Shown: piece by piece, positions 1 through 64,000 of the stretch
Layout: each line of letters begins with the position of its first letter
Position numbering within the stretch: position 1 is the stretch's first letter
Origin: a virus
Lineage: Duplodnaviria > Heunggongvirae > Uroviricota > Caudoviricetes
Direction: 5' to 3' (one strand)
Virus record (IMG/VR): IMGVR_UViG_3300046779_001955
Coordinates: 10,116-74,115 of that record
Length of the DNA: 64,000 nt
The notes under the pieces: generated by a model
What the model was told of the DNA's origin: nothing
What the model saw: only the letters and a program-made list of their open reading frames with translations
Database searches by the model: none
Program-made: the position numbers and the translations under genes

Positions 1-51
1 GTATGTGTAAATCTCCAAACTCTAAATGTAGGTCAGAACAAACTGCAATTT

Positions 52-417
52 TCATTTACTGGTTACCTCTGTGCCCGATGGGCTTTGTGATTTGAGAGTT
101 TTGATTGTGTCGGGGTCACCGTCGACAATTTGTATGCTAAAATTTTCCCAACGAAGTTTTATTGCTGCTACTAGTTCTTGATAATCACTGCCTTGTGCAA
201 TAAATTCGTTTGTTGAATGGTTATAAAGTAGAAATTGCCCATCACATGATTCTAAACGAGCAGGCACTACATCCAATTTCACTTTTGTTTTGTAGTCACT
301 GTCTTGTTCGGATAGCACTTCTTCCACTGCCTTTTCGATAGCACTGCGAATTTGAAACATGCAAATAATATATCCCAACACCAAGCCTAACACAAAATCC
401 CACATTGCTGACTCCAA
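52..417 (-). CDS. hypothetical protein with N-terminal transmembrane helix
   Basis: 121-aa ORF; hydrophobic N-terminus; sigma70-like promoter immediately upstream. Confidence 0.5.
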   Translation of the reverse strand: MESAMWDFVLGLVLGYIICMFQIRSAIEKAVEEVLSEQDSDYKTKVKLDVVPARLESCDGQFLLYNHSTNEFIAQGSDYQELVAAIKLRWENFSIQIVDGDPDTIKTLKSQSPSGTEVTSK

Positions 418-437
418 ACTGTTATTTACATTGGGTT

Positions 438-466
438 ATTATAGAGTATGTTAGAATCTAGGTCAA
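438..466 (-). promoter_or_regulatory. sigma70-like promoter (TTGACC-17nt-TATAAT on minus strand)
   Basis: revcomp reads TTGACC tagattctaacatactc TATAAT; -10 at 438-443, -35 at 461-466. Confidence 0.6.
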
Positions 467-470
467 TGAA

Positions 471-491
471 AAAAGGCGCCGAAGCGCCTTG
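471..491 (-). terminator. rho-independent terminator, GGCGC-UUCG-GCGCC hairpin plus T6
   Basis: minus strand GGCGCTTCGGCGCCTTTTTT directly after stop of 511..777; UUCG tetraloop. Confidence 0.75.
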
Positions 492-510
492 TTGCCTCAC
501 ACGCGATTGA

Positions 511-777
511 TTAGGCAAGTCCCAATGCAATGGCTTTGTAACCAGCAGCAATCAAGCGACGGCTTGGCTTGCCCATGACATACTCGGTTACTTCAACTCC
601 ATTTGCGGCTTTGCGCTTGTCAGTGTACACACAGAAGCCGTGATTGCGAATACGGCTAATTTCAGCTGCTAGGTTGCCGATGCCCATTTTCTTGGCACGT
701 GAAGCAGAGATTGCCTCGCCGCTACGTAGAACTTGGAACACTTTGTAAGTTTTGGTTTCTTCGTTGATGAGTTTCAC
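511..777 (-). CDS. hypothetical protein (GTG start)
   Basis: 88-aa ORF; SD AAAGGTAA 6 nt upstream of GTG; followed by terminator. Confidence 0.5.
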   Translation of the reverse strand: MKLINEETKTYKVFQVLRSGEAISASRAKKMGIGNLAAEISRIRNHGFCVYTDKRKAANGVEVTEYVMGKPSRRLIAAGYKAIALGLA

Positions 778-866
778 AGTTATTACCTTTCAAAAAATTG
801 TGCTGTTTTTGCAGCTTCAATGATTATAATAGCCATGTGTTAACAAAGCAACAATTTAGGCAAAAC

Positions 867-1235
867 TTATGCAACAAGTTTGCCGGAAATTTCTTCCACG
901 TGGCGACATTTGCTGCGGTATTTAAAACCCGGGCACGAACATACCAATTGCTGTCCTACCATCTCCACTGTGTAGGAATTTCCTTTGCTGCCTGCCACAG
1001 TCCAGATTGATGACGATTGTTTGGGTTTCTCCTTGGGTATGACATAGTTCCACTGATTTTTGACTGCAACAAATCGGCGACGCCGTGCGTCAAATCGGAT
1101 TGGTGTTTTGAATTCTCGGACTGTATTGGTGCCTTGAACCACGTAGGCATACATTTTGTCTTTGCTGTCATTGAGGAGATAGATATGGTTAGGAGTTGCT
1201 GTGACCCACTCAGTAGTTTCTTGAAAGAAATTCAT
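867..1235 (-). CDS. SWIM zinc-finger domain protein
   Basis: CxC-x9-CxH motif (CSCPGFKYRSKCRH); start chosen at internal ATG 1235 forming ATGA overlap with upstream gene. Confidence 0.55.
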   Translation of the reverse strand: MNFFQETTEWVTATPNHIYLLNDSKDKMYAYVVQGTNTVREFKTPIRFDARRRRFVAVKNQWNYVIPKEKPKQSSSIWTVAGSKGNSYTVEMVGQQLVCSCPGFKYRSKCRHVEEISGKLVA

Positions 1236-1420
1236 GATGCCCTTGCAGCCATGCCGGCAAAAGTAATAACGTAATACACGCCCAACAAACCACAGATAAG
1301 GGCAAAGAACCATTGGTACCAAGCCGGTTTTGTGCCTTCGGCTTGATTAATAAGGATAGTGCAGGCAAACATACCCGACATCCAAATCAAACAATACATT
1401 ACTACAGCAAAGATAATCAT
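1232..1420 (-). CDS. small integral membrane protein
   Basis: 62 aa, two hydrophobic segments; promoter at 1449-1477 upstream. Confidence 0.5.
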   Translation of the reverse strand: MIIFAVVMYCLIWMSGMFACTILINQAEGTKPAWYQWFFALICGLLGVYYVITFAGMAARAS

Positions 1421-1448
1421 AGCAAATCCAAGTTGCCTAAGTTTTAAT

Positions 1449-1477
1449 ATTATAGCAAAGGTTGGTTAATTGGTCAA
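1449..1477 (-). promoter_or_regulatory. sigma70-like promoter TTGACC-17-TATAAT
   Basis: revcomp TTGACCaattaaccaacctttgcTATAAT; shares TTGACCAAT extension with other copies. Confidence 0.6.
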
Positions 1478-1675
1478 CCAACTGCAAACCTGCGTGTCTT
1501 GCAAATGTTGCAATTATTGCAATACCTAATTTGATAATATACTCTGTAGTTCCAGATATTTCGTACATGCGAGTTTTCGGGCCCGAGCCATTTGTCCCAT
1601 TGGTGGACACCCAAGGCACAACGCCAATTGTCTCCGAGTGTGGGTAAGTTTTGCAGTATCCGCCACATATTGCGT

Positions 1676-2005
1676 TTAGAGCTGTTCATAATCCGGTGTT
1701 GATAAAATTCGTGCCACAAGATTCTTTTGCCATGCTTCAAACGCTTCGTTCTTGGTTAACCAGGAATTTACAACTTCATAGCTACCCCAACTGCCGCGTG
1801 GTGCATTGAATTCTACCCACTGTATGACGTGTGCTAGTTCAGGTCGATTCCAACCATCGGCTCTAGCAGCAGCACCGTACAGGTCATTGGCCAGGACCGC
1901 TGTGGCAAAGCTACCCGGAGGAAGAGCATGATCCCAATATCGCCTAAATGCTTCTTCAAGGGTTTTGTTTCGGAGATCCCTCATCTCGTCTTTGCGTTGA
2001 CTCAT
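1676..2005 (-). CDS. hypothetical protein
   Basis: 109-aa ORF, no recognised motif. Confidence 0.5.
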   Translation of the reverse strand: MSQRKDEMRDLRNKTLEEAFRRYWDHALPPGSFATAVLANDLYGAAARADGWNRPELAHVIQWVEFNAPRGSWGSYEVVNSWLTKNEAFEAWQKNLVARILSTPDYEQL

Positions 2006-2128
2006 TTTGTTTCTCCACGGGTTGAACTATCACTGTTGCCGGAGGCTCGGGCCAAACTTTTTCCTTGATGGCATTGGCACCGATCCATCCCCAGGCACTA
2101 AAAAATCCCCATACAATCATATCTAATA

Positions 2129-2395
2129 TCATTCCCACTCCTCAGGTACAGTATAGTAATCCCACTTTTGTCCGCCTATCTTTTCCCATGCGTCCCACTT
2201 TTTTATTTCATCTTTGCAATTCTTGGGCATAGCAATGCTACCAACTACTGCACTGCAATGTCCGCAGCGATATGCTATACCTGAATTTTCATCGTAATAT
2301 GCAATACCACCGCAAGGCAGCTTCATCAAGGAATACCGGTCCACTAACTCTTGCTTGTATCCCGCACCACCAGGTGCCCAATCAAATTTACTCAT
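2129..2395 (-). CDS. hypothetical Cys-containing small protein
   Basis: 88 aa; CGG...CGHC cysteine pairs. Confidence 0.4.
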   Translation of the reverse strand: MSKFDWAPGGAGYKQELVDRYSLMKLPCGGIAYYDENSGIAYRCGHCSAVVGSIAMPKNCKDEIKKWDAWEKIGGQKWDYYTVPEEWE

Positions 2396-2396
2396 G

Positions 2397-2621
2397 TTAA
2401 TCCAGTGCCACAGACTTCATTGACTTCTTGCCGATCCAATGTTCATAAGTTACGCAAGTTGCACGTTCTTTGACACCAATCGGACTGGGTTCTCGTTGGT
2501 TAACAATTTTTCGTTGGAATACACAAGTCTTTCGATCTTGTACCACTTCGTGTCGTTTATCAATGAAATCACCTGCTGGTGAATACATTGCAATAATCAA
2601 TACCCAAGCGCCGGAATTCAT
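2397..2621 (-). CDS. hypothetical protein
   Basis: 74-aa ORF abutting previous gene. Confidence 0.4.
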   Translation of the reverse strand: MNSGAWVLIIAMYSPAGDFIDKRHEVVQDRKTCVFQRKIVNQREPSPIGVKERATCVTYEHWIGKKSMKSVALD

Positions 2622-2657
2622 GGAAATCTCCTAATTTAGGCTATGATTATACAATGA

Positions 2658-3719
2658 TTAGAATTTTTGATCAAGTGGTTTTGGCCGACGTTGGTTGCCA
2701 AATGCATTGATATAGTGTATGAGCTTTTGGTAAGATCCTGGTTTAGGAGATTTCCCAATTAAGTCAAGATATGATTCCAGTCCTTGGTATTGACTAGTGT
2801 CAAGATTTAGATTAGGGCCATCCCAACTCATTAAGCTCATGTAATCAGGTTCAATAAGAGGTATTATGGTGTGGTTAACACCTTTGCCTTGAGCATACGC
2901 AACAACTTCTGGTAGATCTTGTATGTTTAAAATACTCAATGTAGTGTGTAGTTCAACATAGTTGGCACACATAATATACTGATCAATACTGCTAGTTACT
3001 TCGAGCCAGTTGGAATCATATCTAATCCAACTGGCTCGTTCTCCAACAGCATCAACACTGATGAACACATGTATTTCCTTCCATGCCTGTTTTAAAATTT
3101 CAAATAGTCGAATATTCTTTGTGCCATTAGTGGTAATTTCTAACTTGGTACGAGTGGAATATCCTTCGGTCAATAAAAAATCCACAAATTGTAACACCAA
3201 AGGATTGTAGGCCGGCTCACCACCTTGTATACAAATGGTAACATCGTCGTGGTAGTTATAACTTTTTAATATATTGTTTTTTAAGTTATCCCAATGTGAT
3301 TTGAACTCGGTATTGGGGTTGGAAAACGTCACATCCAATAGTCCTGCATGTTCTTTGTGTTTTTGGATTTTAGAACTGTAGTTTTCGTTACAAGTCCAAC
3401 AGGCCAAGTTACATGCACTTCCAAAGTTTATACTCCATTCTCTCGGATATGCTGGATTTACAATTGGATTGAGTTTGTTGATGCTGGTGCGCATACTAGC
3501 ACCGGTGCGTTCTTGTATAGCACAATTTTGGCATTCAGGTGGAAACTGCTCGTATTGAAATTGTTCTTTAAACTCATTGAACCGATGATTGGTGTTCCAC
3601 CAGTGATCAAAATCTTGATTGTCGCTGACAATCTCAGGATTAACAGCACAGCAATTTCTATACTGTCCATTGGGCAACACAAAGGCTCGAACAAAAGGCA
3701 TTACGCAAAAGGGTTTCAT
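2658..3719 (-). CDS. radical SAM enzyme with Cys-rich N-terminal extension
   Basis: CNLACWTC (CX3CX2C) core, GGEP SAM-binding motif; N-terminal CxxPF-x12-G-x4-CC ... CxxC resembling an auxiliary-cluster (SPASM/twitch-like) motif. Confidence 0.85.
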   Translation of the reverse strand: MKPFCVMPFVRAFVLPNGQYRNCCAVNPEIVSDNQDFDHWWNTNHRFNEFKEQFQYEQFPPECQNCAIQERTGASMRTSINKLNPIVNPAYPREWSINFGSACNLACWTCNENYSSKIQKHKEHAGLLDVTFSNPNTEFKSHWDNLKNNILKSYNYHDDVTICIQGGEPAYNPLVLQFVDFLLTEGYSTRTKLEITTNGTKNIRLFEILKQAWKEIHVFISVDAVGERASWIRYDSNWLEVTSSIDQYIMCANYVELHTTLSILNIQDLPEVVAYAQGKGVNHTIIPLIEPDYMSLMSWDGPNLNLDTSQYQGLESYLDLIGKSPKPGSYQKLIHYINAFGNQRRPKPLDQKF

Positions 3720-4867
3720 AGAAGTTTTGCCAGTGTGCTTAGATAATTTCCTGTGTTCTTTTGAGCACTTAATAAGTCAAGTAAATCAGGATTTTGTCTA
3801 GCAATAAGTTTTTTACTAATTGCCGAATTCAACATTTGATCAATTTGATCTTTCCATGGCAACATTAAAAATTGTTTTAGAATGTTGATATCTCTCAATG
3901 GCGTAAAGGTCAAGGTGTTGCCAAGATGCCAGTGTTGGTGATCATTAGCAGCACATTCTAAAATGTGTTTGCGTAATGCCATAATATCAGATACCGGATG
4001 ATCTACTTGGCTTTGATACTTTTTCTGATTGTCTTCAATCATAAAGTACTCCCGATGCAGATAATTTTGATTTTTCAGCAGCTGATTTATTGAAGTACCA
4101 TGATGCATTGCCAACAAGTTTCCCATCTCAGGATTGCGCAAGGTAAATTCGTCTCCAGGGCATCCACTTACCAAAACAGTGGGCTTGATCCAATGGTGCA
4201 TTTGTTTGTAAGCCCAGTGATTAGATACTATAGTGTGATGATTACATACCCAAAAACGATCAAATTCAAGGTGTTCAGCTAATACTACTTCGTGTGGTAT
4301 TTCTAGTTTTTGTAAGTAACCCAACATCAAAGTAGTGTCAATACCACCACTCAGAAATATTTTTACTGGAAGATTATTGTAACTAAAAAAGTAATCAAAT
4401 TTTTCTGTTAGTATCTCATCAACATATTCAATCACCTCATCAACAGTTCTCTCTTGGGTTGGTACCTCAGTGATAACGTCAACACCGTCAGTTTTGAATG
4501 TAAGATCCTTGTTTAAAGTCAGTAAACTATCGGCAAAAATCTTTCGACTGAGTGGACAAAGATTTGTTACACCAAAGTTAGGATCATACCACAGTGGAAA
4601 ACTTCGGTACAAACTATGACGAACTTGAGCAGTTTCGTCAGATAAAATTATAATACAGTAGTTTCCACTTCGTGTAACATTGTTGTCAACAATATTGTAA
4701 ATTTCTAGATCAAGATCACCGTGATCAAGATACCCTTTGTAAGCTATAGTTTCTCGATTATGCTCAAGTATATTCCAACCTTGATCCATGTCAAGATGCC
4801 AACCGCGATGGTAATGTCCGTTGACACTAAAATTTAACTTTGGTGATCTGCTAATTGAAAAAAACAT
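3716..4867 (-). CDS. asparagine synthetase-like PP-loop ATP pyrophosphatase (amide/lactam synthetase-like), no N-terminal Cys nucleophile
   Basis: SGGIDTT PP-loop motif mid-protein (~res 172) as in AsnB C-domain; N-domain lacks Cys2; 4-nt overlap with radical SAM gene. Confidence 0.7.
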   Translation of the reverse strand: MFFSISRSPKLNFSVNGHYHRGWHLDMDQGWNILEHNRETIAYKGYLDHGDLDLEIYNIVDNNVTRSGNYCIIILSDETAQVRHSLYRSFPLWYDPNFGVTNLCPLSRKIFADSLLTLNKDLTFKTDGVDVITEVPTQERTVDEVIEYVDEILTEKFDYFFSYNNLPVKIFLSGGIDTTLMLGYLQKLEIPHEVVLAEHLEFDRFWVCNHHTIVSNHWAYKQMHHWIKPTVLVSGCPGDEFTLRNPEMGNLLAMHHGTSINQLLKNQNYLHREYFMIEDNQKKYQSQVDHPVSDIMALRKHILECAANDHQHWHLGNTLTFTPLRDINILKQFLMLPWKDQIDQMLNSAISKKLIARQNPDLLDLLSAQKNTGNYLSTLAKLL

Positions 4868-5454
4868 TATTGTCTCTTGTTTATGACTTTATCTGCTAGT
4901 CCGTATGCCACAGCATCTTCGGCGGTCATGAAATTGTCTCGTTCCATATCCTTTTCAAGTTCACTATAATCCTTACCAGTGTGCGTAGCGTAGATATCAG
5001 TCAAAACTTTTTTCCAACGCAGCAATTCTCGTGCTTGAATTTCAACGTCAGTTGCTTGCCCTGATGCACCACCTAGGGGTTGATGAATCATGTGTCGAGC
5101 ATTGGGTAGAATGAACCTGTGTCCGTGTGCCCCGGCCATTGCCAGTAAAGAACCCATGCTGGCTGCTTGGCCCAACACAATAGTATGTATCGGACAACGC
5201 ACAAATTGCATAGTATCATAGATACTCATACCTGCTGTGACACTGCCGCCCGGTGAGTTAATGTAAAAATTAATGGGCTTGTCAGGATCTTCGCTTTCTA
5301 GGAATAGCATTTGAGCTACGATCAGGCTAGCTGAGTGACTTGAAACTTCGGTATCTAGCATGATTACACGGTCCTTTAGCAGCCTAGAATAGATATCATA
5401 GCTGCGCTCGCCCTTGGAAGTGTGCTCGATTACTATGGGAACCAGGTTTGGCAT
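4867..5454 (-). CDS. clpP: ATP-dependent Clp protease proteolytic subunit ClpP
   Basis: [23 protein letters not shown] motifs; start at ATG 5454 with AAGGAG SD (ORF-track start 5511 is an upstream extension). Confidence 0.95.
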
Positions 5455-5482
5455 TACGTCTCCTTGTTTAGATAAGTAAAGT

Positions 5483-5511
5483 ATTATAACATAACATCCA
5501 ATGATACGCAA
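5483..5511 (-). promoter_or_regulatory. candidate promoter for clpP (TTGCGT-17-TATAAT)
   Basis: revcomp TTGCGTatcattggatgttatgtTATAAT upstream of clpP SD. Confidence 0.4.
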
Positions 5512-7069
5512 GATTCTTGATCAACTCAGCTTTTTAACTGAAAGTACTGGTTTAGCCAATCGCAAACCCGGTGATGTTTTTGCCGATCCTGAAGGCAACG
5601 AGATACGTTTTCAAAGTATTGATTTCTTTCCCCCTGGTGGTGGCAAATATCAAACATCTGAAGAAACACAGAAAGCCATTGACATTGCAATCAAATCTAT
5701 TGGCGTAACACCAATAGAAACAAATTGGTTTCGTGGGTCAACTCGATCATTTGGCATAGCACAATTCCAAGATGCACAAGGGAATCCCTTGGCATTTATT
5801 AGATATTTTGACAAAGAACTTAGTGCTGATCCTAGAGGTAACTATTGGGATAATCAAGGGGGTATACCAGGCTATCGCTATCAGGGCAAAGCTGCTGTAA
5901 AAACTCAGAGCAACGCCACGCCCCAGGATATTTTGACTCAACTAGATGATCTAACTCCTGCAGATATTTTGCGTCAAGTCGAAGAAAAGTTCCCAGGTAG
6001 TAATTTGGTAACAGTTACACAGCATTTGGTGTCAGGTGGTGAGTTACCATTTACTTTTATGCGGCCGCAAGAGATGGATATCTCGGCATTTCAAGATTAT
6101 TTTTGTGAGCTATTACAACCAATCGCGCTACAAACCGGACAGTTTGAAGGTGAAGCTGCGGCTGCTGCATTGGCATTTTTGCCTGATGGAGGTTTTTCTG
6201 ATACTACTATTAACTTCAGTACCAGTAAGACCGAAGGACTCAGTGATTCTATAATGACTGCTCCCGATGGCAGATCAATCAAAGTCAGTAGCAAGGGAGG
6301 TAAAGGTGCACCAGCTTCAGTGGTCAACATTCTCAATGCCTATGACGAATTACAACGCACAGCCAACGGACGCAAATTAACTAAAAAACTAATCAACACA
6401 GTTGAAATTCTCAACACAATCAAAAACACAGGCCAGGCTGAAGGTCCGTTGGTGTTGGCACAACAGTTTGGTATAATCACAGAAAAAGACGCAGAATTTA
6501 TTCGAGCACTCAAGCAAGTAAGACCTTTGCCCTTGGACTCTTTCAAAGATGTCAGTATCAGAGGTAAACAACCTTCTAAAAACCTTGTAAAACTAGCCAA
6601 GGAACGCAACACTAAAGAACCCATGCAGGTAAACTTCTTTTACCATCTCATGGCCAGTGTTGCTTTCAAGGTAGCTGACTATGTCAACAACAAAACTGAT
6701 TTCGGCAAAGATACTGCTGTTATTCTCAACAACAGTGCCTTGATCCAAGTCTACACCAAAGTAACAGCCCGTGGACAACAATGGACATTGCAAAAGTTTG
6801 GTAGTAAGTGGCCTGGATCTATATTCAGTCCCATTGCACTTGATCCTTCCAAGTCATATTACAGCACAGGAATCAAACAAAAATTTACTTTTGATATGAA
6901 GCCTAGAAAGAAATCTTTAGATGATCCACAATCAGCTCATGCTGATATATCTGATCCTGACACTGAATTCAAACGCAGCAAAGTAAAAGCAGCGCAACCT
7001 GAATCACCGCTGGGTAGTGAAAAAACTCTAGGACGTCGCAGACGTCAACGTGCAAATACTGATACATGA
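5501..7069 (+). CDS. hypothetical 522-aa protein (plus strand, between the two clpP paralogs)
   Basis: long uninterrupted ORF; Arg-rich C-terminal tail RRRRQR; no recognised motif. Confidence 0.6.
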
Positions 7070-7611
7070 TCAGTGATATTAAATTTCTGTGCTTCTTCGG
7101 CGCTGAGCCAAATATCTTGCGGTGGTAGCAAATACGTGCGTATATCATCTTCGCTCATACCAGTACACTGTTGATAGTGATTAAGCATCCTGGTCTGTGT
7201 TAGATCAAATTCTTTGATCCTTGCAAATAATTCGTGTGCCTTGCCATCACTTTCCCAAGTAAACTGATGGCTCAATATTGATGTGTTAGGAGTTAAAACT
7301 CTACGTCCTGGTGCACCCGATATAAAGATCAGCAGTGCTGCCGAAGCAATTTGTCCCAGGCCAACTGTTTTAATTGGGGTCGGTGAACTCATCATTACAT
7401 CAATAAGAGCAAAGGCCGCGCTCATGTCACCACCCTCGCTACATATCATCAACAGTAATTCTTTCTTCTTTCGTCGTGTTACATAATTAGATTGAAGAAT
7501 CCATTCAATAACTGGTTTAACACTGTCTATGGTGATTTCTCCCATGAGAAGAAACATTCCCGAATCATTTATCGAAGACACTGCTACTTCATCATCTTTT
7601 TCTGCTGTCAT
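7045..7611 (-). CDS. ClpP-family protease paralog (ClpP2-like), catalytic triad apparently intact
   Basis: SEGG, GQIASAA (Ser), LSHQF (His), Asp near C-term aligned to ClpP triad. Confidence 0.8.
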   Translation of the reverse strand: MTAEKDDEVAVSSINDSGMFLLMGEITIDSVKPVIEWILQSNYVTRRKKKELLLMICSEGGDMSAAFALIDVMMSSPTPIKTVGLGQIASAALLIFISGAPGRRVLTPNTSILSHQFTWESDGKAHELFARIKEFDLTQTRMLNHYQQCTGMSEDDIRTYLLPPQDIWLSAEEAQKFNITDHVSVFAR

Positions 7612-7627
7612 GTAATCTCCGTGAAAA

Positions 7628-7666
7628 AGCCCAAGTACATTATAACATGTAACTTGGGCTTTGCAA
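7628..7666 (-). promoter_or_regulatory. hairpin (8-bp stem, 16-nt loop) plus T-run overlapping a TTGCAA-16-TATAAT promoter
   Basis: minus strand GCCCAAGT...ACTTGGGC TTTTT after lipoprotein gene; loop carries TATAAT; upstream of clpP2-like. Confidence 0.4.
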
Positions 7667-7679
7667 CTAGATTTGGTTA

Positions 7680-8273
7680 TTATTCAGCTGCGCGATTGGC
7701 GTTGGCATCCAATTCTTTGGTGACATCAGCAGCACGAATTTCGGTGGCTTTACGAGCACGAATTCCATCTTTACGTGCTTGTAATTTATTAGCATCGCCC
7801 ATGGGCAAAGCCACCAAAACATAACTACGGAAACGAGTACCCTCGGCAATGGTTCGAGTGTCTACGATCTCAACACCAGTTACATCAACCTGTGGACACA
7901 TTGAACGAATTGCAGTTTCACTGAGTTCGCTGCCACCGCTTTCATTGTCCATCATAAAGACTTTACTTTGCTGATCAACCTTGCCGCCTGCTGACATACA
8001 AATTTTGCCCATTGCCATGAGTTTGGCTTTGGTACGAGCCATCTCCATGTCACGACTTACTGAAGTGCCGTTTGCATAAACTGCACTGTCTGAACTAGGT
8101 ACTTTCTCCATCCATGCCGGAGCCTTGTCAATAGCACGTTCAGCATACTTAACCTGGCGCTCGCGTTCAGCATCAGCACGTTTTTCAAACTTGTCATTGG
8201 TTGTACTACAAGCTGACAAAGTTGCGGCAACTGCTGCAACAAAAACCAATCGATTCAACATTTTATACCTCAT
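7680..8273 (-). CDS. lipoprotein (LPP20-like?)
   Basis: signal peptide with lipobox LSAC; 197 aa. Confidence 0.7.
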   Translation of the reverse strand: MRYKMLNRLVFVAAVAATLSACSTTNDKFEKRADAERERQVKYAERAIDKAPAWMEKVPSSDSAVYANGTSVSRDMEMARTKAKLMAMGKICMSAGGKVDQQSKVFMMDNESGGSELSETAIRSMCPQVDVTGVEIVDTRTIAEGTRFRSYVLVALPMGDANKLQARKDGIRARKATEIRAADVTKELDANANRAAE

Positions 8274-8395
8274 TATTTAGAAGAAATCCAATCGCCAACA
8301 CGACCTAAGTCTTTGCCAGCACCACTAATTGTACCACCTATTGTGCCACAGGCTGCTAGGCTTGTAACTAATAGGGCCAAAACTACAATACGCAT
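8273..8395 (-). CDS. small entericidin-like lipoprotein (40 aa), absent from ORF track
   Basis: MRIVVLALLVTSLAACGTIGGTISGAGKDLGRVGDWISSK; lipobox LAAC; G-x-G-x-D-x-G-R/N pattern like EcnA/B; TAATG overlap with downstream gene. Confidence 0.55.
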   Translation of the reverse strand: MRIVVLALLVTSLAACGTIGGTISGAGKDLGRVGDWISSK

Positions 8396-8419
8396 AAGAC
8401 CTCCATTGTACACGATAAA

Positions 8420-8986
8420 TTAAAAACGGTCAACCACTACCCATTCATTGGCATTGAGTTCGCATACAACACCTTGATATTGGCGCAGATGATCTCGATC
8501 CCAAGCTGGTTCCAGGAACCAACGACATTGCACACCGTTGTGCCAAAAACGATCAGGATAATTTGGATGGGGTCTAAATTGACTAGACTTACCAATCATA
8601 CCCGGCGATGTTTTTTTAATCATGTCAGCATCGGGATTGTCTGAGCATATCATTACTGAATCAGTAACAATTTGTTTTTTGCTCACACGATCGCGTACAT
8701 CGCGTTCGGCTTGCTGCACAGCCTGCGCACACATTTCGGTGCTGGGACGATTGCCATCCCATGTAACTTCACCGTGAGCCGGATGCCACTCGTTATTGAT
8801 TCGAGCACGAAACTCCACTGTACATTTCTTGCCACCGTTGACATCAGGTACTACCGCACGTCTCAAGTCGGCTCGTTCTTGGATGGTTACCTGTGTTCGA
8901 CTCACTGTTTTATCTTGCAAAACACAGTCAGCAGCACTGGCAGAAAGTGCAACCACACTCAGCAATGTTAGATATTTTACGGACAT
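8420..8986 (-). CDS. secreted/periplasmic protein
   Basis: signal peptide (ALSASAADC); 188 aa; several Cys. Confidence 0.6.
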   Translation of the reverse strand: MSVKYLTLLSVVALSASAADCVLQDKTVSRTQVTIQERADLRRAVVPDVNGGKKCTVEFRARINNEWHPAHGEVTWDGNRPSTEMCAQAVQQAERDVRDRVSKKQIVTDSVMICSDNPDADMIKKTSPGMIGKSSQFRPHPNYPDRFWHNGVQCRWFLEPAWDRDHLRQYQGVVCELNANEWVVVDRF

Positions 8987-9324
8987 TCTCTAAGTTCCAT
9001 TAACAGTTGATCAATAAGCCAATTGGTACGTCCACTACTGGATTCGATACGTCGATAATAGTGTTCACCGTCAGTAAACTGTTCCCATGGACGAGTCAGG
9101 TTAGTAAACTTTGCAAACAACATATCGTCAGCACTCATTTTCATTTGTTGCAACATTGCTACTTGTTGCTTTTTGATTTTGCAATTGACTCTAAAAGTGT
9201 CTAAATCGTAAATAGCCATTGGTTCTCGAATCGGAGCACCTGCACAACCCACAAGATTACTAGCGATTGCAATTATAGCGAAGATGCCACATACGAGCTT
9301 TGTACTGACCTTTGCGCTGTTCAT
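8977..9324 (-). CDS. lipoprotein
   Basis: signal peptide plus lipobox LVGC. Confidence 0.6.
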   Translation of the reverse strand: MNSAKVSTKLVCGIFAIIAIASNLVGCAGAPIREPMAIYDLDTFRVNCKIKKQQVAMLQQMKMSADDMLFAKFTNLTRPWEQFTDGEHYYRRIESSSGRTNWLIDQLLMELRECP

Positions 9325-9499
9325 ATTGCTCCTTGGATTCTAGTTTGTATTGAGCTTCATTTGCATAGTGTTCAAGGTATCGTGCCAACTGTTGTTGATT
9401 CAGACAATCATTTGGAACCAATGCAGTGTCCAAAGGCGGAGAAATACTTGGTGTCACGCAGCCTGCCAACGGCAGGCAGGCAATTAAAAGCCATCGCAT
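9260..9499 (-). CDS. lipoprotein
   Basis: internal start MRWLLIACLPLAGC (lipobox LAGC); ORF-track N-terminal extension to 9601 doubtful. Confidence 0.5.
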   Translation of the reverse strand: MRWLLIACLPLAGCVTPSISPPLDTALVPNDCLNQQQLARYLEHYANEAQYKLESKEQYEQRKGQYKARMWHLRYNCNR

Positions 9500-9675
9500 T
9501 CTTGACCTCGCTTGTTGTGTTTGTCCTGACGTTGATATGCACGACGGTTCCGTTCTACGTGCCCACGGAACGGGGTATTGGCCCCATAGAGCTCTACACA
9601 ACGACGTCGTTGCCGCGGTACTCTAAACTGTATATTTTGTGTTTTCATAATTGAAAATCCCAGTTAATGTACACA

Positions 9676-9704
9676 ATTATACACAAACTGGGATTATTGG
9701 TCAA
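9676..9704 (-). promoter_or_regulatory. sigma70-like promoter TTGACC-17-TATAAT
   Basis: revcomp TTGACCaataatcccagtttgtgTATAAT upstream of lipoprotein cluster. Confidence 0.6.
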
Positions 9705-9713
9705 TGGTTGCTT

Positions 9714-9926
9714 TTATACTAACGAATTGTGATTTTTGTAAGTGTATTCTCGTATCCAATGCTCAATGTCAGCTGGGCTTTTGGCACCTTTGAGAACTAG
9801 GTACTTCTCGAGGTCTGTCTGTGACCGACTATCTAACCATTCCCGTACACGTTCTTGGGCACGTTCCATCATTTCTCGGAGGCTAGCAGACATGATAAAT
9901 CGTTCTCCGAAGATAAGTCTCAGCAC
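9714..9926 (-). CDS. hypothetical protein
   Basis: 70-aa ORF; start uncertain. Confidence 0.4.
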   Translation of the reverse strand: MLRLIFGERFIMSASLREMMERAQERVREWLDSRSQTDLEKYLVLKGAKSPADIEHWIREYTYKNHNSLV

Positions 9927-9989
9927 GTCGTTGTCGTGCTTTGATCATTGACTCTATTAGAGAATCAACCAATTTTTTTATTTGACTCA

Positions 9990-10233
9990 TTATGTCTTGA
10001 CCTTGGCTTCTTTGGCCGCTGGCACCACTACCTGTTTCAATGATTCAGTGTAGGCTGTCCACGCATCATTTTGGGCACGAGCAAATTCAAAGCTGGCTTT
10101 GTGCACCACTTCAGCTGCTGAACGAACTTGTTCAGGCAAATAGGTAAGTGCAGTTTTTGCAGTTTTTTCCACTGAGTCAATGACTTCAGAAGCTTTGATT
10201 ATTTGAGTTGAATAAAATTTAGTAAAGTCCATT
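9990..10233 (-). CDS. hypothetical helical protein
   Basis: start at MDFTKFY with AAGGAG SD; Ala/Lys-rich helices (phasin-like look). Confidence 0.5.
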
Positions 10234-10309
10234 TTGGTCTCCTTGTAGTAAGCGAGCAAATCGAACAGCCCGACCTTTCGGCAATGTTCTTTGTTCAACT
10301 TTATTTAGC

Positions 10310-10338
10310 ATTATATTGTGCGTTGCAACAAAAATCAA
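10310..10338 (-). promoter_or_regulatory. candidate promoter TTGATT-17-TATAAT
   Basis: revcomp TTGATTtttgttgcaacgcacaaTATAAT. Confidence 0.45.
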
Positions 10339-10396
10339 GTATTTCTTTCGCCTTTTGTTACGGGATTAAATAATACATTGATTAAGGAGATTTGCA

Positions 10397-10663
10397 ATGG
10401 AACTTTTTATTTTATTGCTAGTGGTAATTGGAGCAGTTTGGTGGTTTACTTCGGTTGAGAACAAAGCAGAAGAATCGGGTCGTCATCCCTTGGATGGTAA
10501 TGTAACTAGACAAGAACCTGACTTAACCACAATACCTGATGGGATTGGTCATCAATCAATTACAGTTGCTCCGGTACTTACACAACAATTGGACGTACCT
10601 GCAACAGAATCAACTGCACCCAAAAAATCACGTAAACCTCGCGCTAAGAAATCAGCGGAGTAA
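10397..10663 (+). CDS. small membrane protein
   Basis: AAGGAG SD 7 nt upstream; N-terminal TM helix; basic C-terminus. Confidence 0.6.
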   Translation: MELFILLLVVIGAVWWFTSVENKAEESGRHPLDGNVTRQEPDLTTIPDGIGHQSITVAPVLTQQLDVPATESTAPKKSRKPRAKKSAE

Positions 10664-11674
10664 TTCTACAACTTGGTCTCGGGCAAGATTTTTGCCCTTG
10701 GCCTCACACTGTATATCCCACTGCTCTGCAAAGGTCAGAGCATATTCATTAACAGCCGAGTTCCAATAAAAGTCCGAGTGTGCTCGTAGCTTGCTCCGAG
10801 TGAAGCCTCTTGAAAGCAGTTGCTCAAGATTGGGTCTAGTACAGGGATCGTGATCCACCAAAAGATCTTCACGACTAACGCTGTAGTGAAGCACAGGGCG
10901 AACACCGCGCCAACTGTCCAAAACACGCTGCGCACGATCATCATCAGGAGTGATGTATTCTCCTGTTTTGACCCAGTGATGATGTATATCCAATGTAATT
11001 GGAACACGATGAATAACACCCAAAACAACATCAAGTCCATTTGTAATTTCATCATTCTCTATAGCGATTAGATTTCTAGCTTCGGGGGTCAATCTATCCA
11101 AAGTTTTTAGAAATTTGTCAGGCCCGCCTTTGCCTGACAAGTGTATGTTAATTTTAAATCCATGATCATGCCACTCAGCACCATAGCCCATCCATCGTGC
11201 AAGATCAACATGGTACTCAAACTCATCAATGCTGCGTTCAACAATATCATCGCTTTCACTTGCAAGAACACAGAACTGACCGGGATGGAAACTCAGACGA
11301 ACACCTAGTCTACGAGCAGCTTCGCCAACAGGTGCAAAAATTCGAGCACAATGATTTTGCACATCACTTTGCTGCCACCATTGTTGCCAGTCCTTTTCAG
11401 TGTAACCGTTGAGCATTTCTGAACCAAGACGAACCATGCGCTGAGTCTCAGGCAATGTGCCCACATGCTCTACCAGTGCTAATGCTGCTGCGGCATTATG
11501 GTTCATGATTTCAAACTGTCGTTGCTCGGCTTCGTCGCGATGCTCACGCAACCAGCGCATAGTAGTTGAACGTCCGTTCATGTGACGACTAGCCGACGTG
11601 GGTTTACGGCCAGCTACTTCTTCGGGATGATCTAGCCATTTGCAGCAAAAACCAATTTTAGTAGTGATAGGCAT
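10652..11674 (-). CDS. uvsE: UV damage endonuclease UvdE/UvsE
   Basis: SFHPGQF, NIHLSG, IENDE, DIHHHW blocks match the UvsE TIM-barrel family. Confidence 0.85.
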   Translation of the reverse strand: MPITTKIGFCCKWLDHPEEVAGRKPTSASRHMNGRSTTMRWLREHRDEAEQRQFEIMNHNAAAALALVEHVGTLPETQRMVRLGSEMLNGYTEKDWQQWWQQSDVQNHCARIFAPVGEAARRLGVRLSFHPGQFCVLASESDDIVERSIDEFEYHVDLARWMGYGAEWHDHGFKINIHLSGKGGPDKFLKTLDRLTPEARNLIAIENDEITNGLDVVLGVIHRVPITLDIHHHWVKTGEYITPDDDRAQRVLDSWRGVRPVLHYSVSREDLLVDHDPCTRPNLEQLLSRGFTRSKLRAHSDFYWNSAVNEYALTFAEQWDIQCEAKGKNLARDQVVELLR

Positions 11675-12098
11675 GAATTTTAGGTTTTACCTTTTCTTTA
11701 AGATATTGTAATTTTATACCACATTGTTGATAACCTTCGGCAATACCTAACACGTAACCCATTGACGGCGATCCAACAATGGGTCGTTGCATTTCGTAAA
11801 AGAAAAAATGCTCGTTGTCTTGACGCCAACGACGACGGTTATAGTATACTGGATAACCTTCGTATCGGTCAAGTGCTGCAATGTCCGAATCGGTTAGAAG
11901 CCAAAGAGCTCCGGGAACCACAGCACCGTGTTTTGGTACAATAGTAGCATGACTTCCAAATTCCAGTTCCCAACCTTTGAGATAAAACGATCGAACAAAT
12001 TGAGCGGTTGGGCACCGAAACGACATTTGGTTATGGTTCATGTTCGAGCCATAACCAAAATATAATTTTGGTAATTTATTAATAGATTTGAGTTTCAT
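11658..12098 (-). CDS. gamma-glutamyl cyclotransferase-like (AIG2/GGCT fold) protein
   Basis: YFGYGSNM motif near N-terminus. Confidence 0.65.
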   Translation of the reverse strand: MKLKSINKLPKLYFGYGSNMNHNQMSFRCPTAQFVRSFYLKGWELEFGSHATIVPKHGAVVPGALWLLTDSDIAALDRYEGYPVYYNRRRWRQDNEHFFFYEMQRPIVGSPSMGYVLGIAEGYQQCGIKLQYLKEKVKPKIHAYHY

Positions 12099-12128
12099 AT
12101 AGTCAAAAAAAAATCAACAACTTAGCAA

Positions 12129-12157
12129 GTATAAGTTATTGATTTTTTAAGGCCAAC
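12129..12157 (-). promoter_or_regulatory. candidate promoter TTGGCC-17-TATACT
   Basis: revcomp TTGGCCttaaaaaatcaataactTATACT. Confidence 0.45.
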
Positions 12158-12172
12158 TGGAATTTTACCGAA

Positions 12173-13090
12173 TTACTTTTCGCGCCAAAGATCCAGGGTT
12201 GTACAGTGGAAACCTCCGCCCAGCGTTCGGCTGTGTGTAAGCGGAATTGGTATAGTGTGGATTCCTTTGGATCTTAGTATTTCAATAAGAACTGTTTGAA
12301 TACTGTCCACTATAACAAGTCCTGGACGTACCACTAACATGTTAAGACCAATCCATTTGCTGGCATAAGGATATTGGTAAAAGTCCCGCGGCACACAGTC
12401 AGTTATGTATACCCTTGTCCAATCGCGCAAACATTGCGGACAATTTTCTTCGTTGACACGTTCACCATTGAGTAACACCAGTCCTTCTTGTATTGGTACA
12501 ATAGTTGAATCAATGTGTACGCCTGAATAGAATCCGCAGGCTTCGATATTGATGTTGGGAAATTGCTCTCGTAACCATTGCATAGCAGGTACATTACCAC
12601 TTTGGCTAACTAGATAGAGCCAATTGTCGTTCATTCTACACACGTTAGCAGCATCTAGAATAAATCCCTGATCTCTAGGCATGTGTCGAACATTTTCAGC
12701 CATGTCAACAATATCTTGCACACATTCAATTTCTTGATCTCTACAAGGATACAGCATAGCTGGATCTACAATGGTATTACCTGCAACCAACAAACGATCA
12801 CGAGGACAATAATTGTACATACCTTGATGAGTGGCAAAGTCGCGATCGTCGGGGCGGTAAACTGCTACACCAAGATTGTATAATACATTGCACAAATGAT
12901 CTAATTCTCTGTTTGCTTCATCAATGATATTCTGCGGTACTGGGCCTGATGGAACTGGAGTTTCTTTCCATAGAGTACGTTTGCTTTCTTGCTGAAATAC
13001 CGGATCATGGCTAGGCCAATTTGCACCAGTGGCAGATCCAACAAGTATTGCTCTTAGCGGATCCCATTCATTAAAACTGTGTATTTTCAT
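12173..13090 (-). CDS. amidinotransferase-superfamily enzyme (AGAT/StrB-like) paralog 1
   Basis: N-terminal HSFNEWDPLRAILVGS and C-terminal GGGFHCTTLDL catalytic-Cys motif; start at MKIHSF (ATGA overlap with upstream gene). Confidence 0.7.
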   Translation of the reverse strand: MKIHSFNEWDPLRAILVGSATGANWPSHDPVFQQESKRTLWKETPVPSGPVPQNIIDEANRELDHLCNVLYNLGVAVYRPDDRDFATHQGMYNYCPRDRLLVAGNTIVDPAMLYPCRDQEIECVQDIVDMAENVRHMPRDQGFILDAANVCRMNDNWLYLVSQSGNVPAMQWLREQFPNINIEACGFYSGVHIDSTIVPIQEGLVLLNGERVNEENCPQCLRDWTRVYITDCVPRDFYQYPYASKWIGLNMLVVRPGLVIVDSIQTVLIEILRSKGIHTIPIPLTHSRTLGGGFHCTTLDLWREK

Positions 13091-13602
13091 ATGCCTGTAA
13101 TTTGTAATGTGTATCGTTCGGTACTGCCAATGTTGGCAGCAATATGAGGTAAATCGTTTTTCCAACAAACCCAGTCGCCAGCTCGCCATTGTACAATTGG
13201 GTTCCCATCAAGTTCTAAATAATGTCCCCGATCCCAGTCTTCTAAAAATACTATTGCCCGAGTAATGTCTTGATCTTGGTCTATGTTGTAAATTTCTCGA
13301 AATCTACTGTAAGTGTCCCGGTGCTCGGGTATAGTTGTGCCCGGCTCCATTCTATACACACTCCAGCTAAAGTGTTCAAAATAGAAAACTCCTCGAAAAA
13401 ACTTCATCCAGGGCGGCTCTGGATTGCGCATATCGTACATGTCACCAGTAAATTTGGTTTGTGTGTATCCAAGCTTTCTCCAGAGCTCTTGGGTAACAGG
13501 ATCGTTAAAAGGTTCGTTTTTATAATCTAACAATCGATGTTGATAACCCCACCATGGTGCAAGATGTCCTTGCGACCAATGATTAGTTTCTAGTATTGCC
13601 AT
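13087..13602 (-). CDS. cupin / 2OG-Fe(II) oxygenase-like protein
   Basis: H-x-D (EHRD) ... H (LPHIA) facial-triad spacing. Confidence 0.45.
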   Translation of the reverse strand: MAILETNHWSQGHLAPWWGYQHRLLDYKNEPFNDPVTQELWRKLGYTQTKFTGDMYDMRNPEPPWMKFFRGVFYFEHFSWSVYRMEPGTTIPEHRDTYSRFREIYNIDQDQDITRAIVFLEDWDRGHYLELDGNPIVQWRAGDWVCWKNDLPHIAANIGSTERYTLQITGI

Positions 13603-14833
13603 AGTGTATTATGGTCACACGATTTGTTTGTGTGTTTAGTTTGCGCCATGGGTCAACTACAACTGAGTTAGTGGGAATGTAACTATAATACTCATCGGCT
13701 TTGACATCCCCGGTGTATCCGTATGTAACTGCACGATTATGTGCCATCAATACTACCGAAGGTTCTGAGAGTTCGGTTACTACATCTATGGGATCATCGG
13801 CCAACGGATCCAAATACACAACCCTGCGACCTAGTTCCTGGATATAGAATCCAACTAGTGTAGAGTAAGATCCAATACAATAAGGTACATCAGGTTTATA
13901 TGCCTTACCATGAATAACAATCGGACTGTTACCTAGTTGATGTAGATCTGCTTGCTCTACTAAAAACTTTGCAAGATTTCGTGCTTGGATTTCGCGAGCA
14001 TGCATGATGGTATCAAACAGATCATAACCTATATCATATTCTTGTGCAAGCCAGCGCAAGGCAATGTTATCACGTGGATGGCATGCTCCAGCATCGCCCA
14101 TGCCTGCTGTCATGTACTTAGGTCCCATGATACGCATGGTACTACGAGCCAGGGCATTAGTTACTACGTCAACATTGATATTGCCAATCTTGAGTGCAAA
14201 GTCTTGAATCATGTTAGCAAGACCAACCTTGGCGCTGATGTATGTGTTATAAAAGATTTTAATAGCTTCACATTCGTCCCAGGTGCCAACTTCGTATCTA
14301 GGATCATTCTTCATAATACCCCGATACAATTCAATAAGTTCGCTGGCAACTCCTGTAACACTACCGTCTTCGGTGCCGATAATAACCATCTCTGGGTTAG
14401 CCATGTCCCACTTAACTGAACCCATAGCAATCAAGTATGGATTGTATAAGAATTGATGTTTCTTATCAAGCAATGTAATGAACTTACGACGTGTTGTCCC
14501 CGGGAGAACTGTGCTAATTAACACAACCTTTTTACTTGATTTGGCATGTTGGTTGATTTTAAGTATAGCATCAATCACAGCTTCATGTCCAAAATCTCTA
14601 GGCTCCATATGAGAACTAGGAATTGATCCATCATAACCTTCGGCATGCGGGGTAGGGACTGCAATAAAAATCCAATCACTGTGGTTGATCATCTCACCGA
14701 TGTCAGAATATACTTGTACAGTTTCACTTTGACGAGGGAAAATATCATATCCATTAGTTGGATACCTCTCAGCAAAAACTTCAGCACAGTCCAAACCTAA
14801 CTTACCTAAACCAATAAAACCTACTCTGGGCAT
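13583..14833 (-). CDS. nucleotide-sugar (UDP-glucose/GDP-mannose family) dehydrogenase
   Basis: VGFIGLGKLG Rossmann motif, GGACHPRD catalytic-Cys block; start at MPRVGF with AAAGGA SD. Confidence 0.8.
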   Translation of the reverse strand: MPRVGFIGLGKLGLDCAEVFAERYPTNGYDIFPRQSETVQVYSDIGEMINHSDWIFIAVPTPHAEGYDGSIPSSHMEPRDFGHEAVIDAILKINQHAKSSKKVVLISTVLPGTTRRKFITLLDKKHQFLYNPYLIAMGSVKWDMANPEMVIIGTEDGSVTGVASELIELYRGIMKNDPRYEVGTWDECEAIKIFYNTYISAKVGLANMIQDFALKIGNINVDVVTNALARSTMRIMGPKYMTAGMGDAGACHPRDNIALRWLAQEYDIGYDLFDTIMHAREIQARNLAKFLVEQADLHQLGNSPIVIHGKAYKPDVPYCIGSYSTLVGFYIQELGRRVVYLDPLADDPIDVVTELSEPSVVLMAHNRAVTYGYTGDVKADEYYSYIPTNSVVVDPWRKLNTQTNRVTIIHYGNTRN

Positions 14834-14897
14834 AAACAATCCTTTGTTGAAAACATTAATTATCAGTGAAAACTGATGGTCTATAAATAATTTTAAC

Positions 14898-15323
14898 ATG
14901 CGTTATCAAAATTTACAACTCCAACCTATATCTATTTCCTTTGAATCAAAACTTTCGGACAATGTAGACACTGAATTTTCTGTGGGTACTCGGTTTGCCT
15001 CAGCTAGCCAATTTGTCAAATTATTACCGGGCCTGACTGTATTCACTGATGTTGTTGAGCTTGGCAATCATGATCAACTGCGTATATTTGTAAAGAATAT
15101 AAAATACGGGGATTCAGTAAGAATTAAAGATATTGAAATTGGTAACGTTACTTTACAGCATTACATTTACCAAGGGTGCCAATATCAGGCTGCTGCCAAA
15201 GACTATTACAAACCTGGCACTGAATTTCATCTTGACGGAGTGTTTGAACTAGACATTACAATGCCCATATGGCGCTGGTTGCTGAATCACATTGAAAGAG
15301 AGATACGTGAAAACCGAACATAA
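14898..15323 (+). CDS. hypothetical protein
   Basis: 141-aa ORF on plus strand inside the enzyme island. Confidence 0.5.
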   Translation: MRYQNLQLQPISISFESKLSDNVDTEFSVGTRFASASQFVKLLPGLTVFTDVVELGNHDQLRIFVKNIKYGDSVRIKDIEIGNVTLQHYIYQGCQYQAAAKDYYKPGTEFHLDGVFELDITMPIWRWLLNHIEREIRENRT

Positions 15324-16074
15324 CTTGCCGGAAATTATCAAACAATTACACGACAACAATCAAGTTGAATTAGATTCTGTATTACACTGTGGTATTCCAT
15401 ACATGATGTTAGATTTACATGCACCGCGATTTTCTCGAGATCAAACTCAGAGTTGGATCAATCAGTGGTTTCATTCACAATCCACTGACCAAACTCCGGA
15501 AACAGAGTTTACAAAATTAACACATCGGTCATTTGAAATTGACAGTGAGCTCAACAAGGGTTGGAAAAGCCGTATTATATTTGGTCCAGCAGAATGGTGC
15601 GAGCATTGGCATCTTGGAACTCACGAAGATGAATATACATTAAGTATCAAGCATCGCAATGATTTTAATTTTGTTTGGCTGGTCAAAGAAAATCATCCAG
15701 TGCGCACATGGATCAATACAATGTTCACCGATGATGAATTACTCAATGTCACTGCTTGGGCGATGCCGCCTGGAGGATATTTAAATCCTCATCAAGACTC
15801 TACTACCAATCGTCACGGTATAAACAATCTTTATTGGGCTGTTCAATGGGATCCGGGTAATGAGTTTGGATTCTATCGTTTTGGAACCATACCTATCAAA
15901 GAAGGATCGGTGTGTCTGGTCAATAACTATTCTTATCCTCATTGGGTAGTCAACAACAGTAGTTCTGATCGCCTTGTATTAAGTATTGGTGCTGATCTAA
16001 ATAAAATTGAGCCTGACATTATTCGTAGTTGGCATCTGATGCATAGTCTCGGCCGGGGAAATAATCCTGCATAG
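15292..16074 (+). CDS. aspartyl/asparaginyl beta-hydroxylase-like cupin oxygenase
   Basis: NPHQDS (HxD) and YPHW (distal His); start codon uncertain (TTG). Confidence 0.5.
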   Translation: MKERYVKTEHNLPEIIKQLHDNNQVELDSVLHCGIPYMMLDLHAPRFSRDQTQSWINQWFHSQSTDQTPETEFTKLTHRSFEIDSELNKGWKSRIIFGPAEWCEHWHLGTHEDEYTLSIKHRNDFNFVWLVKENHPVRTWINTMFTDDELLNVTAWAMPPGGYLNPHQDSTTNRHGINNLYWAVQWDPGNEFGFYRFGTIPIKEGSVCLVNNYSYPHWVVNNSSSDRLVLSIGADLNKIEPDIIRSWHLMHSLGRGNNPA

Positions 16075-17281
16075 TACCTTTGCGACCTAGATCCAGCGTA
16101 TGACAGTGGGTACCAGCGTCCCAGAAGAACTGATGTCTACTGGGTATTACGTGACATGTAATGCCATAGCGTTCCATTGCACGTATGACATTGTCATCAT
16201 GTTGTGCGACCACAGCAGTCTTGGGATCAATCATTAGTATGTTCACAAAGAAACGTGTTTCCAATGCATTACCTGTCCAACTACGTAGATAACTATCAAC
16301 AAAATCTGTGAGTGCAGCCGTGCGTTCTTGTCCTCGTAAATACCAACGTCCAAATCCCCACTGTCTGATCTTTCGCCATCCTTCGCTTTCAACAAGATAA
16401 CTGTTGTCACTACCATAAATTATCTCCCATCCGGGAAAACTCTTTTCATAGTTTGTTCGATCATGGTAGCTGACAATAAGGCCCGGAGCAACCGGACAAA
16501 ATGTGCCATCACTGTGTCCTCCACAATCAATAATGTTAGATCTATATTGAGTTCCAGCAATTTGCTGACTTATGGCAGTGAGCTCAGGAGTTATTTCATC
16601 ATAACTTTCGGTACTGAAATACAGATCTCTCCCAAGTCTAGTGACCATACTACCGTTGACCAAACGCCAGTGATCACTGATGTCAACTATCTGGTTTCCT
16701 TGTTCTATAACCCATTCATAGATACCATTGTAAACTCCACCGGGATTAGTTGATCTTGGTTCCATGGTATACCAAGTTTCATTGCGCCAGTGCAGATATT
16801 GACATTGATTTATTAGAATTTCTTGGATATGTTTGGGGAGTTCTTTGAAACTACTTTCGCGTGAGCAATCTGGCCATCCAGGTTGACGAACGTCTTGATA
16901 AAACTGGCCCCAGCCTGGCCATTCTTCATAATGATCAGCGTAGACCATTGAATCTTGTGTGCGATTTATATAAAATAAATCTCCAATCATTACATGTGCG
17001 TCTCTAGGACACACCGGCGGCCTTGGGTACTCTTTAACTGTTTTGGATTCTATTGATTCTGCAATTTTATGCCAGTCACTGACATTGGGCCTAAATACTC
17101 TTACTCCACGTGATTCAATAAATTGTGCTAACGCATCAAGATCTTCCTGCGTTTCAACAACTATTTTTTCCAATAAGTTTCGCAGTTTGGTATCTTGTAC
17201 GTAGGAGAAAAATTCAGGTGGCCAACAACTCCCGACTACACAAGCTTGAAGTGGATCCCAATGTTGGTAAATTTGTAGCAT
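16019..17281 (-). CDS. amidinotransferase-superfamily enzyme paralog 2
   Basis: YQHWDPLQACVVGS and GTHCHTLDLGR motifs. Confidence 0.7.
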   Translation of the reverse strand: MLQIYQHWDPLQACVVGSCWPPEFFSYVQDTKLRNLLEKIVVETQEDLDALAQFIESRGVRVFRPNVSDWHKIAESIESKTVKEYPRPPVCPRDAHVMIGDLFYINRTQDSMVYADHYEEWPGWGQFYQDVRQPGWPDCSRESSFKELPKHIQEILINQCQYLHWRNETWYTMEPRSTNPGGVYNGIYEWVIEQGNQIVDISDHWRLVNGSMVTRLGRDLYFSTESYDEITPELTAISQQIAGTQYRSNIIDCGGHSDGTFCPVAPGLIVSYHDRTNYEKSFPGWEIIYGSDNSYLVESEGWRKIRQWGFGRWYLRGQERTAALTDFVDSYLRSWTGNALETRFFVNILMIDPKTAVVAQHDDNVIRAMERYGITCHVIPSRHQFFWDAGTHCHTLDLGRKGTMQDYFPGRDYASDANYE

Positions 17282-17283
17282 AG

Positions 17284-18537
17284 GTGATTATGTCAATTCC
17301 GTTAGAACAACTGTATGATTTTTATGACAGCATTATCTCTGATAACCTAATAATTTATCAGTTCTGGCCACATGGATCTAAAAACATCTTGGATTTAAAA
17401 CCTATACAAGCATACAGTTTGGAACAAGTGGTCACAGACCCAATTATGATTTGCCATGACCAAGAACCATTGCATTTTGATTTTTACACTTCAGACAAAA
17501 TATCTGGTCTATGGGCTCACGGAGCTGGCTCTGACTGGCCACCAGAGTTTGCAGAGTTTTGGGAAAGTCGTAATCTTAGATCTGCCTGTGAAGTAAACAT
17601 ACACGATCAATGCCTGTTGTTGCACAGTGAACAACGTAGTAAAAATTTAAACCAATATCAACAATCAGGCTTTGTTCCTGTATATGTCTGGAGTCACGGA
17701 ATTATTGCGAGAGACTGGTATAGATATGCAGAGATTGACCCGAGATTACAAACCCAGCACCAGTCAACTTATGATTTTAACATATATGCTCGAGCTTGGA
17801 CTGGTACAAGAGAATATAGACTGATGCTGTTGGCATTGACAGCGGATATATCGCATCATTGTCGTGTGACATTCGCAGCCAATGATGGTGGATCATATCA
17901 AAAATATCAACCCACTAATCCAAAGTTTTATATCAATCATTTTGATCTTGTAAATCTCTACAGTGACAGTTCGATTAGCAGTGACTCAAGTGCAACCTAC
18001 AATTGGCAGCATTATCAACAGTGTGCAATTGATGTTGTCACTGAAACTTTATTTGATGATGATCGAATGCACTTAACCGAAAAAGTGTTACGCCCCATTG
18101 CCTGTGGCAAACCATTTATCATAGCCGGTCCTTGGGGTAGCCTTGAATATCTAAGAACATATGGATTTGAAACGTTTGAGAGTTTGATAGATGAAACCTA
18201 TGACACTATAGAGAATCCGTATCAACGTCTACGTGCATTGACAGATCTAATGCGTCAGATTGCGAGAATGTCTGGTCACCACAAAAAACAACTGTATCAT
18301 GCCATGAACAACATAGCTCAAAGAAACCGCAGACACTTTTTCAGCACAGAATTTTTTCAACAGTTAATTGTTGAATACAGTGTTAATGCTAGAGATGGTC
18401 TTAGGCAAGTGTACGAAAGTTGTCAAGGCACTGAGTGGAACTCGCACATGTCTGTGTACAATCAATATCCCAACTTGCACAGTGAAATCTTAGATTTACA
18501 ATCAGTGGTGCTAGATAGACTCCACACGACAAGATAG
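17284..18537 (+). CDS. hypothetical 417-aa protein
   Basis: long ORF divergent from amidinotransferase 2, start codons 3 nt apart. Confidence 0.6.
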   Translation: MIMSIPLEQLYDFYDSIISDNLIIYQFWPHGSKNILDLKPIQAYSLEQVVTDPIMICHDQEPLHFDFYTSDKISGLWAHGAGSDWPPEFAEFWESRNLRSACEVNIHDQCLLLHSEQRSKNLNQYQQSGFVPVYVWSHGIIARDWYRYAEIDPRLQTQHQSTYDFNIYARAWTGTREYRLMLLALTADISHHCRVTFAANDGGSYQKYQPTNPKFYINHFDLVNLYSDSSISSDSSATYNWQHYQQCAIDVVTETLFDDDRMHLTEKVLRPIACGKPFIIAGPWGSLEYLRTYGFETFESLIDETYDTIENPYQRLRALTDLMRQIARMSGHHKKQLYHAMNNIAQRNRRHFFSTEFFQQLIVEYSVNARDGLRQVYESCQGTEWNSHMSVYNQYPNLHSEILDLQSVVLDRLHTTR

Positions 18538-18975
18538 AATTTCCAGTGTTTCTAAAATTACGTTCGCTGTTAGATCCACAACATATTCACCTGATCTAAA
18601 TTTATTGTCCAAAACTACAAAATCATCAGTTGTGGTATACCATTCGTTTAATATATGTAACAATTTGTTTTGACAATCAATATATCCATAGGTATAAATT
18701 TTGTGAAATTCTATCTTGTTGATGTCGGTTTTTTCTGGAACCCTAAACCATGTTACACTGTGCAATAATTTGAAATTGCTATTGCCCTTGAAGCTTTCTG
18801 AATGCGCGGCTAAACTCCACTTCACTGCTTCCCCAATCGGTGCCATTTGAGAAATATCAGCTAGTAATTGTTTACCATCAGTTGTATCGCGAAAATCAAA
18901 AGAGTAGCTTGATCCATCTACGGCCCATACAGCAGTAGATACCAACAGTATAAAAGATACAAATAGTTTTTTCAT
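18511..18975 (-). CDS. secreted protein
   Basis: cleavable signal peptide (LLVSTAVWAVDG). Confidence 0.55.
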   Translation of the reverse strand: MKKLFVSFILLVSTAVWAVDGSSYSFDFRDTTDGKQLLADISQMAPIGEAVKWSLAAHSESFKGNSNFKLLHSVTWFRVPEKTDINKIEFHKIYTYGYIDCQNKLLHILNEWYTTTDDFVVLDNKFRSGEYVVDLTANVILETLEILSCRVESI

Positions 18976-19112
18976 AGCGGTTCCTGTATTTGTACTTACA
19001 ATACAGAACTGAAAATTAAACCATGTGTATTATCCTCGGTGTGGGGGTGAAGGTGGCGGCCCTGGAGGTGTTGGTTTAGGCTTTCGATGATTGTACCAGC
19101 TCATATGTATCC

Positions 19113-19147
19113 CCAAAAAAAAGCCCCGTCGCCGGGGCAAAAAAATT
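19113..19147. terminator. bidirectional rho-independent terminator
   Basis: AAAAAAAA GCCCCG tcgc CGGGGC AAAAAAA; hairpin flanked by A/T runs on both strands. Confidence 0.7.
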
Positions 19148-19697
19148 AAATCCAAAGCCAAATACCTTGACTCATTAGTAATAATCCTAGAGCTGCTACT
19201 CCTATACTACTATAGAACATTGTCATTGATACTGCTAAGATACTTGCTGATAATAATACGATTGCAAGTTGATATGCTGTGCCTGCAAATGTCATCCAAG
19301 GACCATGACGTTTGGCCTGATCTCTGTCGGCTTCAAGATGCTGTGCTTTGGCCATAAGTTCTCGTTTGCCTTCGCCTTTTTCCGGATCGCTTTCGTAGCG
19401 TTCAATTTTGGCCCGCATTTTTTCTGCTTTGACCCGATCGCCGCGTTGAATAGCATCATCTAAGTTCTGTTCGGCCAGTGCTTGTTTAATTGATTTTGCT
19501 TGATAGAATGCCCATACGTTGTTTGCTGCAATGGTATTGTTGAGTACTTTGCTTGAAAATCCATTGGCCATGTAAGTATTAACCGCCAGCAGTAAGGCGA
19601 TGACTGTGATTACCCACCCTGCTTTGTCTTTGATTTTTGCTTCGGCTTCGCTGCGTGTTAGGACTTTGCCTGTGACTTTGTCGATCATTTGTTTCAT
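19146..19697 (-). CDS. membrane protein (1 TM + coiled coil + 2 TM)
   Basis: hydrophobic segments, charged coiled-coil middle. Confidence 0.6.
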   Translation of the reverse strand: MKQMIDKVTGKVLTRSEAEAKIKDKAGWVITVIALLLAVNTYMANGFSSKVLNNTIAANNVWAFYQAKSIKQALAEQNLDDAIQRGDRVKAEKMRAKIERYESDPEKGEGKRELMAKAQHLEADRDQAKRHGPWMTFAGTAYQLAIVLLSASILAVSMTMFYSSIGVAALGLLLMSQGIWLWI

Positions 19698-19725
19698 ACT
19701 TGTCCCTTTTCGTTATAGTTGATAT

Positions 19726-20508
19726 TTATCCGTCGATCTCACAATCAACCCACTTGAGGTTATTGTATTGATTATAAAACAGTGTGCCTTTTGGCAGCAA
19801 ACAACGACCTAACTCGGGTCGCATTTCTATACGTATTTGAACCACACTCCAAACCAACCAACACAAATACAGTATGGCTAGAGAAGTCAGACTCCAGCAC
19901 ATCACTTTGTATTTGATTCTTTTTTTACGTGCTGCTCGTGCGCGAGCTGCTGCGCGATCTCGCTGCATTTCAGCAGCGATTGCACCAGCCTGTTCAACAC
20001 CTACAATTTTCATCATGGCTTCAACTTCGGTCCACAGCGCACCTAGTTCTGGTGGTGATTGATACACCATGATCTCACGTAGTTCTGTTCCCATGGCGTC
20101 TAGCTGCTTTTTAAGTAGCACACGCTGCAGAGCACGTTTACCTATACTATCTTCGCCGTGATAGACTTCGGTTTTGCTACGGCGTTCTTCTTCTTCAAAG
20201 ATTGCATTGCATTTGTGAAGGTTATCAAAGTAAACTCCTAGCTGTTCTCCAATCTGTGTGTAGATATTAGTAGTATCACCACTCTGTTTGTTTAAGTTGA
20301 TGATGCGATTTTTTTCTTCAATGTATTGATTTTTTTCAGCAACAGTTGGGGGGTGATCTTTGTAAGCACGATGGAATTGATCATCAAGATCCTTGAGAAC
20401 ATCCTTGATGTCCCCAGCAGCACCTTTGATATCTTTATAAAGCTTACATCCTTCTTTGACGAGCTTTACTGCCCCGTTGGCCAAGGCAAACAGCGTTAGC
20501 GGATCCAC
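19726..20508 (-). CDS. hypothetical protein with C-terminal TM anchor
   Basis: 260 aa; Arg/Ala-rich stretch then hydrophobic helix. Confidence 0.6.
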   Translation of the reverse strand: MDPLTLFALANGAVKLVKEGCKLYKDIKGAAGDIKDVLKDLDDQFHRAYKDHPPTVAEKNQYIEEKNRIINLNKQSGDTTNIYTQIGEQLGVYFDNLHKCNAIFEEEERRSKTEVYHGEDSIGKRALQRVLLKKQLDAMGTELREIMVYQSPPELGALWTEVEAMMKIVGVEQAGAIAAEMQRDRAAARARAARKKRIKYKVMCWSLTSLAILYLCWLVWSVVQIRIEMRPELGRCLLPKGTLFYNQYNNLKWVDCEIDG

Positions 20509-20575
20509 AGCTTGCTCCTATTTTTGTTGTTTTAATAGCTGTAGATCTATTTAAGTGGATTGTTAAGAACTTTTC

Positions 20576-20935
20576 TTAGTTGTTTTTACGCAAAATACCG
20601 TCCCATTCAGGATCTGGCGCTTGATCCTTGAAACCTCGGATACGCTCATGTAAGATATCATAAAAACTATCAACTTTACCGCCCCATTGACCTTTGAGAC
20701 GAGTAATTCCTGACAGACACCCGTCCCAGTCTTGAGCTCGATATGCCTCCATGAGTTCGCGATGCCAAGACTGAAGTTTATCAACCACAGCAAGCTCTTG
20801 GAATGGAACATACTCAAGAACACAGTAAGCAGTGACTGGATTGTTTTGATTTGGTAATACCATAGTGTCAAGTTCTAGTACTATGTGTTTTTGCTCAAGT
20901 TCGGCTTTGGCAACGGGATCAAAAATTATGTGCAT
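20576..20935 (-). CDS. hypothetical protein
   Basis: 119-aa ORF. Confidence 0.5.
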   Translation of the reverse strand: MHIIFDPVAKAELEQKHIVLELDTMVLPNQNNPVTAYCVLEYVPFQELAVVDKLQSWHRELMEAYRAQDWDGCLSGITRLKGQWGGKVDSFYDILHERIRGFKDQAPDPEWDGILRKNN

Positions 20936-20959
20936 ATAAATTCCTTTTAAATATGTATC

Positions 20960-21742
20960 ATGCGTATTTCATTTGATTTAATTTCAGACTTACATATCGA
21001 AACCTGGGATAGTTTTGATTGGACTGGCCAAGCCACAAGTCCATTCTGTATTGTGGCCGGGGACGTTGCCAAAGATAGAACCATAGTTTTAGAAACCTTG
21101 GAACACCTGAACCAATGCTATCGTATGGTATTTTACATTGATGGCAACGATGAACACAAGTATTATATGGACGATGTTGGCCGAAGCTATCGAGAGTTAG
21201 CTGCCTCTATTGATGCCCTGGACAATGTTGTGTATCTACAAGACAATGTTGTTATCATGGACGGCATAGCTGTTATTGGCACCAATGGCTGGTGGGGGTT
21301 TGACTTTGATCCCAATATTGATATAAATCAAACCAAGTATTGGTGGGAAGAACAACAAGTTGATCCAACTAATGCTCGAATAGTTGAAGATCTCAGTAGA
21401 ACTGATGCTGCTTTTTTAATCAAAAGCATTCAAAGATTGCAGCGTCACCAAGATGTACGTCACATTGTTGTGGTAACTCACACCGTTCCAAGATATGATC
21501 TCATAAGCCATGATCTTCAACTTGAAGGAACCTATAGATTCAACTGTATGGGCAACAGTTTGATGGAACTGGCTCAACATGCTGATACAGAATCAAAACT
21601 ACACACTTGGTGTTTTGGACATTATCATAACTCAGTAGATAGATTCGTCAACGGTGTTAGATTTATCAACAACTGCCGCGGGCGTGGAGACACCGAGCAT
21701 AGTAACCCGGTGTATTATCCTAGACGTATTGAATTAGATTAG
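20960..21742 (+). CDS. calcineurin-like metallophosphoesterase
   Basis: DLHIE, GDV, GNDEH, GHYH metal-ligand motifs. Confidence 0.8.
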   Translation: MRISFDLISDLHIETWDSFDWTGQATSPFCIVAGDVAKDRTIVLETLEHLNQCYRMVFYIDGNDEHKYYMDDVGRSYRELAASIDALDNVVYLQDNVVIMDGIAVIGTNGWWGFDFDPNIDINQTKYWWEEQQVDPTNARIVEDLSRTDAAFLIKSIQRLQRHQDVRHIVVVTHTVPRYDLISHDLQLEGTYRFNCMGNSLMELAQHADTESKLHTWCFGHYHNSVDRFVNGVRFINNCRGRGDTEHSNPVYYPRRIELD

Positions 21743-22050
21743 GCTTCGGCTTCAATTTTAACTTGAAGCGGGTAGTTTTGAGTACGTGCGCTCACTGTGA
21801 CTTCAATGCCTTTTTGTTCGGCAAGTTCGTAAGGCAACACTGCCACAGTGGCCGAACCGGACTCGTGTATATCCATAGTGATATCATGAGCGGTAGTGGG
21901 AGTATAATCAAAGAACTCAACTAAGCTACCAATAACAAATTCCATGCTGGTTTGATTGTCATTGAGATAGATCACTTTGTACATTGGTGGTTCTTTGATG
22001 GCTGTTTGTAGTTTTGTACGTGATTCAACGAGTGCGTCAGATTGTGCCAT
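21739..22050 (-). CDS. clpS: ATP-dependent Clp protease adaptor ClpS
   Basis: PPMYKVIYLNDNQTSMEFVI matches ClpS core; ATG 22050 with AAGGAA SD preferred over TTG 22080. Confidence 0.8.
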   Translation of the reverse strand: MAQSDALVESRTKLQTAIKEPPMYKVIYLNDNQTSMEFVIGSLVEFFDYTPTTAHDITMDIHESGSATVAVLPYELAEQKGIEVTVSARTQNYPLQVKIEAEA

Positions 22051-22069
22051 TTTAGATTCCTTGATTTCT

Positions 22070-22088
22070 GGGAGGGACAAGCCCTCCC
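22070..22088. promoter_or_regulatory. GC hairpin GGGAGGG-acaag-CCCTCCC between hsp20 and clpS
   Basis: 7-bp GC stem; weak T-run so function unclear. Confidence 0.3.
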
Positions 22089-22104
22089 ATGTATTTACTT
22101 TAGA

Positions 22105-22545
22105 TTAGTTTGAGTAAGTGATTGCAATGCTCTTAGGCTTAATAACTTCAGGTAACTGACGCTCAAACCTTACAGTTAAAATACCATCGCGGCATACAGC
22201 ATCAACAACTTCAACATACTCACCCATGGTCCAGCTACGCATGAATTTACGATTACTGATTCCTTGATGCTTGTAGCTGTGTCCTTCGGGAAGCGCAGTA
22301 TCGCGCTTTTCACCAGTGATGATAACATCACCATCACGGGTAGCAACATCAATTTCACCTTGCGCAAAGCCAGCCACAGCAAGTTGTAGTTCAAAGGTAT
22401 TTTCGCCGGTTTCTACGATGTTGTAGGGAGGGTAGTTGTTATTGGCAGCATGATCAATTTGATTCATAATTCGATCAAATACGCGATCTACACCAATTGC
22501 ATTGCGGTAAAACGGGGTTAAATCAAAAGCAGTTACTTTAGTCAT
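22105..22545 (-). CDS. small heat-shock protein Hsp20 (IbpA-like)
   Basis: FDLTPFYRNAIGVDRVF ... GYPPYNI ... AVAGFA alpha-crystallin blocks; GAGGAG SD. Confidence 0.9.
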   Translation of the reverse strand: MTKVTAFDLTPFYRNAIGVDRVFDRIMNQIDHAANNNYPPYNIVETGENTFELQLAVAGFAQGEIDVATRDGDVIITGEKRDTALPEGHSYKHQGISNRKFMRSWTMGEYVEVVDAVCRDGILTVRFERQLPEVIKPKSIAITYSN

Positions 22546-22608
22546 GTCATTCTCCTCGTAAGCAAGTTGACTATTGTAGCCCGACCATCGGCACTACAAT
22601 ACTATTTA

Positions 22609-22884
22609 TTATACACTAGATCCAAAATTTGTTTTATTATTTAGGTCAACTACAAAGCGCCATCTTCGTGCGGTGTAACTTCGTGGGTTCCAAGTCACAG
22701 TAAAAAAGGTATAAAGATTATCACTCTCAAAACAGACTCTATGAAATAATTTGACTGTTTTGGATGTGTAAGGAATTCCATACTTCTCGCTCCAGGCCTT
22801 GAGTTCGGTTTCAATTATGTTTAGGGCAATTGCAACAGAACGCATGTGCTGGTCACGGGTGGGCAATGCGAACTCAATGTACAT
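22609..22884 (-). CDS. hypothetical protein
   Basis: ORF overlapping S21 stop; start uncertain. Confidence 0.35.
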   Translation of the reverse strand: MYIEFALPTRDQHMRSVAIALNIIETELKAWSEKYGIPYTSKTVKLFHRVCFESDNLYTFFTVTWNPRSYTARRWRFVVDLNNKTNFGSSV

Positions 22885-23105
22885 CAGTAGAATTGACGAG
22901 GTAATTGTTGGCTGTTGAGGTATTTCTTCCAACGAGCACGAGCAGAATTGCGCTTGATTTTTCTAGCTGTGGTAGGTTTAGTGTACTGTTGACGCTCCCG
23001 CAGATTTATCAACAGTTGCGATTCTGCAACTTTTTTCTTGAGTTTACGCAACGCTTTGTCAACATTGCCATCTTGACCCACATAAACTACTAAACCTCGA
23101 CGCAC
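22884..23105 (-). CDS. rpsU: ribosomal protein S21
   Basis: 73 aa, VDKALRKLKKKV ... RERQQYTKPT ... RKIKRNSARAR pattern. Confidence 0.85.
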   Translation of the reverse strand: MRRGLVVYVGQDGNVDKALRKLKKKVAESQLLINLRERQQYTKPTTARKIKRNSARARWKKYLNSQQLPRQFY

Positions 23106-24304
23106 TAGATGTTCTCCTTTGGTGTAGGGGTATTTACCTGGTCAAGATCAATTTCTACTAACTTTATTTCACGATCTTGATAGTGTTTTAGATTGTACAT
23201 GTGTGGCAACAAGATACGCTCTAATTCACTGTGCAAGCCCCGTGCTCCAGTTTTATTTGCTCGAGTTCTGCGAGCTATTTCTCTTAGACTTTCTGATGTA
23301 AATTTTAGTTCCACACTGTCTTGTTCAAACAACCATTGATACTGTGAAATGTAATTGTGTTTGATATCAGTGAGAATTGAAATTAATTGATCCTCATCTA
23401 GATCTGACAATGTGACCCAGCTCGGAAAGCGTCCCACAAACTCAGGAATCATACCAAACTTCATTAGATCATCAGGCACAACTTGACTTAGACTCACGGA
23501 TTCTCGTGAACCAACATCAGCGGCGAAGCCCATGGCAGTACCTTGTACACGATTCTTTACAATGGTGTTAAGCCCAACAAATGCTCCACCGGCAATAAAC
23601 AAGATATTGCGAGTGTTGATTTCAATCATTTCAAAGTTGGGATTTTTACGTCCAGCAACTGGGCTTACTCTACAGGTTGTACCTTCAACAATTTTTAGCA
23701 ATGCTTGCTGAACACCTTCTCCGGATACGTCTCTTGTGATAGATGCCGACTCACTCTTACGTGCAATTTTGTCTATTTCGTCAATAAACACAATTCCGCG
23801 TTCGGTTTTTTCAACATCACCGTTGGCAGCAATCAGTAGTCTAGATATCAATGTCTCGACATCATCGCCTACGTACCCAGCTTCGGTTATTGAAGTGGCA
23901 TCTGCAATGGCAAACGGAACATCAAGATAACGTGCCACAGTTCGTGCCAATAGAGTTTTGCCCGAACCTGTGGGACCAAGCATTAACACATTGGATTTTT
24001 CTATTTCTACGTCAGTGCTGGTATTGCTGATACGTTTGTAGTGATTGACAATTGACACTGCCAACATGATTTTGGCTTGATCTTGCCCAATGACATATTG
24101 ATCTAAAAAGTTTTTTATTTCAATGGGATCAAGCCTGCGTTGAATATCAACCTTGGGTGTTTCTACTGTGTCGTTTCCTAGCAGTTCTTGACATAGATCC
24201 ACACATTCATTGCAAATACCAACATGATCACCTACTATTAATTTTTTGACCTGATCCTTGTGCTTACCGCAAAAATTGCAGTGGTTAAATTGTTCTTGAG
24301 CCAC
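23105..24304 (-). CDS. clpX: ATP-dependent Clp protease ATPase subunit ClpX
   Basis: N-terminal C4 zinc finger (CNFCGK...CNEC), Walker A GPTGSGKT, ClpX-specific blocks. Confidence 0.95.
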   Translation of the reverse strand: MAQEQFNHCNFCGKHKDQVKKLIVGDHVGICNECVDLCQELLGNDTVETPKVDIQRRLDPIEIKNFLDQYVIGQDQAKIMLAVSIVNHYKRISNTSTDVEIEKSNVLMLGPTGSGKTLLARTVARYLDVPFAIADATSITEAGYVGDDVETLISRLLIAANGDVEKTERGIVFIDEIDKIARKSESASITRDVSGEGVQQALLKIVEGTTCRVSPVAGRKNPNFEMIEINTRNILFIAGGAFVGLNTIVKNRVQGTAMGFAADVGSRESVSLSQVVPDDLMKFGMIPEFVGRFPSWVTLSDLDEDQLISILTDIKHNYISQYQWLFEQDSVELKFTSESLREIARRTRANKTGARGLHSELERILLPHMYNLKHYQDREIKLVEIDLDQVNTPTPKENI

Positions 24305-25884
24305 TATACTCCCGTTGGGTTTTGTTTGTTTAACCTATCAGCTATCTGTTCACGCTCGCTGTAAGTTAATAATTCTGGATCGTATTCCCCAGATTCAATT
24401 TTCTCAATTAGATAATCAATATATGCAGCATCATAAGTGTAACTGTCACTGATGTCTTTGTCAACTTCAATCCACTTTTTGCCATTGTACTTATAAAGCT
24501 GGCTAGGCATGATATCAACTCTTAGGAATGTATCACCTCGCTTTGGCGTTTCAGGGAAATCAATTCCAAACCCCGATACATTTTCAATCTTGGGAGCATT
24601 GTCAGCATGTAATGCTAGATCCTGCATCCATGGCAGTTGTTCAATTTTTCCTGCATCTAGTAGTCGGCGCTGTTCTTTGATGGTGGTTTCTGGATGTGAG
24701 ATTTTCCATGCTCGCATGGCTTCTTTTTCTTCGTCGCTTTGCTCGTTGTCAACAATTGGTTCAACAACATCTACTACAGGCGGATTGCCTTCTTCTAATG
24801 CAGTGTCATAGGCTTTTTCAAATGCAGCAATTTCTTGATCAGTCCAGGGACGAATTGTTATTCCGGCTATGTCTTCGGGTGGACGAATATTCATTGCAGC
24901 CGCATCGTCTGATGAGGGATCCATAGCAAGCGGCTTGACTCCTTCTGTATCAAGCGGAGGCGGCATGGTATCATCAGAATCCAGAGACGAGGGACTCCCA
25001 GGAGCGACATCGGATTCGACTTGAACGTCAGGAAGCGGTTCAAGATCGAGCCCTTTGACTTCTGGCGGATCATCACGGGATTCTACGGTTGCGGCTGCAA
25101 GCGATGAGACTTCATGTTCAAATCTATCACGTTTGATCCAACTCATGCTTTCTGTTGCTGCCAACAGCATCATGATTGCAAGAGGATCAAATACAATAAC
25201 AATACAGATGATGACCCAACGCACTGCTTTTTCCAACATTGTTTCGTCGGGTTTGTCATTGTAAATCAACGCTGCGATATATTTGATAGGGCCAACTTCG
25301 GCTTCGACTTTTCTTAGTTCTTTGGCAACAGGAGCTCGTTCTTCTTTGAGTCGCGTGATTTCTTTTTGAGCTTTTGCAATGTCGTTTTGCAACGAGGTGC
25401 GTTCTCGAGACTGCGCTTTACGTATTTGGTTACTTCTTTCAGCTCCTCGCTCGTCTGACGACCTTCCAAGGATTTGATCCACTTGGCTGTCCATTTGTGC
25501 AAGTGCTCGGCGTGCAGACTCGATATTGTCTTGTTGCGTTTTAATTTTTTCATCGATCATCGTGACCTGATCGGCCACAGCGCCCGAAGGCACTGCTTGA
25601 TCAAGGTGTGCTTTGGATAAGAAACCAAAAATACCCATGCTGGTCAACATCATGAGAATAACCACGGCTGTGCATAGATATGCTTTCATTAATAGCTTGG
25701 CATCACGCCAGTATTCATGCAACCACAGGGTGACAGTGACCTTGGCTGTTTCTAAGATAGATCCCATGATGGCAATGGGTATCACTGCGGCAGCAAATAT
25801 AGCCATAAGGCCAGCTATACTGTAAAAAGCAGCAATGGCACTGAGTGCCACTGCTACCATCAACATAATATAACTTAGAAACAA
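24304..25884 (-). CDS. membrane protein with coiled-coil and acidic Pro-rich region
   Basis: multiple TM helices at N-terminus and middle; 526 aa. Confidence 0.6.
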   Translation of the reverse strand: MFLSYIMLMVAVALSAIAAFYSIAGLMAIFAAAVIPIAIMGSILETAKVTVTLWLHEYWRDAKLLMKAYLCTAVVILMMLTSMGIFGFLSKAHLDQAVPSGAVADQVTMIDEKIKTQQDNIESARRALAQMDSQVDQILGRSSDERGAERSNQIRKAQSRERTSLQNDIAKAQKEITRLKEERAPVAKELRKVEAEVGPIKYIAALIYNDKPDETMLEKAVRWVIICIVIVFDPLAIMMLLAATESMSWIKRDRFEHEVSSLAAATVESRDDPPEVKGLDLEPLPDVQVESDVAPGSPSSLDSDDTMPPPLDTEGVKPLAMDPSSDDAAAMNIRPPEDIAGITIRPWTDQEIAAFEKAYDTALEEGNPPVVDVVEPIVDNEQSDEEKEAMRAWKISHPETTIKEQRRLLDAGKIEQLPWMQDLALHADNAPKIENVSGFGIDFPETPKRGDTFLRVDIMPSQLYKYNGKKWIEVDKDISDSYTYDAAYIDYLIEKIESGEYDPELLTYSEREQIADRLNKQNPTGV

Positions 25885-25888
25885 ACTT

Positions 25889-26158
25889 TTATTCAGCGAT
25901 TTCAGAATCTTCTTCCTTGTCTACAACTTCAACTGGTAATGTATATTTAACCGATAACCAAGAAGCAAACCGTATATCGGGTATTTCGAACCATATTTTA
26001 CGAGGCTGTGGTAGCCAAATACGACTTGCCTCTGCACGAAGTGTTCGTTTTACACGTCGTTGACCTCGCCAATTGCCGGTACCAAACCAACGATTGGCTT
26101 CACGTATAACTGCATACCAATCAGATTGTAGTCTGCATGTTACTAAAATTCTGTGCAT
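25889..26158 (-). CDS. hypothetical basic protein
   Basis: 89-aa ORF. Confidence 0.5.
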   Translation of the reverse strand: MHRILVTCRLQSDWYAVIREANRWFGTGNWRGQRRVKRTLRAEASRIWLPQPRKIWFEIPDIRFASWLSVKYTLPVEVVDKEEDSEIAE

Positions 26159-26176
26159 AAAAGCGAACCGTTATGT

Positions 26177-26299
26177 CTAAGAGATCAACAATATACCAAT
26201 ATATCCTGCTAGCGTGACTGGAATTCCAATGTACCAGGCAATGCGCTTACCACAGGTAGTGACCAGCAATCTGACAGGTATAACATCTACCCTTGCCAT
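26177..26299 (-). CDS. possible 40-aa peptide with C-terminal TM helix (or part of an ncRNA)
   Basis: MARVDVIPVRLLVTTCGKRIAWYIGIPVTLAGYIGILLIS; lies ~225 nt downstream of a consensus promoter; weak SD. Confidence 0.25.
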   Translation of the reverse strand: MARVDVIPVRLLVTTCGKRIAWYIGIPVTLAGYIGILLIS

Positions 26300-26532
26300 T
26301 GCACGATCCAGTCTGCACCGAGCCTACTCTGTGCCCTTGATTCGTACTACGAATATAACACAGTTTTGTCAAAGAGTATCTGGATACATTTATTCCTCTA
26401 TTGACTGCAGACAATGCTCAACCTACTGTAGGACTAAATTTTTCAACTGTATCAGCCACGCTGGGGTGTTACCGTGTTTGCATATCGCAGACTCCCCGCA
26501 TCAGTTCCTACTGAACGCCCTATGCACTTATA

Positions 26533-26561
26533 ATTATACCAAGTTTTTGGTAAACTGTCAA
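26533..26561 (-). promoter_or_regulatory. consensus sigma70 promoter TTGACA-17-TATAAT
   Basis: revcomp TTGACAgtttaccaaaaacttggTATAAT; fires into 370-nt ORF-poor region. Confidence 0.65.
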
Positions 26562-26570
26562 TGACTTCGG

Positions 26571-26903
26571 TTAACTGATAACTGCTTTTTGTTTGGGCCT
26601 GTCGTCTCGAAAACAGTGCCCGTTTTCTCGAACCAATTCAGCAGCGCCCTGCGGATGGTCTTCGAACATCTGAATTATGTCCTCTTTGGTAACACCAGGC
26701 TCGGCACTGACCACATAGATTTCGTAGTGCCGATGAGTGTTGTATTGTGCTCTGAGTTGTAGGTGCATCAAATTTGGAATACGAACCTTGGCGGTTTCTT
26801 CTCGGAGTTTGGACCACATAATTGATTGTGAAATTTCAGTAAGGTCTTCGCAATACTCAAGACCGTACATATCCCACATCACTAAAAATTGGTGCTCGTT
26901 CAT
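26571..26903 (-). CDS. hypothetical protein
   Basis: 110-aa ORF. Confidence 0.5.
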   Translation of the reverse strand: MNEHQFLVMWDMYGLEYCEDLTEISQSIMWSKLREETAKVRIPNLMHLQLRAQYNTHRHYEIYVVSAEPGVTKEDIIQMFEDHPQGAAELVRENGHCFRDDRPKQKAVIS

Positions 26904-27112
26904 GCTAATCCTCGTACGAATCTATGGTAAAATGCCGCAGCCAAACAACTATATGCTAAGTCAGGTCTATCAACACGTTGATAGTGTATCCAGTGCTGGC
27001 CATCTAGTATAATTTCTTCAACAATTCTAAATTGTCGGCCGTCACCATTGCTCCATGTTTCACTCATGCGTTTTCTTAAGCTCCTCAAAAACCATCTCTT
27101 TGGCTCTGGCAT
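26900..27112 (-). CDS. hypothetical protein
   Basis: 70-aa ORF, start uncertain. Confidence 0.4.
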   Translation of the reverse strand: MPEPKRWFLRSLRKRMSETWSNGDGRQFRIVEEIILDGQHWIHYQRVDRPDLAYSCLAAAFYHRFVRGLA

Positions 27113-27356
27113 TGAGTTCTTCGCGTTCGGCTTGAATCATCTTCCAGGCCATGTCTGTTATGTACTCTACAATAGTATCTTTGCCTAGTTCAGTTAGACC
27201 CGAATACTCTCGTCCCACTGAACTAACTCGATAATGGCGATCGCTTTTTAAAATTTCTAACAATCCGCCATAGAGTACATCTTTAGTAGAATTACGTTTC
27301 ATTTTTGTATTCCAATATCTAAGTTGTAACCACAACAGTTTTATATGTTGTATCAT
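27060..27356 (-). CDS. hypothetical protein
   Basis: 98-aa ORF, start uncertain. Confidence 0.4.
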   Translation of the reverse strand: MIQHIKLLWLQLRYWNTKMKRNSTKDVLYGGLLEILKSDRHYRVSSVGREYSGLTELGKDTIVEYITDMAWKMIQAEREELNARAKEMVFEELKKTHE

Positions 27357-27374
27357 AATGTGTATCCACTTTCG

Positions 27375-27608
27375 TCATTTTACAATTTCAATGGTGTTAC
27401 CAAGGGCAAATTGCTCTACTCGGTGTTGATCAAAACATTTGGGACAAAGACAATTGTTGCCGGGTCCGCCCATGCCCGAGATTATAGTTCCGCATCTACT
27501 GCAAGATCTTACGGCTGCTGTAGAGATCATACCGGGTATAGGCGGAGGTATAACGCGATATTGGTTTTTCCCGCAGGGTGTATAGCCTATAATTCCTAAG
27601 TCGTCCAT
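27375..27608 (-). CDS. zinc-ribbon small protein
   Basis: CGK...CSRC...CLCPKC cysteine pairs; start at MDDLG. Confidence 0.5.
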   Translation of the reverse strand: MDDLGIIGYTPCGKNQYRVIPPPIPGMISTAAVRSCSRCGTIISGMGGPGNNCLCPKCFDQHRVEQFALGNTIEIVK

Positions 27609-27904
27609 TTTAATAACCACCATTGAATGTCATTGTAATTGGTAAATCCCCAACACTCTTGATTGTCTTGATTGTTACTCCAAAAGCATCGAACATACCC
27701 TTGTAAATTTTCTCTACACCAAGACCAGTAGTCTGTCTTGGTTGTTCCGGAGGCATTACGAACTTGCCCGACTGTTACAAACCATCCACATAGTGTAGAG
27801 TGTAAATCATGTTCGGGAATCCATAGTGGACTAGCTGGATCAACAGAAACTCCATTAAAATTTCTATCTATCCACTCAATGAATTCTTCTCTGGTTTGTA
27901 TCAT
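27596..27904 (-). CDS. LRW-tail small-protein paralog A (ends LLKWTT)
   Basis: Trp-rich; start at ATG 27904 forming ATGA overlap with paralog B stop. Confidence 0.55.
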   Translation of the reverse strand: MIQTREEFIEWIDRNFNGVSVDPASPLWIPEHDLHSTLCGWFVTVGQVRNASGTTKTDYWSWCRENLQGYVRCFWSNNQDNQECWGFTNYNDIQWWLLKWTT

Positions 27905-28134
27905 GCCCACCTCAAGGCAAATATACTGTAGGTTTTGGCATTGGGAATTGTAACAACCATGCCTTCTACTGACGAATTGTACTTTTGACACCAACGTCGG
28001 AGGTCAGTGTAATGTTCGTTCCAAAAAGTTATGTCTGACAGTATCACTGTGTACTCTAAAAAGTCATAACCTAACTCCAAGGGCGAATGTGTAATAAAAC
28101 GTCGTCGATGTGGATTGTCATAAACTACAGTCAT
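27901..28134 (-). CDS. LRW-tail small-protein paralog B
   Basis: ends IFALRWA; ATG within conserved GAGGTGGTCATGA junction. Confidence 0.6.
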   Translation of the reverse strand: MTVVYDNPHRRRFITHSPLELGYDFLEYTVILSDITFWNEHYTDLRRWCQKYNSSVEGMVVTIPNAKTYSIFALRWA

Positions 28135-28334
28135 GACCACCTCAACGCAAATAGTGTAGCATCAGTTTGATGAGCAAAGTAATAGACTCTATGAAACTCG
28201 TCTTTGTCATAGGGCACATCCCAATCCCAATCACGTTCATCTATGTTCTTAGACAACCATACAAGAAGATTCATAAAATGATCCTGTCCCTTCCAAGGCA
28301 TGGCTACTGGAATATTACACCAGTCTGCTTTCAT
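28131..28334 (-). CDS. LRW-tail small-protein paralog C
   Basis: ends LFALRWS; ATGA-coupled. Confidence 0.6.
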   Translation of the reverse strand: MKADWCNIPVAMPWKGQDHFMNLLVWLSKNIDERDWDWDVPYDKDEFHRVYYFAHQTDATLFALRWS

Positions 28335-28513
28335 GCCCACCTCAACAAGTATAACATATAATCTGATTTATTACGAAAACAAACATATCCACGATTTCGC
28401 CACCACGATCGATTCAGGGCGTAGCCGGTGTCGGGGCCGATATCACCAAAAGTTTGGCGACACCATTCTATCCTGGCGTATGCTTCGGGCATCTTTGCTC
28501 GGTAATAGGTCAC
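28331..28513 (-). CDS. LRW-tail small-protein paralog D (GTG start)
   Basis: ends LYLLRWA; GTGA junction in same position. Confidence 0.55.
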   Translation of the reverse strand: MTYYRAKMPEAYARIEWCRQTFGDIGPDTGYALNRSWWRNRGYVCFRNKSDYMLYLLRWA

Positions 28514-28692
28514 AACCACCTCAAATGAAAAAGCATAATGTTAGCTTCACCGTAGATCACAACGTCATGATGAACAGCATTGTATTCCCAAGGGCCGCCG
28601 TAGGTTCTGACTCCGTATGTGTGGACACACCAGTCCAAGATTTCTTTGCACATCACCCAATTCTTATGTGGTAGATGAAATAATTCTTTCAT
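28510..28692 (-). CDS. LRW-tail small-protein paralog E
   Basis: ends LFHLRWL; ATGA-coupled. Confidence 0.6.
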   Translation of the reverse strand: MKELFHLPHKNWVMCKEILDWCVHTYGVRTYGGPWEYNAVHHDVVIYGEANIMLFHLRWL

Positions 28693-28871
28693 GACCACCT
28701 CAACATAAACATCAGTGCTTCGTTTTCGTTCCCAAAAAAATAATCAATCTTGGACCGGTCGTAAGTGTTGTACCCGTCTTGGTGTACATCATTAGTGATA
28801 TAACTCGGACAATGCTGTTTGGCCCAATCAAGTGCCTGCCACATTGGATCGTAGGGCAAAGTCACTGTCAT
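28689..28871 (-). CDS. LRW-tail small-protein paralog F
   Basis: ends MFMLRWS; ATGA-coupled. Confidence 0.6.
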   Translation of the reverse strand: MTVTLPYDPMWQALDWAKQHCPSYITNDVHQDGYNTYDRSKIDYFFGNENEALMFMLRWS

Positions 28872-29125
28872 CGGCTATATTTTAACATGAACATCATACA
28901 GTCAGATTCTTTTTCAAAAATCAATCGTGCTGATCCTTTATCATATTTCAATACAGCTCCCCACATTGCAAGATGCTGATCGCGTTGTTCATACCATAAT
29001 TCTCGACTTGTTTGACCACCTGCAGGTAAAGAATCAACAAAGTTATCCCACCAGTCAGGTCTAGTTCTATGATCGTTGTCGATGATCACTACTTCTCTAG
29101 TAGTGTTAATTGGTAACTCAGTCAT
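28868..29125 (-). CDS. LRW-tail small-protein paralog G (variant tail MFMLKYSR)
   Basis: ATGA-coupled to paralog H. Confidence 0.55.
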   Translation of the reverse strand: MTELPINTTREVVIIDNDHRTRPDWWDNFVDSLPAGGQTSRELWYEQRDQHLAMWGAVLKYDKGSARLIFEKESDCMMFMLKYSR

Positions 29126-29352
29126 CGCCATCTCAATGCAAATTCCACAGCGTCTCTTTTGTTTTTAAATTCCCAACGAGTAGTATAATCATGCCAACTA
29201 TGAGTACGCTCGCGCCAGGGTGCAGAATTTTTCCGACCATAGCGATCGGCTAACCATGTCCAACGCTGATCATATTCTTCGTAGGTTCGAACCGAAGTCA
29301 CTACACTGTAACTCCAGAGTCTGCGATCCTGTCTACGCTGACTGCTGTTCAT
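29122..29352 (-). CDS. LRW-tail small-protein paralog H
   Basis: ends EFALRWR; first gene of array. Confidence 0.6.
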   Translation of the reverse strand: MNSSQRRQDRRLWSYSVVTSVRTYEEYDQRWTWLADRYGRKNSAPWRERTHSWHDYTTRWEFKNKRDAVEFALRWR

Positions 29353-29584
29353 CTCCGGGTTCCTTTATGACATCAAAGATATCACCGTATTCAACAAATG
29401 GTTCCATGCGATAGCTGTCACCCTGGCGTTCTGTTGCAGTGTAATACTGTTGCTCAAAAATTGGCTGTAACCAAATCCATCGGCCTGACACTGTACGACG
29501 TGGACGCCAGGCCCAGGTCCGACGCCAGGTATAGCAACCATCGTAATCAAAATGTTTTGCTGTGGGTGGTTTATAATAGAACAT
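29333..29584 (-). CDS. hypothetical Trp/Arg-rich protein
   Basis: 83 aa from ATG 29584. Confidence 0.45.
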   Translation of the reverse strand: MFYYKPPTAKHFDYDGCYTWRRTWAWRPRRTVSGRWIWLQPIFEQQYYTATERQGDSYRMEPFVEYGDIFDVIKEPGDEQQSA

Positions 29585-29744
29585 CGTCTTCACCGCGACA
29601 TTGATGTCTAAGTGCCAGCTTTTCTTTCAACCATATCTTGCCGCAATCCGCACAACGCCAGGCGGTACCGTCGCGACTAAAAGGATAATCTCTAATAGGA
29701 TGTGATCCTTGTTTGGTTGTGATTTTTTCTATCTTGGGTTCCAT
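29571..29744 (-). CDS. 57-aa C2HC/C2H2-like zinc-finger protein (not in ORF track)
   Basis: WRCADCGKIWLKEKLALRHQC; TAATG overlap with DNA ligase stop. Confidence 0.35.
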   Translation of the reverse strand: MEPKIEKITTKQGSHPIRDYPFSRDGTAWRCADCGKIWLKEKLALRHQCRGEDDVLL

Positions 29745-31138
29745 TACAATTTTTCTCCAACATCAAACCCACGGAAGCGTACAAATCTAGGGAATCGCAG
29801 TGAGTACGATCCGTCTTGGTTCTGTGTTACTGCATCGGCTTCTACTTCAACAATCTGACCCACGATATTATTTCCATTGACATGATGATTCCAAAACTCA
29901 TCTCTATCACTATCGCTGAGGCCACTACCAACATTGACGGTAATGTGTCGCCCGTTATCGGATCCCTCGCAAACGAGAGCTCCAAGTCGTCCCAGATTTC
30001 TTCCAGTGCCTTCTTCAAGATTGACAACCTCCAAGTCTACTGTGATTGTGGGTTTCCATTTCATCCAATTACTGCTGCGTTTACATTCGTAGTGTGCTTG
30101 AAGGTTCTTAATCATAATACCTTCAAAACCTTCTGCCACAGCGTCTTGTGCAAATTTTTGCATAGTAGATTTGCCAACTGAAGTGTCAAGATCTACTTCA
30201 ATACCTGGCATTATACGAACGCTGGGATTAGAATCTAACAAAGGACGCAGCAATTCAAGTTTTTCACTGCGACGTTCTTGTGATAATTGAATCTGTGATC
30301 CTCGTTTAAATGCATCAAGTGACACCCAGTCAAACACATAAAACTTTGAATCATTGGCATTGGCATCACGTTTACGACGTGCTTGCTTCATTAGGGTTTG
30401 AAAACTTTCGCCAACAATTTCACCGTCAAGAACTATTGGTGCACCATTGGCCAGTAATCGTTTGATTTCTAGTGCGTTACCAATGAGTTGATCTTCTATA
30501 ACACTGAAGTTTTCAAAGACCTTTCCGTTGCGACTGTATAGAGTAACTGCACCGTTATTGTCAATTACAGCCAACACACGAACACCATCAAGTTTGCATT
30601 CGATTCTGGCACGACCAGTCATCTTGTTGGGATGATCTGCAGAGTCTGTGGCCAATTGACAAGTAAACACTGGTATAGCCCAGTCGCTTTTACCTAGTAT
30701 CTTGTTCAGTGTTTTTTCACTAATGCCGCAGCGCAGACCTTTGATCAATACACGACGACACATGTCATTCCACTCTTGACTATCAAATTGGCGACTGCAT
30801 TCTTCCACCATTTGGCGCATGTGATTACCAGTGACTGAACGAGTGCGTAGTGCCTCGCATAGTGCCCAGAACTGTGGCCACGGATTGGGCTGACCTACAA
30901 TATTTTCAGTTTCAGGAACCTGTTTGATATTGTAAGTGTAAAAAGGATTGTATGCAAGATAGCAATTAAACAAAAAGATTTGAGCACTAGAGCTACCTAG
31001 TTTTGCAGCCATAAAGGCTTTTTCAATAACCCGTTCTTTGTGTAAGCGGCTATCTGAGCTTTCAAGATCATGGATCCAATCAGCTGCCACCGGTACTCCG
31101 TTAAAAGAAGTGTCTTTGGGATTGAACACTTGTGCCAT
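29744..31138 (-). CDS. ATP-dependent DNA ligase
   Basis: KxDG adenylation motif (ECKLDGVRV), OB-domain C-terminal region. Confidence 0.9.
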   Translation of the reverse strand: MAQVFNPKDTSFNGVPVAADWIHDLESSDSRLHKERVIEKAFMAAKLGSSSAQIFLFNCYLAYNPFYTYNIKQVPETENIVGQPNPWPQFWALCEALRTRSVTGNHMRQMVEECSRQFDSQEWNDMCRRVLIKGLRCGISEKTLNKILGKSDWAIPVFTCQLATDSADHPNKMTGRARIECKLDGVRVLAVIDNNGAVTLYSRNGKVFENFSVIEDQLIGNALEIKRLLANGAPIVLDGEIVGESFQTLMKQARRKRDANANDSKFYVFDWVSLDAFKRGSQIQLSQERRSEKLELLRPLLDSNPSVRIMPGIEVDLDTSVGKSTMQKFAQDAVAEGFEGIMIKNLQAHYECKRSSNWMKWKPTITVDLEVVNLEEGTGRNLGRLGALVCEGSDNGRHITVNVGSGLSDSDRDEFWNHHVNGNNIVGQIVEVEADAVTQNQDGSYSLRFPRFVRFRGFDVGEKL

Positions 31139-31172
31139 AGTATTTAGAGTCCTTGTAACAGATTAAAAGCGT

Positions 31173-31201
31173 ATTATAAAGAATTATTCTTATTTGGTCA
31201 A
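31173..31201 (-). promoter_or_regulatory. sigma70-like promoter TTGACC-17-TATAAT upstream of ligase
   Basis: revcomp TTGACCaaataagaataattcttTATAAT; AAGGA SD follows. Confidence 0.6.
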
Positions 31202-31576
31202 TTACCAGCTGGAATTGTAGTAGACCTTTAGGCCTAGAAACACTTCGGCTTTGGCTTCGCGAATAAATTGCAAGTCCTGTTCTCGATAATACTCATCTGA
31301 TGGATTGCCAAAGAAAAACCCTTCGGTAAAAGGCAGTTCTCCGGCTGTAATGGTTCGTTCCAGCCGTTCAAGATCATCCCAGGTAAGTTCAAGTTCTACA
31401 CCGTTAAAGTCCCCACCATTGGGATGGTGGTCGTCACCGGGGCGACCTTTTTCTTCCCATAGTCGCTCCATCCAACCGTGTAGGTTTGGATGTTTACGCC
31501 AGTATGAAAGCTCTCGATAATCGTCACTGTCATTTTTGGTAGTTGATCCAACATAAGCGTACATGTCTAAACCCAC
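31202..31576 (-). CDS. hypothetical protein
   Basis: 124-aa ORF. Confidence 0.55.
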   Translation of the reverse strand: MGLDMYAYVGSTTKNDSDDYRELSYWRKHPNLHGWMERLWEEKGRPGDDHHPNGGDFNGVELELTWDDLERLERTITAGELPFTEGFFFGNPSDEYYREQDLQFIREAKAEVFLGLKVYYNSSW

Positions 31577-31586
31577 GGTGTTCTCC

Positions 31587-32399
31587 TTATCGAGTGTTAA
31601 CGATTGGTGTTGCGTTACCGATGATCATAGTACACTTGGAGTTCGCAGCACATTCTTCCATAGCCAATGCTTTCTTGTACTCGATCAACTGGTTGGTAAT
31701 ACTTTGTGTCAAGATGTTGTTGCGACGTGCAGTACCTTCGGCCTCGGCAACTACACGAGCAGCTTCGGCCTTGGCCAATTCAAGCTCGGCTTTCTTGGCT
31801 TCGATCTGTTTCTGCATCTGCACGTTGGCAAGAATACTGTTTTCAATTGCAGGATCTGTTATAACCTGACGCATTACAACACGAGTCACAGTAAACACAC
31901 CAGGATCCGATTTATCCAACTCAGCCTGCACATTTTTCTGTACAGCAGTAGCAACTTCATCACGGTGTTGGTGAATAGTTAGCGAATCGTGTTTGGCAAC
32001 TTCTTCATAAATTGCAGTGCGACTCAAATTCTCAACTAGTTGATATCCTGCGTACCAGTATCCATGTTGGCTACGTGCATTTTGTGCAGCGTACTTGGTG
32101 TAGAGTTCAGGAACTTTGGCGCCGTTTACTCGGTAGTAAACAGTCAAATCCATTTCTTTCAGCGTCAAGTTGTCCTTGGCCTTGGGTGTCATGTTGTCAA
32201 GATTTACAGCAGATTCTTTGGCAGTAAACTCTCGCACACTAGACAGCACCGCAAGATACATGCCGGGTTCAACAGGTTCAGCGTTGACTTTACCAAATGT
32301 AGTACGAACACCTACGTTGCCTTGGTCAATAACACCCATACAACCACCTAATATCAACGTAGTACCAATGACCGCTGTTGTAATTAAACCTCGATACAT
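31587..32399 (-). CDS. SPFH/band-7 (HflC/prohibitin-like) lipoprotein
   Basis: lipobox LGGC; SPFH core; C-terminal AEAE/AKAEAARVVAEAEG helix. Confidence 0.8.
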   Translation of the reverse strand: MYRGLITTAVIGTTLILGGCMGVIDQGNVGVRTTFGKVNAEPVEPGMYLAVLSSVREFTAKESAVNLDNMTPKAKDNLTLKEMDLTVYYRVNGAKVPELYTKYAAQNARSQHGYWYAGYQLVENLSRTAIYEEVAKHDSLTIHQHRDEVATAVQKNVQAELDKSDPGVFTVTRVVMRQVITDPAIENSILANVQMQKQIEAKKAELELAKAEAARVVAEAEGTARRNNILTQSITNQLIEYKKALAMEECAANSKCTMIIGNATPIVNTR

Positions 32400-32400
32400 T

Positions 32401-32577
32401 TTAAACCCTTTCTAATAAAACGATTACAAACAAAACCGCTGTGGCACTGATACCACAATAGGCCATGCGTTTAGACCATAACCCGGTCCAGGCCTTTTCC
32501 TCTTTGTCCATGACATAGTTAATAACAAAGAATCCTAGAGTCAGTACAAACCAACTCACAATTAATCTTATGATCAT
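32401..32577 (-). CDS. small 2-TM membrane protein upstream of SPFH gene (not in ORF track)
   Basis: MIIRLIVSWFVLTLGFFVINYVMDKEEKAWTGLWSKRMAYCGISATAVLFVIVLLERV; ATGA overlap with zinc-ribbon gene. Confidence 0.45.
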   Translation of the reverse strand: MIIRLIVSWFVLTLGFFVINYVMDKEEKAWTGLWSKRMAYCGISATAVLFVIVLLERV

Positions 32578-32792
32578 TTCTTTTTGTCCTTGGGAAATTT
32601 AGTACACCAGATACAGCGAACACTGGGCTTGGCATAAAAGTAACTGCCGGTGTCGGGGAATTTACCTTTGCAGCCGGCACAGATATAAGTTTGCATAGCC
32701 GGACCCCAAGGACCATCCACAGCCGCTTGCTGCCTGGGCCCAAGGTCTCCAGACACAGGCTTTGCTTTAATTTTCGTATTCATAAGGATCAA
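32574..32792 (-). CDS. zinc-ribbon protein
   Basis: CAGCKGKF ... CIWCTKF. Confidence 0.45.
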   Translation of the reverse strand: MILMNTKIKAKPVSGDLGPRQQAAVDGPWGPAMQTYICAGCKGKFPDTGSYFYAKPSVRCIWCTKFPKDKKK

Positions 32793-32921
32793 TCAAGTCG
32801 GCTTCAAGCACAGCATCTTCGTAAGTGGCAGCACCAAGTTGAATTGTGGTGCCATCGGCATAGCAGGCTAGATATGAATTGTACAGCGAATCGTATTCGA
32901 TGCCGGTAAAAAAGTTACCCA

Positions 32922-33113
32922 TTAGAGTCCTCGTAAATGGTTGATGACAATACGTGCTTCTTCAAAGTCGCTGCGAGCCAAGGCTTCTTCGATCATGTGT
33001 GCATGCAGTTCATGCAACTCTTCTAGCATGGCATTGACTATTTGGCGCTTGCGATTCAAGCTTTGGAATTCCACTCGCCGGTAACCACTAAATTGACGAC
33101 TATAATCATTCAC
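32922..33113 (-). CDS. hypothetical protein (GTG start, AAGGAG SD)
   Basis: first gene after promoter 33143-33171. Confidence 0.5.
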   Translation of the reverse strand: MNDYSRQFSGYRRVEFQSLNRKRQIVNAMLEELHELHAHMIEEALARSDFEEARIVINHLRGL

Positions 33114-33142
33114 AGCAGCTCCTTGTTATTCACTATACCCAT

Positions 33143-33171
33143 ATTATAGCAAAAAGGAATTTATTGGTCAA
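33143..33171 (-). promoter_or_regulatory. sigma70-like promoter inside duplicated ~55-nt block (copy 1)
   Basis: revcomp TTGACCaataaattcctttttgcTATAATatgggtatag...aaggagc. Confidence 0.65.
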
Positions 33172-33177
33172 TGGTTG

Positions 33178-33408
33178 CTATTTTTGCAACTTTTCCCAGA
33201 CCAACTCACGTTCGTGAACGTTTGCTACTAACTTGATGTAGCCATTGGAGAAGCAAGTGAGTATTATGTCTCGAATGTTCTGTGGACATGTAGGATCAAA
33301 TTCTATGCCGGCACGGGGAGCAGCCTGGAATCCGTCGCTGATAAAGTAATCCGGATCACCTTGGCGAATTTGTCGAATTTGACGAGTCGGAAGATTATCA
33401 AAATTCAT
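33178..33408 (-). CDS. hypothetical protein
   Basis: 76-aa ORF in overlapping early-gene-like string. Confidence 0.45.
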   Translation of the reverse strand: MNFDNLPTRQIRQIRQGDPDYFISDGFQAAPRAGIEFDPTCPQNIRDIILTCFSNGYIKLVANVHERELVWEKLQK

Positions 33409-33599
33409 TCAAAGTACTCCACGGCATGAGGAATATCGCGCCAGCGTCCCCACCAAGTGCGATACTGCAATACATTGGCAGTGTTGCTGCTGCCTAGTTC
33501 TTGTTTGGCTGTCATCATGCTCACAGAATATTTTTCACTGTATTCTTTGACCATGGCAGCAGTGATGATTCGACGTCGCTGTAACCAACGGAGTTTCAT
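33405..33599 (-). CDS. hypothetical protein
   Basis: 64 aa; ATGA overlap. Confidence 0.45.
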   Translation of the reverse strand: MKLRWLQRRRIITAAMVKEYSEKYSVSMMTAKQELGSSNTANVLQYRTWWGRWRDIPHAVEYFE

Positions 33600-33862
33600 T
33601 ATTTTTTAAGTAGTTTAAAAATTTTATCGGCTGTGACTATTTCATGCAACTGCTTGACTTCTTTGACTCGGACTTCAAATTCCACAATCTCCCAGTCATC
33701 AAGTTGACGGCGATAATAATCCGAAGACGAGTTAAGATGTTGTGTAATTATTGCGCGAAGCTTTCCCAGCGTATCGTAGACCTTGCCAGAATTGTTCCAA
33801 GTGCCGTCGGACTTGCGAAACAGTTCAGGATTCTTACGATTACGTATTTTATAGTAGTTCAT
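33599..33862 (-). CDS. hypothetical protein
   Basis: 87 aa. Confidence 0.45.
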   Translation of the reverse strand: MNYYKIRNRKNPELFRKSDGTWNNSGKVYDTLGKLRAIITQHLNSSSDYYRRQLDDWEIVEFEVRVKEVKQLHEIVTADKIFKLLKK

Positions 33863-34131
33863 ACTTTTTTACGATTTAAAATATCCCAGGCCATGCCATG
33901 CCACCGAGTAAAAACCACTCGCCAAAATCCTGGAAGACTTCCAGCGGCGCAACTCATTTCCCACCATTCGCCGTCGGTACCTTGATACACTACGCGGGCA
34001 TCAATACCGTAGATACCTTTTACTTTTTTAAGTACTTGCTCGGCATCGTTGGTCACACTTGTAGCACCATCTAGATCTTGTAAAAAGATGATGCCATCTT
34101 TGACTCCAACTATTTCCCATTGGCTACGCAT
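33859..34131 (-). CDS. hypothetical protein
   Basis: 90 aa; ATGA overlap. Confidence 0.45.
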   Translation of the reverse strand: MRSQWEIVGVKDGIIFLQDLDGATSVTNDAEQVLKKVKGIYGIDARVVYQGTDGEWWEMSCAAGSLPGFWRVVFTRWHGMAWDILNRKKV

Positions 34132-34136
34132 AATTT

Positions 34137-34529
34137 TTAGCAGTTGACTGCTTCCTGTTTGACAGCAAAGCGATACAGTGCATCACATTCTCGAATAAAG
34201 TGTTCACCTACGTCCATGCTTACATAATCTACACCTTGCATACCTTGCTCGGTATATGAGACATCAAGTATAGCGTCGGGGCTAAATCCAAACGTCTTTT
34301 CCATACAGGTAAGGAATGTGTGTTTCCATCCCATGTCCGAATAGATCAATCCGTCTTGGTCTACGTCCCAATCTCGTGTATCAAAGTAAACACGAAGTTC
34401 ACCAAACTCGTTGTTGCTACTTACTGACGCAAGTTCAACACGATTGACTCGGACGGTTTTGTGCGCTTCAGACCAATATCCAGTTCCTGCAGTTTTAGTA
34501 ACAAAATTAACTTGTCGATCAAATATCAT
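34137..34529 (-). CDS. hypothetical protein
   Basis: 130 aa. Confidence 0.5.
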   Translation of the reverse strand: MIFDRQVNFVTKTAGTGYWSEAHKTVRVNRVELASVSSNNEFGELRVYFDTRDWDVDQDGLIYSDMGWKHTFLTCMEKTFGFSPDAILDVSYTEQGMQGVDYVSMDVGEHFIRECDALYRFAVKQEAVNC

Positions 34530-34702
34530 TCTGTTGCCTCGTTTATAATATCTCTAAACTCTTGCATAGTAAATTCCCGACCTCGCCACCACGCCACAGC
34601 TGGGTCTAATACTTTGACCTTGAGATCCAAGGTAACCTCTACCCACAGGTCACCGTTTTGATGCGGTGCATTCTTAATGCAATATACGTTGCCTTCTTTC
34701 AT
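34526..34702 (-). CDS. 58-aa hypothetical protein (not in ORF track)
   Basis: MKEGNVYCIKNAPHQNGDLWVEV...; ATGA overlaps at both ends. Confidence 0.4.
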   Translation of the reverse strand: MKEGNVYCIKNAPHQNGDLWVEVTLDLKVKVLDPAVAWWRGREFTMQEFRDIINEATE

Positions 34703-34848
34703 GCTGCCTCTAGTTCGCGGATTTGTGCTGCCAGTTTCTGGCGCTGTTCGTCAATGCGAGCATTAGATTCTTCGTCGAGCTCGCCGGCAATCTCATCAAG
34801 ATGAATCAGCTCGTTGTACAATACATCAAGTAAAGTTTGGTCAGCCAT
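34699..34848 (-). CDS. small acidic protein
   Basis: start at MADQTLLD. Confidence 0.4.
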   Translation of the reverse strand: MADQTLLDVLYNELIHLDEIAGELDEESNARIDEQRQKLAAQIRELEAA

Positions 34849-34852
34849 AAAA

Positions 34853-35122
34853 TTACTCCTTGTCCATAATGTATGTAAACAGAACCCACTTGGCACGGTT
34901 AAGCAATTGGCGCTGGTCTTCGATGGTGTTGAAATCAGGCTGTTCGTATGCCATCATTTCTTGTGCATCCGACATCATGGACGCCACAATCATTGCCGGG
35001 CCACTTAGTTTAAAAGTAATGCTAGACTCTATTGCTTCGCGCATGCCGTCTTCGGTTACACCATACATTGAAACTTCACGCTTTTGCTGTTCAGTTAGTG
35101 ATTCGTAAATTGCAGTGGCCAT
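34853..35122 (-). CDS. hypothetical protein
   Basis: AAGGAG SD; 89 aa. Confidence 0.5.
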   Translation of the reverse strand: MATAIYESLTEQQKREVSMYGVTEDGMREAIESSITFKLSGPAMIVASMMSDAQEMMAYEQPDFNTIEDQRQLLNRAKWVLFTYIMDKE

Positions 35123-35251
35123 TTTGTTATCTCCTTAAACTTCTTCCCAACGCCAACCTTTGAAATAAGCCCGCATTGTGAGCAGGGCTGCAATAAAAGC
35201 AACGGCACTTAAAACAGTCATTTGTTGCTCCTTGTTATCTACTATACCCAT

Positions 35252-35280
35252 ATTATAGCAAACAGGGATTTATTGGCCAA
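35252..35280 (-). promoter_or_regulatory. sigma70-like promoter inside duplicated ~55-nt block (copy 2)
   Basis: revcomp TTGGCCaataaatccctgtttgcTATAATatgggtatag...aaggagc. Confidence 0.6.
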
Positions 35281-35297
35281 CCAATTTCTAATGTTGC

Positions 35298-35591
35298 TTA
35301 TTCAACAACAGTCAGCATACTTGCAGGAACACGCCATAGTCTATTATGAGGCGCGAGTTCTGCAACAGTTACATACTTTATTGCAACTTTTTCTACAGTA
35401 CAAATCATTTCACGACCAAGGCGGTTATTGTAAAATTTAACAGTTGCACCTTTTGCAACACTGCGTTTCACAGCCTTTGCCAGTTGAGTGCGACGAAATT
35501 TTACAGCAGAGGCAATACTTTCTAGTTGCTCATTTGTAAACGAGCCAAACATGATTGCTGAATTAACATCCTGAATGGAAAGTTGCGACAT
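35298..35591 (-). CDS. hypothetical protein
   Basis: AGGAG SD; 97 aa. Confidence 0.5.
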   Translation of the reverse strand: MSQLSIQDVNSAIMFGSFTNEQLESIASAVKFRRTQLAKAVKRSVAKGATVKFYNNRLGREMICTVEKVAIKYVTVAELAPHNRLWRVPASMLTVVE

Positions 35592-35621
35592 TGCTAACTC
35601 CTAATAAGTTACAGTATCGTT

Positions 35622-35650
35622 ATTATAAGGAAATTGGGATTAATGGTCAA
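35622..35650 (-). promoter_or_regulatory. sigma70-like promoter TTGACC-17-TATAAT
   Basis: revcomp TTGACCattaatcccaatttcctTATAAT. Confidence 0.6.
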
Positions 35651-36018
35651 CCAAACTGTGTGTTTTGGAATCTTGTAGCTGCTGCTTTTTGCAAGGGTTT
35701 TTTAGATGGTGTTCCGGTGCCTAATTCATCGTGAGTATAAAATCCATATAGAAATACAGTTCTATTGACGATACGATAAACAATGCTGACATCAGGTGTA
35801 AGGTGTGCATGACGAAGTCCCGGAACTTGTCCTAAAGGTGCATCACCTACAAAAGCTCGGTCAGTGGGATTCCATTGTTGATTGGGGTCTTGTCTTTTAA
35901 CATGCATGAACTGTCGAAGTTTAGCACGAACGCCAGGGTACGGAAGAATTCGATGGTTATAGGTACGGCGGAAATCGTTACCGCGAAGAAATGCTGTTTG
36001 CGGCGTCGTATGCTTCAT
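35647..36018 (-). CDS. possible RelE/YafQ-fold toxin-like protein
   Basis: C-terminal HAHLTPDVSIVYRIVNRTVFLYGFYTHDEL resembles RelE/YafQ core; overlaps upstream acidic ORF. Confidence 0.35.
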   Translation of the reverse strand: MKHTTPQTAFLRGNDFRRTYNHRILPYPGVRAKLRQFMHVKRQDPNQQWNPTDRAFVGDAPLGQVPGLRHAHLTPDVSIVYRIVNRTVFLYGFYTHDELGTGTPSKKPLQKAAATRFQNTQFG

Positions 36019-36190
36019 CCCAAGAATCCATTTCTGCAATTAGTTCGTCGGCTGTCTGGGGTTCGCTCCAGCTATCCGATTCATGTGCTTCCATAATACG
36101 CACAAGATCTTCGGTGAGAAAACCAGTGTTATTATTTTCAGCAATCTCTTCACGCAGGTGCCGGCGTCGAGTAACTTCGGTAATTTTCAT
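35978..36190 (-). CDS. small acidic protein (possible antitoxin-like partner)
   Basis: 70 aa, strongly acidic C-terminus, overlaps downstream gene. Confidence 0.4.
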   Translation of the reverse strand: MKITEVTRRRHLREEIAENNNTGFLTEDLVRIMEAHESDSWSEPQTADELIAEMDSWDEAYDAANSISSR

Positions 36191-36220
36191 AGCAATATTT
36201 AGTTAGATCAAAAAGTCTGC

Positions 36221-36249
36221 ACTATAGCAGTATCTTAGTAATTGGTCAA
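36221..36249 (-). promoter_or_regulatory. sigma70-like promoter TTGACC-17-TATAGT
   Basis: revcomp TTGACCaattactaagatactgcTATAGT. Confidence 0.55.
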
Positions 36250-36255
36250 ATGTTG

Positions 36256-37191
36256 TTAATTTGTTATGATCTGACTTGCTGCTTGAGCTGTGGTGTAGTT
36301 GGGATTGGTTAGATTACCAGGCTCTGGTGGTGTAGCCGGAGTCGCAGGAATCTGACTGTTTAGACCTACCCCGGCGTTGTTGAGAGCCGCTATGTTTCTA
36401 GCTTCGCGTAAGGCACCAACTATAGCCTGTCCGGTTTGATTGGTAGTCTGTGCCACTGCTTGAAGATACTCTGCAGGTCCCCCGGCTTCGGTTTGAACTC
36501 CCCAGGTATGTAAATTATCTACAAAACTTTTCACAGCTGGAAAGCTATTGGCCACAAGATTTGCATAATCAATATCAGCAGCGTCAAAGTTCGTGACTTG
36601 GATACTGGCGGCTTCGCTTAGTGTGGTCCAGTTGTTGTTGATGTTGGCAGTTTGGCTGGGGTAACTAGATACTAGGCCAGAAATTGTTGTGTTGGCTGAC
36701 GAACACAGCGAAATAATTGCATCATTGATATTAGAATATGTTCCTTGTCCTGGTCCAGTAGGTATCACAATGGTATTACCAAAACCTGAATATCCGCCTT
36801 GTAACGCAGTGACCATACGAGTGTAGGTTGTGGTCAATGTTGACACATTCATTGTTGCAATGTTGCTGGTTGTGTTGGCCAATTGTCCGGTGATTCTATA
36901 ACCCGATGCTGAACCCATGACATCACCGATGGTCAAAGTTCCATTAGGACCAGTACCAGTGGCTACAGAATTTGCAATGTAATTTTGTACTGACGTAGGC
37001 ACTGCTTGAGTTTGACTGTTAATATTACTCAATCCTTGATTAGTTTCTAACAAGGACACTGCTGTGGCAAATTGTTCTAGACTTTGTATTTCGCTGATGC
37101 CTTTGACTTGATCAAAACTGGCCTGCAAGGCTTTGTTGGCCAAAGCCTGATCAGCGGGGATAATTATTTTCAGTCGTTCATATGTAATCAT
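36256..37191 (-). CDS. virion structural protein (S/T/N/Q-rich)
   Basis: low-charge, Thr/Asn/Gly-rich composition typical of fibre/baseplate proteins. Confidence 0.5.
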   Translation of the reverse strand: MITYERLKIIIPADQALANKALQASFDQVKGISEIQSLEQFATAVSLLETNQGLSNINSQTQAVPTSVQNYIANSVATGTGPNGTLTIGDVMGSASGYRITGQLANTTSNIATMNVSTLTTTYTRMVTALQGGYSGFGNTIVIPTGPGQGTYSNINDAIISLCSSANTTISGLVSSYPSQTANINNNWTTLSEAASIQVTNFDAADIDYANLVANSFPAVKSFVDNLHTWGVQTEAGGPAEYLQAVAQTTNQTGQAIVGALREARNIAALNNAGVGLNSQIPATPATPPEPGNLTNPNYTTAQAASQIITN

Positions 37192-38177
37192 GCTGGTAGT
37201 TCTCGAATATAGTACTGAGGTAACTGTTGCTCTAGATTACTGTTCACAGTTCCTTGATTATCCTTGTAGATTCCACGAACTCCAACATTAGTCGCAGTGG
37301 TCAATGTAGAAAAACTAGTGGGAAACATTTTCACAGGATTGAGCAAATCAGCTAGAGTGTTGATATTGGCTGTGGTTACATCTAAAATTGCTAAACATTG
37401 CTCTAGTGTTGATCCAGTAGTTTTGACCATGACCTGATAGGCTAATTTTTGGTAAGTATCAGCCATATCATAATTGGGATCAGTTATTTGATCAAGTTCT
37501 GATTGTGGTATGCCTTGCGCTAACAATGATGACTGTAGATCCGGGACCACGCCGCCTTGACTAAACAATTGATACAACAATGCTGCTGGTGATCCTAGGT
37601 TACCTAGATTTTGTAAATTAATAAGTTTACCTAACTTCAATAAATCTGCACCAAATGCCGGAAGTGCCAAATTCATGTTGGAAACATCACCAGTGGTTAA
37701 ACTGTCCATGTTGGTGTATGTTGGTCCTAGATAGGTGGCTGAATTTTGTGAAGTGTTGATAACTTCGTTGGTCAAAGCCACATATCCCGTAGCTGAACTA
37801 AAAGCCTGACAGAATTTGCTTAGATCGTTGGCACTAACAACTGCATTGGCTTCAGATAATATTAATCCTGTTACTCCGGGTGCGGCATACCCAACTGTGA
37901 TGTTAGTGATATTGGCCGGTAACGCATCGGCCAATGCAGGACAGGTAGTGCTGCCTATAGTGTACATAACATTTAGAGTTGAATTTGCCAAAGGAGCAAC
38001 ATTGGCCGGAAATGGCACATTGGCCGGAGTACCACCAATAGTGATTGCTTGATGTAACTGTGCCACCCAGGTCTGTGCGTTCCAACTAGATATTTGTGTA
38101 GTCAGTGCGGTGCTGACACCAATGCCTTGATTTTGTTTTATACCTGCTAGTGCAATTAACTGTAATGGAGTTGTCAT
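37188..38177 (-). CDS. virion structural protein
   Basis: composition as above; adjacent to PAAR gene. Confidence 0.5.
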   Translation of the reverse strand: MTTPLQLIALAGIKQNQGIGVSTALTTQISSWNAQTWVAQLHQAITIGGTPANVPFPANVAPLANSTLNVMYTIGSTTCPALADALPANITNITVGYAAPGVTGLILSEANAVVSANDLSKFCQAFSSATGYVALTNEVINTSQNSATYLGPTYTNMDSLTTGDVSNMNLALPAFGADLLKLGKLINLQNLGNLGSPAALLYQLFSQGGVVPDLQSSLLAQGIPQSELDQITDPNYDMADTYQKLAYQVMVKTTGSTLEQCLAILDVTTANINTLADLLNPVKMFPTSFSTLTTATNVGVRGIYKDNQGTVNSNLEQQLPQYYIRELPA

Positions 38178-38464
38178 GCTGCGAATACATCTCCTGAACC
38201 TTGTGCAATGGATGTGCAACCACCATAAGCGTCACCGACTCTAGCAATGGGTCGACCGTTAACAAAAACTGATCCTGAACCTCCGGTGATTTGTGCTGAG
38301 TGCGCTGGACAACTATCGCCTCCGGGTTTCAAATGCACAGTTGAACTATCGCCTTGGCGAGCAGCTCCGCGACCATTAACAAATACATCACCAGACGCTG
38401 ATTGTATGTTATGTCCTGAACAATGTGGTACATTGGTGTCACCTTGTCGAGCTACTGCGGGCAT
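38174..38464 (-). CDS. PAAR-repeat spike-tip protein
   Basis: repeated G-D-x-x-x-H/C ... VFVNGRxxARxGD blocks, 96 aa. Confidence 0.85.
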   Translation of the reverse strand: MPAVARQGDTNVPHCSGHNIQSASGDVFVNGRGAARQGDSSTVHLKPGGDSCPAHSAQITGGSGSVFVNGRPIARVGDAYGGCTSIAQGSGDVFAA

Positions 38465-38651
38465 TTTCTATCCTCATTAATTGTTGCAATTGATTGTTCC
38501 ACTGTTCTATTTCTTCATGCTGCTCTGGAGTATGCGGTCCAGGTGGAATTTCTGGGGCAAATTCTATTACGTGATCAAAATCGTCAGGAATAGAGGCAAA
38601 CTCGTTGTATGTTTCAAGTTTGCCTCTGCGCATTACTACAAAACGATGCAT
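38439..38651 (-). CDS. hypothetical acidic protein
   Basis: 70 aa. Confidence 0.4.
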   Translation of the reverse strand: MHRFVVMRRGKLETYNEFASIPDDFDHVIEFAPEIPPGPHTPEQHEEIEQWNNQLQQLMRIENARSSSTR

Positions 38652-38950
38652 TATCCTGTGATAATTTGCTTGCGAACTGGTGCAATACCAGTTGTTGATT
38701 CAATGTAACTATCACGCACCTGTTCACGAACTTCAGCAAACAAACTTATGTTTGCTTTATTTATTGTGACAACGGCGTCAAGATCTGCGGTAAACAAACT
38801 GGGTATCAGTTGGATACCATTGGGTCCGGGTAACACAGTCAAGGGACTGGATACTGTGATAGTGTCACCGTCATCGGCCATGACTTTAGCCACCAACTCG
38901 TCACCGTTGGAAATTTTAATACTGTATACATCGTGTATTTTAAGCTGCAT
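38651..38950 (-). CDS. hypothetical protein
   Basis: 99 aa. Confidence 0.5.
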   Translation of the reverse strand: MQLKIHDVYSIKISNGDELVAKVMADDGDTITVSSPLTVLPGPNGIQLIPSLFTADLDAVVTINKANISLFAEVREQVRDSYIESTTGIAPVRKQIITG

Positions 38951-39170
38951 TTAAAAACCTTTGTTTGAGTTCTTGGAATCCGCCCACATACTCGTCGTTG
39001 AGTATGATTTGTGGTACTGTGCGAGCTGTTGGAATAGCTTCTAATAGATCTTCTCGGGTGTAACCATCACCAATTTTGCGTTCTTCAAATTCTATGCCCT
39101 TTTGAGTTAACAGGGCTTTGGCTTGATCACAAAACGGACAATGATACTTGCTCCATACTACTGCTTTCAT
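38940..39170 (-). CDS. glutaredoxin (NrdC/NrdH-like)
   Basis: CPFC active site, 76 aa, upstream of RNR genes. Confidence 0.9.
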   Translation of the reverse strand: MKAVVWSKYHCPFCDQAKALLTQKGIEFEERKIGDGYTREDLLEAIPTARTVPQIILNDEYVGGFQELKQRFLNAA

Positions 39171-39182
39171 TATTATTTCTCC

Positions 39183-40283
39183 TTATAGTGCTGGCAACTC
39201 ATCGTAGTCAATTTCATCACTCATGACTCCGATAACATAGTTAGTTGATTCGTTTTCCTGCAATGCAGTTTGCTTCTTGTGTGTATCAACATGTTTATTG
39301 AACCAAGGTATTGGAGTTGATCTTGGATAGGGTTCGTTGTATTTGATACCAATTTCTTTGAGTGCATTGAATGCTGTATAGTCCATGAAGTCTTTGAGAA
39401 TGTTGGCGTTTAGACCAATCACTGGACCTTTTTGGAACAGATAGTCTGCCCAGGCCTTCTCTTCGCGTACTACATCAAGGTACATGTCATAAACATCGGC
39501 CAAGCATTGCTCTTTTGCTTCGGCAAATCGGGGATCGTCTTTGACTACTTGGTTAATTAGATAGCCGGTCCAATCTCTGTGTAATATTTCGTCTTGTAAA
39601 ATCAATCCAATAATATTACCATTGCCAATAAAGATTTTGTTTTCTACCATGGCAAGGCTAGTAGCAAAAGAAACCATAAAGCGTAGAGCTTCCAAGGCAT
39701 AACTGGCATTGAGTGCTAACCAGATCGCACGGATATGTTCGCTGTCGTCAATCTTCTCACCAGTCTCTCGTCTGCAGTTGATCAAGTGCAGTCGATCATA
39801 GAAATATCCAACGTTTGATGCCATGTCAACAATGGGCTGTGTGTCATGTATGGAGTTGAATACTTCCTTGGGTACATTGTAGATATTGCGAATAATGTGT
39901 GAATAACTGCGACTATGAATATTTGTTTCAAAGAATGTCCAGTTATAGATCAAGGCCTCAAGTTCAGGTAATGATACCACCGGTGTAAACACTTGGCTGG
40001 GACCACGTCCTTGCAAACTGTCTAGAGCCGTTTGACGTAGTAAGTTTGAAGTAAAGATATGTCGAACAGTTTCCGAAGATTCTTTGAAATCAGTGGCATC
40101 CTTGGTTAGATTCACTTCTTCGGGCACCCAAAAGAATCCGCGGGCTTCTTGCTCAAACTTTACTATCTTGGGATACTTAACTTCTTCAAAACGCTGAATG
40201 GTAACAGGACCTTCGGGATCCAAGAACATTTTGCGTTGTAGATAATTTGTTTGATGTTTTAAATCGTACTGTGCTTTTGACAT
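39183..40283 (-). CDS. nrdB: ribonucleotide reductase class Ia small subunit
   Basis: ferritin-like di-iron ligands (E...EILH), C-terminal acidic tail. Confidence 0.95.
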   Translation of the reverse strand: MSKAQYDLKHQTNYLQRKMFLDPEGPVTIQRFEEVKYPKIVKFEQEARGFFWVPEEVNLTKDATDFKESSETVRHIFTSNLLRQTALDSLQGRGPSQVFTPVVSLPELEALIYNWTFFETNIHSRSYSHIIRNIYNVPKEVFNSIHDTQPIVDMASNVGYFYDRLHLINCRRETGEKIDDSEHIRAIWLALNASYALEALRFMVSFATSLAMVENKIFIGNGNIIGLILQDEILHRDWTGYLINQVVKDDPRFAEAKEQCLADVYDMYLDVVREEKAWADYLFQKGPVIGLNANILKDFMDYTAFNALKEIGIKYNEPYPRSTPIPWFNKHVDTHKKQTALQENESTNYVIGVMSDEIDYDELPAL

Positions 40284-40422
40284 TTAATTTTACCTAATTT
40301 TTTATTGTATCTTATTGTAAACATAGAATTGCAAATTCTCAAAACAAAACCAAGTTGATTACTTGATCTAGGATAAAAATTCAATCCCTGTTTAACACGG
40401 TGGCCTTCGTCTCTAATGTGTA

Positions 40423-42768
40423 TCATAATTTACAGGCCTCGCAGTCATCTTCGTAGTCTTCGGCTATTAGCATTTCATACTCACGTTTTAGTTGCTCCAA
40501 GGATTCAAGTTCGTCAGAGTCTTGACTTTTAGATCCTTGCTTGTTGATCAAACTATAGTAAAAAGTTTTAATACCCCAGTGGTGTGCTTGCATCAAATTC
40601 TTGGCAATCAATGTTGTAGGCACTTTGCGGTTAGCAAAGTGTGCAGGATTGTAGAATGTGTTTGTTGATATTGATTGGTCTACATAGGCTTGTAGCACTG
40701 CTGCTGTTTTGAGATATCCAACACAGTCAGTTTGATCCCACATCAATTGATATTTGTTTTTAAGTTTATGATAATCTGGTACTACTTGTGTAAATGATCC
40801 TGCTTTGGATTCCTTTACAGTAATCAAACTCATCGGTATCTCAATACCGTTAGTACTATTAATGACAACAGAACTACTCTCAACGGGAGCAATTGCCATA
40901 AGTGTTGCATTCCTAACTCCATAACGTTTCATATCCTCTCGTAGTGGTTCCCAATCAAGTTCAGGAGAAAAATCTGTTAATTCATTGGCTCCTTCGGCAC
41001 GTAGTTCCCAGGGGAAAGTACCTTGACCATACCTTGTACGATCGCTGTCTCGGCAGCGTCCACGTTCTCGAGCTAGCTCAACGGTAGCTTCTGTAAGATA
41101 AAACGCTTGGTGTTCGATCCACGATTTAACTTCTTTAAGAGCATCGTCGTCCCCATAATTGAGGCCTCGCTTGGCGTGCCAATAAGCAAGGTTTGTAATG
41201 CCAATACCAAGCGGCTGGATTTCTTCATTACTAAGGCGACTCTGTACGGAGAGAAAGTCTTGATAGTCAAGTATGTTACAGAGGCTGCGTTGAAGAATTC
41301 TACAAGCGCGGCGCATATCTTCCGGATGTCGGAACGCTCCCCAATTGATTGAGCCCAAGGTACAGAGTGCAATTCTTCCGGACTCATCATCTAATCTCCT
41401 GAATGGTCGGGTAGGTAAAAGTATTTCGCAACATAGGTTTGATTGATAAATTGTGTGCCATTCAGGATCAAACGGACCTTGATTCATTACATTGTCAATA
41501 AACACAAGATAGATGCGCCCTGTGTCTGTGCGCTCTTTTAAAATTCCACTTTTAAAAACTTCTTCTGCTGCAATAACTTTCCGGCGCAGCTTAGGATCTT
41601 TCTCGTATTTGACGTATAGATCTTCAAATCGTTGTGTGTCTCTGTAGAAAGCTTCATATAGGTCCGGTACTTCATTGGGATCAAAAAAGGTAATGTCTTC
41701 TTTATTCTTGAACCGTCTCCAGAAGAACGCAGAAAGAACCACCCCATAATCCATGTGTCTAACTCTTGTTTCTTCTGTGCCTTGATTGTTTTTAAGCACA
41801 ATAAGATCATCAAACTGATGATGCCAAATTGGATAGAACACAGTGGCACTGGCATTGCGAATACCGCCTTGTGAACAACTGCGAAGATCGCCAAACCATT
41901 TCTTTAGGAATGGAATCATTCCTGTGTGCATGATCTCGCCGCCGCGTATGGGTGAGCCCAATGGGCGTAAACGACCAATCTCCAAACCAATGCCAGCACG
42001 TTTGCTGGCATACTTGGCCATCATCTCCCCACTAGCAAATATGCTATCCAGATCGTCGTCACTGCGGATAAGAACACAACTGCTAAACTGTTTAGTAGGA
42101 GTTCCAAGACCAGCGAGCACAGGAGTAGCAAGGGTAAAAAGACCATCACTAGCAGCGTTGTAATACTCTTTGATATACCGCATTCGGGCAGTGTTAGGAT
42201 CTTCACGATGGAACACCGTGGCTGCTGCAACCATGTATCTGACCTGGGGAGTTTCATATATTTCCTTGGTACTGCGATTCTTGACTAGATATTTTTCAAT
42301 TAACTGTTCAATAGCCGCATAGCTGTACTGTTCATCGCGACTATGATCAATAATTTCATCCATGCGATCCCAGTCTTCTTCGGAATACCACTCCAACAGG
42401 TCCGGAGTGTACAAACCGGTCTCAACGTTTCGACAAACAATGTCATATAAACGTGGAACTTCATAACTTCCATAAACGTCTTTGCGTAGCATAGTCAGTC
42501 GTTGTTTACCGGCTACGTATTGATAATTGGTGTGTCCTACATCAGGATTTGCATCTACATCAATTAGATCCACACAGGCTCTAAGTGTAATTTCATCAAT
42601 TTCTCGGGTTGATATTCCGTCATAAAAATGTAGCTGTGCTTTTATTTCAATCATTGATTGGCTAACGTCTGCGGTTCCGGTGCAGACTTTGGCGATTTGA
42701 CCCTGCCATTTTTCTAGCGCCAAAGGCACACGGCTACCATCTCGTTTGACTACTGTGATTGTTGCCAT
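40423..42768 (-). CDS. nrdA: ribonucleotide reductase class Ia large subunit
   Basis: N-terminal ATP cone (VVKRDGSRVP), active-site Cys blocks, C-terminal CEAC. Confidence 0.95.
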   Translation of the reverse strand: MATITVVKRDGSRVPLALEKWQGQIAKVCTGTADVSQSMIEIKAQLHFYDGISTREIDEITLRACVDLIDVDANPDVGHTNYQYVAGKQRLTMLRKDVYGSYEVPRLYDIVCRNVETGLYTPDLLEWYSEEDWDRMDEIIDHSRDEQYSYAAIEQLIEKYLVKNRSTKEIYETPQVRYMVAAATVFHREDPNTARMRYIKEYYNAASDGLFTLATPVLAGLGTPTKQFSSCVLIRSDDDLDSIFASGEMMAKYASKRAGIGLEIGRLRPLGSPIRGGEIMHTGMIPFLKKWFGDLRSCSQGGIRNASATVFYPIWHHQFDDLIVLKNNQGTEETRVRHMDYGVVLSAFFWRRFKNKEDITFFDPNEVPDLYEAFYRDTQRFEDLYVKYEKDPKLRRKVIAAEEVFKSGILKERTDTGRIYLVFIDNVMNQGPFDPEWHTIYQSNLCCEILLPTRPFRRLDDESGRIALCTLGSINWGAFRHPEDMRRACRILQRSLCNILDYQDFLSVQSRLSNEEIQPLGIGITNLAYWHAKRGLNYGDDDALKEVKSWIEHQAFYLTEATVELARERGRCRDSDRTRYGQGTFPWELRAEGANELTDFSPELDWEPLREDMKRYGVRNATLMAIAPVESSSVVINSTNGIEIPMSLITVKESKAGSFTQVVPDYHKLKNKYQLMWDQTDCVGYLKTAAVLQAYVDQSISTNTFYNPAHFANRKVPTTLIAKNLMQAHHWGIKTFYYSLINKQGSKSQDSDELESLEQLKREYEMLIAEDYEDDCEACKL

Positions 42769-42775
42769 TTTTCCT

Positions 42776-43201
42776 CTATCTTAATTTTTGTTTTATTTGT
42801 TGCTGTGTTACTTCACGTCTTATGTTACCGCTCTCGAGGTAGGTATTTAAGATGTCATCTGGAGAATAATTCAGTATATATTTCCTTGAGTGGATCAGGA
42901 CTAAATTGTTCTGATTTTCCTCAACCAACCGTGAATCCTGCATATCGGCGCGATCTAACATGGTTATAGTATACATGATTCCCAGTCCTCGTGCAACATC
43001 ACAGTAGATATTGTCACTCAATAATTGCCATGGATCTGGCCAATCCCGTAGGTCATCCCAGTGTAGGTAATATGGTTGCCAAGGCATTTGGAACCACCAC
43101 TGATTTATTGCCGCAAGACACTGTTCTATCGGCAAAGGAATGCTGGAATCTCTAAGCTGATTCCAAGCTCGAAGTCGATCTTCAAATGCAGCCTGCATCA
43201 A
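42776..43201 (-). CDS. hypothetical Trp-rich protein
   Basis: 141 aa. Confidence 0.5.
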   Translation of the reverse strand: MMQAAFEDRLRAWNQLRDSSIPLPIEQCLAAINQWWFQMPWQPYYLHWDDLRDWPDPWQLLSDNIYCDVARGLGIMYTITMLDRADMQDSRLVEENQNNLVLIHSRKYILNYSPDDILNTYLESGNIRREVTQQQIKQKLR

Positions 43202-44811
43202 GCCAAATGTTGTAGACTATAAGTAATTTCACCGCTTTGACCGGTGCTGGTTGTGGCATAACTCACTGTTATGGTGTTGGTACTTTGTGATACTGTTAAG
43301 GTCAAACCGCTGGTTGCATTTTCAGTGTAGTCATCGGTGTAGAAATATCCACCTGAGCCTGACCCTGCAATCACACTCAACGTACCTGAACGATAAATGG
43401 TTCCACGAACAAATGTATAACGCATGTCAAATGCGTGGAACTGGCCAGTCATTGGACTGCCTGCAGGATTACCACTGTCAGTTGTAAACAATGTTGTGGT
43501 ACTGGCATTGTCAGCAATTGCAGTTACTTGTGCTGCACCAATTTGATAGTTTCCGATATTTACATAGCGGCCATTTTCAAGGTTGACAACAGGATTATCC
43601 AACGTTTGGATGCGTGGGATCAGCGTGGTCTGCACCTGTGTGTCAGTTCTAGCAAACATATCGTTGATGCTGGTGTTGGTGGCTTCGTTGATATAAATTA
43701 CAGGATCTGTGGGTGTTGCAGAAAATCTGTTGCCAACATCATAAAAGGTATTAAATGCCGAAACACAACGATATGAGTTTTCAAAAACCACGCCACGTTG
43801 AAAAATATTGTCAAAGGTCGAACTCACAATACGAATACCTTCAGGAGTTCCCCCCAACACTTGATCTACATAGATACCTTCAAACAATGTGTCAAAATGG
43901 CAGTCGGTAAATGCAATACCTTGTACCACATCAGTGACGTGTGAAGCATAGGTGGTATTGGTAAACAAGCATTGTTGCAAACTGATGTTGTTGACAATCA
44001 AACTACCAGTGCTGTTGAATACTATACCAGAAATGTTGCCTTCGGCACCGGTAGCAATCTGCGTTACTGTGAGAGGACCAGCAAATCCACAATTTATAAA
44101 TGTTGTATCATGTGCAGTATCAACTAAAAACAAATCAATTTCCTGTATGCTCTGAAATCCCATGTTTTGAATGCTAATTTCCATTGGCGGTGTCGCACCG
44201 TTGTTACCAATTTGTGCACCGGTTTGCTGTAGACTATCACCGGTACGTGCAACATAGGAATTTAGTGATGACACGTCTGACGACTGGTCCATCATGATTA
44301 CACTAGCAGTAGGACCGTCACCATAGAGATATGCAAATGGTGGGATAATAATAGATTCACTGATCAGATATACACCGGCTGGAAAATACAGTCCTCGACG
44401 AGCAGCAACATTGTTGCTACGGCAATATAGTTCAAACATTGCACGATTAATGGCGTCAGTATTGTCAGTAATCCCGTCACCCACAGCACCAAAGTCTGTG
44501 ACCACTACAAAACTATCAAGCCGTGCCTGCAAGCTCTGAGTTATTGGAGATCCAGCAGCTGGCCCGGTTTGAGCTACATAACCAGCAGCTTCACCTTTGT
44601 AAGTGTAGGTATTTTGTAGTTCAAAGATATTGGAAAATTCTGTAAGAATTTCAGTATTTCCAATAACTGGTGCGCCTTCTTGCAGTGTGCCGTTACCAAT
44701 GAATAGTCTACGCTCGTTAACTGCATAGCCAAATTCTGCACCGCCTAACTGCGGAAGATCGTCTAGTTGTCCCTTGCGCTGGGTAATTCTACTGATTTGA
44801 ACAATAGCCAC
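43198..44811 (-). CDS. tail fibre / tailspike-like protein (beta-helix-like repeats), GTG start
   Basis: 537 aa, repeating N-I/T-S-G-I hydrophobic ladders; AAAGGAA SD. Confidence 0.5.
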   Translation of the reverse strand: MAIVQISRITQRKGQLDDLPQLGGAEFGYAVNERRLFIGNGTLQEGAPVIGNTEILTEFSNIFELQNTYTYKGEAAGYVAQTGPAAGSPITQSLQARLDSFVVVTDFGAVGDGITDNTDAINRAMFELYCRSNNVAARRGLYFPAGVYLISESIIIPPFAYLYGDGPTASVIMMDQSSDVSSLNSYVARTGDSLQQTGAQIGNNGATPPMEISIQNMGFQSIQEIDLFLVDTAHDTTFINCGFAGPLTVTQIATGAEGNISGIVFNSTGSLIVNNISLQQCLFTNTTYASHVTDVVQGIAFTDCHFDTLFEGIYVDQVLGGTPEGIRIVSSTFDNIFQRGVVFENSYRCVSAFNTFYDVGNRFSATPTDPVIYINEATNTSINDMFARTDTQVQTTLIPRIQTLDNPVVNLENGRYVNIGNYQIGAAQVTAIADNASTTTLFTTDSGNPAGSPMTGQFHAFDMRYTFVRGTIYRSGTLSVIAGSGSGGYFYTDDYTENATSGLTLTVSQSTNTITVSYATTSTGQSGEITYSLQHLA

Positions 44812-44838
44812 TTTGTGTTCCTTTATTTGACCCTGTAT

Positions 44839-45555
44839 TTAGTTGGTCAAATAGTAGAGTTCAAGTCGCTTCCACCACTCGTTGCAATAATAATCAAATT
44901 CCTTGCCCTCGAGTATGAATTCCTGGTATTCGGGATTCTTTATGATGTTTAATTGACTGTCTTGCTCGGGTTTTACGCACATTAGTATTACGCCTTTGCG
45001 TATGTCTGTGCCGTAGACTTCGTTGTGTGCTAGAGCATAGGCTGCTAATTGTAGAAAATAATCACCAATCCACTCACGCTTTTTGGGCCGGTTTGTCTGC
45101 TTGTAGTCCAATATTGATAACTCGCCATGATGTAAGCCCACACCATCTGTTGTACCGGCATATAATCTAGGAAAATAAAGCGGAATTTCAATGCCGTAGA
45201 ATTCCGTCACACGATCTCTAAGACCTTGATCAATCACAGTTCTAGCCATGGCCAGGCTAGCCCAACTAAATGGATTGGTCACTGACTCAGCAATATAATT
45301 GCTGCGTATATAATTTTCAAGATACGTGTGCATTTTTGTGCCACGATTAGCAGCTTCGGTGGTGATTTGCTGCGCACGTTGTGCGCCTACCCGATTACGC
45401 CAGTTTTGCAAACTTTGTTTTGATTCTTCTGATTTTGTGCGATCTAACACTGTGGTAACGCTGGGAACTCGACTGCCGTCGGGGGTTTGATATACTCTTT
45501 GGCCATCGTCGGACATTCTACTCAAAAATTGATATTGGTATTTTTGAATCAGCAT
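44839..45555 (-). CDS. PD-(D/E)xK family exonuclease (lambda-exo/YqaJ-like)
   Basis: D ... ELSILDYKQ (D-ExK) motif, QLAAYALAH. Confidence 0.6.
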   Translation of the reverse strand: MLIQKYQYQFLSRMSDDGQRVYQTPDGSRVPSVTTVLDRTKSEESKQSLQNWRNRVGAQRAQQITTEAANRGTKMHTYLENYIRSNYIAESVTNPFSWASLAMARTVIDQGLRDRVTEFYGIEIPLYFPRLYAGTTDGVGLHHGELSILDYKQTNRPKKREWIGDYFLQLAAYALAHNEVYGTDIRKGVILMCVKPEQDSQLNIIKNPEYQEFILEGKEFDYYCNEWWKRLELYYLTN

Positions 45556-45974
45556 TTAGTAACCCAAATACTAGATTTTGTCAAAAATTCTACACCGGCA
45601 CTATCGCGATAATCCGTACGATAAAACACACGCTCTATGCCACTTTGATAGATTAGTTTTGCACACTCTAGACAAGGTGCATGTGTGACAAATAAACTAG
45701 CACCTAGTCCGCTGTTGGCACTGCGGGCCAATTTGGCTATAGCATTTGATTCTGCGTGTAGAACTTCAGGTTTGGTTGTTAGTACAGCACCATCTTCAAA
45801 GAACTCTTCGTGTTCACAATCATTGTCCCAGCCCGCAGGCATGCCGTTGTAGCCATAACTTATAACAGTATCGTCTTTAACTATGACAGCACCAACATGT
45901 AATCTTCGAGCGTGACTTAGATCTGACGCACGTTGTGCCCAGTCCATGTAAAGATCTATATATTTCTGTTTCAT
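45549..45974 (-). CDS. dCMP deaminase
   Basis: HAESNAI and PCLECAKLI zinc-binding motifs. Confidence 0.9.
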   Translation of the reverse strand: MKQKYIDLYMDWAQRASDLSHARRLHVGAVIVKDDTVISYGYNGMPAGWDNDCEHEEFFEDGAVLTTKPEVLHAESNAIAKLARSANSGLGASLFVTHAPCLECAKLIYQSGIERVFYRTDYRDSAGVEFLTKSSIWVTKC

Positions 45975-46297
45975 ATTCTGAAACTTTCTCCGCAGCCGCA
46001 GCGGTCTCGTTCTCGTGGATTTATAAAATCAAAACCCTCGTTTAATCCCTGGCGTTTCCAATCCATTGTGAGTCCGTCAACATAAGGCAAATCTTTGCCG
46101 TTGACATAAATTTTAACGCCATGGCTTGTGTACCCCATCCAGTCTCTGGTCACCGGTGGATTATCAACATACTCTAATTTGTATGCCAGTCCTGAACAGC
46201 CAGTGGTACGTACTCCTATAGAAATCCCAACACCTTTTCCTCGACTTTCAAGTTGTTGCTGCACTTTACGAGCAGCTAGTTCGGTTAGAGTAATCAT
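45971..46297 (-). CDS. iscA: Fe-S cluster assembly protein IscA/HesB family
   Basis: MITLTELAARKV start, C-terminal CGCGESF. Confidence 0.85.
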   Translation of the reverse strand: MITLTELAARKVQQQLESRGKGVGISIGVRTTGCSGLAYKLEYVDNPPVTRDWMGYTSHGVKIYVNGKDLPYVDGLTMDWKRQGLNEGFDFINPRERDRCGCGESFRI

Positions 46298-46361
46298 AGT
46301 TAAATTATACAGTCCTATTAGAATTAACGCAAATTGTGCAGCGCCAAATATAAATATTTTT

Positions 46362-46952
46362 ATGTTAACAATATTCATTCACGGTGCAACTGCCAGCGGC
46401 GCCAGCTTCAATTATTTACGCTCAGATTTAGATGGCGAACATCTAGTGTTAGAGTATGACAGTGAAGATGGGTTTTTCTACAATTTAGATCAACTCAGCA
46501 AACAGATTGAAGCTGCGCGATCTCGTGAACTTTTCTTTATTGGACACAGCCTAGGTGGAATCTACAGTTTGAGTCTTGCTGATCGATTTCCCAAACAAAC
46601 TCGTGGTGGTATTACTATATCTACTCCCTACGGTGGTTCGGAAATAGCGCCATTTCTCAAATACTTTGTTCCGTTCAACCGATTGCTCAAAGAAATAGGT
46701 CCAAATTCCAAGCCCATACAACACGTCAAAAATATCACTCCATTGGTTCCTTGGCACAATATTGTCACAGTCAAAGGAAATAGTCCCTGGATTGCTGCTG
46801 CCAACGATGGAGTAGTCACAGTTGATTCACAGCGGCATCACGAATGTATTGAGTATATTGAAATGTCGTCTAACCATTATGAAGTTTTAATGAGTCCTGA
46901 AGTGGTAAATCTTGTCAAACAAAAACGAAGTCAGGCCTTACGCAAGAAATAA
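46362..46952 (+). CDS. alpha/beta-hydrolase (lipase/esterase-like)
   Basis: GHSLGG nucleophile elbow; start at ATG 46362 (upstream ORF extension overlaps iscA antisense). Confidence 0.55.
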   Translation: MLTIFIHGATASGASFNYLRSDLDGEHLVLEYDSEDGFFYNLDQLSKQIEAARSRELFFIGHSLGGIYSLSLADRFPKQTRGGITISTPYGGSEIAPFLKYFVPFNRLLKEIGPNSKPIQHVKNITPLVPWHNIVTVKGNSPWIAAANDGVVTVDSQRHHECIEYIEMSSNHYEVLMSPEVVNLVKQKRSQALRKK

Positions 46953-47356
46953 GTTTTAGCCGAACGATTGATCAATTGTCTAATACGATCTTTCAAAGGC
47001 ACATAGGATTTGTAGCCAAAAGTTCTAGCAAACTTTTGCACAAGGCGATCGTAAAGAGGAATCTTGTCTGCTTCCTGTGCTGAAAACGTTATTTTTTCAG
47101 GATGATGACTTTGCACAAACTCTCGTAATATCTGCATGACTTTACCAAACACTTCAAACTCACCGCCTTGACCTGATGTAGTTATTCTGCCACCTACAGT
47201 AAACGCAATGTCATACCCACCGTCATTGGTCTCAGTAAACAGTACATCAATAATTCTGCCTCGACTGTCTTGCGTGGTGGCCCTGGTGTCAGTGAAAAGC
47301 TTTCGCCAGTGTATTGGTTCGTCGTAGCGGGTTTGTAGAACTTCATTAATTTTCAT
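46931..47356 (-). CDS. hypothetical protein with N-terminal MKINE motif
   Basis: shares N-terminal M-K/R-I/L-N-E with two neighbours. Confidence 0.5.
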   Translation of the reverse strand: MKINEVLQTRYDEPIHWRKLFTDTRATTQDSRGRIIDVLFTETNDGGYDIAFTVGGRITTSGQGGEFEVFGKVMQILREFVQSHHPEKITFSAQEADKIPLYDRLVQKFARTFGYKSYVPLKDRIRQLINRSAKTYFLRKA

Positions 47357-47726
47357 GTTTTGCTCGATAGTCAGCCAATGCTGCTTTGATTGCGTCTTCG
47401 GCTAGAATTGAACAGTGTATCTTTACCGGAGGGAGTGCAAGTTCTTCTGCAATCTGAGTATTTTTGATCTGACTTGCTTCATCAAGAGTTTTACCCTTGA
47501 CCCATTCTGAAACCAGCGACGACGAAGCAATTGCCGAGCCGCAGCCATAGGTTTTGAATTTTGCATCGGTAATGACGTTGTCTTCGACTTTGATTTGAAG
47601 TTGTAGTACATCACCACAGGCCGGTGCACCAACTAATCCTGTGCCTACACTGGGATCGGTTCGATCTAGTTTACCCACGTTTTTTGGATTTTCGTAATGT
47701 TCTAAAACCTGTGATGAATATGCCAT
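47346..47726 (-). CDS. iscU: Fe-S cluster scaffold IscU
   Basis: GAPACGD, LPPVKIHCS motifs. Confidence 0.95.
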   Translation of the reverse strand: MAYSSQVLEHYENPKNVGKLDRTDPSVGTGLVGAPACGDVLQLQIKVEDNVITDAKFKTYGCGSAIASSSLVSEWVKGKTLDEASQIKNTQIAEELALPPVKIHCSILAEDAIKAALADYRAKHEN

Positions 47727-47748
47727 GACAAATTATAGACTAGAAGAT

Positions 47749-48099
47749 TTATTTTTGAGCACGTTTGGCCATGTTGGCCACAACATTCTGAGCTTGATCA
47801 GTGTTCATTTCGCCTTTGGTTCCCTGAGTGTCAGCATCTTCGCCAGCACCTTTGAATACAATGCGTCCGGTTCTATCATCGCCTTCGACATTGGCTATGA
47901 TATGACTCAGGGGTGGTTGTCCAACCATTTGTTTGAGTTGATCAACTGTGAGGGGGATACCCATTTGACTTGCTAGTTTAATGAAACTAGCAGTAGAAAA
48001 TGTCTTGGCAACATTTTCGTCTTGAGCACGATTAAGGAGAAACTGGCTTAGTGCAACCAGTTTCCCATTGTCTCGCATTTCAACTTCGTTGATGCGCAT
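47749..48099 (-). CDS. hypothetical protein with N-terminal MRINE motif
   Basis: 116 aa. Confidence 0.5.
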   Translation of the reverse strand: MRINEVEMRDNGKLVALSQFLLNRAQDENVAKTFSTASFIKLASQMGIPLTVDQLKQMVGQPPLSHIIANVEGDDRTGRIVFKGAGEDADTQGTKGEMNTDQAQNVVANMAKRAQK

Positions 48100-48824
48100 T
48101 ATCTACGCTTTCTGCCAAGGCCCTTGCCATCAGGAGGAGGTAAGTCAATTTCAGCATCAACATCTAGTTCGCCGCCGGGAGGAGGCATTTCACCTGCCAT
48201 GCCACCTGGAGCTGCGCCACCAATGTCTGCGCCTGGTGCACCAATGCCTGGAATTTCACCAGGAGCACTACCAATTTGCTGTCCAGTGACCACTGACAAT
48301 GCCTGTTCAAGTTGCTGTTTGGCACCTTGTAAATTTTGAATCATTGTTTGTAATGCTGCGTTGGCATCGTTGTTGAATTGATCAGCTTGTTGTGTACCTA
48401 CTTGGTTGCGAATTGAGTCTACTAGAGCAGGTAATTCTTTAAACTGCATTTCTGACACATCTTCAAGCATGCCTTGTACACTGTCAACCATGTCTTGTGC
48501 TGCAAGAACAACCTGTGCTTGCTGCACTTCACTTTCTTGTAGACGTTGTATACGACGAATTTCACGTTCAGCTGACAGCTCACGTAGACGCTGTGTGAGT
48601 CCTTGCTCCATCATCACTAGCTTGAGATAGCTTTGATTACGCTCGCTTTGATGGAACGCAGGGCTAGCACGATGTTCGCTAACTAATTTAGATACGCGGC
48701 CCAATAGCTGACGTGTTTGCACAGTATTGAGCTGTTCAAATTGCACACGTCCGCCAAAGTAACTTTCAAATACTTTAGCGATATACTTTGATTGGCGCTG
48801 CGCGGCCAGTTCGTTGAGTTTCAT
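48099..48824 (-). CDS. coiled-coil protein with Gly/Pro-rich C-terminus (scaffold/internal-protein-like), N-terminal MKLNE
   Basis: 241 aa; heptad-rich middle; GxPG repeats at C-terminus. Confidence 0.5.
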   Translation of the reverse strand: MKLNELAAQRQSKYIAKVFESYFGGRVQFEQLNTVQTRQLLGRVSKLVSEHRASPAFHQSERNQSYLKLVMMEQGLTQRLRELSAEREIRRIQRLQESEVQQAQVVLAAQDMVDSVQGMLEDVSEMQFKELPALVDSIRNQVGTQQADQFNNDANAALQTMIQNLQGAKQQLEQALSVVTGQQIGSAPGEIPGIGAPGADIGGAAPGGMAGEMPPPGGELDVDAEIDLPPPDGKGLGRKRR

Positions 48825-49269
48825 TTGAGAATCCTTTATGATGTAAATATTTAGCCAATTTTATACATTTTTCTAATTCTGCTAGGGTCCATGATTGGCG
48901 TGCTGCACGATGTTGTGATTTGACTATGGCCAGTTCTTTCAAAACTGGATTATGTGTGTGTTCTTTGACTGCCCGGCGTTGCGATAACCCGTTCTGCGTG
49001 TGTTGTAGTCGCTCGTCTAATTCTAGTATTCGACGTGCTAGATTCAAGTTATTTTGATTGTCGGCTATGCACCAGCTCAGGGCTGTTTTAGTGCTGTGAA
49101 AGCGACCTTGTGTTGTGTCACCTGCGTCGACCCTATATAAACCTTTTTCGGGCACAATACGATAGCGGCCAAATGCTTGATAGCCCTGATCATCTTTTAG
49201 AATCAGATTTGGCTGTAACTCGCGAAGTTCGCTCTGGGCTATTTCTATTAGACGCTGACTGGGTTTCAT
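48775..49269 (-). CDS. hypothetical protein
   Basis: start at MKPSQRL; overlaps downstream gene by ~50 nt. Confidence 0.4.
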   Translation of the reverse strand: MKPSQRLIEIAQSELRELQPNLILKDDQGYQAFGRYRIVPEKGLYRVDAGDTTQGRFHSTKTALSWCIADNQNNLNLARRILELDERLQHTQNGLSQRRAVKEHTHNPVLKELAIVKSQHRAARQSWTLAELEKCIKLAKYLHHKGFSNETQRTGRAAPIKVYR

Positions 49270-49529
49270 TTGGTTACAAAGTGAGTGAGCAAATAGCCAA
49301 TAGTGCTGGCTAAAAATGCAATAATTCCTATGCCCCAATTTATCAATTGATTGTTGCGTTTTTCAGTGATACTACTGACCATGTCTTTGACTTTCCCCAC
49401 ATCGGCTTTTACAGAGGTCAGTGTTGACTCAACAGTTTCTAGTTTTTCTTCAAGAAATCTATAACGCTCGGCGCACAATTCTACGTGCGCTTCAAGACTC
49501 TTTTTTTCAATGTCAGTGGTATCGGCCAT
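49266..49529 (-). CDS. coiled-coil protein with C-terminal TM helix
   Basis: 87 aa. Confidence 0.5.
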   Translation of the reverse strand: MADTTDIEKKSLEAHVELCAERYRFLEEKLETVESTLTSVKADVGKVKDMVSSITEKRNNQLINWGIGIIAFLASTIGYLLTHFVTK

Positions 49530-49551
49530 TTGTTGTTTCCCAATGCTTTAT

Positions 49552-49953
49552 TTATAATTCCATAAACCAAATATTGGCCCCGGAATCAGATGTATCTAGA
49601 GCAGGTTCAAGCTGGGTCGTTTCACCAAGATCAACAATCATTGGCACGTTTTCGCAGTCTAGTTTTAACGATGCAAAATTGTCAGAAAATACATCATCTC
49701 GATCTGATTCTATTTCAAACCACCAAAGTTCTCCGTCAAATTGTGCTGCTGTGATGTTTACTAACTGTGTGCGCAAACTCAATAATTGTATCAGTGTTTC
49801 GTAGTTTCGTTGCTGATTTCGTGAGCGGGTCCAAGATTTTTCGTCTTCAATGAGATTGTCGCGAGCGTCACGATATGGAACTCGTTGACTTCGGTAATGC
49901 CCGGTAGTACCGGTAGTGGTACAATCAAACTTGGTTGTGATGCGAATCTTCAT
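49552..49953 (-). CDS. hypothetical protein
   Basis: 133 aa. Confidence 0.5.
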   Translation of the reverse strand: MKIRITTKFDCTTTGTTGHYRSQRVPYRDARDNLIEDEKSWTRSRNQQRNYETLIQLLSLRTQLVNITAAQFDGELWWFEIESDRDDVFSDNFASLKLDCENVPMIVDLGETTQLEPALDTSDSGANIWFMEL

Positions 49954-50191
49954 TGATTAAATGATAGTATACCTTGACTTGTTCAAGCATGTCAGCTAAC
50001 TGAGTGTTGTTCATAGCAGCCACTCGTATGTTGTGCCATAATTGATTTTCTTGTTGTAACAACTTAGTAGCTGCAACCGTAGGATCTTCATAGTGTAATT
50101 CTCTCGTGGGATTACCCAGTGTTCTACGATAAATGGTTTTGCCACCGTCGGGGCTTTCATATATTAAATTAGGGTTGTGTGCCTGTGCCAT
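49925..50191 (-). CDS. hypothetical protein
   Basis: 88 aa. Confidence 0.45.
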   Translation of the reverse strand: MAQAHNPNLIYESPDGGKTIYRRTLGNPTRELHYEDPTVAATKLLQQENQLWHNIRVAAMNNTQLADMLEQVKVYYHLINEDSHHNQV

Positions 50192-50807
50192 CTATAAATT
50201 GACAGTTAAATGCAACTACTACCCGATCTGTGTTGCCAGTATAGGGCATGCCCGAATGAAGAATCCAACTTGGAAAAATAATCAGTTGACCGTCAGTGGC
50301 TTGTATATCAAAACTTGATGTAAGGCTTGCCCATCTAGTGCCAATATCAGTGTATCCGGGCATTATTGGACTGTAAAATCTATTGCAGCCATTTTTGGCA
50401 TGTACATCACTGTCTGCTGATCGAATGTAATATATTCCGGACCAGCTAGAATTAGGATGCATGTGCATGTCGTGATAACCGCCGGAACGAGTGATATGAC
50501 ACCAGGCTTCGTGTACACTAATGCCAATCCTAGCATTGGCAGGCCAGTGTTTTGCGTTGGCATCTTTGGCTGCTTCAAACACCGAATTACGACACCACTC
50601 CAACAGCGCACGTACACTGTCATGATCATAGTTGAAAAAATCAAAATTGCTTTCGTAAAGCCCTTGTTTGATATTTGAGGCTACACCACTGGTGGATTTT
50701 TTTTGTTCTAGATCATAACACACCGTGATTAAATTTTGTTGATGTTCTGCAGCCTGCTCCCATTCAAATTGGTACATGGGCACAGTCCAAGTCGGTATTG
50801 TTTTCAT
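50169..50807 (-). CDS. 2OG-Fe(II) oxygenase-family protein (cyanophage/marine-phage type)
   Basis: start at MKTIPTW after terminator; His-rich GGYHDMHMHP block. Confidence 0.55.
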   Translation of the reverse strand: MKTIPTWTVPMYQFEWEQAAEHQQNLITVCYDLEQKKSTSGVASNIKQGLYESNFDFFNYDHDSVRALLEWCRNSVFEAAKDANAKHWPANARIGISVHEAWCHITRSGGYHDMHMHPNSSWSGIYYIRSADSDVHAKNGCNRFYSPIMPGYTDIGTRWASLTSSFDIQATDGQLIIFPSWILHSGMPYTGNTDRVVVAFNCQFIDGTGTQP

Positions 50808-50821
50808 GCTGGTATTTACAG

Positions 50822-50852
50822 CAAAGAAAAAGCCCGGCAATAAAAGCCGGGC
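50822..50852 (-). terminator. rho-independent terminator
   Basis: minus strand GCCCGGC-ttttatt-GCCGGGC TTTTTCTTT after gene ending 50875. Confidence 0.75.
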
Positions 50853-50874
50853 TGGGTGCTGCAACCAACTAAAA

Positions 50875-51348
50875 TTACGATGTTGCTAGTTTGAAACCAA
50901 CGTTGGTTACGTCTGAACCGCTGACGTTAACGCCGCGAGTCTGACCACTTGAGTTTGTGATCTGAACGTTGCCAAGTGCTTGGATAGCTGTCTGTAGTGT
51001 AGCAGCGGTCCATGCAGCAGTTGGGTAAACTGCGTAGCTGATCTGACCAGCATTGGTGTTTTCAACCTGATACATGGTGATAGTAGCTTGTGTTTGTACA
51101 GCTTGGTTGATGCTTTGTACAACGCCTGGGTCAGTTACATTACCGCACTCATTGCGTAGATCGATGTTCTGATTAGAACCGTTTTGAATGATTGCTGCAA
51201 AGTAGTCTAACTTAGGACCTTGCATCTGAACTAGAGCTGCTGATGCACCACCAGCTGAACTAGCAATGTTACCTGTTTGTGCACCGTTTGCTACGTCAAG
51301 AGCAAATACCGATTGTGCATCACCGTTTGGACGGAATAATTGTGCCAT
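50875..51348 (-). CDS. probable abundant virion protein
   Basis: AGGAG SD, own terminator; Ala/Gly/Thr/Asn-rich 157 aa. Confidence 0.5.
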   Translation of the reverse strand: MAQLFRPNGDAQSVFALDVANGAQTGNIASSAGGASAALVQMQGPKLDYFAAIIQNGSNQNIDLRNECGNVTDPGVVQSINQAVQTQATITMYQVENTNAGQISYAVYPTAAWTAATLQTAIQALGNVQITNSSGQTRGVNVSGSDVTNVGFKLATS

Positions 51349-51409
51349 TTTAAATCTCCTAATAAAGTGGGCATAGCAGCCCTACTTTTATTTAGTCATT
51401 TTGGTAAAA

Positions 51410-52144
51410 TCACGTGGGATTCATTAAGAAAATACATTGGCCCGTGGCAATTGCGCTGGTATTTGATCCACCATAGGGGTTGGCACTTTGTGTTTTTTGC
51501 AGGGCCGAAGTTGGAGTAGTAAAGTTGCCGGTGTAGACTGCAATGTTGGATACACGGAAATTTGTGATATCTCCGCCAAACTGTTCACTGGCTAGGCCGC
51601 CAGCGGCCTTGCCGCCAATATAGAATTTCTGAGTGCCACCGGTGATGTTAGTGGCGTTGGCCACTCCGCCAAATGCACTAATCAAAGTACCATTTTTGTA
51701 CAAATTAAGACGACTAGAAGCTCTTACTAATGCAAAGTGTACCCACTGATTTTTAAAACTACCTAGTATACCAATACCCATATTGACGAGTGTGTTGGGG
51801 CTGAACCATACATAAGGATTAGTACCTTCTAAACTAATACCTTGCACTGGGTAGTTTACCCCTGTGGTATTGCTTTGCCAGTACACTCGAGGAAATGCGT
51901 TTGAGTCCGTTTCATATTGAAACCACTCCACAGTAAAATTGCCAGTACCAAAACTCAACCCACTATAGTTTTCATAGTAAACATAACTGGTCGTTGCACC
52001 GGTAAATCTATAACTGCTGCCTGACCCAAATGGCGATGTTGATACCACAGTTGCATTACTGACCGCTGTGGGAGTATCGTAAGGGCTTGCAGGAACCGTG
52101 TCCTGTATAGTCACACCTTGTAGATTTACACCTTGAATCAGCAT
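51410..52144 (-). CDS. structural protein with concanavalin/LamG-like composition
   Basis: 244 aa; Gly/Thr/Asn-rich beta-sandwich-like pattern. Confidence 0.45.
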   Translation of the reverse strand: MLIQGVNLQGVTIQDTVPASPYDTPTAVSNATVVSTSPFGSGSSYRFTGATTSYVYYENYSGLSFGTGNFTVEWFQYETDSNAFPRVYWQSNTTGVNYPVQGISLEGTNPYVWFSPNTLVNMGIGILGSFKNQWVHFALVRASSRLNLYKNGTLISAFGGVANATNITGGTQKFYIGGKAAGGLASEQFGGDITNFRVSNIAVYTGNFTTPTSALQKTQSANPYGGSNTSAIATGQCIFLMNPT

Positions 52145-54042
52145 TAGTTGTTACGAGCTCGATTTGTAGCAGTAAATCCGCCAGGTAGTCTGTTCACTGC
52201 TTTGGCATACCCTGCGGGTGTGGCCATGACCCAGCCTTCTTGTCCGGGATGTTGTAGATCCAACTGATGTAGTATGTCCATTTTTAAATCATGCAATAAT
52301 AACCAAATACTAAATGCTGCTGACAATGCTTCGGCATTGCTCTTAGGGCTTTGTAGATATTCTACAATATTGGCATACTTGCGCGGTGTCACTGTTGATT
52401 GTAGCCAGTCGCTAAAACCACCAACAAGATTGCCAAAGCCACGACCCACACGGCTATTGATATAATCCACGCAAAGCTTGGCTAGATCTGTGATCTGTTG
52501 TTGACGCAGTTCAACTGGATTAAACAGTTGATTAATTTGTTGACCGTGTTGCGCAATCAACTGACGAATCTGTTGACCCATATCACGATTTGCCTTGATA
52601 TTTGTACCAGCAATGGGAGGAATCAATAACAAGCCAGGCACTGGTTTGAATTTAATTCCATTGATGGGTTGTTTGGCCGACCCTTGGTCAGCATACATTG
52701 TATGCATGGCAATAGCAGTGTCGGCCCCGGCAATTTGTTGACCAAGCGCACTGTTTAAAGGAATTTTATATTCCACAGTGTTGGGTGTGAATACTGCAAA
52801 GCCGTGATCTTCGTGCCAAGGTTGCTGGGGATAGAACAACAAGTCGCCTTTGACATATCCACGCTGTGACTTTGGAAATGCTGCTTCTAGCTTGGTCCAT
52901 AAGTCTAGATAAATTGGAGCCAGAGTTTCCACACGATTTGCCATGTTGCCTTTGACTCGAGCTGCATCATCTCTGCGTTGCATGTCTTTGGAAATGGCTC
53001 TAGGTGATGTAAACAATCCATCGTAGGTCTTGGCATCAAAACCTGACCCGTCTGTGAGTACAAACTCTCCGGTGCTGGGTTTACGTCCAAAAACCACAGC
53101 GGGCTTGCCATCCCATTTAACTGTAGTGGTTGCGGGATCTTGTGCGGCTGCGGCAATGATTTTTAGTGCTTCATTGGCTCCTGCAGTGCCACGGCGGAAC
53201 ACTAAATCTTCAATGTGCTCAATGCCTTTGGCACGGCCACCAACATTTTCAGTTTCGGGTATAAAACGATCTTCTACCAAGGCCATCATGCCCTGATTAA
53301 CAATGCGATCCCGCAGACGTGCAATAAAACTCACATCACTTTCCTGCACCTGCCCTGGTGGTGTGAGCCCGTCGCGAGCTAGATATTGTTCAAAGTCTGC
53401 GACCTTGGCAGCACGATCTTTGTCACGGGCCAACGCAGCATAGATAGATTCAACATTCTTTAAGTTTTCTCTTGTGGCACGTGGTCCCAACAGCATACGA
53501 GCTGCTTCGTCAGGATCCATTGTGACAACATTGTTGGTAGTACGCGATGCCACACCATTGCTGCCAATCTTCAAACCCAATTGCTTGGCCACTGAACTCA
53601 TTAAGATGTTGCGATATACACCTTTGTATTCCGAATCTTCGCCGCCAGCATAAAAGAATGTGCCCCAATCTAGATTAGGAAAAAACATAAAATCAGTCTG
53701 CACATAGCCTTGATCGGGTCTACCAGCAATGGGAGTGCGCAAATGAACTTCACCTTTGCTGCGGATCCAATCACGAGGTTCTAATCGATGAGCCTGTGCC
53801 CAATGGTTTAATTTTGCCACCAACTGTTCTTTGGTTACTTCGCTGAGATCAACTGCTAGATCAAGATCTCCGGAATCAGGTCTACGTCCGGTAGATCCCA
53901 ACCAACGTTCTTTGGGGAAATCAATACCGGTTACTTGTTCTATCCATTTAATGGTTGTGGGAATATCGGTTTGGCGAATACGTCCAGTGAGAGGATTTCC
54001 GTCACCATCTTTGAAAACATTACCACCTTCGTTTAGATTCAT
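52144..54042 (-). CDS. large protein with nucleotidyltransferase-fold-like motif
   Basis: start at MNLNEGG (TAATG overlap with upstream gene); GSTGRRPDSGDLDLAVD resembles GS-x9-DxD NTase signature. Confidence 0.45.
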   Translation of the reverse strand: MNLNEGGNVFKDGDGNPLTGRIRQTDIPTTIKWIEQVTGIDFPKERWLGSTGRRPDSGDLDLAVDLSEVTKEQLVAKLNHWAQAHRLEPRDWIRSKGEVHLRTPIAGRPDQGYVQTDFMFFPNLDWGTFFYAGGEDSEYKGVYRNILMSSVAKQLGLKIGSNGVASRTTNNVVTMDPDEAARMLLGPRATRENLKNVESIYAALARDKDRAAKVADFEQYLARDGLTPPGQVQESDVSFIARLRDRIVNQGMMALVEDRFIPETENVGGRAKGIEHIEDLVFRRGTAGANEALKIIAAAAQDPATTTVKWDGKPAVVFGRKPSTGEFVLTDGSGFDAKTYDGLFTSPRAISKDMQRRDDAARVKGNMANRVETLAPIYLDLWTKLEAAFPKSQRGYVKGDLLFYPQQPWHEDHGFAVFTPNTVEYKIPLNSALGQQIAGADTAIAMHTMYADQGSAKQPINGIKFKPVPGLLLIPPIAGTNIKANRDMGQQIRQLIAQHGQQINQLFNPVELRQQQITDLAKLCVDYINSRVGRGFGNLVGGFSDWLQSTVTPRKYANIVEYLQSPKSNAEALSAAFSIWLLLHDLKMDILHQLDLQHPGQEGWVMATPAGYAKAVNRLPGGFTATNRARNN

Positions 54043-54791
54043 TATTTGGTTCCTGTTGGCGGTGGTGTTTGTGCTGGTGGTGCACCACCAGCCACGGGTC
54101 CAGCTGATGTTCTCAGCAATCCTAGTCCTGCCAACAACGCATTGACAGCTTGATTGTTTGTGGGTGCGACCTGTTGATTTTGTCCTGCCGGCCATTGCTG
54201 TTGTAACTGAGCAATCTGTGGAGCCATACGTTGCATCATGACCTGAGATGCTGGAGTCAACTGTGGAGATCTAGATGGGTTGTAAACCTGACTCACTGTG
54301 GCCGCTTGAACATTTTGCACAAGACTTTCTAAATGATGTGCAACAAGATTGTTATCTTCGGTCTTGGTCCCGGACACAATACCACGAATATCTGCTTGCA
54401 ATGCTGCTTTGTTTCGCTTTGGCAGGTTATTAACTGCGTCTCGGCCAGCAAACAGTCTAGTATTAATATAATCAGTCAACATTGATGTCAGTGCAAAAGA
54501 ACTTAATTTGCTGGGACTATCAACTTTCATTTGTGCCATTTTAGACGCTACTATACTAGCCCAGGCTGCCATTGCTGCTTCAAGCTGCTTGGGCTGCAAG
54601 GGTTGTAGGAGCTGCTGAGCCACTTTTGCTTCCTGTCCCGACGCAGCCTGTGGAGTTTTACCTGTGATGGCTTGTCCGGCTATGCCTGCCAGTGCGCCAC
54701 CTATTGCTCCCCAGTTGACCTCACTAATTGGTTTCTTTTTGCTTTGGGTAATGTCAGATATTTGCATCAGTTTTCCTAACGGTCCTAACAA
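54042..54791 (-). CDS. Gln/Ala-rich hypothetical protein
   Basis: 249 aa; low complexity. Confidence 0.5.
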   Translation of the reverse strand: MLGPLGKLMQISDITQSKKKPISEVNWGAIGGALAGIAGQAITGKTPQAASGQEAKVAQQLLQPLQPKQLEAAMAAWASIVASKMAQMKVDSPSKLSSFALTSMLTDYINTRLFAGRDAVNNLPKRNKAALQADIRGIVSGTKTEDNNLVAHHLESLVQNVQAATVSQVYNPSRSPQLTPASQVMMQRMAPQIAQLQQQWPAGQNQQVAPTNNQAVNALLAGLGLLRTSAGPVAGGAPPAQTPPPTGTK

Positions 54792-55002
54792 ATTTATTAG
54801 GATCTTTGAATTTTATAGCATTTAAAAATTTTCTCTGTAGATTTTCTGCTTGATCAGCAGGAAAATCCTGTTCAATTTGTTCAAATAATCTAATAGCTGA
54901 TTGAATAATGTTGTCAGCGCGATTTTCCAGCACATGCTTGCGATCGCGATCAACATACATCGAGTTCAATTCTTCAAGAATACTACGTGTCTTTTTTTGC
55001 AT
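54754..55002 (-). CDS. hypothetical protein
   Basis: 82 aa. Confidence 0.45.
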   Translation of the reverse strand: MQKKTRSILEELNSMYVDRDRKHVLENRADNIIQSAIRLFEQIEQDFPADQAENLQRKFLNAIKFKDPNKFVRTVRKTDANI

Positions 55003-55066
55003 TATACGCGACCTTTAGATTATTTATTAATTTTTGGGGTTTGGGTTGGCATCAAATATTTAAGGA

Positions 55067-55891
55067 TTGTCCAACACTCATTTAAATATCAATTCAATGA
55101 GCCAGCCCACAGAAAAATTACACCAGATAAATGATCCGTATTTGCAATCCCTACGCTATAACTGGTACCATAATTCACAGCAGCCAGTTGAAAAATCTCA
55201 ATTTGAACAGGCGGCCAGTGACTGGTTTTTGAGCTCAAAAATCAATAATCTCAACGGAACCGATCAGTTTGCCTATATTGACACTATTCTGGGCTGCACA
55301 CACTATATTGACAGTTTATTGATCAAGCACGGTCGTAATATACAAGTCCTCCCCGGGGATTATCGATATTACAGCTACATGGGCATTCCGCACACTGAAC
55401 CTGGAAATCTAGTGCCTGGTGTTCCTTTGGTTGTTAGTTTACCCAATTGGTTTTACACTGACATAAGACCTGATTGGTTTCAAGTACTGCTAGAATGCGA
55501 ATCCAAGAACATTGACATACACATCGATATGGCCTGGATGCCAGTGTGTAGGGACATTAATTTAAACTTAGATCATCCCTGTATCAAATCATTTGCTATG
55601 AGTCTCAGCAAATACAGCATGGAATGGAACAGGATTGGTTTGAGATGGAGTCGCAGCAGAACCATGGATTCTATCACTGTGTTTAATCATTATCAAGGAG
55701 ATGTTAACCAGAGTGTGATCAGCTGTGGATACTATATTGTCAATAATCTTGCTAGAGATTATGCCTGGGACACATATAGATCCAAACATTTTTCAGTGTG
55801 CCAGGAACACAATCTTGAGCCCAGCCGAGCCATACACGTTGCCTATCAAGGATCAACGCCGGTGGGCATTGCCGGTCTACTGGTCCAATGA
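55067..55891 (+). CDS. hypothetical protein (plus strand)
   Basis: 274 aa; convergent overlap with following gene. Confidence 0.5.
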   Translation: MSNTHLNINSMSQPTEKLHQINDPYLQSLRYNWYHNSQQPVEKSQFEQAASDWFLSSKINNLNGTDQFAYIDTILGCTHYIDSLLIKHGRNIQVLPGDYRYYSYMGIPHTEPGNLVPGVPLVVSLPNWFYTDIRPDWFQVLLECESKNIDIHIDMAWMPVCRDINLNLDHPCIKSFAMSLSKYSMEWNRIGLRWSRSRTMDSITVFNHYQGDVNQSVISCGYYIVNNLARDYAWDTYRSKHFSVCQEHNLEPSRAIHVAYQGSTPVGIAGLLVQ

Positions 55892-56454
55892 GCGTACAAA
55901 CTGTAACGGTTTACACCAGCAGGAACTGGTGTAGTGGTTTGATGTTGGACGTTATGGCTAGTACAGATATATCCAAAATTATGAAAAAAACCAACAACGT
56001 ACCTGGCTCCGTTGACAAAGAATGTTGTGCCACAGCTACTAGGCGCATCAAACAAATAGAGCTGTAGACTGATGTCAATCACAGGATTATCAGTGTGTGG
56101 GCCAAAGTAATACCCTTCGGTATCACGCCAAATCTGAATTCCAGCAAAATTTAATTGTCGTTGAAACTGTTGTTCAAGCTGGGATGTTACCGAAGCGCAC
56201 ACATCATGCAACTCTTCTATTACTGAATCAGCGTCCCAGGTTATCTTATGCCTGGGCATTGATTCTTGTCCCGAGACCAGGGTCCATTGCTGTGGATCAG
56301 ACTGATCAATATAACTTTCAAGTTTGTCTAAGATATCCTCGGTCACAAAGTCCTTGACTATCCAAAGATTTGGAACTAGTGTGGGGGCAGCTTGCTCGGA
56401 AGACAGGCGGGCGCGGCGGCAATTTTTTTCAATTAGATCATAATCAATCATCAA
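55846..56454 (-). CDS. prolyl-4-hydroxylase-like 2OG-Fe(II) oxygenase
   Basis: GPHTDNP (HxD) block and distal His. Confidence 0.55.
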   Translation of the reverse strand: MMIDYDLIEKNCRRARLSSEQAAPTLVPNLWIVKDFVTEDILDKLESYIDQSDPQQWTLVSGQESMPRHKITWDADSVIEELHDVCASVTSQLEQQFQRQLNFAGIQIWRDTEGYYFGPHTDNPVIDISLQLYLFDAPSSCGTTFFVNGARYVVGFFHNFGYICTSHNVQHQTTTPVPAGVNRYSLYAHWTSRPAMPTGVDP

Positions 56455-56516
56455 AATTATTTAATAGAAATTTTATTGCAGTTAAATATCTGCCCAGGCA
56501 TTTATATAGGCACATT

Positions 56517-58226
56517 ATGGCACACTCAGACTTAGAACAAATTCAATTACTCATGGCCCAATTTCGTAGGCCCTGCCCCGAAGATCTAGAATATCAAGAC
56601 CGACTGGTTGAAGAATTTGGTATTATAATTGATCGACGATTCACAGACTATTTTTTAAAAATACGACAGATACTAGATTTAAATTCTGATATACCTCACA
56701 TGACTCGAGGATCAGCGGGATCTAGTCTTGTATGTTACTTAATGGCAATAACTGATGTTGATCCCATTGAGTGGAAAATTCCGTTAGCACGTTTCTTAAA
56801 TCCTTTCCGCGACGATTTACCCGACGTAGACATAGATGTTCCGCATCACAGTCAAGAACGAGCTATGCAACGTATATTTGATGCATGGCCTGGGCGCACT
56901 GCACGTATATCAAACTATGTGATGTACAAGGAAAAATCAGCACGTAGAGAAGCTGCAAAGAGATTAGGTGCACAGGGTAGATTACCTAGAGACATTGATT
57001 ACAAAAAATTAGGCATTGATGTTGAAGAAGCCCAGCGTATAGAAAAAAAACTAATGGGCAAAAAACGTTGCTTGTCAAAACACTGCGGTGGCGTGATTGT
57101 GTTTGATCGTAAACTACCGCAGAGTTTATTTCGTGATGATAATCTCATCTTGCTGGACAAAAACGAAGTGGAAGATCTTGAACACCTCAAGGTTGATATT
57201 CTAGCAAATCGTGGACTTAGTCAACTCATGGAGATTGACCCTACTCGTAGAGTACACGAATATCCCATGGAAGACGATCTAACCTCTGAACTACTGAGTC
57301 AGGGCAATGTTTTGGGTGTGACTCAAGGAGAGTCCCCGGCCATGCGTAGATTGTTCAGAGCAATAAAACCAACTTCGGTACACGACTGCGTGTTTGCCAC
57401 TGCACTTGTGCGTCCGGTAGCTATTGAAGGACGAAAAAAAGCTTCTTGGTTTCACGACTGGACAGCAACCGGAGTCCGAGAACATGCTATTGTATGCGAA
57501 GATGATGCCATAGAACGCATCATGAAATTGATTGGTGTCAACGCATATGAAGCTGATATGTATCGTCGAGCCTTTGCAAAAAAGAACGAGGAAAAGGTCA
57601 TGGAGTTTATGGCACGCTTGGGCGATCATCCTGAACGAGATTCCATACAAAAAGAAATGCAGAATCTAGCAGGGTTTGGCCTTTGTCGAGCTCATGCTGT
57701 TAATCTTGGTAGATTAATCTGGGCATTGGCCTATCAAAAAGCACATAATCCTAGAGAGTTTTGGAGAGCTGTGTTAAAACATTGCCAGGGATCTTATGCT
57801 AAATGGGTCTATCGTAACGAAGCCAAGCGAGCTGGATGGGATCTACGTGATCTTGGTTTTTCAAATTGGATCATAGAAGATCCAATCCAAGCGTTTAAAG
57901 ATTACGGGGCCTGGAACACACCTGGATTTCTACCTAACATGGGAGTGCAAGGTCTTTATCTTGACAGATATGAATTTGCTGGCATAGTGGCAAACTCCCG
58001 AGTGTTCAAACGCGATCGCCAACAGTATATACATTTTATTACACTGGGAGTAGGCGAAGGTGAATATGTAGATTTAATCGTAGACCGTCCTGTGAAATAC
58101 AGTACGGGCAGTGTGATTATAGGTCAGGGCGAAATAAAATCTCGTGATGGCAGTCAATTTTTACAAGTGGATCGGAAAAATATCAAGGCCGTGGATATTG
58201 ACGACTACTTCAAGGTGTCTTTTTAA
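56517..58226 (+). CDS. minimal DnaE-like (Pol III alpha family, C-family) DNA polymerase, copy 1
   Basis: TRGSAGSSLVCYLMAITDVDPI, PDVDIDV catalytic Asp pair, RAHAVNLGRLIWALAYQKAHNPREFW fingers block; start at MAHSDLEQ; no PHP or C-terminal OB domains. Confidence 0.85.
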   Translation: MAHSDLEQIQLLMAQFRRPCPEDLEYQDRLVEEFGIIIDRRFTDYFLKIRQILDLNSDIPHMTRGSAGSSLVCYLMAITDVDPIEWKIPLARFLNPFRDDLPDVDIDVPHHSQERAMQRIFDAWPGRTARISNYVMYKEKSARREAAKRLGAQGRLPRDIDYKKLGIDVEEAQRIEKKLMGKKRCLSKHCGGVIVFDRKLPQSLFRDDNLILLDKNEVEDLEHLKVDILANRGLSQLMEIDPTRRVHEYPMEDDLTSELLSQGNVLGVTQGESPAMRRLFRAIKPTSVHDCVFATALVRPVAIEGRKKASWFHDWTATGVREHAIVCEDDAIERIMKLIGVNAYEADMYRRAFAKKNEEKVMEFMARLGDHPERDSIQKEMQNLAGFGLCRAHAVNLGRLIWALAYQKAHNPREFWRAVLKHCQGSYAKWVYRNEAKRAGWDLRDLGFSNWIIEDPIQAFKDYGAWNTPGFLPNMGVQGLYLDRYEFAGIVANSRVFKRDRQQYIHFITLGVGEGEYVDLIVDRPVKYSTGSVIIGQGEIKSRDGSQFLQVDRKNIKAVDIDDYFKVSF

Positions 58227-59619
58227 GTTGCCCAAGTAATTGCTTTAATTTTGCACTTTGTACGTCTATTGAAATTTTTCCCGGTTCGTCTGCTACAGTA
58301 GCAGACTCTGTGTCGGGGGTGAGTTGACTCTTTGCCTTGATTGATTCATAGATGTTGGGAACATGTTTTTTAAACTCTTGATAATCTTGATCTTCAGCTA
58401 AATCAACAATTCTCATGGTCTCAATATTGTACTCTAGATCAATCTTTTGTCCTACGCCAGTAGAACTACGCGATTTCATACATTGTATTTGATATTTGCC
58501 ACGCTCTCGCATGTTTCTAGAAGTGAAGATGCCAAACACATTGTCAGCTGTGTTGATCTTTGAAATACCACCGGAAATATGCGAGTGATCAAATTCAACT
58601 TCTTCCACAGCAGATCTATTCAACTGTGATGCAGTGACCATCAGTATGCCTAGTTCTTTGGCCAGGTTACGCAGCTCTTCACTCACATACTTGTCCTTGA
58701 CAAACAAGTCATTGGGCGAAACCTTGGCACTTACCGGCATCAACAGATCTAAATAGTCAATCATCATGAAATCAACTTTGTGCCCAGTTTGGATCTGATA
58801 TTCTTTTAGAAAACTGCGTATGTCATTGATATTACTTTGCGCTGGCAATGCTTTGACCTGATAGCTGCCGGCTTTCTTGCTCACCATTTTAACTTTGAGT
58901 GCAGCAGTTTCTTTGTCGCGGCGGATGTCTTTGGTTGACATATTTGTCAACATTGCAGTGGTACGCAATCCCGTGAGCTCCTGACTAAGTTCCAGTGTGA
59001 TGTAAACACCATGAAGACCTGCCTGTACCCAGTTCAATGCAATGTTCATCATCACTAGCGATTTACCAGATCCTGAACCACCAGCAAAGATGTTGAGTTC
59101 ACCTCTGCTGAATCCACCGTACAACAGTTTGTCCATTTGCGGCCATCCTGTTGACACTTGTCCACCAGAATCAAAGTAGCGTTTAAGCATGCCTTCGGGA
59201 TCCTCCCAGAAGTTCATGCCTAGATCCTTGGTTAAACTAATTTGCACAGCATCCTTTATGAGCTTTTCTACAGGATCATATTCACCCTTTTCAATCATGT
59301 CTGCGGCTTTGAGGATAGCACGTTCTAGTTCCTGCCGTTTGGTAAACGATTCAAACTCTTCAAAGAACCACTCAAAATGTCCGTCGCTGATGTCGGGAAT
59401 TGAATTTAATGTTATGCCAGTGACCGCAGCAATCTGTGTTCGATCAGGCATGGTATGATACTGATCAGTATGTTGTTTGATAAACTCAGCTGCTGGGCGT
59501 AGACTTTTTTCAAAGTTTGCTGGATTGTAGATATTTTGTACGCGAACATAACTGCTGGCATCTTCCAGCATCATTTCTAAAAACAATCGTTGTACGTCTT
59601 GGTTATAATTTTTAATCAT
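58210..59619 (-). CDS. DnaB-family replicative helicase
   Basis: Walker A GGSGSGKS, RecA-like C-domain; start at ATG 59619. Confidence 0.9.
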   Translation of the reverse strand: MIKNYNQDVQRLFLEMMLEDASSYVRVQNIYNPANFEKSLRPAAEFIKQHTDQYHTMPDRTQIAAVTGITLNSIPDISDGHFEWFFEEFESFTKRQELERAILKAADMIEKGEYDPVEKLIKDAVQISLTKDLGMNFWEDPEGMLKRYFDSGGQVSTGWPQMDKLLYGGFSRGELNIFAGGSGSGKSLVMMNIALNWVQAGLHGVYITLELSQELTGLRTTAMLTNMSTKDIRRDKETAALKVKMVSKKAGSYQVKALPAQSNINDIRSFLKEYQIQTGHKVDFMMIDYLDLLMPVSAKVSPNDLFVKDKYVSEELRNLAKELGILMVTASQLNRSAVEEVEFDHSHISGGISKINTADNVFGIFTSRNMRERGKYQIQCMKSRSSTGVGQKIDLEYNIETMRIVDLAEDQDYQEFKKHVPNIYESIKAKSQLTPDTESATVADEPGKISIDVQSAKLKQLLGQLKKTP

Positions 59620-59629
59620 ATGAGACTTT

Positions 59630-60304
59630 TCAAATATAATTATCCAGTTTCTGTAGACAATGATTGGCAAACAGTGTCTGTGCTTCATTGCTAGCAACGT
59701 GGAACAGTGGAGCGTTATTTAAGCTTTGATGATACCAGAGGTTAATAGATATTTCGTTGTTATGATAATCAGCGATGATGTTTTCTATAAAGTTTTGTCG
59801 TAGATTTTGATGCCAATCACGACGATACTCAAACCCACCAAGACTATAGACAAATTTTAATTTGTTGATCTGTGCTGTTTGCAAACAGAATGCAATTAAA
59901 AAATAATCTTTTAACCACTCAAAACTTTCACTTGCAGCCAACGTGCGCCATCGATCTATAGCATCAAGCCGAGTCTTGTCTACAACATTTATAAAACTGT
60001 TGGTAATCCAACGTTGTTTTTGAAAGTCAGCTAATTCTGCTGCTGTGATGGCTTTTGGTATGGCTGTGGTATTGTGATCTAATTCGTAACGTCCTTCGGT
60101 AGTAAAAGAAAAAATCACAGCATCAGGTTTTAATTGTAGACCTTGTAGTAGTTGCATGGCAATCATTGCATTGCTTGCCCCACCAGCAGCTAGATTACAC
60201 AGCTCAATGTCAGCACTGTGATTGAGTATTTTTTCACTCCAATGCAGTTCCGGATAGTCAGGATCTGTTATAGCAAAACTGTCGCCACACACCAGTATTC
60301 TCAT
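59630..60304 (-). CDS. SGNH/GDSL hydrolase
   Basis: N-terminal VCGDSF block; sits between primase and helicase genes. Confidence 0.6.
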   Translation of the reverse strand: MRILVCGDSFAITDPDYPELHWSEKILNHSADIELCNLAAGGASNAMIAMQLLQGLQLKPDAVIFSFTTEGRYELDHNTTAIPKAITAAELADFQKQRWITNSFINVVDKTRLDAIDRWRTLAASESFEWLKDYFLIAFCLQTAQINKLKFVYSLGGFEYRRDWHQNLRQNFIENIIADYHNNEISINLWYHQSLNNAPLFHVASNEAQTLFANHCLQKLDNYI

Positions 60305-61284
60305 CGTATTTTCTTTTGTAATTGTTTCTTTGCCAATTCAATGTGCAGTCGACTGTGATGTCGTGCTTGCAATATTGTCAACAATGTGGTAAGTCTTCCC
60401 ATACGGCACACAGCATCATTGATATCTTTGACACCTTCAGGCCAGTTGGGAACACTCACACTCCAGCCCAACTCCAGAGCACGATCAATTAAACTGATAC
60501 CTGAGCGATCTTGATCAGGTACCACAACAACTTCTCGGCCTAGACTGCGGATTAGTCGGACCTGAGCATCGTTGATTTCGCTGTGCAGCACTGCTAGTCC
60601 CGATATGCTCAAGGCATCAAACACGCCTTCGCATACAATTGCATATTGCCAATTGGCTTTTTGCAGGTCTGTGCCAAACACATAGCCTGATTGTATTTCA
60701 TTGATGTATTTTGGTATTTTACCATCTAAGAATCTGCAACTGTAACCAACAATGGTATTGTCATGGGTAAATGGTATGACAACGTGCGGTCGGGTCCAGT
60801 GAACGCCATCGTTGTTGGGCTGAATCATTATGGGATAATCACTAGGTATACAGCGATGTCGTACATAGTCTTGATACTCAGGATATTCATCTGTGAGCAA
60901 TTCAGCAAACGCCGGCAACTCTCGTTCATCAAATTTTATGTCAGCAACAGAATTAAATGTACGCTGCCGATCATTTAATATCCCTTCAATGCTGCGATGT
61001 CGCATGCTTTCAAGATTTAATTGATTAATTTCCTCTTCGGGAACATTAAACCATTCCAATAGCTTGCGAGCTCGGTAAGTTAAATTTCTGCCTAGAATAA
61101 AACTTGCAGTATAGTTACAATTAAAACAATGATAGCTCCAGCCCTGCTCTGACACTTTGATTCCGCCGCGACTACGCCGATCCTGACTGTGACCGTTGTG
61201 AGTGCAGCACACCGCATTGAAACTTATCCAACCCGAACTAGAAGTTTTTCGGCGTCCACCAATGTAACCAAGTATGTCTAGCAT
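60301..61284 (-). CDS. DNA primase (zinc-ribbon + TOPRIM, T7 gp4 N-terminal type)
   Basis: CCTHNGHSQD ... CFNC zinc ribbon; CEGVFDALS TOPRIM. Confidence 0.8.
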   Translation of the reverse strand: MLDILGYIGGRRKTSSSGWISFNAVCCTHNGHSQDRRSRGGIKVSEQGWSYHCFNCNYTASFILGRNLTYRARKLLEWFNVPEEEINQLNLESMRHRSIEGILNDRQRTFNSVADIKFDERELPAFAELLTDEYPEYQDYVRHRCIPSDYPIMIQPNNDGVHWTRPHVVIPFTHDNTIVGYSCRFLDGKIPKYINEIQSGYVFGTDLQKANWQYAIVCEGVFDALSISGLAVLHSEINDAQVRLIRSLGREVVVVPDQDRSGISLIDRALELGWSVSVPNWPEGVKDINDAVCRMGRLTTLLTILQARHHSRLHIELAKKQLQKKIR

Positions 61285-61982
61285 CTTGTTATTATAGCAG
61301 ATTCAATGTGTGAAATCAAGATATCTGCTATAATTTGATGTCCATGTTCGTTGGGATGACGTTGTGGTGCCCAGCAATTGGAATGGGAACTCAATAGAGT
61401 CCTAAGATTGGTATCAGGAAAGATCAGGCTTTTACAATCAAATTGTGGATAACTTTTTAGGATATTAAATTGTAACAACGGTTGTCGATACCGTTGGCCA
61501 TCAAAAAACATCAAGGCCTGTTGATAATTGTTTTCCCAAAGAGCACGACAGTCACTTTGAGCTGTGTAGTATTTGGTTAACTGGTGCCAGGCATCTTGGT
61601 AGCACGTGGTGTTGTGTACCCAGGCGCTGTGTACATATCTATTCCAAGGTGGATCGTTGACATGCTGTACATGATTGGGATTATACCAACTGCTGCGTGA
61701 TGCATCAGTTAGTCCAACTAAAATCAAAGTATTGGCATGATCGGCGTGATTATTAAACCACCAAAGATAGTTCCAAATAGTGCTTTGAAGACTGCCTCCG
61801 GGTATGGCAAAATTTTTTACAGGTACATCAAAGTGTTTTCCAATTAGCCCAACAAAACACTGAGATTCTCTATAGCTGGTGTTTTCTATGCTGTGTGGCA
61901 ATAAATTAGATTGTTTGGGGTCAACTAATTCGTCACCCCAAACCCAACTGTCGCCAAACGCTGCGATGCTGGTGAACTTCAT
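61278..61982 (-). CDS. SGNH/GDSL hydrolase paralog
   Basis: AFGDSWVWG block. Confidence 0.55.
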   Translation of the reverse strand: MKFTSIAAFGDSWVWGDELVDPKQSNLLPHSIENTSYRESQCFVGLIGKHFDVPVKNFAIPGGSLQSTIWNYLWWFNNHADHANTLILVGLTDASRSSWYNPNHVQHVNDPPWNRYVHSAWVHNTTCYQDAWHQLTKYYTAQSDCRALWENNYQQALMFFDGQRYRQPLLQFNILKSYPQFDCKSLIFPDTNLRTLLSSHSNCWAPQRHPNEHGHQIIADILISHIESAIITRC

Positions 61983-63061
61983 TAACGATAGGTAATTTGT
62001 TCAATGACGCCAGGGACTATGGTAACTGTGGCTGCTTGCTGACTTGGAGGCACAGGACTGTATCCTGAACCACCATTGAGCACTGTGACGTTAGTGACCG
62101 CACCACTACTGTTGATGTTGGCCACAGCCGATGCTCCGGCCCCGGCACCTACTATTATCACCAGGGGTTCGGCTAGATAACCTGATCCTGCATTGAGAAT
62201 GTTGACGTTGGTCACTGCACCGTTGCTGACTGTAGCGTTGGCTAGAGCAATTGTAGCTCCGTTTACACCACCGTATTGGTTGATTGCTACTCTAAGCAGA
62301 TTGTAGTTGCCTTGCACTGTGAGATTGATGTTGCTGGTATTGGCATAAAATGAGTAGTTGGGACTCACATCGAACCAAACACTTTCATAATTTTCGGCTG
62401 CTTGAATTTTAATGTTGCCAGTAAAAGTATTGGCTTTCAATACAAATGTACCAACTGCTGTGGGATTACCATCAACATAGCTAGAATAGGTTTCACTGTA
62501 AGTAGCCGGCATTGACTGCTGCGGCAGTGCCCAGTCTGGTCTTGTGGTGTAGGGTTGCGAAGCCGGGTAATCACCAGGACCGTACATGGTAGGAATAGTC
62601 ACTGTTCGGCTTGGTGCAAACTGCGGGTACGTAGAATCTAAGATATAAGCCACACCCCTACCATTGGCACCTTCGTCGGTGAATACTGACTGCGTGAGAT
62701 TTCCCGATGATCTAGTAATGCTATAGCTACATGTCTGCGCATCAATAAGGTCAAGATCAGCTTCGGGTATAGTGACTTTGATACGCCCGTATGTTGCGCT
62801 GAGAATTTCCATAGTGCCGCGATATATTAGTGCTGCACCATCTTGACTTATCAATTGAAAAACAAATGTGCTGCCAGTGACATTCACTGGTTTTTGGTCT
62901 TGATTAAACATTTCAAACAAGAGAACGTTGTCAACGCCTTTGTTTATGGTAATAGGTTTTGAATACACTGGATCCCACCTCGCTGTGAAATAAGCACCAC
63001 TGGTGTCAATCAATAAAACCGGGTAACGCTGTTGATATAAATACGCCGTGGTTGAATACAT
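61982..63061 (-). CDS. structural protein with internal tandem Ig-like repeats
   Basis: GAVTNVNILNAGSGY / GAVTNVTVLNGGSGY repeat. Confidence 0.5.
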   Translation of the reverse strand: MYSTTAYLYQQRYPVLLIDTSGAYFTARWDPVYSKPITINKGVDNVLLFEMFNQDQKPVNVTGSTFVFQLISQDGAALIYRGTMEILSATYGRIKVTIPEADLDLIDAQTCSYSITRSSGNLTQSVFTDEGANGRGVAYILDSTYPQFAPSRTVTIPTMYGPGDYPASQPYTTRPDWALPQQSMPATYSETYSSYVDGNPTAVGTFVLKANTFTGNIKIQAAENYESVWFDVSPNYSFYANTSNINLTVQGNYNLLRVAINQYGGVNGATIALANATVSNGAVTNVNILNAGSGYLAEPLVIIVGAGAGASAVANINSSGAVTNVTVLNGGSGYSPVPPSQQAATVTIVPGVIEQITYR

Positions 63062-63082
63062 AAGAATCTCCAGCTAATATTT

Positions 63083-63460
63083 ATGGGCAGCGACTTTTTT
63101 GCAAAATTAGCTGAAAAATACCCGTTTATAACGTTGTGCGTCTACGCCAGCAACGAATATGTGGGTATAATTCAGAATCGTGACGAAACAATTACCACCA
63201 TCTATGACTTTGGTAGTCTCAAAGATCTTGAGCAAAAACAAAGATTTTTGGATCTTGCCAATGTTTGGTGGTGGGAAAGCAATAGATCAATCCCGATTAA
63301 TATATTCTTGCGCGGGGACTGGGACGAATTTAGAATCAGTTTGCGTACTTTCATCAACAGAGATCTTGAAATAATACACGGCCCTGTGTGCAGTTTACTT
63401 GACATTGCCAAGAAAAAAACCAAACGTAAGTCAATTACTCTGGTTCGCCGTATTGATTAA
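63083..63460 (+). CDS. hypothetical protein
   Basis: 125 aa. Confidence 0.45.
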   Translation: MGSDFFAKLAEKYPFITLCVYASNEYVGIIQNRDETITTIYDFGSLKDLEQKQRFLDLANVWWWESNRSIPINIFLRGDWDEFRISLRTFINRDLEIIHGPVCSLLDIAKKKTKRKSITLVRRID

Positions 63461-64000
63461 ATTCATGTGCAGTGTGACCAAAACTGCATAACTCACAGCA
63501 TGTGCTTTTTTAAAGCTATAACCGTCGGCTGCGGTATCCCATACTGTAACAGCAACTTCCTTCCAAGTTTGCCCAATCAAATGACGTTTGCCCGGGCGAA
63601 TAACAGCTAAAAACATTGCCATTCTAGCAATTGAATCCACAGGCTCTGGCATCTTTAGCAAGGTTTCATAATGATTGCCAATGTGTACAATCTGTTCAAC
63701 AAACTCAGAATCTTGCAATCTTGACCATGGTGGCTCCATAGACAACAGTTCTTGGTAGTGTTCTTGATCCCGAATAGCTTGATATACCGACATATTAAGT
63801 AAATCAAGTTTGAAGTATCCACGTTGTTCGGCTTCTTGATAATCAATTGCTGCGCATTGATTGATCGGATCCCAGGGCACATCTGTGACATACACACCAG
63901 AATTGTGTCTACGTATTTCGCCTTGGTGCCGTTGCATAGCCGGCACAGTGTCAATGAGTTCTAAAACTTTGGTTCGATCTGCAAAGTCTATGTCAATGTC
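63431..64000 (-). CDS. DnaE-like polymerase copy 2 (partial, continues past window end)
   Basis: reading frame open to 64000 with DIDIDFADR catalytic block, RHNSGVYVT and KAHAVSYA fingers motifs. Confidence 0.75.
   Translation of the reverse strand, partial: DIDIDFADRTKVLELIDTVPAMQRHQGEIRRHNSGVYVTDVPWDPINQCAAIDYQEAEQRGYFKLDLLNMSVYQAIRDQEHYQELLSMEPPWSRLQDSEFVEQIVHIGNHYETLLKMPEPVDSIARMAMFLAVIRPGKRHLIGQTWKEVAVTVWDTAADGYSFKKAHAVSYAVLVTLHMNLINTANQSN

Follow-up and report, generated by a model that had tools for sequence, protein, structure and literature searches.

An extended sigma70-type promoter cassette recurs across a clade of uncultured large phages

T4-type phages carry a lineage-specific extended early-promoter consensus upstream of novel ORFs (Nolan et al. 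2006, PMC1524935), as well as regulatory cassettes termed promoter-early stem-loops (PeSL) (Arbiol et al. 2010, PMC2839356; Comeau et al. 2014, PMC4122927). The jumbo phage PA5oct relies on host RNA polymerase, and TTGAC and TATAATA boxes mark 32 promoters at its mapped start sites (Lood et al. 2020, PMC7318152). We analysed a 64,000-nt stretch of a Caudoviricetes virus genome, hereafter the window, and compared its promoter-like sites with these systems.

A first-pass annotation had listed ten minus-strand sites as a family of near-consensus sigma70-type promoters. Allowing at most one mismatch, we found 11 matches to TTGACC-N17-TATAAT in the window, all on the minus strand, against an expectation of 0.47 and a maximum of 3 in 100 dinucleotide shuffles. 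The position-weight-matrix scan that the annotation had proposed, run on the window, gave 12 minus-strand versus 0 plus-strand matches at >=10 bits, and no cassette-type match beyond 36249. Thus, the family is real and strand-specific. All ten listed sites are present, but the coordinates given for the weak one (12129/12152) are off by one base, its hexamers being 12128-12133 and 12151-12156, and the list omits two members, 2646-2674 (TTGATC) and 8405-8433 (TACAAT). Every listed site agrees with TTGACA/TATAAT at 10 to 12 of the 12 hexamer positions. All 12 sites have a spacer of exactly 17 nt, A(A/T)T(A/T)A stands immediately 3' of the -35 at 7/12, and a start codon lies 24-34 nt past the -10 at 10/12, mostly with a Shine-Dalgarno sequence (SD) before it. 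As expected of sigma70-type promoters, near-consensus hexamers and a 17-nt spacer are found upstream of, and co-oriented with, genes.

The sites, all on the minus strand, differ in detail. TTGACC-N17-TATAAT at 438..466 lacks the AATAAT extension and precedes an SD (GGAG), an ATG at 405 and ORF 52-405; an intrinsic terminator hairpin (473-490) lies directly upstream. The cassette-type site at 1449..1477 (TTGACC-AATTAA..TGC-TATAAT), preceded by GG and with a small hairpin spanning its -35, is predicted to drive a 62-aa hydrophobic ORF (1232-1420), and the TTGATC-N17-TATAAT variant at 2646..2674 is followed by an SD (AGGAG) and ORF 2397-2621. At 8405..8433, TTGACC-N17-TACAAT is a doubtful member: the ATG of a 40-aa lipoprotein-like ORF (8273-8395) lies a mere 9 nt past the -10, so that the site may be a nearly leaderless promoter or no promoter at all. 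The cassette-type promoter at 9676-9704 (TTGACC-AATAATCCC..TATAAT; ORF 9484-9648) sits in a strong hairpin at 9656-9695 (-20.5 kcal/mol, z = -5.7) followed by TTTT, and the element 9656..9704 has the appearance of a PeSL-like composite promoter-terminator. The weak site at 12128-12156 (TTGGCC-N17-TATACT) falls within an A6-stem-T9 bidirectional terminator hairpin at 12108-12148 (z = -4.5); the element 12108..12156 is in the main a terminator, and its promoter role is questionable.

The site at 26533..26561 matches the generic consensus perfectly (TTGACA-N17(TGG)-TATAAT) and lacks the clade extension described below; its orthologue in the related locus L002 reads TTGGCA-N17-TATAAT. No SD or ORF occurs within ~370 nt downstream. 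The idea of a structured RNA in these ~370 nt was dropped, since the region had no Rfam match (E <= 1), folded with a z-score of +0.21 and had no nucleotide-level counterpart in relatives; nor did scans of the whole window for tRNAs and Rfam families detect an RNA gene. The promoter at 31173..31201 precedes an ATP-dependent DNA ligase gene (29744-31138). A near-consensus promoter-leader-SD cassette at 33114..33175 (promoter 33143-33171) heads a 63-aa ORFan (32922-33113), and another at 35222..35285 (promoter 35252-35280), with TTGGCC as its -35, is predicted to drive a 28-aa hydrophobic ORF (35135-35221) and then ORF 34853-35122. The cassette-type site at 35622..35650 (GG-TTGACC-ATTAATCCCAAT..TATAAT) is followed by an SD (AGGAG) and a 97-aa ORF (35298-35591) conserved in 17 fetched loci. 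TTGACC-AATTAC..TGC-TATAGT at 36221..36249 (ORF 35978-36190) marks the border between a conserved block, 36256-42768, that includes RNR and the variable small-ORF region. Pfam and PHROG searches returned no function for the genes driven by the window cassettes. Some features sit less easily with the host-read early promoters favored below: the extended -10 motif TGn is found at only 5/12 window sites, the sites ending at 8433 and 12156 are doubtful, and the one at 26561 is geneless for ~370 nt.

In their layout, the window sites resemble T4-type early promoters and PeSL cassettes, and they appear to form a regulatory module of known kind. As in PeSL, repeated near-consensus sigma70 promoters end 3' in an SD and start codon, lie for the most part ahead of small ORFans where gene content varies between relatives, follow a consensus that varies by lineage and, in some copies (466, 9704 and 12156), are fused to terminator hairpins. 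In contrast, the stem-loop integral to PeSL is found at 3-4/12 window sites and not in the family consensus; eight window sites have no hairpin, and ahead of its -35 the consensus shows a T-rich stretch and no stem-loop. The window family also conserves the spacer, start-site box and leader, recombination between its cassettes is no more than hinted at, and the phage is not T4-type, having a DnaE-type polymerase and PA5oct and Atu_ph07 as nearest cultured relatives. The likeness to T4 early promoters lies in an early class that would depend on host sigma70, in conserved bases past the hexamers, in numerous copies upstream of novel ORFs and in a distinct late class marked by a short TATAAATA/CTAAATA-type motif. 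Unlike in T4, the -35 is TTGACC rather than GTTTAC, the extension occupies the spacer (AAWAAT-TCCC) and positions -37/-36 (GG), and an A-rich UP-like element at -40..-44 is lacking, positions -38..-46 being T-rich or uninformative. A T4 middle (MotA-dependent) promoter was rejected, since a canonical -35 is present and the TGCTT box of (a/t)(a/t)TGCTT(t/c)A is missing at -30. The CTAAATA motif precedes structural-type genes and has conserved counterparts in L024 and L033; as a window-wide word it is not above chance (12 vs 9 expected), and it is its placement and orthologous conservation that are suggestive of a second, late-type promoter class.

Among cultured phages, PA5oct is closest by DnaB (47% aa), and the nearest cultured relatives of the clade are jumbo phages. 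PA5oct has in common with the window the A directly after the -10 and extended runs of small, co-oriented early ORFs. However, its first 50 kb holds only 2-3 strict TTGAC-N16-18-TATAAT sites, and a scan of positions 1-50 kb detected none with the TTGACC-AATAAT-CCC extension or the conserved leader. Megablast of 7 kb against cultured phages gave no match, BLAST of a 67-nt consensus cassette against them gave only three chance-level matches, and a full-text literature search for TTGACC-type phage early promoters returned nothing relevant.

We next compared the window with uncultured relatives. From over 200 sites, spread across at least 120 IMG/VR contigs of which some reach 200-350 kb, we obtained the family consensus tGG-TTGACC-AATAAT-TCCC-AAtT-TGC-TATAAT-A-N4-CATA-(A-rich)-AAGGAGC-ATG. 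The AAT(A/T)AAT extension described earlier is thus one portion of a longer conserved sequence. At least 84 fetched loci have proteins in common with the window and therefore form with it one uncultured clade. The extended consensus is the same in a logo of 245 sites and in 129 and 145 sites picked on hexamers alone; GG at -37/-36, C at -30, AAWAAT at -29..-24 and CCC at -22..-20 are clade-specific, and the logo also shows TG at -15/-14, A at -6, CATA at -1..+3 and GGAG at about +15. The TG of the extended -10 is present at 74-91% of family sites. Conservation is strongest at exactly the positions that contact RNA polymerase, and the spacer carries 0.2-0.4 bit per position. CCC, TG, T-24 and the SD are far commoner at TTGACC than at TTGACA sites (p down to 1e-8), which argues that the cassette is inherited as a unit. 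In relatives, of 56 ORFs that begin close to a family promoter, 50 do so precisely 6 nt past the -10, which indicates leaderless mRNAs and independently supports the predicted transcription start. Together, the recurrence of the ~55-base cassette in at least 120 related viral contigs points to a clade-wide module rather than a local duplication, and the motif, earlier termed phage-specific, is not peculiar to this phage.

Orthologous promoters display the same pattern. In L001-L003, found independently of the motif, the ligase promoter keeps its position and retains TTGACCAATAAT; AATAAT is kept and the remaining spacer drifts. Relatives at 50% aa identity have TTGACA/TTGCAA-N17-TATAAT in the same place. 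More distant relatives and PA5oct show plain TTGACA-type promoters without the extension, so the extension is lineage-specific. The promoters at 36249 and 35280 both have orthologues in L002 (L002:6304 and L002:8294, respectively), the latter in the same position and with the same rare TTGGCC -35, and the small-ORF blocks between conserved anchor genes differ between the window and L002.

The blocks 33114-33175 and 35222-35285 had been described as about 85% identical and taken as evidence that a whole expression cassette was recently duplicated. The identity was fairly stated: it is 80% over the full span and 91% (49/54) from -35 to SD. We rejected recent duplication in the form proposed. Similarity is limited to the ~54-57 nt that make up promoter, leader and SD, with no relationship between the flanks or between the downstream ORFs; the copy at 35280 has its orthologue in L002; and cassettes in L002 are 80-85% identical (43-46/54) to the window pair. 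With the hexamers excluded, identity is 69-72% for cassettes on other contigs versus 67% for the window pair. These results point to a constrained, possibly homogenised cassette. Within-genome cassette identity is 0.85-0.94, compared with 0.80-0.85 between genomes, a hint of recombination between cassettes. The slight excess for the pair (91% vs 80-85%) leaves room for gene conversion, and 49/54 within the genome against 43-46/54 between genomes lends thin support to homogenisation.

We consider it probable that the sites are early promoters of a large uncultured virulent-type phage, read by host RNA polymerase with its primary sigma. The dependence on host sigma70 that had been proposed is the most economical reading. 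We infer that host RNA polymerase carrying a primary (sigma70-family) sigma would read the cassettes immediately early. Each ~55-nt cassette would suffice for the expression of a single small gene or operon, comprising TTGACC as its -35, 17 nt of spacer, often the extended -10 motif TGn, TATAAT as its -10, a CATA box, a short A-rich leader of ~17-27 nt, AAGGAG(C) and a start codon. Transcription would start at the A of the conserved CATA box, 7 nt past the -10. The cassettes head small ORFan genes in the variable-content region and a few known genes, e.g. DNA ligase, with the lineage-specific extension moving with the rest of the cassette as one unit. Selection for strong, uniform early expression would maintain the cassette across the clade, and recombination or gene conversion among copies probably also keeps it uniform, as in T4-type PeSL. 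To our knowledge, GG at -37/-36 and the spacer AAWAAT-TCCC are not explained by known sigma70 contacts, which counts against this explanation, as does the chance that the phage encodes a sigma or RNA polymerase outside the window.

The extension GG-TTGACC-AATAAT-TCCC might instead be an operator for a candidate phage regulator, repressor or sigma-appropriating factor that switches the early class, with host sigma70 as the basal reader. Its conservation even in sites picked on hexamers alone, the retention of AATAAT in orthologous ligase promoters despite spacer drift, its restriction to one lineage and the partial dyad GGTTGACC / TTGGTTGACCAA would all suit an operator. Yet the dyad is asymmetric (T at -38/-39 ~0.4 vs A at -29/-28 0.53-0.62), its upstream T's blend into the general T-rich tract, and spacer information is modest. 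The symmetric operator was rejected as the main explanation because its upstream half-site is poorly conserved. Moreover, no DNA-binding candidate is seen among the early proteins of the window, and Pfam and PHROG searches of its small early proteins gave no candidate phage factor. Coupling of the extension reaches as far as the SD and start-site box, a pattern better explained by a co-inherited cassette than by a protein site. We therefore regard an operator as unlikely. We hold equally doubtful the broader proposal that the ~55-nt cassette is a mobile or homogenising module of an uncultured jumbo-phage clade, in which GG-TTGACC-AATAAT-TCCC docks a candidate phage-encoded or virion-delivered factor coordinating early-class activation or shut-off.

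Conservation spans the whole promoter, past the canonical hexamers, which would also be expected if a phage-encoded sigma70-family factor or a modified host polymerase read the extended bases and the unmodified host holoenzyme did not. Huge phages often encode sigma-like proteins, and the window covers only 64 kb of a genome probably >200 kb long. However, hexamers, 17-nt spacing and TGn are exactly the universal primary-sigma consensus, the same locus in relatives has plain TTGACA-N17-TATAAT, no sigma factor is seen among the annotated proteins of the 64-kb window, and the first-expressed genes cannot need a phage-made sigma unless it is injected; we judge this quite improbable. Least probable of all, at the margin of what we would entertain, are recombination, replication or packaging repeats, or small mobile-element remnants, that merely resemble the sigma70 consensus. 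Dispersed ~55-nt copies with signs of homogenisation that border variable gene blocks would fit such repeats, but not strict co-orientation with genes, a fixed SD/ATG distance, leaderless variants that begin exactly at the predicted +1, or best-conserved positions that are RNA polymerase contacts.

Host-read early promoters, the reading we favor, bear on the host itself. A canonical primary sigma and a strong SD make a Bacteroidota host unlikely; one RefSeq MAG bins clade contigs in Bacteroidota. Matches to a 20-base pattern in a scan of a genome collection were rejected as host promoters, being mis-binned phage contigs (12 matches in one 'Haliscomenobacter' MAG) and unrelated singletons. The consensus provides a highly specific promoter model for an abundant uncultured large-phage clade (at least 120 IMG/VR contigs), one that can expose mis-binned phage contigs in MAGs and that marks early transcription units and the start codons of tiny ORFans, including leaderless ones. 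The cassettes are also candidate strong, compact expression parts. If the docking-site proposal were true, PeSL-type modular shuffling would reach beyond T4-type phages, and a new promoter-specificity determinant would be added to host sigma70. The picture of uniform early-promoter cassettes flanking variable ORFan blocks is widened from T4-type phages to another large-phage lineage.

The window holds 11 matches to TTGACC-N17-TATAAT with one mismatch allowed, all on the minus strand, compared with 0.47 expected and a maximum of 3 in 100 dinucleotide-preserving shuffles. The ten sites listed in the first-pass annotation are all present, the weak one at 12128-12156, one base from its original placing. 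A position-weight-matrix scan, which that annotation had suggested, was built from window sites and run on the window; it returned 12 minus-strand and no plus-strand matches at >=10 bits. Two family members lie beyond the original list, at 2646-2674 and 8405-8433. In a rough gene map of the window the minus strand carries about four fifths of the ORFs, so the sites point in the direction of transcription. The start codon lies 24-34 nt downstream of the -10 at 10 of the 12 sites, usually preceded by GGAG or AGGA. Past 36249, no cassette-type copy (promoter, leader, Shine-Dalgarno (SD) sequence and start codon) was found in the window, even with two mismatches.

The site at 26561 (sites are named by their upper minus-strand coordinate) is the sole perfect TTGACA-N17(TGG)-TATAAT promoter in the window. 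It is followed by ~370 nt (26160-26532, minus) without an SD-led or conserved ORF, and for this stretch we found no Rfam match, no excess of folding (z = 0.21) and no nucleotide conservation. An orthologous promoter in the related locus L002 is likewise followed by such a gap.

We scanned IMG/VR with the pattern TTGACCAATWAW-N11-TATAAT and found it on at least 120 stretches. Nearly all of the matches listed are accompanied, within a few hundred bases and on the same strand, by more copies that score highly, with densities among them of up to 11 per 10 kb. Proteins 40-89% identical to those of the window are encoded by 84 fetched loci, thus the loci bearing the family form one clade. Logos were drawn from 245 distinct sites, from sites picked on the two hexamers alone (125 and 129 sites), and from 145 'secondary' sites with all fetching patterns excluded, which biases against the extension (the clade-specific bases around and within the spacer). 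The consensus common to all three is tGG-TTGACC-AAWAAT-TCCC-AAtT-TGC-TATAAT-A-N4-CATA-(A-rich)-AAGGAGC-N5-7-ATG. If +1 is set at the A of CATA, both hexamers take up canonical positions and TG at -15/-14 forms an extended -10.

Secondary sites with TTGACC were compared with those with TTGACA by Fisher test. T at -24 occurs in 78% versus 39% (p = 7e-5), at least two C at -22..-20 in 62% versus 11% (p = 9e-8), TG at -15/-14 in 84% versus 32% (p = 3e-8), AT at +1/+2, the start-site box, in 62% versus 34% (p = 6e-3), and an SD in 71% versus 37% (p = 5e-4). Contacts with RNA polymerase alone would not tie a base at -30 to the ribosome-binding site, so the cassette behaves as an inherited unit.

The first-pass annotation had taken the copies at 33171 and 35280 for a recent duplication of a whole expression cassette. 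The two are 80% identical over the block as then delimited and 91% identical (49/54) from -35 to SD, where their likeness stops; neither the ORFs that follow (63 aa; 28 aa then 89 aa) nor the upstream flanks are related. Cassettes elsewhere are about as alike: with hexamers excluded, the 35280 copy is 72% identical to a consensus from other contigs alone and 69-72% identical to single cassettes elsewhere, closer than to the 33171 copy (67%). In L002 the homologue of ORF 34853-35122 is likewise preceded by a promoter whose -35 is the unusual TTGGCC, indicating that the 35280 promoter is older than the split between the window and L002. Cassettes of L002 are 80-85% identical to the window pair, although the adjoining proteins have diverged to 40-79% amino acid identity. 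These results speak against recent local duplication. Cassettes of one genome (identity 0.91 in the window and 0.85-0.94 in L002) are slightly more alike than cassettes of different genomes, a difference of a few positions only that would be compatible with gene conversion among copies.

The window and L002 are collinear over a series of anchor genes (RNR, 37188, 36256, 34853, 32922, 31202, ligase, 26571 and 24304), and the blocks of small ORFs between them differ. For example, L002 lacks the Band_7 gene (31587-32399) and the five ORFs of 33178-34852, and carries about 2 kb of unrelated ORFs past its 6304 promoter.

Loci L001-L007 were retrieved through their ligase proteins and not through the motif. 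In the three close relatives, at about 70% aa identity, the matching position upstream of the ligase gene carries TTGACCAATAAT-N11-TATACT, with AATAAT kept and the remaining spacer different. Among the four more distant ones (about 50% aa identity), L004, L005 and L007 carry TTGACA- or TTGCAA-N17-TATAAT at that position but lack the extension, and no such site was found upstream of the ligase gene in L006. The early region of jumbo phage PA5oct holds 2-3 strict sites only, and the extension was not found in it. A sigma70-type promoter at the ligase position is thus old, and the extension is specific to this clade.

It was also proposed in the first-pass annotation that the extension could bind a phage factor. 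Its lineage specificity and moderate conservation favor such a predicted site. Against it stand the asymmetry of the GG..CC dyad, the coupling of conservation to translation signals and the failure to find a candidate factor among the small early proteins of the window. The sites agree with the primary-sigma consensus in both hexamers, in the 17-nt spacing, in the TGn and in where they lie relative to genes, and recognition by the primary sigma would fit this.

Among relatives, 56 ORFs of >=40 aa have their ATG 5-8 nt past a family -10, at exactly 6 nt in 50. These ORFs (for example at L053:2450, L132:5755, L008:7198 and L010:4970) group into conserved protein families of about 110 aa (M..KK..RKKR.DRTHIVY), 77 aa (MKLEINEILQW) and 50 aa (MQPAAARYEKFKRKM). 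The 6-nt geometry is as expected of leaderless mRNAs and independently supports the predicted start site; the ORFs indicate that leaderless early genes are widespread in the clade. In the window, TTGATT-N17(TGC)-TATAAT at 61291-61319 (minus) overlaps the stop codon of the gene upstream and ends exactly 6 nt before the Toprim/primase ATG (61284), without an SD. In L067, TTGACT-N17(TGT)-TATACT (about 11040-11087) stands 9 nt before the orthologous primase ATG. The primase mRNA may thus be leaderless or nearly so. Several relatives (L130:669, L052 about 2112, L053:5679, L143:6303, L139:2072) carry a short hairpin, ATGTTG..CAACAT, directly 3' of a family promoter, followed by a T-run and then AAACTT..AGGCAAC. 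Such an element could act as an attenuator or 5' stabiliser, or could be an RNA of very small size; the window 1477 leader (1420-1448) keeps only its ATTAAAACTTAGGCAAC part.

The window encodes a class Ia ribonucleotide reductase, an ATP-dependent DNA ligase, a DnaB-type helicase, a DnaE-type Pol III alpha fragment, a Toprim primase, UvdE and a radical-SAM enzyme; for many small ORFs no Pfam or PHROG function was found. No cultured phage matches it at the nucleotide level. Its helicase shares 47% identity with the PA5oct protein and 45% with the Atu_ph07 protein, the closest relative of the polymerase lies in a 484-kb uncultured phage, and the exact ligase sequence recurs only on a 6-kb metagenomic contig. 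The window thus belongs to the genome of a large uncultured phage.

Scanning a genome collection for the motif gave mis-binned phage contigs only, among them 12 matches on 7 contigs of a 'Haliscomenobacter' MAG (NZ_JBBAKG01, 'Haliscomenobacter sp. EUL_031', a RefSeq MAG assigned to Bacteroidota). At least 7 contigs of this MAG, totalling about 460 kb, carry clade cassettes and genes (L132-L134, L139, L141, L143, L144, L147, L148), and these are almost certainly mis-binned phage. The same cassette is seen on small contigs from Opitutia and Aquiluna bins (L136, L130), and contigs with a single match in Methylococcaceae and Legionella bins (L145, L149) may be mis-binned as well. The SPFH/Band_7 gene (31587-32399, minus) lies among early ORFs, is absent at the syntenic L002 position and may be a recent, moron-like acquisition. 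Its nearest named cellular homologues are from Betaproteobacteria/Burkholderiaceae (46-49% identity), a weak hint of a betaproteobacterial host that would be consistent with strong SD use and a sigma70-type promoter.

The closest analogue is the promoter-early stem-loop (PeSL) cassettes of T4-type phages, which are situated in hyperplastic regions (PMC2839356, PMC4122927); window cassettes, too, stand amid gene blocks that differ between relatives. A terminator lies upstream of site 466, one hairpin spans the -10 of site 9704 (z = -5.7), and another spans site 12156 itself (z = -4.5). However, the defining stem-loop is present at some window sites only and is lacking from the family consensus, thus we liken the family to PeSLs without claiming membership. 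Separately, a strong terminator hairpin at 7626-7668 (minus; -20.4 kcal/mol, z = -5.0, then TTTTT) contains TATAAT within the loop, with TTGCAA lying 16 nt upstream, and forms a PeSL-type composite promoter-terminator outside the TTGACC family. PA5oct, the nearest cultured relative, uses host RNA polymerase, which reads its TTGAC/TATAATA promoters (PMC7318152). T4-like phages have an extended, lineage-specific early consensus ahead of novel ORFs (PMC1524935).

In the motif-free half of the window, CTAAATA occurs on the minus strand at 44836-44842, 48848-48854 and 51389-51395, 25-40 nt upstream of the SD-led genes 43198-44811 (tailspike-like), 48099-48824 and 50875-51348. L024 and L033 also have it, about 25 nt upstream of the tailspike homologue, where it is conserved, and it is identical to the late-promoter motif of Aeh1 (PMC1524935); over the window as a whole it is no more frequent than expected by chance. 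CTAAATA may be a second, late promoter class, and as a second motif it supports a temporal programme. The units headed by cassettes would be those that the phage must express first. The promoter family is real and well supported, and is neither a local duplication nor confined to this phage; spread across the clade, it adds a new member to a known class, the early sigma70-type promoter cassettes of phages.

Follow-up and report, generated by a model that had tools for sequence, protein, structure and literature searches.

A glutaminase-less, asparagine synthetase-like protein and an N-terminal-twitch radical SAM enzyme encoded side by side in large phages

Genetic organization of the locus

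The DNA analysed here (hereafter the window) is the 64,000-nt stretch at positions 10,116 to 74,115 of the Caudoviricetes record IMGVR_UViG_3300046779_001955. Analysis of its open reading frames revealed a minus-strand operon that is transcribed in the order clpP, a gene coding for a PP-loop protein of 383 aa and a gene coding for a radical SAM (rSAM) protein of 353 aa. The clpP gene (4867..5454) was identified by matches to Pfam CLP_protease (271 bits) and NCBIfam PRK00277 (311.8 bits); both alignments begin at residue 20 of the ORF, and the true start is likely the ATG at 5454 rather than the TTG at 5511. The clpP stop codon overlaps the start of the PP-loop gene (3716..4867) in the sequence TAATG at 4865-4869, and the stop codon of the PP-loop gene in turn overlaps the start of the rSAM gene (2658..3719) in the ATGA at 3716-3719, which couples both genes. 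An earlier inspection of this DNA from its letters alone (the sequence-only reading) had placed both ORFs at these coordinates on the minus strand and had proposed the 4-nt overlap with translational coupling, all of which was borne out, but it had let clpP follow the pair, when clpP is in fact transcribed upstream of it.

The small ORFs at 2129-2621, to which the same reading had drawn attention, do exist but are not conserved: one of 74 aa is restricted to the two closest relatives and one of 88 aa to the window itself, and they are thus poor candidates for precursor peptides. A lasso or RiPP system with these downstream ORFs as precursors was rejected on this ground.

Further features, all on the minus strand, are a gene coding for a GGACT/AIG2-like gamma-glutamyl cyclotransferase (11658..12098; Pfam GGACT, 48 bits), a candidate accessory enzyme located 7 kb from the pair in the window and adjacent to it in other phages, and genes coding for an IscA-type Fe-S carrier (45971..46378; Pfam Fe-S_biosyn, 57.4 bits) and an IscU scaffold (47346..47726; Pfam NifU_N, 170.6 bits). 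The last two, possible suppliers of iron-sulfur clusters, had been recognized beforehand and are real. The window is a region rich in nucleotide metabolism, with RNR, dCMP deaminase and DNA polymerase. A UDP-glucose/GDP-mannose dehydrogenase-like gene is found at 13583-14899, about 9 kb from the pair.

The radical SAM protein

The rSAM protein matched Pfam Radical_SAM (PF04055) with 31.9 bits against a cut-off of 29.5 and, marginally, the NCBIfam model NF033640 (N_Twi_rSAM; cut-off 170 bits) with 176.2 bits. This NCBIfam model is of the subfamily type, and its name carries no function. Partner rSAMs from other loci, representing both lineages described below, scored 180.2, 184.1 and 205.6 bits; the window protein shares the N-terminal cysteine pattern of this subfamily but lies near its cut-off and far under the core members (346 bits). 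The AlphaFold2 (AF2) model was of high confidence (pLDDT 93.3) and showed short strands between C5 and C23. Foldseek searches with this model returned many rSAM structures with probability 1.0, including SuiB, anSME, BlsE, MoaA, SkfB, viperin and TigE; BtrN was not among the best 50 fold matches listed. The PDB sequence search with the same protein gave no match.

Translation confirmed both the CX3CX2C cluster motif (CNLACWTC, residues 103-110, 3390..3413, minus strand) and the SAM-binding motif GGEP (residues 166-169, 3213..3224, minus strand) named in the sequence-only reading, and both are invariant in the homologues. The additional N-terminal cysteines pointed out there were likewise found, in the pattern C5-x12-G18-x4-C23C24 followed by C63-x2-C66, all before C103. 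Among 33 non-identical partner rSAMs, C5, C23, C66 and the three core cysteines were present in all, C63 in 32 and C24 in 31; positions kept in at least 32 of the 33, in both lineages, comprise the twitch and core cysteines, E70, S75, R77, N104, S115, R233 and W238 among others. The N-terminal cysteines are candidate ligands of an auxiliary Fe-S cluster.

Residues 5-66 (3522..3707, minus strand) carry a twitch-type auxiliary cluster motif and align with positions 1-66 of the Pfam SPASM profile at a sub-threshold E value of 0.0034. The protein missed the SPASM threshold (PF13186/TIGR04085; 18.1 bits against 21.5), and CX5CX3C was not found in its translation after C66. Since only the first half of the seven-cysteine motif is present, the domain is a twitch and not a SPASM domain, and a full SPASM domain was rejected. 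The proposal of an N-terminal SPASM/twitch-type motif therefore stands as regards the twitch, while its placement is not atypical as had been thought: the protein passes NF033640, so that the cysteine-rich N-terminus is already catalogued as an NCBIfam subfamily and the N-terminal placement is not new in itself. Literature searches on N-terminal twitch enzymes and on phage-encoded rSAMs yielded no characterisation.

The AsnB-like PP-loop protein

Searches of Pfam, NCBIfam, PHROG and PDB sequences with the 383-aa protein gave no match, and phmmer and family-profile searches against PDB sequences returned only spurious matches, to chitinase and IscB, at E > 0.01. The AF2 model (pLDDT 92.4), in contrast, matched ASNS, BLS, AsnB, TsnB9 and CarA in the PDB at Foldseek E values of 2e-10 to 5e-7. 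Together with the PP-loop SGGIDTT, the ATP pyrophosphatase signature that had been noticed in the middle of the protein and is located at residues 173-179 (4331..4351, minus strand) in alignment with SGGLDSS of AsnB, these matches identify a two-domain AsnB fold. Neither the window protein nor any of 44 homologues reached the threshold of PF00733 or PF13537; sub-threshold Pfam matches were obtained for PF00733 in 22 of the homologues (best E 0.0018) and for GATase_7 in nine.

The N-domain (approximately residues 1-130, 4478..4867, minus strand) is a shortened Ntn-like domain with an MFF start and conserved GNFC and RSFP motifs. M1, F2, F3, G174, G175 and D177 are invariant in the 44 homologues and S173 is kept in at least 90%. 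All 44 begin with MFF and thus have no cysteine nucleophile, in agreement with the absence of Cys2 claimed beforehand; the window gene has no in-frame start codon upstream of its first ATG. The adenine-nucleotide alpha-hydrolase domain is retained with an intact PP-loop, and the N-terminal cysteine is lost.

Asparagine synthetase (E. coli AsnB, human ASNS) was the best overall fold match (E 2e-10). An hhalign alignment of the family with E. coli AsnB, of low confidence (13% probability), lined up the PP-loop and the RSFP-type loop, placed GNFC and RSFPLWY of the family opposite AsnB residues 118-150, and also aligned PFLD-like and QK motifs, with K370 opposite K449 of AsnB; at this probability conservation of catalytic residues is not claimed. 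The same low-confidence alignment suggests that the Asn-Gly segment of the oxyanion hole is missing from the glutaminase domain. In contrast to asparagine synthetase, position 2 is an invariant Phe, and with the apparent oxyanion deletion this indicates that the protein would not be a glutamine amidotransferase.

Beta-lactam and carbapenam synthetases share with it the two-domain Ntn-like and PP-loop fold (Foldseek E 7e-10 to 5e-7, TM 0.40-0.53), the lack of an N-terminal Cys nucleophile and an SGGxD[ST] PP-loop. The phage protein differs from them in being only 10-12% identical and 383 aa instead of about 500 aa long, with an N-domain of about 130 residues, in escaping PF00733, in that the catalytic Lys and Tyr/Glu are not confidently alignable, in having a twitch rSAM as partner and in having turned up solely in metagenomic and viral contigs. 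The AsnB/beta-lactam-synthetase-like architecture deduced from the letters thus holds for the fold, but the divergence is far above that implied. By its predicted structure, the protein is related to asparagine synthetase, but is glutaminase-less and strongly diverged.

Occurrence of the gene pair

The AsnB-like family comprised 407 clusters at 50% identity and was confined to metagenomic and viral contigs in the searches made. No match was obtained among 50,697 GenBank phages, either by megablast of the region or by tblastn of two AsnB-like proteins, and no relatives emerged when 185,579 bacterial and archaeal genomes were scanned by pattern for the conserved motifs of both family alignments.

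The N-twitch rSAM gene directly adjoins the AsnB-like gene in 30 of 44 distinct copies. Counted from the side of the pair-type rSAMs, 30 of 37 adjoin an AsnB-like gene, and of the seven that do not, four are located at the end of a contig; the proportion is 30/33 when those cut by contig ends are set aside. The two genes stay neighbours whether the gene order is convergent, co-directional or reversed, and whether the context is that of ClpP, a sugar operon or another. A mirror-tree test gave a weak correlation (r = 0.24), which led to the recognition of two rSAM lineages rather than of co-divergence. These lineages are about 22% identical to each other, and their AsnB-like partners about 39%. 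Between two loci that share synteny (L001 and L022), identity is 59% for the AsnB-like proteins but about 30%, over only 220 residues, for the rSAMs.

These comparisons support the view that the AsnB-like and rSAM genes form a functional unit. That the adjacency merely reflects the shared ancestry of related phages, the two genes acting in unrelated processes, is the least credible explanation considered: many loci do belong to jumbo phages that are related and share their synteny, and one third of the AsnB-like genes have no rSAM, but the adjacency outlasts changes of orientation, order and flanking genes as well as replacement of the rSAM by a lineage of about 22% identity, and an AsnB-like neighbour is present for 30 of the 33 uncut pair-type rSAMs. 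Approximately one third of the AsnB-like genes have no rSAM gene within 8 kb, and no rSAM remnants were found in these loci; together with the clean absence in one of them (L019), this indicates that the rSAM step is not obligatory.

Gene neighbourhood

In the jumbo-phage lineage to which the window belongs, the immediate neighbours of the pair are two clpP genes and an unknown 522-aa gene. A clpP gene adjoins the AsnB-like gene in 19 of 37 unique loci. In the T4-like lineages the pair has no clpP close by, and in T4-like marine phages it is embedded in nucleotide-sugar operons. The AsnB-like gene of four loci (L003, L004, L010 and L037) overlaps the epimerase gene that ends a GT9-PfkB-cupin-CTP_transf-epimerase operon, and in three others (L031, L038 and L046) it lies beside a GDP-mannose dehydratase gene. 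A further locus (L102) showed the order DNA polymerase B, methyltransferase, AsnB-like, rSAM, two unknown genes, NDP-sugar dehydratase/epimerase and DegT. Arrays of core N_Twi rSAMs share an operon with a hexapeptide-repeat protein (Hexapep), an epimerase, DegT and a carbamoyltransferase.

Ten of the 37 unique loci, from at least three contexts, carry a GGACT gene no further than 6 kb from the AsnB-like gene, and in six loci (L003, L010, L012, L036, L028 and L019) GGACT directly adjoins either the rSAM gene or the AsnB-like one. Homologues of IscA occur near the pair or related rSAMs in eight loci. Phage IscU/ATC co-occur with many rSAM genes, and large marine phages encode as many as a dozen rSAMs, along with Fe-S assembly proteins of their own (PMC5332604).

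Discussion

The observation and the interpretation of the sequence-only reading were on the whole upheld, with corrections as to the novelty of the twitch, the divergence of the PP-loop protein, the small ORFs and the balance among substrates. Literature searches found no characterisation of the pair, and to our knowledge no pairing of an N_Twi_rSAM with an AsnB-like enzyme has been described.

Our preferred, though tentative, reading (rough probability 0.45) is that the pair constitutes a phage tailoring module, with a ligase that would activate a carboxylate and make an amide independently of glutamine, and an rSAM that would act by radical chemistry, a sugar being its most likely target. 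The AsnB-like protein would adenylate a substrate carboxylate with ATP and then join free ammonia or an amine to it, giving an amide or a lactam with no ammonia derived from glutamine. The rSAM would abstract a hydrogen atom from the same or a preceding intermediate, for example in an oxidation, epimerisation or dehydration, and its auxiliary cluster might serve as an electron conduit as in BtrN-type enzymes. The GGACT-like cyclotransferase may strip a gamma-glutamyl group off an amine intermediate, and cluster loading could fall to the phage IscU and IscA. Judged from gene context, the substrate would most likely be a sugar acid or an amino sugar, either nucleotide-activated or glycan-bound, and the product would serve as a decoration of the host envelope or the virion.

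Peptide, sugar and nucleotide substrates had been proposed side by side; all are kept as options but not with equal weight, since the gene neighbourhood, which is the basis for this choice, leans to carbohydrate. By analogy, the phage rSAM resembles BtrN-type twitch enzymes, which are carbohydrate dehydrogenases or epimerases, in its single auxiliary C...C...CxxC four-cysteine motif, in having no RRE and, for several phage lineages of the pair, in its sugar-gene context; the twitch of the phage protein precedes the barrel, whereas that of BtrN follows it. The resemblance to BtrN is offered as a lead. The glycan-locus setting of WbpS-like uronamide-forming amidotransferases applies to the T4-like lineages, but in the lineage of the window the only such gene is the dehydrogenase-like one about 9 kb off; WbpS-like enzymes keep a functional glutaminase domain, whereas the AsnB-like protein has no Cys nucleophile. 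Against a sugar substrate stand the window's own lineage, in which clpP and the 522-aa gene and no sugar genes are immediately adjacent, and the peptide-modifying enzymes SuiB, anSME, TigE and SkfB among the best rSAM fold matches. In favour of a sugar, the hypervariable regions of pelagimyophages are reported to join LPS genes with rSAM cassettes (PMC7029224). As described there, however, the region is large and rich in AMGs; islands of this kind could bring together auxiliary genes of unrelated function, and adjacency to sugar genes may thus be incidental.

Those fold matches, being RiPP or protein maturases, also argue for modification of a peptide or protein of the phage or the host, in which the AsnB-like protein would form an isopeptide or lactam bond, the rSAM would introduce a cross-link or an epimerisation, and a link to ClpXP is possible. 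This is a doubtful alternative. It is favoured by the translational coupling of clpP to the AsnB-like gene in the window and their adjacency in 19 of 37 unique loci, and by the recurrence of GGACT, a protein of isopeptide-cleaving type, in 10 of the 37. Cys-less AsnB homologues act as lasso cyclases, and GGACT-type enzymes cut gamma-glutamyl-amine (isopeptide) bonds. However, no small ORF is conserved beside the pair across contexts, and no RRE/PqqD domain or lasso B-type protease was present among the neighbours scanned with or labelled by Pfam. The N-terminus of the rSAM is a twitch domain and not an RRE, and the T4-like lineages keep the pair without a nearby clpP. The setting of lasso-peptide cyclases likewise differs, as the scanned neighbours comprised no B protein (RRE and transglutaminase-like protease) and no conserved precursor ORF.

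A pathway leading to some other small molecule, such as a cofactor, polyamine, amino-acid conjugate or antibiotic-like metabolite, in which the GGACT-like enzyme would deprotect a gamma-glutamylated amine, appears unlikely. Butirosin biosynthesis employs the twitch rSAM BtrN, the ATP-dependent ligase BtrJ and the cyclotransferase BtrG. The six loci in which GGACT directly adjoins one of the two genes are consistent with such a route, as are the natural-product enzymes BLS, CarA and TsnB9 among the best AsnB-like fold matches and BlsE among those of the rSAM. The butirosin parallel is nevertheless an analogy, most loci have no GGACT, and no partner of the carrier-protein, ATP-grasp or PLP-decarboxylase kind turned up.

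Hypermodification of a nucleobase or nucleoside in phage DNA or tRNA, with the pair as a functional analogue of QueE/QueC performing a radical step and then ATP-dependent amide or nitrile chemistry, is quite improbable. The pair does follow the QueC/QueE logic of an rSAM and an amide-making PP-loop ATPase, the nucleotide-acting MoaA and viperin are among the rSAM fold matches, and the genes for nucleotide metabolism in the window fit this explanation. The nearest cultured-phage relatives of the rSAM, at Vibrio phage KVP40 genes 0258-0261, also point in this direction. They are 24-26% identical to it, a similarity that extends to the N-terminal Cys region, and the rSAM gene there is convergent to an operon coding for a QueC-like PP-loop protein and an NAPRTase-like protein. 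The KVP40-like rSAMs nevertheless fall under the NF033640 cut-off (127.9 and 118.6 bits), and their PP-loop neighbour is QueC-like and not AsnB-like. The sequence-only reading had named a confident HMM assignment to QueE/QueC as a refutation of its interpretation; none was obtained. The rSAM scored 12.8 bits with the QueE model TIGR03963 against a cut-off of 260.1, no QueC model matched the PP-loop protein, which has the two-domain AsnB fold and not that of QueC, and the QueE/QueC assignment was rejected. Genes for FolE, QueD, DpdA/TGT, a hydroxymethylase, a kinase or aGPT-type proteins were not among the scanned neighbours, which cover part of the window.

A more speculative and highly unlikely possibility is that the AsnB-like protein is an isopeptide ligase that would tag Glu/Asp carboxylates, in a pupylation- or lasso-like manner, for a phage ClpXP, with GGACT recycling gamma-glutamyl-amine isopeptides and the rSAM maturing the tag or its target. 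If true, it would represent a virus-borne tagging and degradation system of a new kind.

The AsnB-like family has lost the nucleophile that defines glutamine amidotransferases and has kept the ATP-activating PP-loop, and its pairing with an uncharacterised rSAM class points to a chemistry brought into host cells by large aquatic phages. The abundance of rSAM and Fe-S assembly genes in large marine phages has been noted and is unexplained (PMC5332604); the identity of the product of this pair would offer a concrete biochemical entry point to it, and the pair could give a new duo of amide-forming and radical enzymes for biocatalysis.

Operon structure and gene content of the window

Analysis of the ORFs indicated that the AsnB-like PP-loop gene (383 aa, 3716-4867, minus strand) is the middle gene of a three-gene operon, preceded by clpP (4867-5454, minus strand; the ORF finder placed its start at a TTG at 5511) and followed by the radical SAM (rSAM) gene (353 aa, 2658-3719, minus strand). 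The clpP stop and the AsnB-like start share the sequence TAATG, and the AsnB-like stop and the rSAM start share ATGA. This clpP and a second ClpP paralogue (7045-7611, minus strand) flank a conserved 522-aa gene with no assigned function on the opposite strand (5501-7069, plus strand). Thirteen unique loci show the order ClpP, 522-aa gene, ClpP, AsnB-like; these neighbours, typical of the jumbo-phage lineage of the window, are uninformative about the chemistry. Also conserved in 13 unique loci, no more than 6 kb from the AsnB-like gene, is a 151-aa protein (867-1322) whose C-terminus weakly matches the SWIM zinc finger (CSCPGFKYRSKCRH; 17.6 bits, cut-off 19.6).

In gene content the window resembles the replication and metabolism section of a large phage genome: it encodes a DNA polymerase, a DnaB-like helicase, a primase, both RNR subunits, a ligase, a dCMP deaminase, ClpX (23105-24304) and Hsp20 (22105-22545). 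Since the last two are encoded in addition to two ClpP, the phage has its own proteostasis set. No tRNA genes were found in the window and the region had no nucleotide-level match among GenBank phages. The dCMP deaminase (45549-45974), IscA (45971-46378) and IscU (47346-47726) are grouped with a PD-(D/E)XK nuclease-like protein within 44839-47726, and IscA homologues were seen near the pair or related rSAMs in eight further loci compared. Marine T4-like viral genomes are described as carrying IscU or A-type carriers, ClpP and up to 12 rSAM genes, with no function assigned (PMC5332604).

The AsnB-like family

Translation placed the SGGIDTT motif reported by the sequence-only reading at residues 173-179 of the PP-loop protein, which starts with MFF. 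The protein had no match in Pfam, NCBIfam, PHROGs or PDB sequences, and more than 700 metagenomic homologues were of uniform length (380-400 aa). An exhaustive profile search of 1.84 billion representatives yielded 407 clusters at 50% identity, 240 at E <= 1e-30 and just 68 between 1e-10 and 0.001; the best 150 profile matches listed were 190-450 aa long. This spread of E-values and lengths suggests a bounded family and not the tail of the canonical AsnB family.

Residues M1, F2, F3, G174, G175, D177, P237, G238, D239, E240, R244, N308, D309, Q311, H314, T322, P323, K370 and N371 were invariant in 44 of 44 sequences. The AF2 model was confident (pLDDT 92.4, pTM 0.90), and its best PDB structural matches were human asparagine synthetase, beta-lactam synthetase, E. 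coli AsnB, TsnB9 and carbapenam synthetase (E 2e-10 to 5e-7, probability 1.0, TM 0.40-0.53, identity 10-12%). The N-domain alone was matched by PurF-type Ntn amidotransferases in the PDB, and the top BFVD matches were viral predicted structures annotated as asparagine synthase. Weak matches to PF00733 and GATase_7 occurred in 22 and 9 of the 44 homologues, respectively. Taken with the conserved residues, these matches indicate that the protein is, as modelled, a very divergent and compact member of the AsnB-superfamily fold, with the PP-loop intact and without the Cys nucleophile.

Alignment of the family with E. coli AsnB using hhalign reached a probability of 13% (low confidence), so that the residue correspondences are suggestive only: GNFC and RSFPLWY lay opposite AsnB residues 118-150, the two PP-loops were aligned, DEFTLR lay opposite the D-V-T-T-I-R loop, TPLRD opposite VPFLD and QK370 opposite QK449, while the AsnB segment with the Asn-Gly oxyanion hole was unmatched.

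The family was present in 40 IMG/VR loci, on contigs mostly of 130-349 kb, and on ENA, JGI and NCBI metagenome contigs of up to 343 kb. It was not found among 50,697 GenBank phage records, and motif-seeded scans of 185,579 bacterial and archaeal genomes, to the limit of their sensitivity, detected neither this family nor the partner rSAM. The AsnB-like protein is a previously unmodelled clade of a known superfamily, apparently restricted to phages.

The radical SAM protein

The rSAM motifs first noticed by eye were all found in the translation: CNLACWTC (103-110), GGEP (166-169), C5-x12-G-x4-C23C24 and C63-x2-C66. The protein passed the cut-off of Pfam Radical_SAM (31.9 bits, cut-off 29.5), and residues 5-66 gave a sub-threshold Pfam SPASM match. 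It also passed the curated cut-off of NCBIfam NF033640 (N_Twi_rSAM, "twitch domain-containing radical SAM protein"; 176.2 bits, cut-off 170) and is therefore a marginal member of that subfamily. This bears out the earlier suggestion of an N-terminal SPASM/twitch-like motif; the arrangement, then called atypical, belongs to a subfamily already catalogued. A literature search found no papers characterising it. QueE models, with cut-offs near 260 bits, scored about 13, and the confident QueE/QueC assignment that the sequence-only reading had set against its own proposal was absent.

All of the 33 non-identical partner sequences had C5, C23, C66 and the three core Cys, 32 had C63 and 31 had C24, and at least 32 kept each of E70, S75, R77, N104, S115, GGEP, T197, N198, S221, D223, R233 and W238. 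The SPASM Cys pattern is represented by its first half only; the four conserved Cys, C...C...CxxC, form the twitch (BtrN-like) arrangement. The confident AF2 model (pLDDT 93.3) had PDB neighbours in the SPASM/twitch-related clade and among other rSAMs (SuiB, anSME, BlsE, TigE, NifB, MoaA, SkfB, viperin) at E-values of 1.6e-6 to 1e-3, which did not discriminate substrates.

Conservation of the pair

Comparison of 44 distinct AsnB-like genes and 37 distinct pair-type rSAMs revealed an N-twitch rSAM directly adjacent to 30 of the 44, in at least four different neighbourhoods. Twenty of these pairs were convergent with overlapping 3' ends, nine had the rSAM co-directional and downstream, as in the window, and one had it upstream. 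Conversely, 30 of the 37 rSAMs had an AsnB-like neighbour; of the remaining seven, four lay at contig ends and one was 834 bp from a weakly scoring AsnB-like ORF (145 bits). In another of the seven, locus L049 (5992-8101), the place of the AsnB-like gene is taken by a 334-aa ORF that begins one base beyond the stop of a window-type rSAM; its product had no match in Pfam or NCBIfam. That product contains an HIHRD...H-x-H-like pattern which, by eye, may recall cupin or 2OG oxygenases.

The partner rSAMs formed two lineages, about 22% identical to each other, both of which score above the NF033640 cut-off and have the same residues conserved, while the AsnB-like proteins were about 39% identical within and between the groups so defined. 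In the otherwise syntenic loci L001 (11150-12277) and L022 (6838-7977) the AsnB-like proteins were 59% identical, whereas the convergent rSAMs, one of each lineage, were about 30% identical over just 220 residues. The rSAM was therefore exchanged or diverged radically in place, which argues for selection keeping an N-twitch rSAM next to the AsnB-like gene; the difference itself looks like partner exchange. About one third of the AsnB-like genes had no rSAM within 8 kb, and locus L019 (8001-9798) repeats the arrangement of L028 (AsnB-like, GGACT, endonuclease) minus the rSAM, with no remnant detected by tblastn. Evidently the AsnB-like enzyme can be kept without an rSAM partner, which is not obligatory.

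Candidate substrates

The PP-loop enzyme would adenylate a carboxylate and make an amide or lactam with ammonia or an amine, by analogy with beta-lactam synthetase, carbapenam synthetase, TsnB9 and lasso cyclases, and the rSAM may carry out a hydrogen-abstraction step on the same pathway intermediate. We tentatively favour a carbohydrate as substrate, be it a nucleotide sugar or a glycan (probability about 0.45), because the pair sits in sugar operons of several independent lineages, as does the wider N_Twi family; the figure is held there by the evidence being gene context throughout and by the window's lineage having no such neighbours. The T4-like contigs L003, L004, L010 and L037 carry an operon of GT9 glycosyltransferase, PfkB kinase, cupin, cytidylyl/adenylyltransferase and epimerase, from which we infer an ADP-heptose-like pathway; the AsnB-like gene overlaps the 3' end of its last gene, the epimerase. 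Among further T4-like contigs, the order in L102 is DNA polymerase B, methyltransferase, AsnB-like gene, rSAM, two unknowns, NDP-sugar dehydratase/epimerase and DegT aminotransferase, and a GDP-mannose 4,6-dehydratase gene lies near the AsnB-like gene in L031, L038 and L046. The core N_Twi family comprises at least 7,988 metagenomic proteins at E <= 1e-10 and occurs in viral contigs as tandem arrays of up to seven paralogues (L079 517-9596; L094; L129 4236-16938). In the L129 array the paralogues alternate with genes for a hexapeptide-repeat protein (Pfam Hexapep), an epimerase/dehydratase, a DegT aminotransferase and a carbamoyltransferase, and a co-directional operon that includes one such array encodes these four kinds of protein together with an APS-kinase-like protein. 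Hypervariable regions of pelagimyophages carry glycosyltransferases, rfaE, UDP-glucose dehydrogenase and rSAM gene cassettes, with no function assigned (PMC7029224).

The auxiliary cluster of the window (10652-16074) holds UvdE (10652-11674), a GGACT/AIG2-like gene (11658-12098), a weak arginine-deiminase/amidinotransferase-like protein (12173-13189) and, no more than 12 kb from the pair, two Asp/Asn beta-hydroxylase-like cupins (13087-13602 and 15292-16074) and a UDP-glucose/GDP-mannose dehydrogenase-like gene (13583-14899). The deiminase-like and UvdE genes keep synteny with the pair in about 10-24 loci compared. Ten of 37 unique loci, from at least three contexts, have a GGACT/AIG2-like gene within 6 kb, often as the immediate neighbour of the rSAM or, in loci that lack the rSAM, of the AsnB-like gene. 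This association, the coupling to clpP and the peptide maturases among the rSAM fold neighbours would fit modification of a peptide or protein, but no precursor, RRE or protease was found among the neighbours scanned and we consider it unlikely. The small ORFs earlier proposed as precursors lost ground: none beside the pair was conserved across contexts in the loci compared, the 74-aa ORF was confined to the closest relatives, and the 88-aa ORF (2129-2395; two CxxC-like pairs, weak zinc-ribbon anti-sigma-F Fin match, E 0.05) had no homologue among related loci compared, which makes a precursor peptide role unlikely. Somewhat less probable than peptide or protein modification is another small-molecule pathway with a gamma-glutamyl-protected amine.

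Nucleobase modification would share the logic of QueE/QueC and of a cluster in Vibrio phage KVP40, but QueE/QueC membership tests fail and we regard it as improbable. The only cultured-phage relatives of the rSAM are KVP40-like vibriophage proteins (24-26% identity), which fall under the NF033640 cut-off, and one Ralstonia jumbo phage match. In KVP40 (genes 0258-0261, NC_005083.2 133498-137161) the rSAM gene is convergent to genes for a second N_Twi-like rSAM, for a NAPRTase-like protein and for a PP-loop protein of QueC-like type, with a weak GT52-like gene close by. That the two genes of the pair are unrelated neighbours is very improbable.

The module of two genes, which joins an rSAM bearing a four-Cys twitch motif at its N-terminus to an AsnB-fold PP-loop enzyme without the glutaminase nucleophile, is conserved, widespread and clearly real, but as a system it is not of a new kind. 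The literature searched held no description of the pairing. Its chemistry is directly testable, and KVP40 0258-0261, a seemingly uncharacterised cluster in a cultured phage, could be an experimental handle.

Follow-up and report, generated by a model that had tools for sequence, protein, structure and literature searches.

Sets of Clp genes have already been described in jumbo phages: seven Clp-family genes were reported for Atu_ph07 in 2018 (PMC6102473), six Clp genes together with Hsp20 and DnaJ for AP-J-162 in 2024 (PMC11242549), and a published set also exists for phage G. Likewise, in a survey of bS21 in freshwater phages, the genes that most commonly neighbour bS21 include Hsp20 and two Clp protease pVOGs (Chen et al., bioRxiv 10.1101/2021.10.11.463225). 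In bacteria that form a mixed ClpP1P2 particle, work on the Listeria and mycobacterial enzymes showed that the unfoldase binds only the ring with an intact hydrophobic pocket (bioRxiv 10.1101/638692; PMC6889138). The preliminary description of the DNA considered here therefore overrated its novelty, since Clp sets of jumbo phages, as well as Clp and Hsp20 genes beside S21, were known; the only new element is a phage-restricted ClpP2 family.

The window, i.e., the whole stretch of 64 kb that was analysed, contains phage-like genes for ribonucleotide reductase, ligase, DnaB, a split Pol III alpha and UvdE. Among cultured phages, those most related to it are the jumbo phages Phosso and Atu_ph07. 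No nucleotide similarity to cultured phages was found, megablast gave no match when 20 kb were compared with 50,697 phage records, and a tRNA scan returned zero tRNAs. The source is most likely an uncultivated jumbo phage from a large clade with a vertically inherited proteostasis system. The six genes named in the preliminary description (clpP, here clpP1, the ClpP2-like gene, clpS, clpX, hsp20 and rpsU) were all called correctly (Table 1), with matches far beyond chance; the set is present, but in this window it is not a single locus and consists of two modules located about 14 kb apart (25884–21739 and 7611–4867). In five distant relatives the genes lie together: clpX-(S21)-hsp20-clpS-clpP2-clpP1 run in one direction within a single cluster of about 8 kb.

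Table 1. Features of the two Clp modules and their surroundings (positions in the window).
Feature	Position	Strand	Description
clpP1	4867..5454	-	canonical ClpP proteolytic subunit
extended -10-like motif TGTTATAAT	5483..5491	-	upstream of clpP1
orf522	5501..7069	+	fast-evolving conserved hypothetical, opposite strand, between clpP2 and clpP1
clpP2-like	7045..7611	-	phage-restricted ClpP paralogue; triad intact, ATPase docking features absent
promoter-like site TTGCAA-16-TGtTATAAT	7639..7666	-	upstream of clpP2, in hairpin then T-run; consensus match only
orf197	7680..8273	-	lipoprotein-like, conserved gene just upstream of clpP2
clpS	21739..22050	-	N-degron adaptor of ClpA/ClpC-type unfoldases
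GC-rich 8-bp stem-loop	22069..22089		between hsp20 and clpS; from terminator-like scan, + strand
hsp20	22105..22545	-	small heat-shock protein, IbpA/IbpB-like
small ORF	22609..22932	-	within variable S21-hsp20 spacer; doubtful or lineage-specific
rpsU	22884..23105	-	ribosomal protein bS21; GTG start shares 1 nt with clpX stop
clpX	23105..24304	-	AAA+ unfoldase, N-terminal C4 zinc finger
orf526	24304..25884	-	membrane and coiled-coil protein, weakly DUF4407-like; first gene of clpX module

The identity of ClpP1 and ClpX to proteobacterial proteins (54–62%) could suggest that the Clp genes were recently captured from a host, or even that the contig is bacterial, and among the "phage" records that give better ClpX or ClpP matches, some are evident bacterial contamination. 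This origin is hardly credible and is already contradicted, given that the same genes are found intact and in the same order, at 52–85% identity, on hundreds of IMG/VR contigs of up to 352 kb, that all the functional motifs are invariant, that the window is uniform throughout, with no compositional anomaly, and full of phage replication genes, and that ClpP2 is absent from isolate genomes. A recent host insertion that was pseudogenised in relatives, the outcome that the preliminary description had set against its own proposal, is thus not what these syntenic contigs reveal.

ClpP1 matches Pfam CLP_protease (E 5e-81, 271 bits), passes NF001368 (311 bits, cut-off 249) and lies just below the cut-off of TIGR00493 (294 bits versus 308.6); over the aligned core it shares 62% identity with E. 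coli ClpP (phmmer E 2e-75). Its ATG at 5454 is preceded by AAGGAG. The Ser97-His122-Asp171 triad and Arg170 are conserved in 14 clade sequences, as are residues P4, E8, E14 and R15 of the N-terminal loop and, with the exception of Y60 that is replaced by N or S, the hydrophobic pocket that receives the IGF loop. The motif TGTTATAAT is present in only two copies in the window, upstream of clpP1 and upstream of clpP2, a count that is not above chance; given that the scans for sigma-70 promoters and terminators showed no enrichment over shuffles, its presence before both clpP genes is merely noted.

In many phages ClpP-like genes encode the head-maturation (prohead) protease, and it could be thought that one or both genes have this function here, considering that PHROGs files the two of them under "head maturation protease" families and that the ClpP of Atu_ph07 bears this name in its RefSeq annotation. 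We consider this very improbable. The model for the ClpP-related head maturation protease (NF045542, cut-off 120) gave only 111.8 bits with ClpP1 and 52.4 bits with ClpP2, whereas ClpP1 passes the cellular ClpP model and retains both the N-terminal loops and the IGF pocket, features that exist only for work with ClpX or ClpA. In addition, the neighbours of the clpP genes are radical-SAM, lipoprotein-like and repair genes, no portal, scaffold or capsid genes are found nearby, and the clpP genes travel with clpX and clpS.

The ClpP2-like protein is also recognised by Pfam CLP_protease (E 9e-27, 94.6 bits, gathering score 20.2) and remains under the cut-off of every NCBIfam ClpP model (best 86 versus 228). 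It has the ClpP fold, its Ser, His and Asp occupy the triad positions of solved ClpPs, and none of 120 homologues departs from the triad or the oxyanion Gly; the second ClpP is active-looking, as initially described. The ATPase-docking surfaces of the co-encoded paralogues are nevertheless asymmetric, with an intact pocket in ClpP1 only. In ClpP2 the pocket positions Y60/Y62/F82/F112/L114/L189 are occupied by L/M/S/V/T/S, the first 20 or so residues of mature ClpP, which form the N-terminal gating loop, have no counterpart, and R170, the Arg ring-ring sensor, is replaced by Q or H; the handle helix is retained, and in comparisons of structural models the best neighbours include subunits of obligate heteromers. 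Because the docking pocket and the N-terminal loops are missing, ClpP2 is not a second ClpX-docking ring, and because the Arg170 sensor is absent its oligomeric behaviour cannot be assumed.

The ClpP2 family has thousands of members and is found in only three cultured phages, where they are annotated as "hypothetical" or mislabelled "ATPase domain-containing". A search of 185,579 species genomes detected it in no isolate genome; all occurrences were on MAG contigs, and these belong to unrelated taxa. The cultured phages BUCT-ZZ01 and RsoM2USA have a ClpP2-like gene in a record without a canonical ClpP match, hence ClpP2 can exist without a phage ClpP1. Upstream of clpP2, most relatives carry a homologue of orf197, whose product has a signal peptide and the lipobox LSAC and matches no family in Pfam or PHROGs.

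The association between the two clpP genes was examined in 51 IMG/VR loci. In 46 of these, clpP1 is found on the same strand, 22–3,623 bp downstream of clpP2, and in three loci the gap of 57 bp or less gives the pair the appearance of an operon; in the other five, which include the P0023 group, clpP2 has no clpP1 within 10 kb. The heteromeric ClpP1/P2 of the preliminary description gains real support from this linkage; what it loses is a ClpP2 ring that docks ClpX, since pocket and loops are absent. A different and rather unlikely interpretation is that ClpP2 is not a partner of the phage ClpP1 and would work alone, as an ungated ATP-independent peptidase, or paired with a host ClpP ring, in which case the linkage would reflect shared regulation only. 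A ClpP2 lacking gate, pocket and Arg sensor need not follow the assembly rules of ClpP, and it occurs without the phage ClpP1 in the two cultured phages and the five loci mentioned above, as well as on marine MAG-binned contigs that show no phage ClpP1 within 8 kb on either side. On the other hand, a same-strand linkage of 90% with gaps down to 22 bp, the conserved handle helix and the modelled resemblance to obligate-heteromer subunits are all more in line with a ClpP1P2 partnership.

The second module starts with orf526 (Pfam DUF4407, a weak match with E 0.002), whose stop overlaps the GTG start of clpX by 1 nt and a homologue of which precedes clpX in all 74 relatives whose flanking sequence is long enough. 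ClpX passes the NCBIfam equivalog cut-offs (NF003745, 535 bits against 359; TIGR00382, 505 bits against 371) and is approximately 54% identical to solved ClpX. All 73 distinct clade sequences have the four zinc-binding cysteines, Walker A and B, the pore-1 GYVG, the sensor-2 Arg and an [I/M]GF docking loop; the docking loop reads MGF in this phage and IGF in 63 of the 73, and the RKH motif reads RKN in this phage. The product of rpsU, a gene that follows clpX in 49 of 59 relatives, matches TIGR00030 (48.9 bits, equivalog cut-off 28.95) and Pfam Ribosomal_S21. Hsp20 matches Pfam HSP20 (E 1e-15, 57.9 bits, GA 20.8) and stays under the equivalog cut-off of NCBIfam IbpA (105 bits versus 212). All 59 informative IMG/VR loci share the order orf526-clpX-(S21)-hsp20-clpS, and hsp20 and clpS were each found in 59 of 59 relatives. 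The small ORF between rpsU and hsp20 has no match in Pfam or PHROG and is not conserved, given that S21 and hsp20 are separated by only about 90 nt in many relatives. The stem-loop between hsp20 and clpS lies, on the coding strand, just 5' of the ribosome-binding site of clpS.

ClpS is an adaptor for unfoldases of the ClpA/ClpC type and not for ClpX, and in bacteria clpA normally comes after clpS, an arrangement that is likewise seen in some IMG/VR loci. The ClpS encoded in the window matches Pfam ClpS (PF02617; E 3e-23, 82 bits, GA 23), falls below the NCBIfam equivalog cut-offs (75.6 versus 149) and aligns to E. coli ClpS without gaps. Residues N34, D35, T38 and H66 of the N-degron pocket, and E79 and K84 that contact the ClpA N-domain, do not vary among 65 clade sequences; the gatekeeper M40 does (M in 43, Y in 18), and D36 is Asn in most clade members. 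An HMM built from 76 ClpA N-domains matched neither the window nor 1.6 Mb of clade loci, a tblastn search with E. coli ClpA (a query that recovers annotated phage ClpA genes at 43–64%) yielded no ClpA partner, and a scan of IMG/VR with the alignment of the Phosso and Atu_ph07 ClpA proteins placed no clade contig among the best 80 contigs. The flanks of the ClpA loci pointed only to a distant relative, in which ClpA adjoins DnaB-primase. The idea of a phage with its "own unfoldase and N-degron adaptor" is not sustained by these results, as ClpX and ClpS are not known to cooperate and this ClpS keeps its ClpA contacts. Most likely ClpS would not serve ClpX; it would bind N-degron proteins and reprogramme a ClpA-type unfoldase, either that of the host or a ClpA that the phage encodes in another part of its genome of approx. 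350 kb. Since clpS invariably accompanies clpX, hsp20 and clpP2-clpP1, and the searches revealed no clpA, the adaptor might instead have switched partner and deliver N-degron substrates to ClpX-ClpP1P2, or to the ungated face of ClpP2; this is a doubtful proposal that, if true, would amount to a ClpA-independent N-degron pathway built from a phage-only ClpP paralogue.

A further suggestion was that the 522-residue protein encoded between the two clpP genes could be a Clp substrate, and no indication of this was obtained; the degradation of host defences, proposed as another role, is speculative. The frame is real and conserved, with 577 homologues; it gave no match in Pfam, PHROGs or NCBIfam, nor by tblastn against cultured phages, and structure comparison produced only a weak fold match, with BFVD returning only uncharacterised phage proteins. 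A 511-residue gene that follows the ClpP2-like gene of the cyanophage BUCT-ZZ01 was rejected as its homologue (BLASTP E 0.31, hhalign probability 0.1%); such a homologue would have defined a two-gene module.

Taking sequence and context together, we consider it reasonably probable that the phage ClpX acting on an asymmetric ClpP1/ClpP2 core, with a ClpS that serves a ClpA-type unfoldase, Hsp20 and bS21, constitutes the proteostasis system of this clade. ClpX hexamers would dock through their [I/M]GF loops into the hydrophobic pockets of a ClpP1 heptamer, and a ClpP2 heptamer on the opposite side would complete an asymmetric ClpP1P2 tetradecamer like those of Mycobacterium and Listeria; the resulting ClpX-ClpP1P2 protease would be single-headed and have active sites of two kinds. 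Hsp20 would hold unfolded proteins and bS21 would enter the host ribosomes, and the whole set may let the phage control the turnover and quality of proteins through a long, protein-heavy infection. A large and environmentally abundant clade of giant phages keeps a complete, motif-perfect ClpXP under purifying selection, and this upkeep, as opposed to the occasional pick-up of host genes, argues for the control of protein degradation as a core component of the infection programme. In practical terms the gain is modest, as the general phenomenon was already published; the ClpP2 family is nonetheless a ready test case for the evolution of asymmetric ClpP cores and deserves a correct annotation.

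Compared with the phages described so far, Phosso resembles the window in its ClpP (65% identity), ClpP2-like protein (53%), ClpX (52%) and ClpS (44%); however, its Clp genes are scattered (at 30, 115, 381 and 398 kb) and its ClpA adjoins DnaJ, whereas Atu_ph07 lacks the ClpP2-like family. The window differs from Atu_ph07, AP-J-162 and Phosso (Polybotosvirus-like, T4-related) in that its genes are organised in conserved modules and a ClpA was not detected. With the ClpS-ClpAP system of E. coli it shares the ClpS core, the N-degron pocket and the ClpA-contact residues, but here clpS comes after hsp20 and clpX and before clpP2, with no ClpA in the window or the clade loci. As in the ClpP1P2 of Mycobacterium, Listeria and Chlamydia, there are two ClpP paralogues, each with a Ser-His-Asp triad and encoded by adjacent or nearly adjacent genes, and only one has the IGF-loop pocket, so that the unfoldase is expected on one face. 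In contrast, the phage ClpP2 is an orthologue of none of the bacterial paralogues (25–30% identity to solved ClpPs), it has neither the Arg170 sensor nor any part of the N-terminal loop region, and the phage heteromer is a predicted one. Finally, in the five clades of Chen et al. bS21 is located in the structural module and antisense to it, whereas in this phage it is translationally coupled to clpX within a proteostasis operon.

Among the genes of the window are those for both subunits of ribonucleotide reductase, for an ATP-dependent ligase, a DnaB helicase, a Toprim primase, UvdE and a split Pol III alpha, and for several oxygenases; its GC content is uniform (39–46%), and a tRNA scan found no tRNAs in it. 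A 20 kb megablast against 50,697 phage records gave no nucleotide match to a cultured phage. By protein comparison, the nearest cultured phages are two jumbo phages, Sinorhizobium phage Phosso (469 kb) and Agrobacterium phage Atu_ph07 (490 kb). Closer relatives, in the hundreds, are found in IMG/VR, with 385 matches to ClpX and 492 to ClpP2, the second and divergent ClpP paralogue, on contigs of up to 352 kb; near-complete examples are IMGVR_UViG_3300023184_000024 (352 kb), 3300034104_005687 (349 kb) and 3300043570_001980 (342 kb). From this gene content and these relatives it follows that the window, which comes from a contig of 86 kb, is a fragment of an uncultivated jumbo phage, member of a large clade. 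The genes of the replication module adjoin one another, and the Pol III alpha-like protein is short (618 aa), with NTPase and finger domains only.

The six genes named in the preliminary description (clpP1, clpP2-like, clpS, hsp20, rpsU and clpX) are all real and are situated at the coordinates given there, as indicated by Pfam and NCBIfam matches. The Clp gene set is therefore present as proposed; nevertheless, it does not form a single locus but two modules approximately 14 kb apart. ClpX scored 535 and 505 against NCBIfam equivalog cut-offs of 359 and 371, respectively. ClpP1, the canonical ClpP, scores 311 bits with the NCBIfam ClpP subfamily model, above its cut-off of 249, and falls narrowly under the TIGR00493 equivalog cut-off (294 versus 308.6); its aligned core is 62% identical to E. 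coli ClpP, and its true start is the ATG at 5454, preceded by AAGGAG. Clear Shine-Dalgarno sequences (AAGGAG, GGAG, AAGGA) precede clpP1, clpP2, clpX, rpsU and clpS. Initiation led by such sequences is largely absent from Bacteroidota, the group to which the predicted hosts of the published lake bS21 phages reportedly belong, a point that bears on which host this clade may have.

Coordinates of the Clp genes, their neighbours and related features (window unless another phage is named)
Feature	Position	Strand	Match or annotation
Radical-SAM protein	2658-3719	-	
383-aa protein	3716-4867	-	no family match
clpP1	4867-5454	-	Pfam CLP_protease, E 5e-81
TGTTATAAT, clpP1 copy	5483-5491	-	extended -10 consensus match
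orf522	5501-7069	+	
clpP2-like	7045-7611	-	Pfam CLP_protease, E 9e-27
TGTTATAAT, clpP2 copy	7639-7647	-	extended -10 consensus match
orf197	7680-8273	-	signal peptide and lipobox (LSAC)
clpS	21739-22050	-	its Pfam family
Stem-loop	22069-22089		
hsp20	22105-22545	-	its Pfam family
rpsU (S21)	22884-23105	-	its Pfam family; passes TIGR00030
clpX	23105-24304	-	ClpX zinc finger; passes both NCBIfam equivalog models
orf526	24304-25884	-	weak DUF4407 match
Pol III alpha-like protein	56370-58226	+	
DnaB-like helicase	58210-59697	-	
Toprim primase	60301-61284	-	
ClpP2-like, BUCT-ZZ01 (L189)	4953-5519		'hypothetical protein'
ClpP2-like, RsoM2USA (L190)	4959-5624		'hypothetical protein'
ClpP2-like, Phosso			'ATPase domain-containing Clp family protein' (wrong)

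Motifs were checked in orthologues extracted from the fetched loci of the clade (73 distinct sequences for ClpX, 14 for ClpP1 and 65 for ClpS). The four zinc-finger cysteines, the Walker A Lys, the Walker B Asp-Glu and the GYVG pore-1 loop of ClpX are invariant (73/73), and so are its sensor-2 Arg and the G-F of the IGF loop; the first position of this loop is Ile in 63/73 and Met in 10/73, the window having MGF. Likewise, every ClpP1 retains the triad, Arg170, residues P4, E8, E14 and R15 of the N-terminal loop, and the pocket residues Y62, F82, I90 and L114. Judged by these residues, ClpX and ClpP1 together have everything needed for a working ClpXP.

ClpP2 was previously described as active-looking, and this reading holds, since Ser97, His122 and Asp171 are invariant in 120/120 metagenome homologues, as is the oxyanion Gly68. 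The approximately 20 N-terminal residues of ClpP from which helix A and the axial gating loops are built have no counterpart in the protein; in the hydrophobic pocket it has L, M, S, V, T and S in place of Y60, Y62, F82, F112, L114 and L189, with T114 invariant, and the position of the ring-ring sensor Arg170 is occupied by Q or H. In its N-terminus, pocket and sensor, the predicted ClpP2 thus differs from a working ClpX partner. It scores under all curated NCBIfam ClpP cut-offs (best 86 versus 228) and belongs to a family of 5,891 proteins at E below 1e-5. A search of 185,579 species genomes retrieved only nine MAG contigs, from unrelated taxa that include Haliscomenobacter, Flavobacteriales, Chloroflexota, an Enterobacteriaceae MAG, Legionellales and a methanogen-lineage archaeon (Methanobacteriota); this scatter is the signature of mis-binned phage DNA, and the family is phage-restricted. 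Four of the nine MAG bins are Bacteroidota. Only three cultured phages carry a ClpP2-like gene, i.e., Phosso, Synechococcus phage BUCT-ZZ01 and Ralstonia phage RsoM2USA, and their annotations could be corrected to ClpP-family serine peptidase.

Gene order is strongly conserved among the relatives. In 59/59 loci with sufficient flanking sequence clpX is followed by hsp20 and clpS, and in 49/59 also by S21; a homologue of orf526 lies 5' of clpX in 74/74. Canonical clpP1 is found downstream of clpP2 on the same strand in 46/51 loci, most commonly at a distance of about 1.6 kb, and at 22–57 bp in three loci. In five more distant relatives (L229, L234, L242, L251 and L259) the order clpX-(S21)-hsp20-clpS-clpP2-clpP1 is contiguous and co-directional within about 8 kb; therefore, the block of approximately 14 kb that separates clpS from clpP2 in the window, with UvdE, UDP-glucose-dehydrogenase-like, DUF4337 and oxygenase-like genes, looks like a later insertion or rearrangement that split this cluster. 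The conservation of gene order excludes a recent insertion of host origin and speaks for joint action of the clpX module and the clpP genes. A radical-SAM gene and that of a 383-aa protein lie 3' of clpP1; a homologue of the former follows the clpP pair in most relatives and may belong to the same conserved neighbourhood.

The stop codon of orf526 overlaps the start of clpX by 1 nt, and the clpX stop overlaps the rpsU start likewise, which suggests that translation of the three genes is coupled. At its N-terminus the orf526 product has transmembrane segments; after these come a coiled coil, a further transmembrane segment and an acidic Pro-rich linker, and a small domain forms the C-terminus. 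Tethered to the membrane, it might serve ClpX as a partner or be its substrate. Immediately 5' of clpP2 in most relatives is the conserved orf197, without any family match and predicted to encode a lipoprotein because of its signal peptide and lipobox. The element TGTTATAAT occurs only twice in 64 kb, each copy 30–40 nt 5' of a clpP start codon, a count that is not above chance (at least two copies in 31/100 shuffles). A long imperfect hairpin carries the clpP2 copy in its loop and has TTTTT after it; this hairpin could just as well terminate orf197. Within the 54 nt that separate hsp20 from clpS there is a GC-rich stem-loop with a perfectly paired stem of 8 bp, immediately before the ribosome-binding site of clpS. 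Between the two clpP genes, orf522 is conserved, fast-evolving and phage-only; its 577 homologues show 25–82% identity, versus 60–79% for ClpP2. Within this clade its orientation is invariably antisense to clpP2 (28/51 loci), and in a subclade it is directly 5' of clpP1 on the same strand. The protein gives a weak hint of a PD-(D/E)xK nuclease, with E203, D249 and K261 as the candidate residues. Nothing supports the earlier idea that the protease is fed the orf522 protein.

ClpS is an adaptor of ClpA/ClpC-type unfoldases. The N-degron pocket of the phage protein (N34, D35, T38 and H66) is invariant in the 65 distinct sequences. The same holds for E79 and K84, the residues by which E. coli ClpS, aligned to it without gaps, contacts the ClpA N-domain. 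The coupling of ClpS to ClpX put forward in the preliminary description is not supported. The gatekeeper (M40 in E. coli) is Met in 43/65, Tyr in 18/65 and L, V or Q in 4/65 orthologues (loci L018–L097), and this variation could reflect differing N-degron specificities between sublineages. Neither the window nor 1.6 Mb of loci from the clade contained a ClpA or a ClpA N-domain, nor was ClpA on clade contigs among the fraction of matches listed in wider IMG/VR scans. Since the ClpA contacts are kept and ClpA was not found nearby, the partner of ClpS is either a ClpA, from the host or from another part of the phage genome, or ClpX, which is the least likely of the three. The cultured phages with ClpS (PA5oct group, Serratia BF/Yersinia fHe-Yen9-04 group and Phosso) also carry a phage ClpA. 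In a distant relative (L137), ClpA directly adjoins the DnaB-primase pair.

With regard to the clpP pair, a role in head maturation is unlikely, because both proteins score under the cut-off of the head-maturation model, ClpP1 retains features that exist only for work with unfoldases, and the neighbourhood is non-structural. The favoured reading is a single-headed ClpX-ClpP1P2 protease, in which ClpX would dock on the ClpP1 ring of an asymmetric ClpP1P2 core; it is favoured because ClpP2 combines an intact active site with the lack of a docking pocket and is tightly linked to a docking-competent paralogue. A serious rival is that ClpP2 acts as a stand-alone ungated peptidase or is paired with host ClpP, as suggested by the missing Arg sensor and by two cultured phages and some loci in which ClpP2 is not accompanied by a phage ClpP1. 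The initial observation of a phage Clp machine is confirmed, and its interpretation partly supported.

The ClpX-ClpP1P2 reading has a precedent in the asymmetric ClpP1P2 of Listeria and mycobacteria, where docking of the unfoldase is confined to the ring whose pocket is competent (bioRxiv 10.1101/638692; PMC6889138); as there, the phage pair links a pocketless paralogue with an intact active site to a docking-competent one. Clp systems of jumbo phages are also known: Atu_ph07 (2018) has seven Clp-family genes, i.e., ClpX, ClpA, ClpB, ClpP, ClpS and two others (PMC6102473), AP-J-162 (2024) has six together with Hsp20 and DnaJ (PMC11242549), a survey of 224 jumbo phages discusses ClpP, ClpS, ClpA and ClpX (PMC7824862), and the virions of phage G contain ClpXP (PMC12484599). 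Hsp20 and two Clp pVOGs were reported among the commonest neighbours of bS21 (bioRxiv 10.1101/2021.10.11.463225). No description of a phage ClpP1/ClpP2 pair or of the ClpP2-like family was found in the literature searched, whose coverage is incomplete. Jumbo-phage Clp systems and asymmetric ClpP1P2 cores are therefore already known, and what is modestly new is a phage-restricted, triad-intact and apparently docking-blind ClpP2 family, together with the conserved clpX-rpsU-hsp20-clpS(-clpP2-clpP1) cluster.
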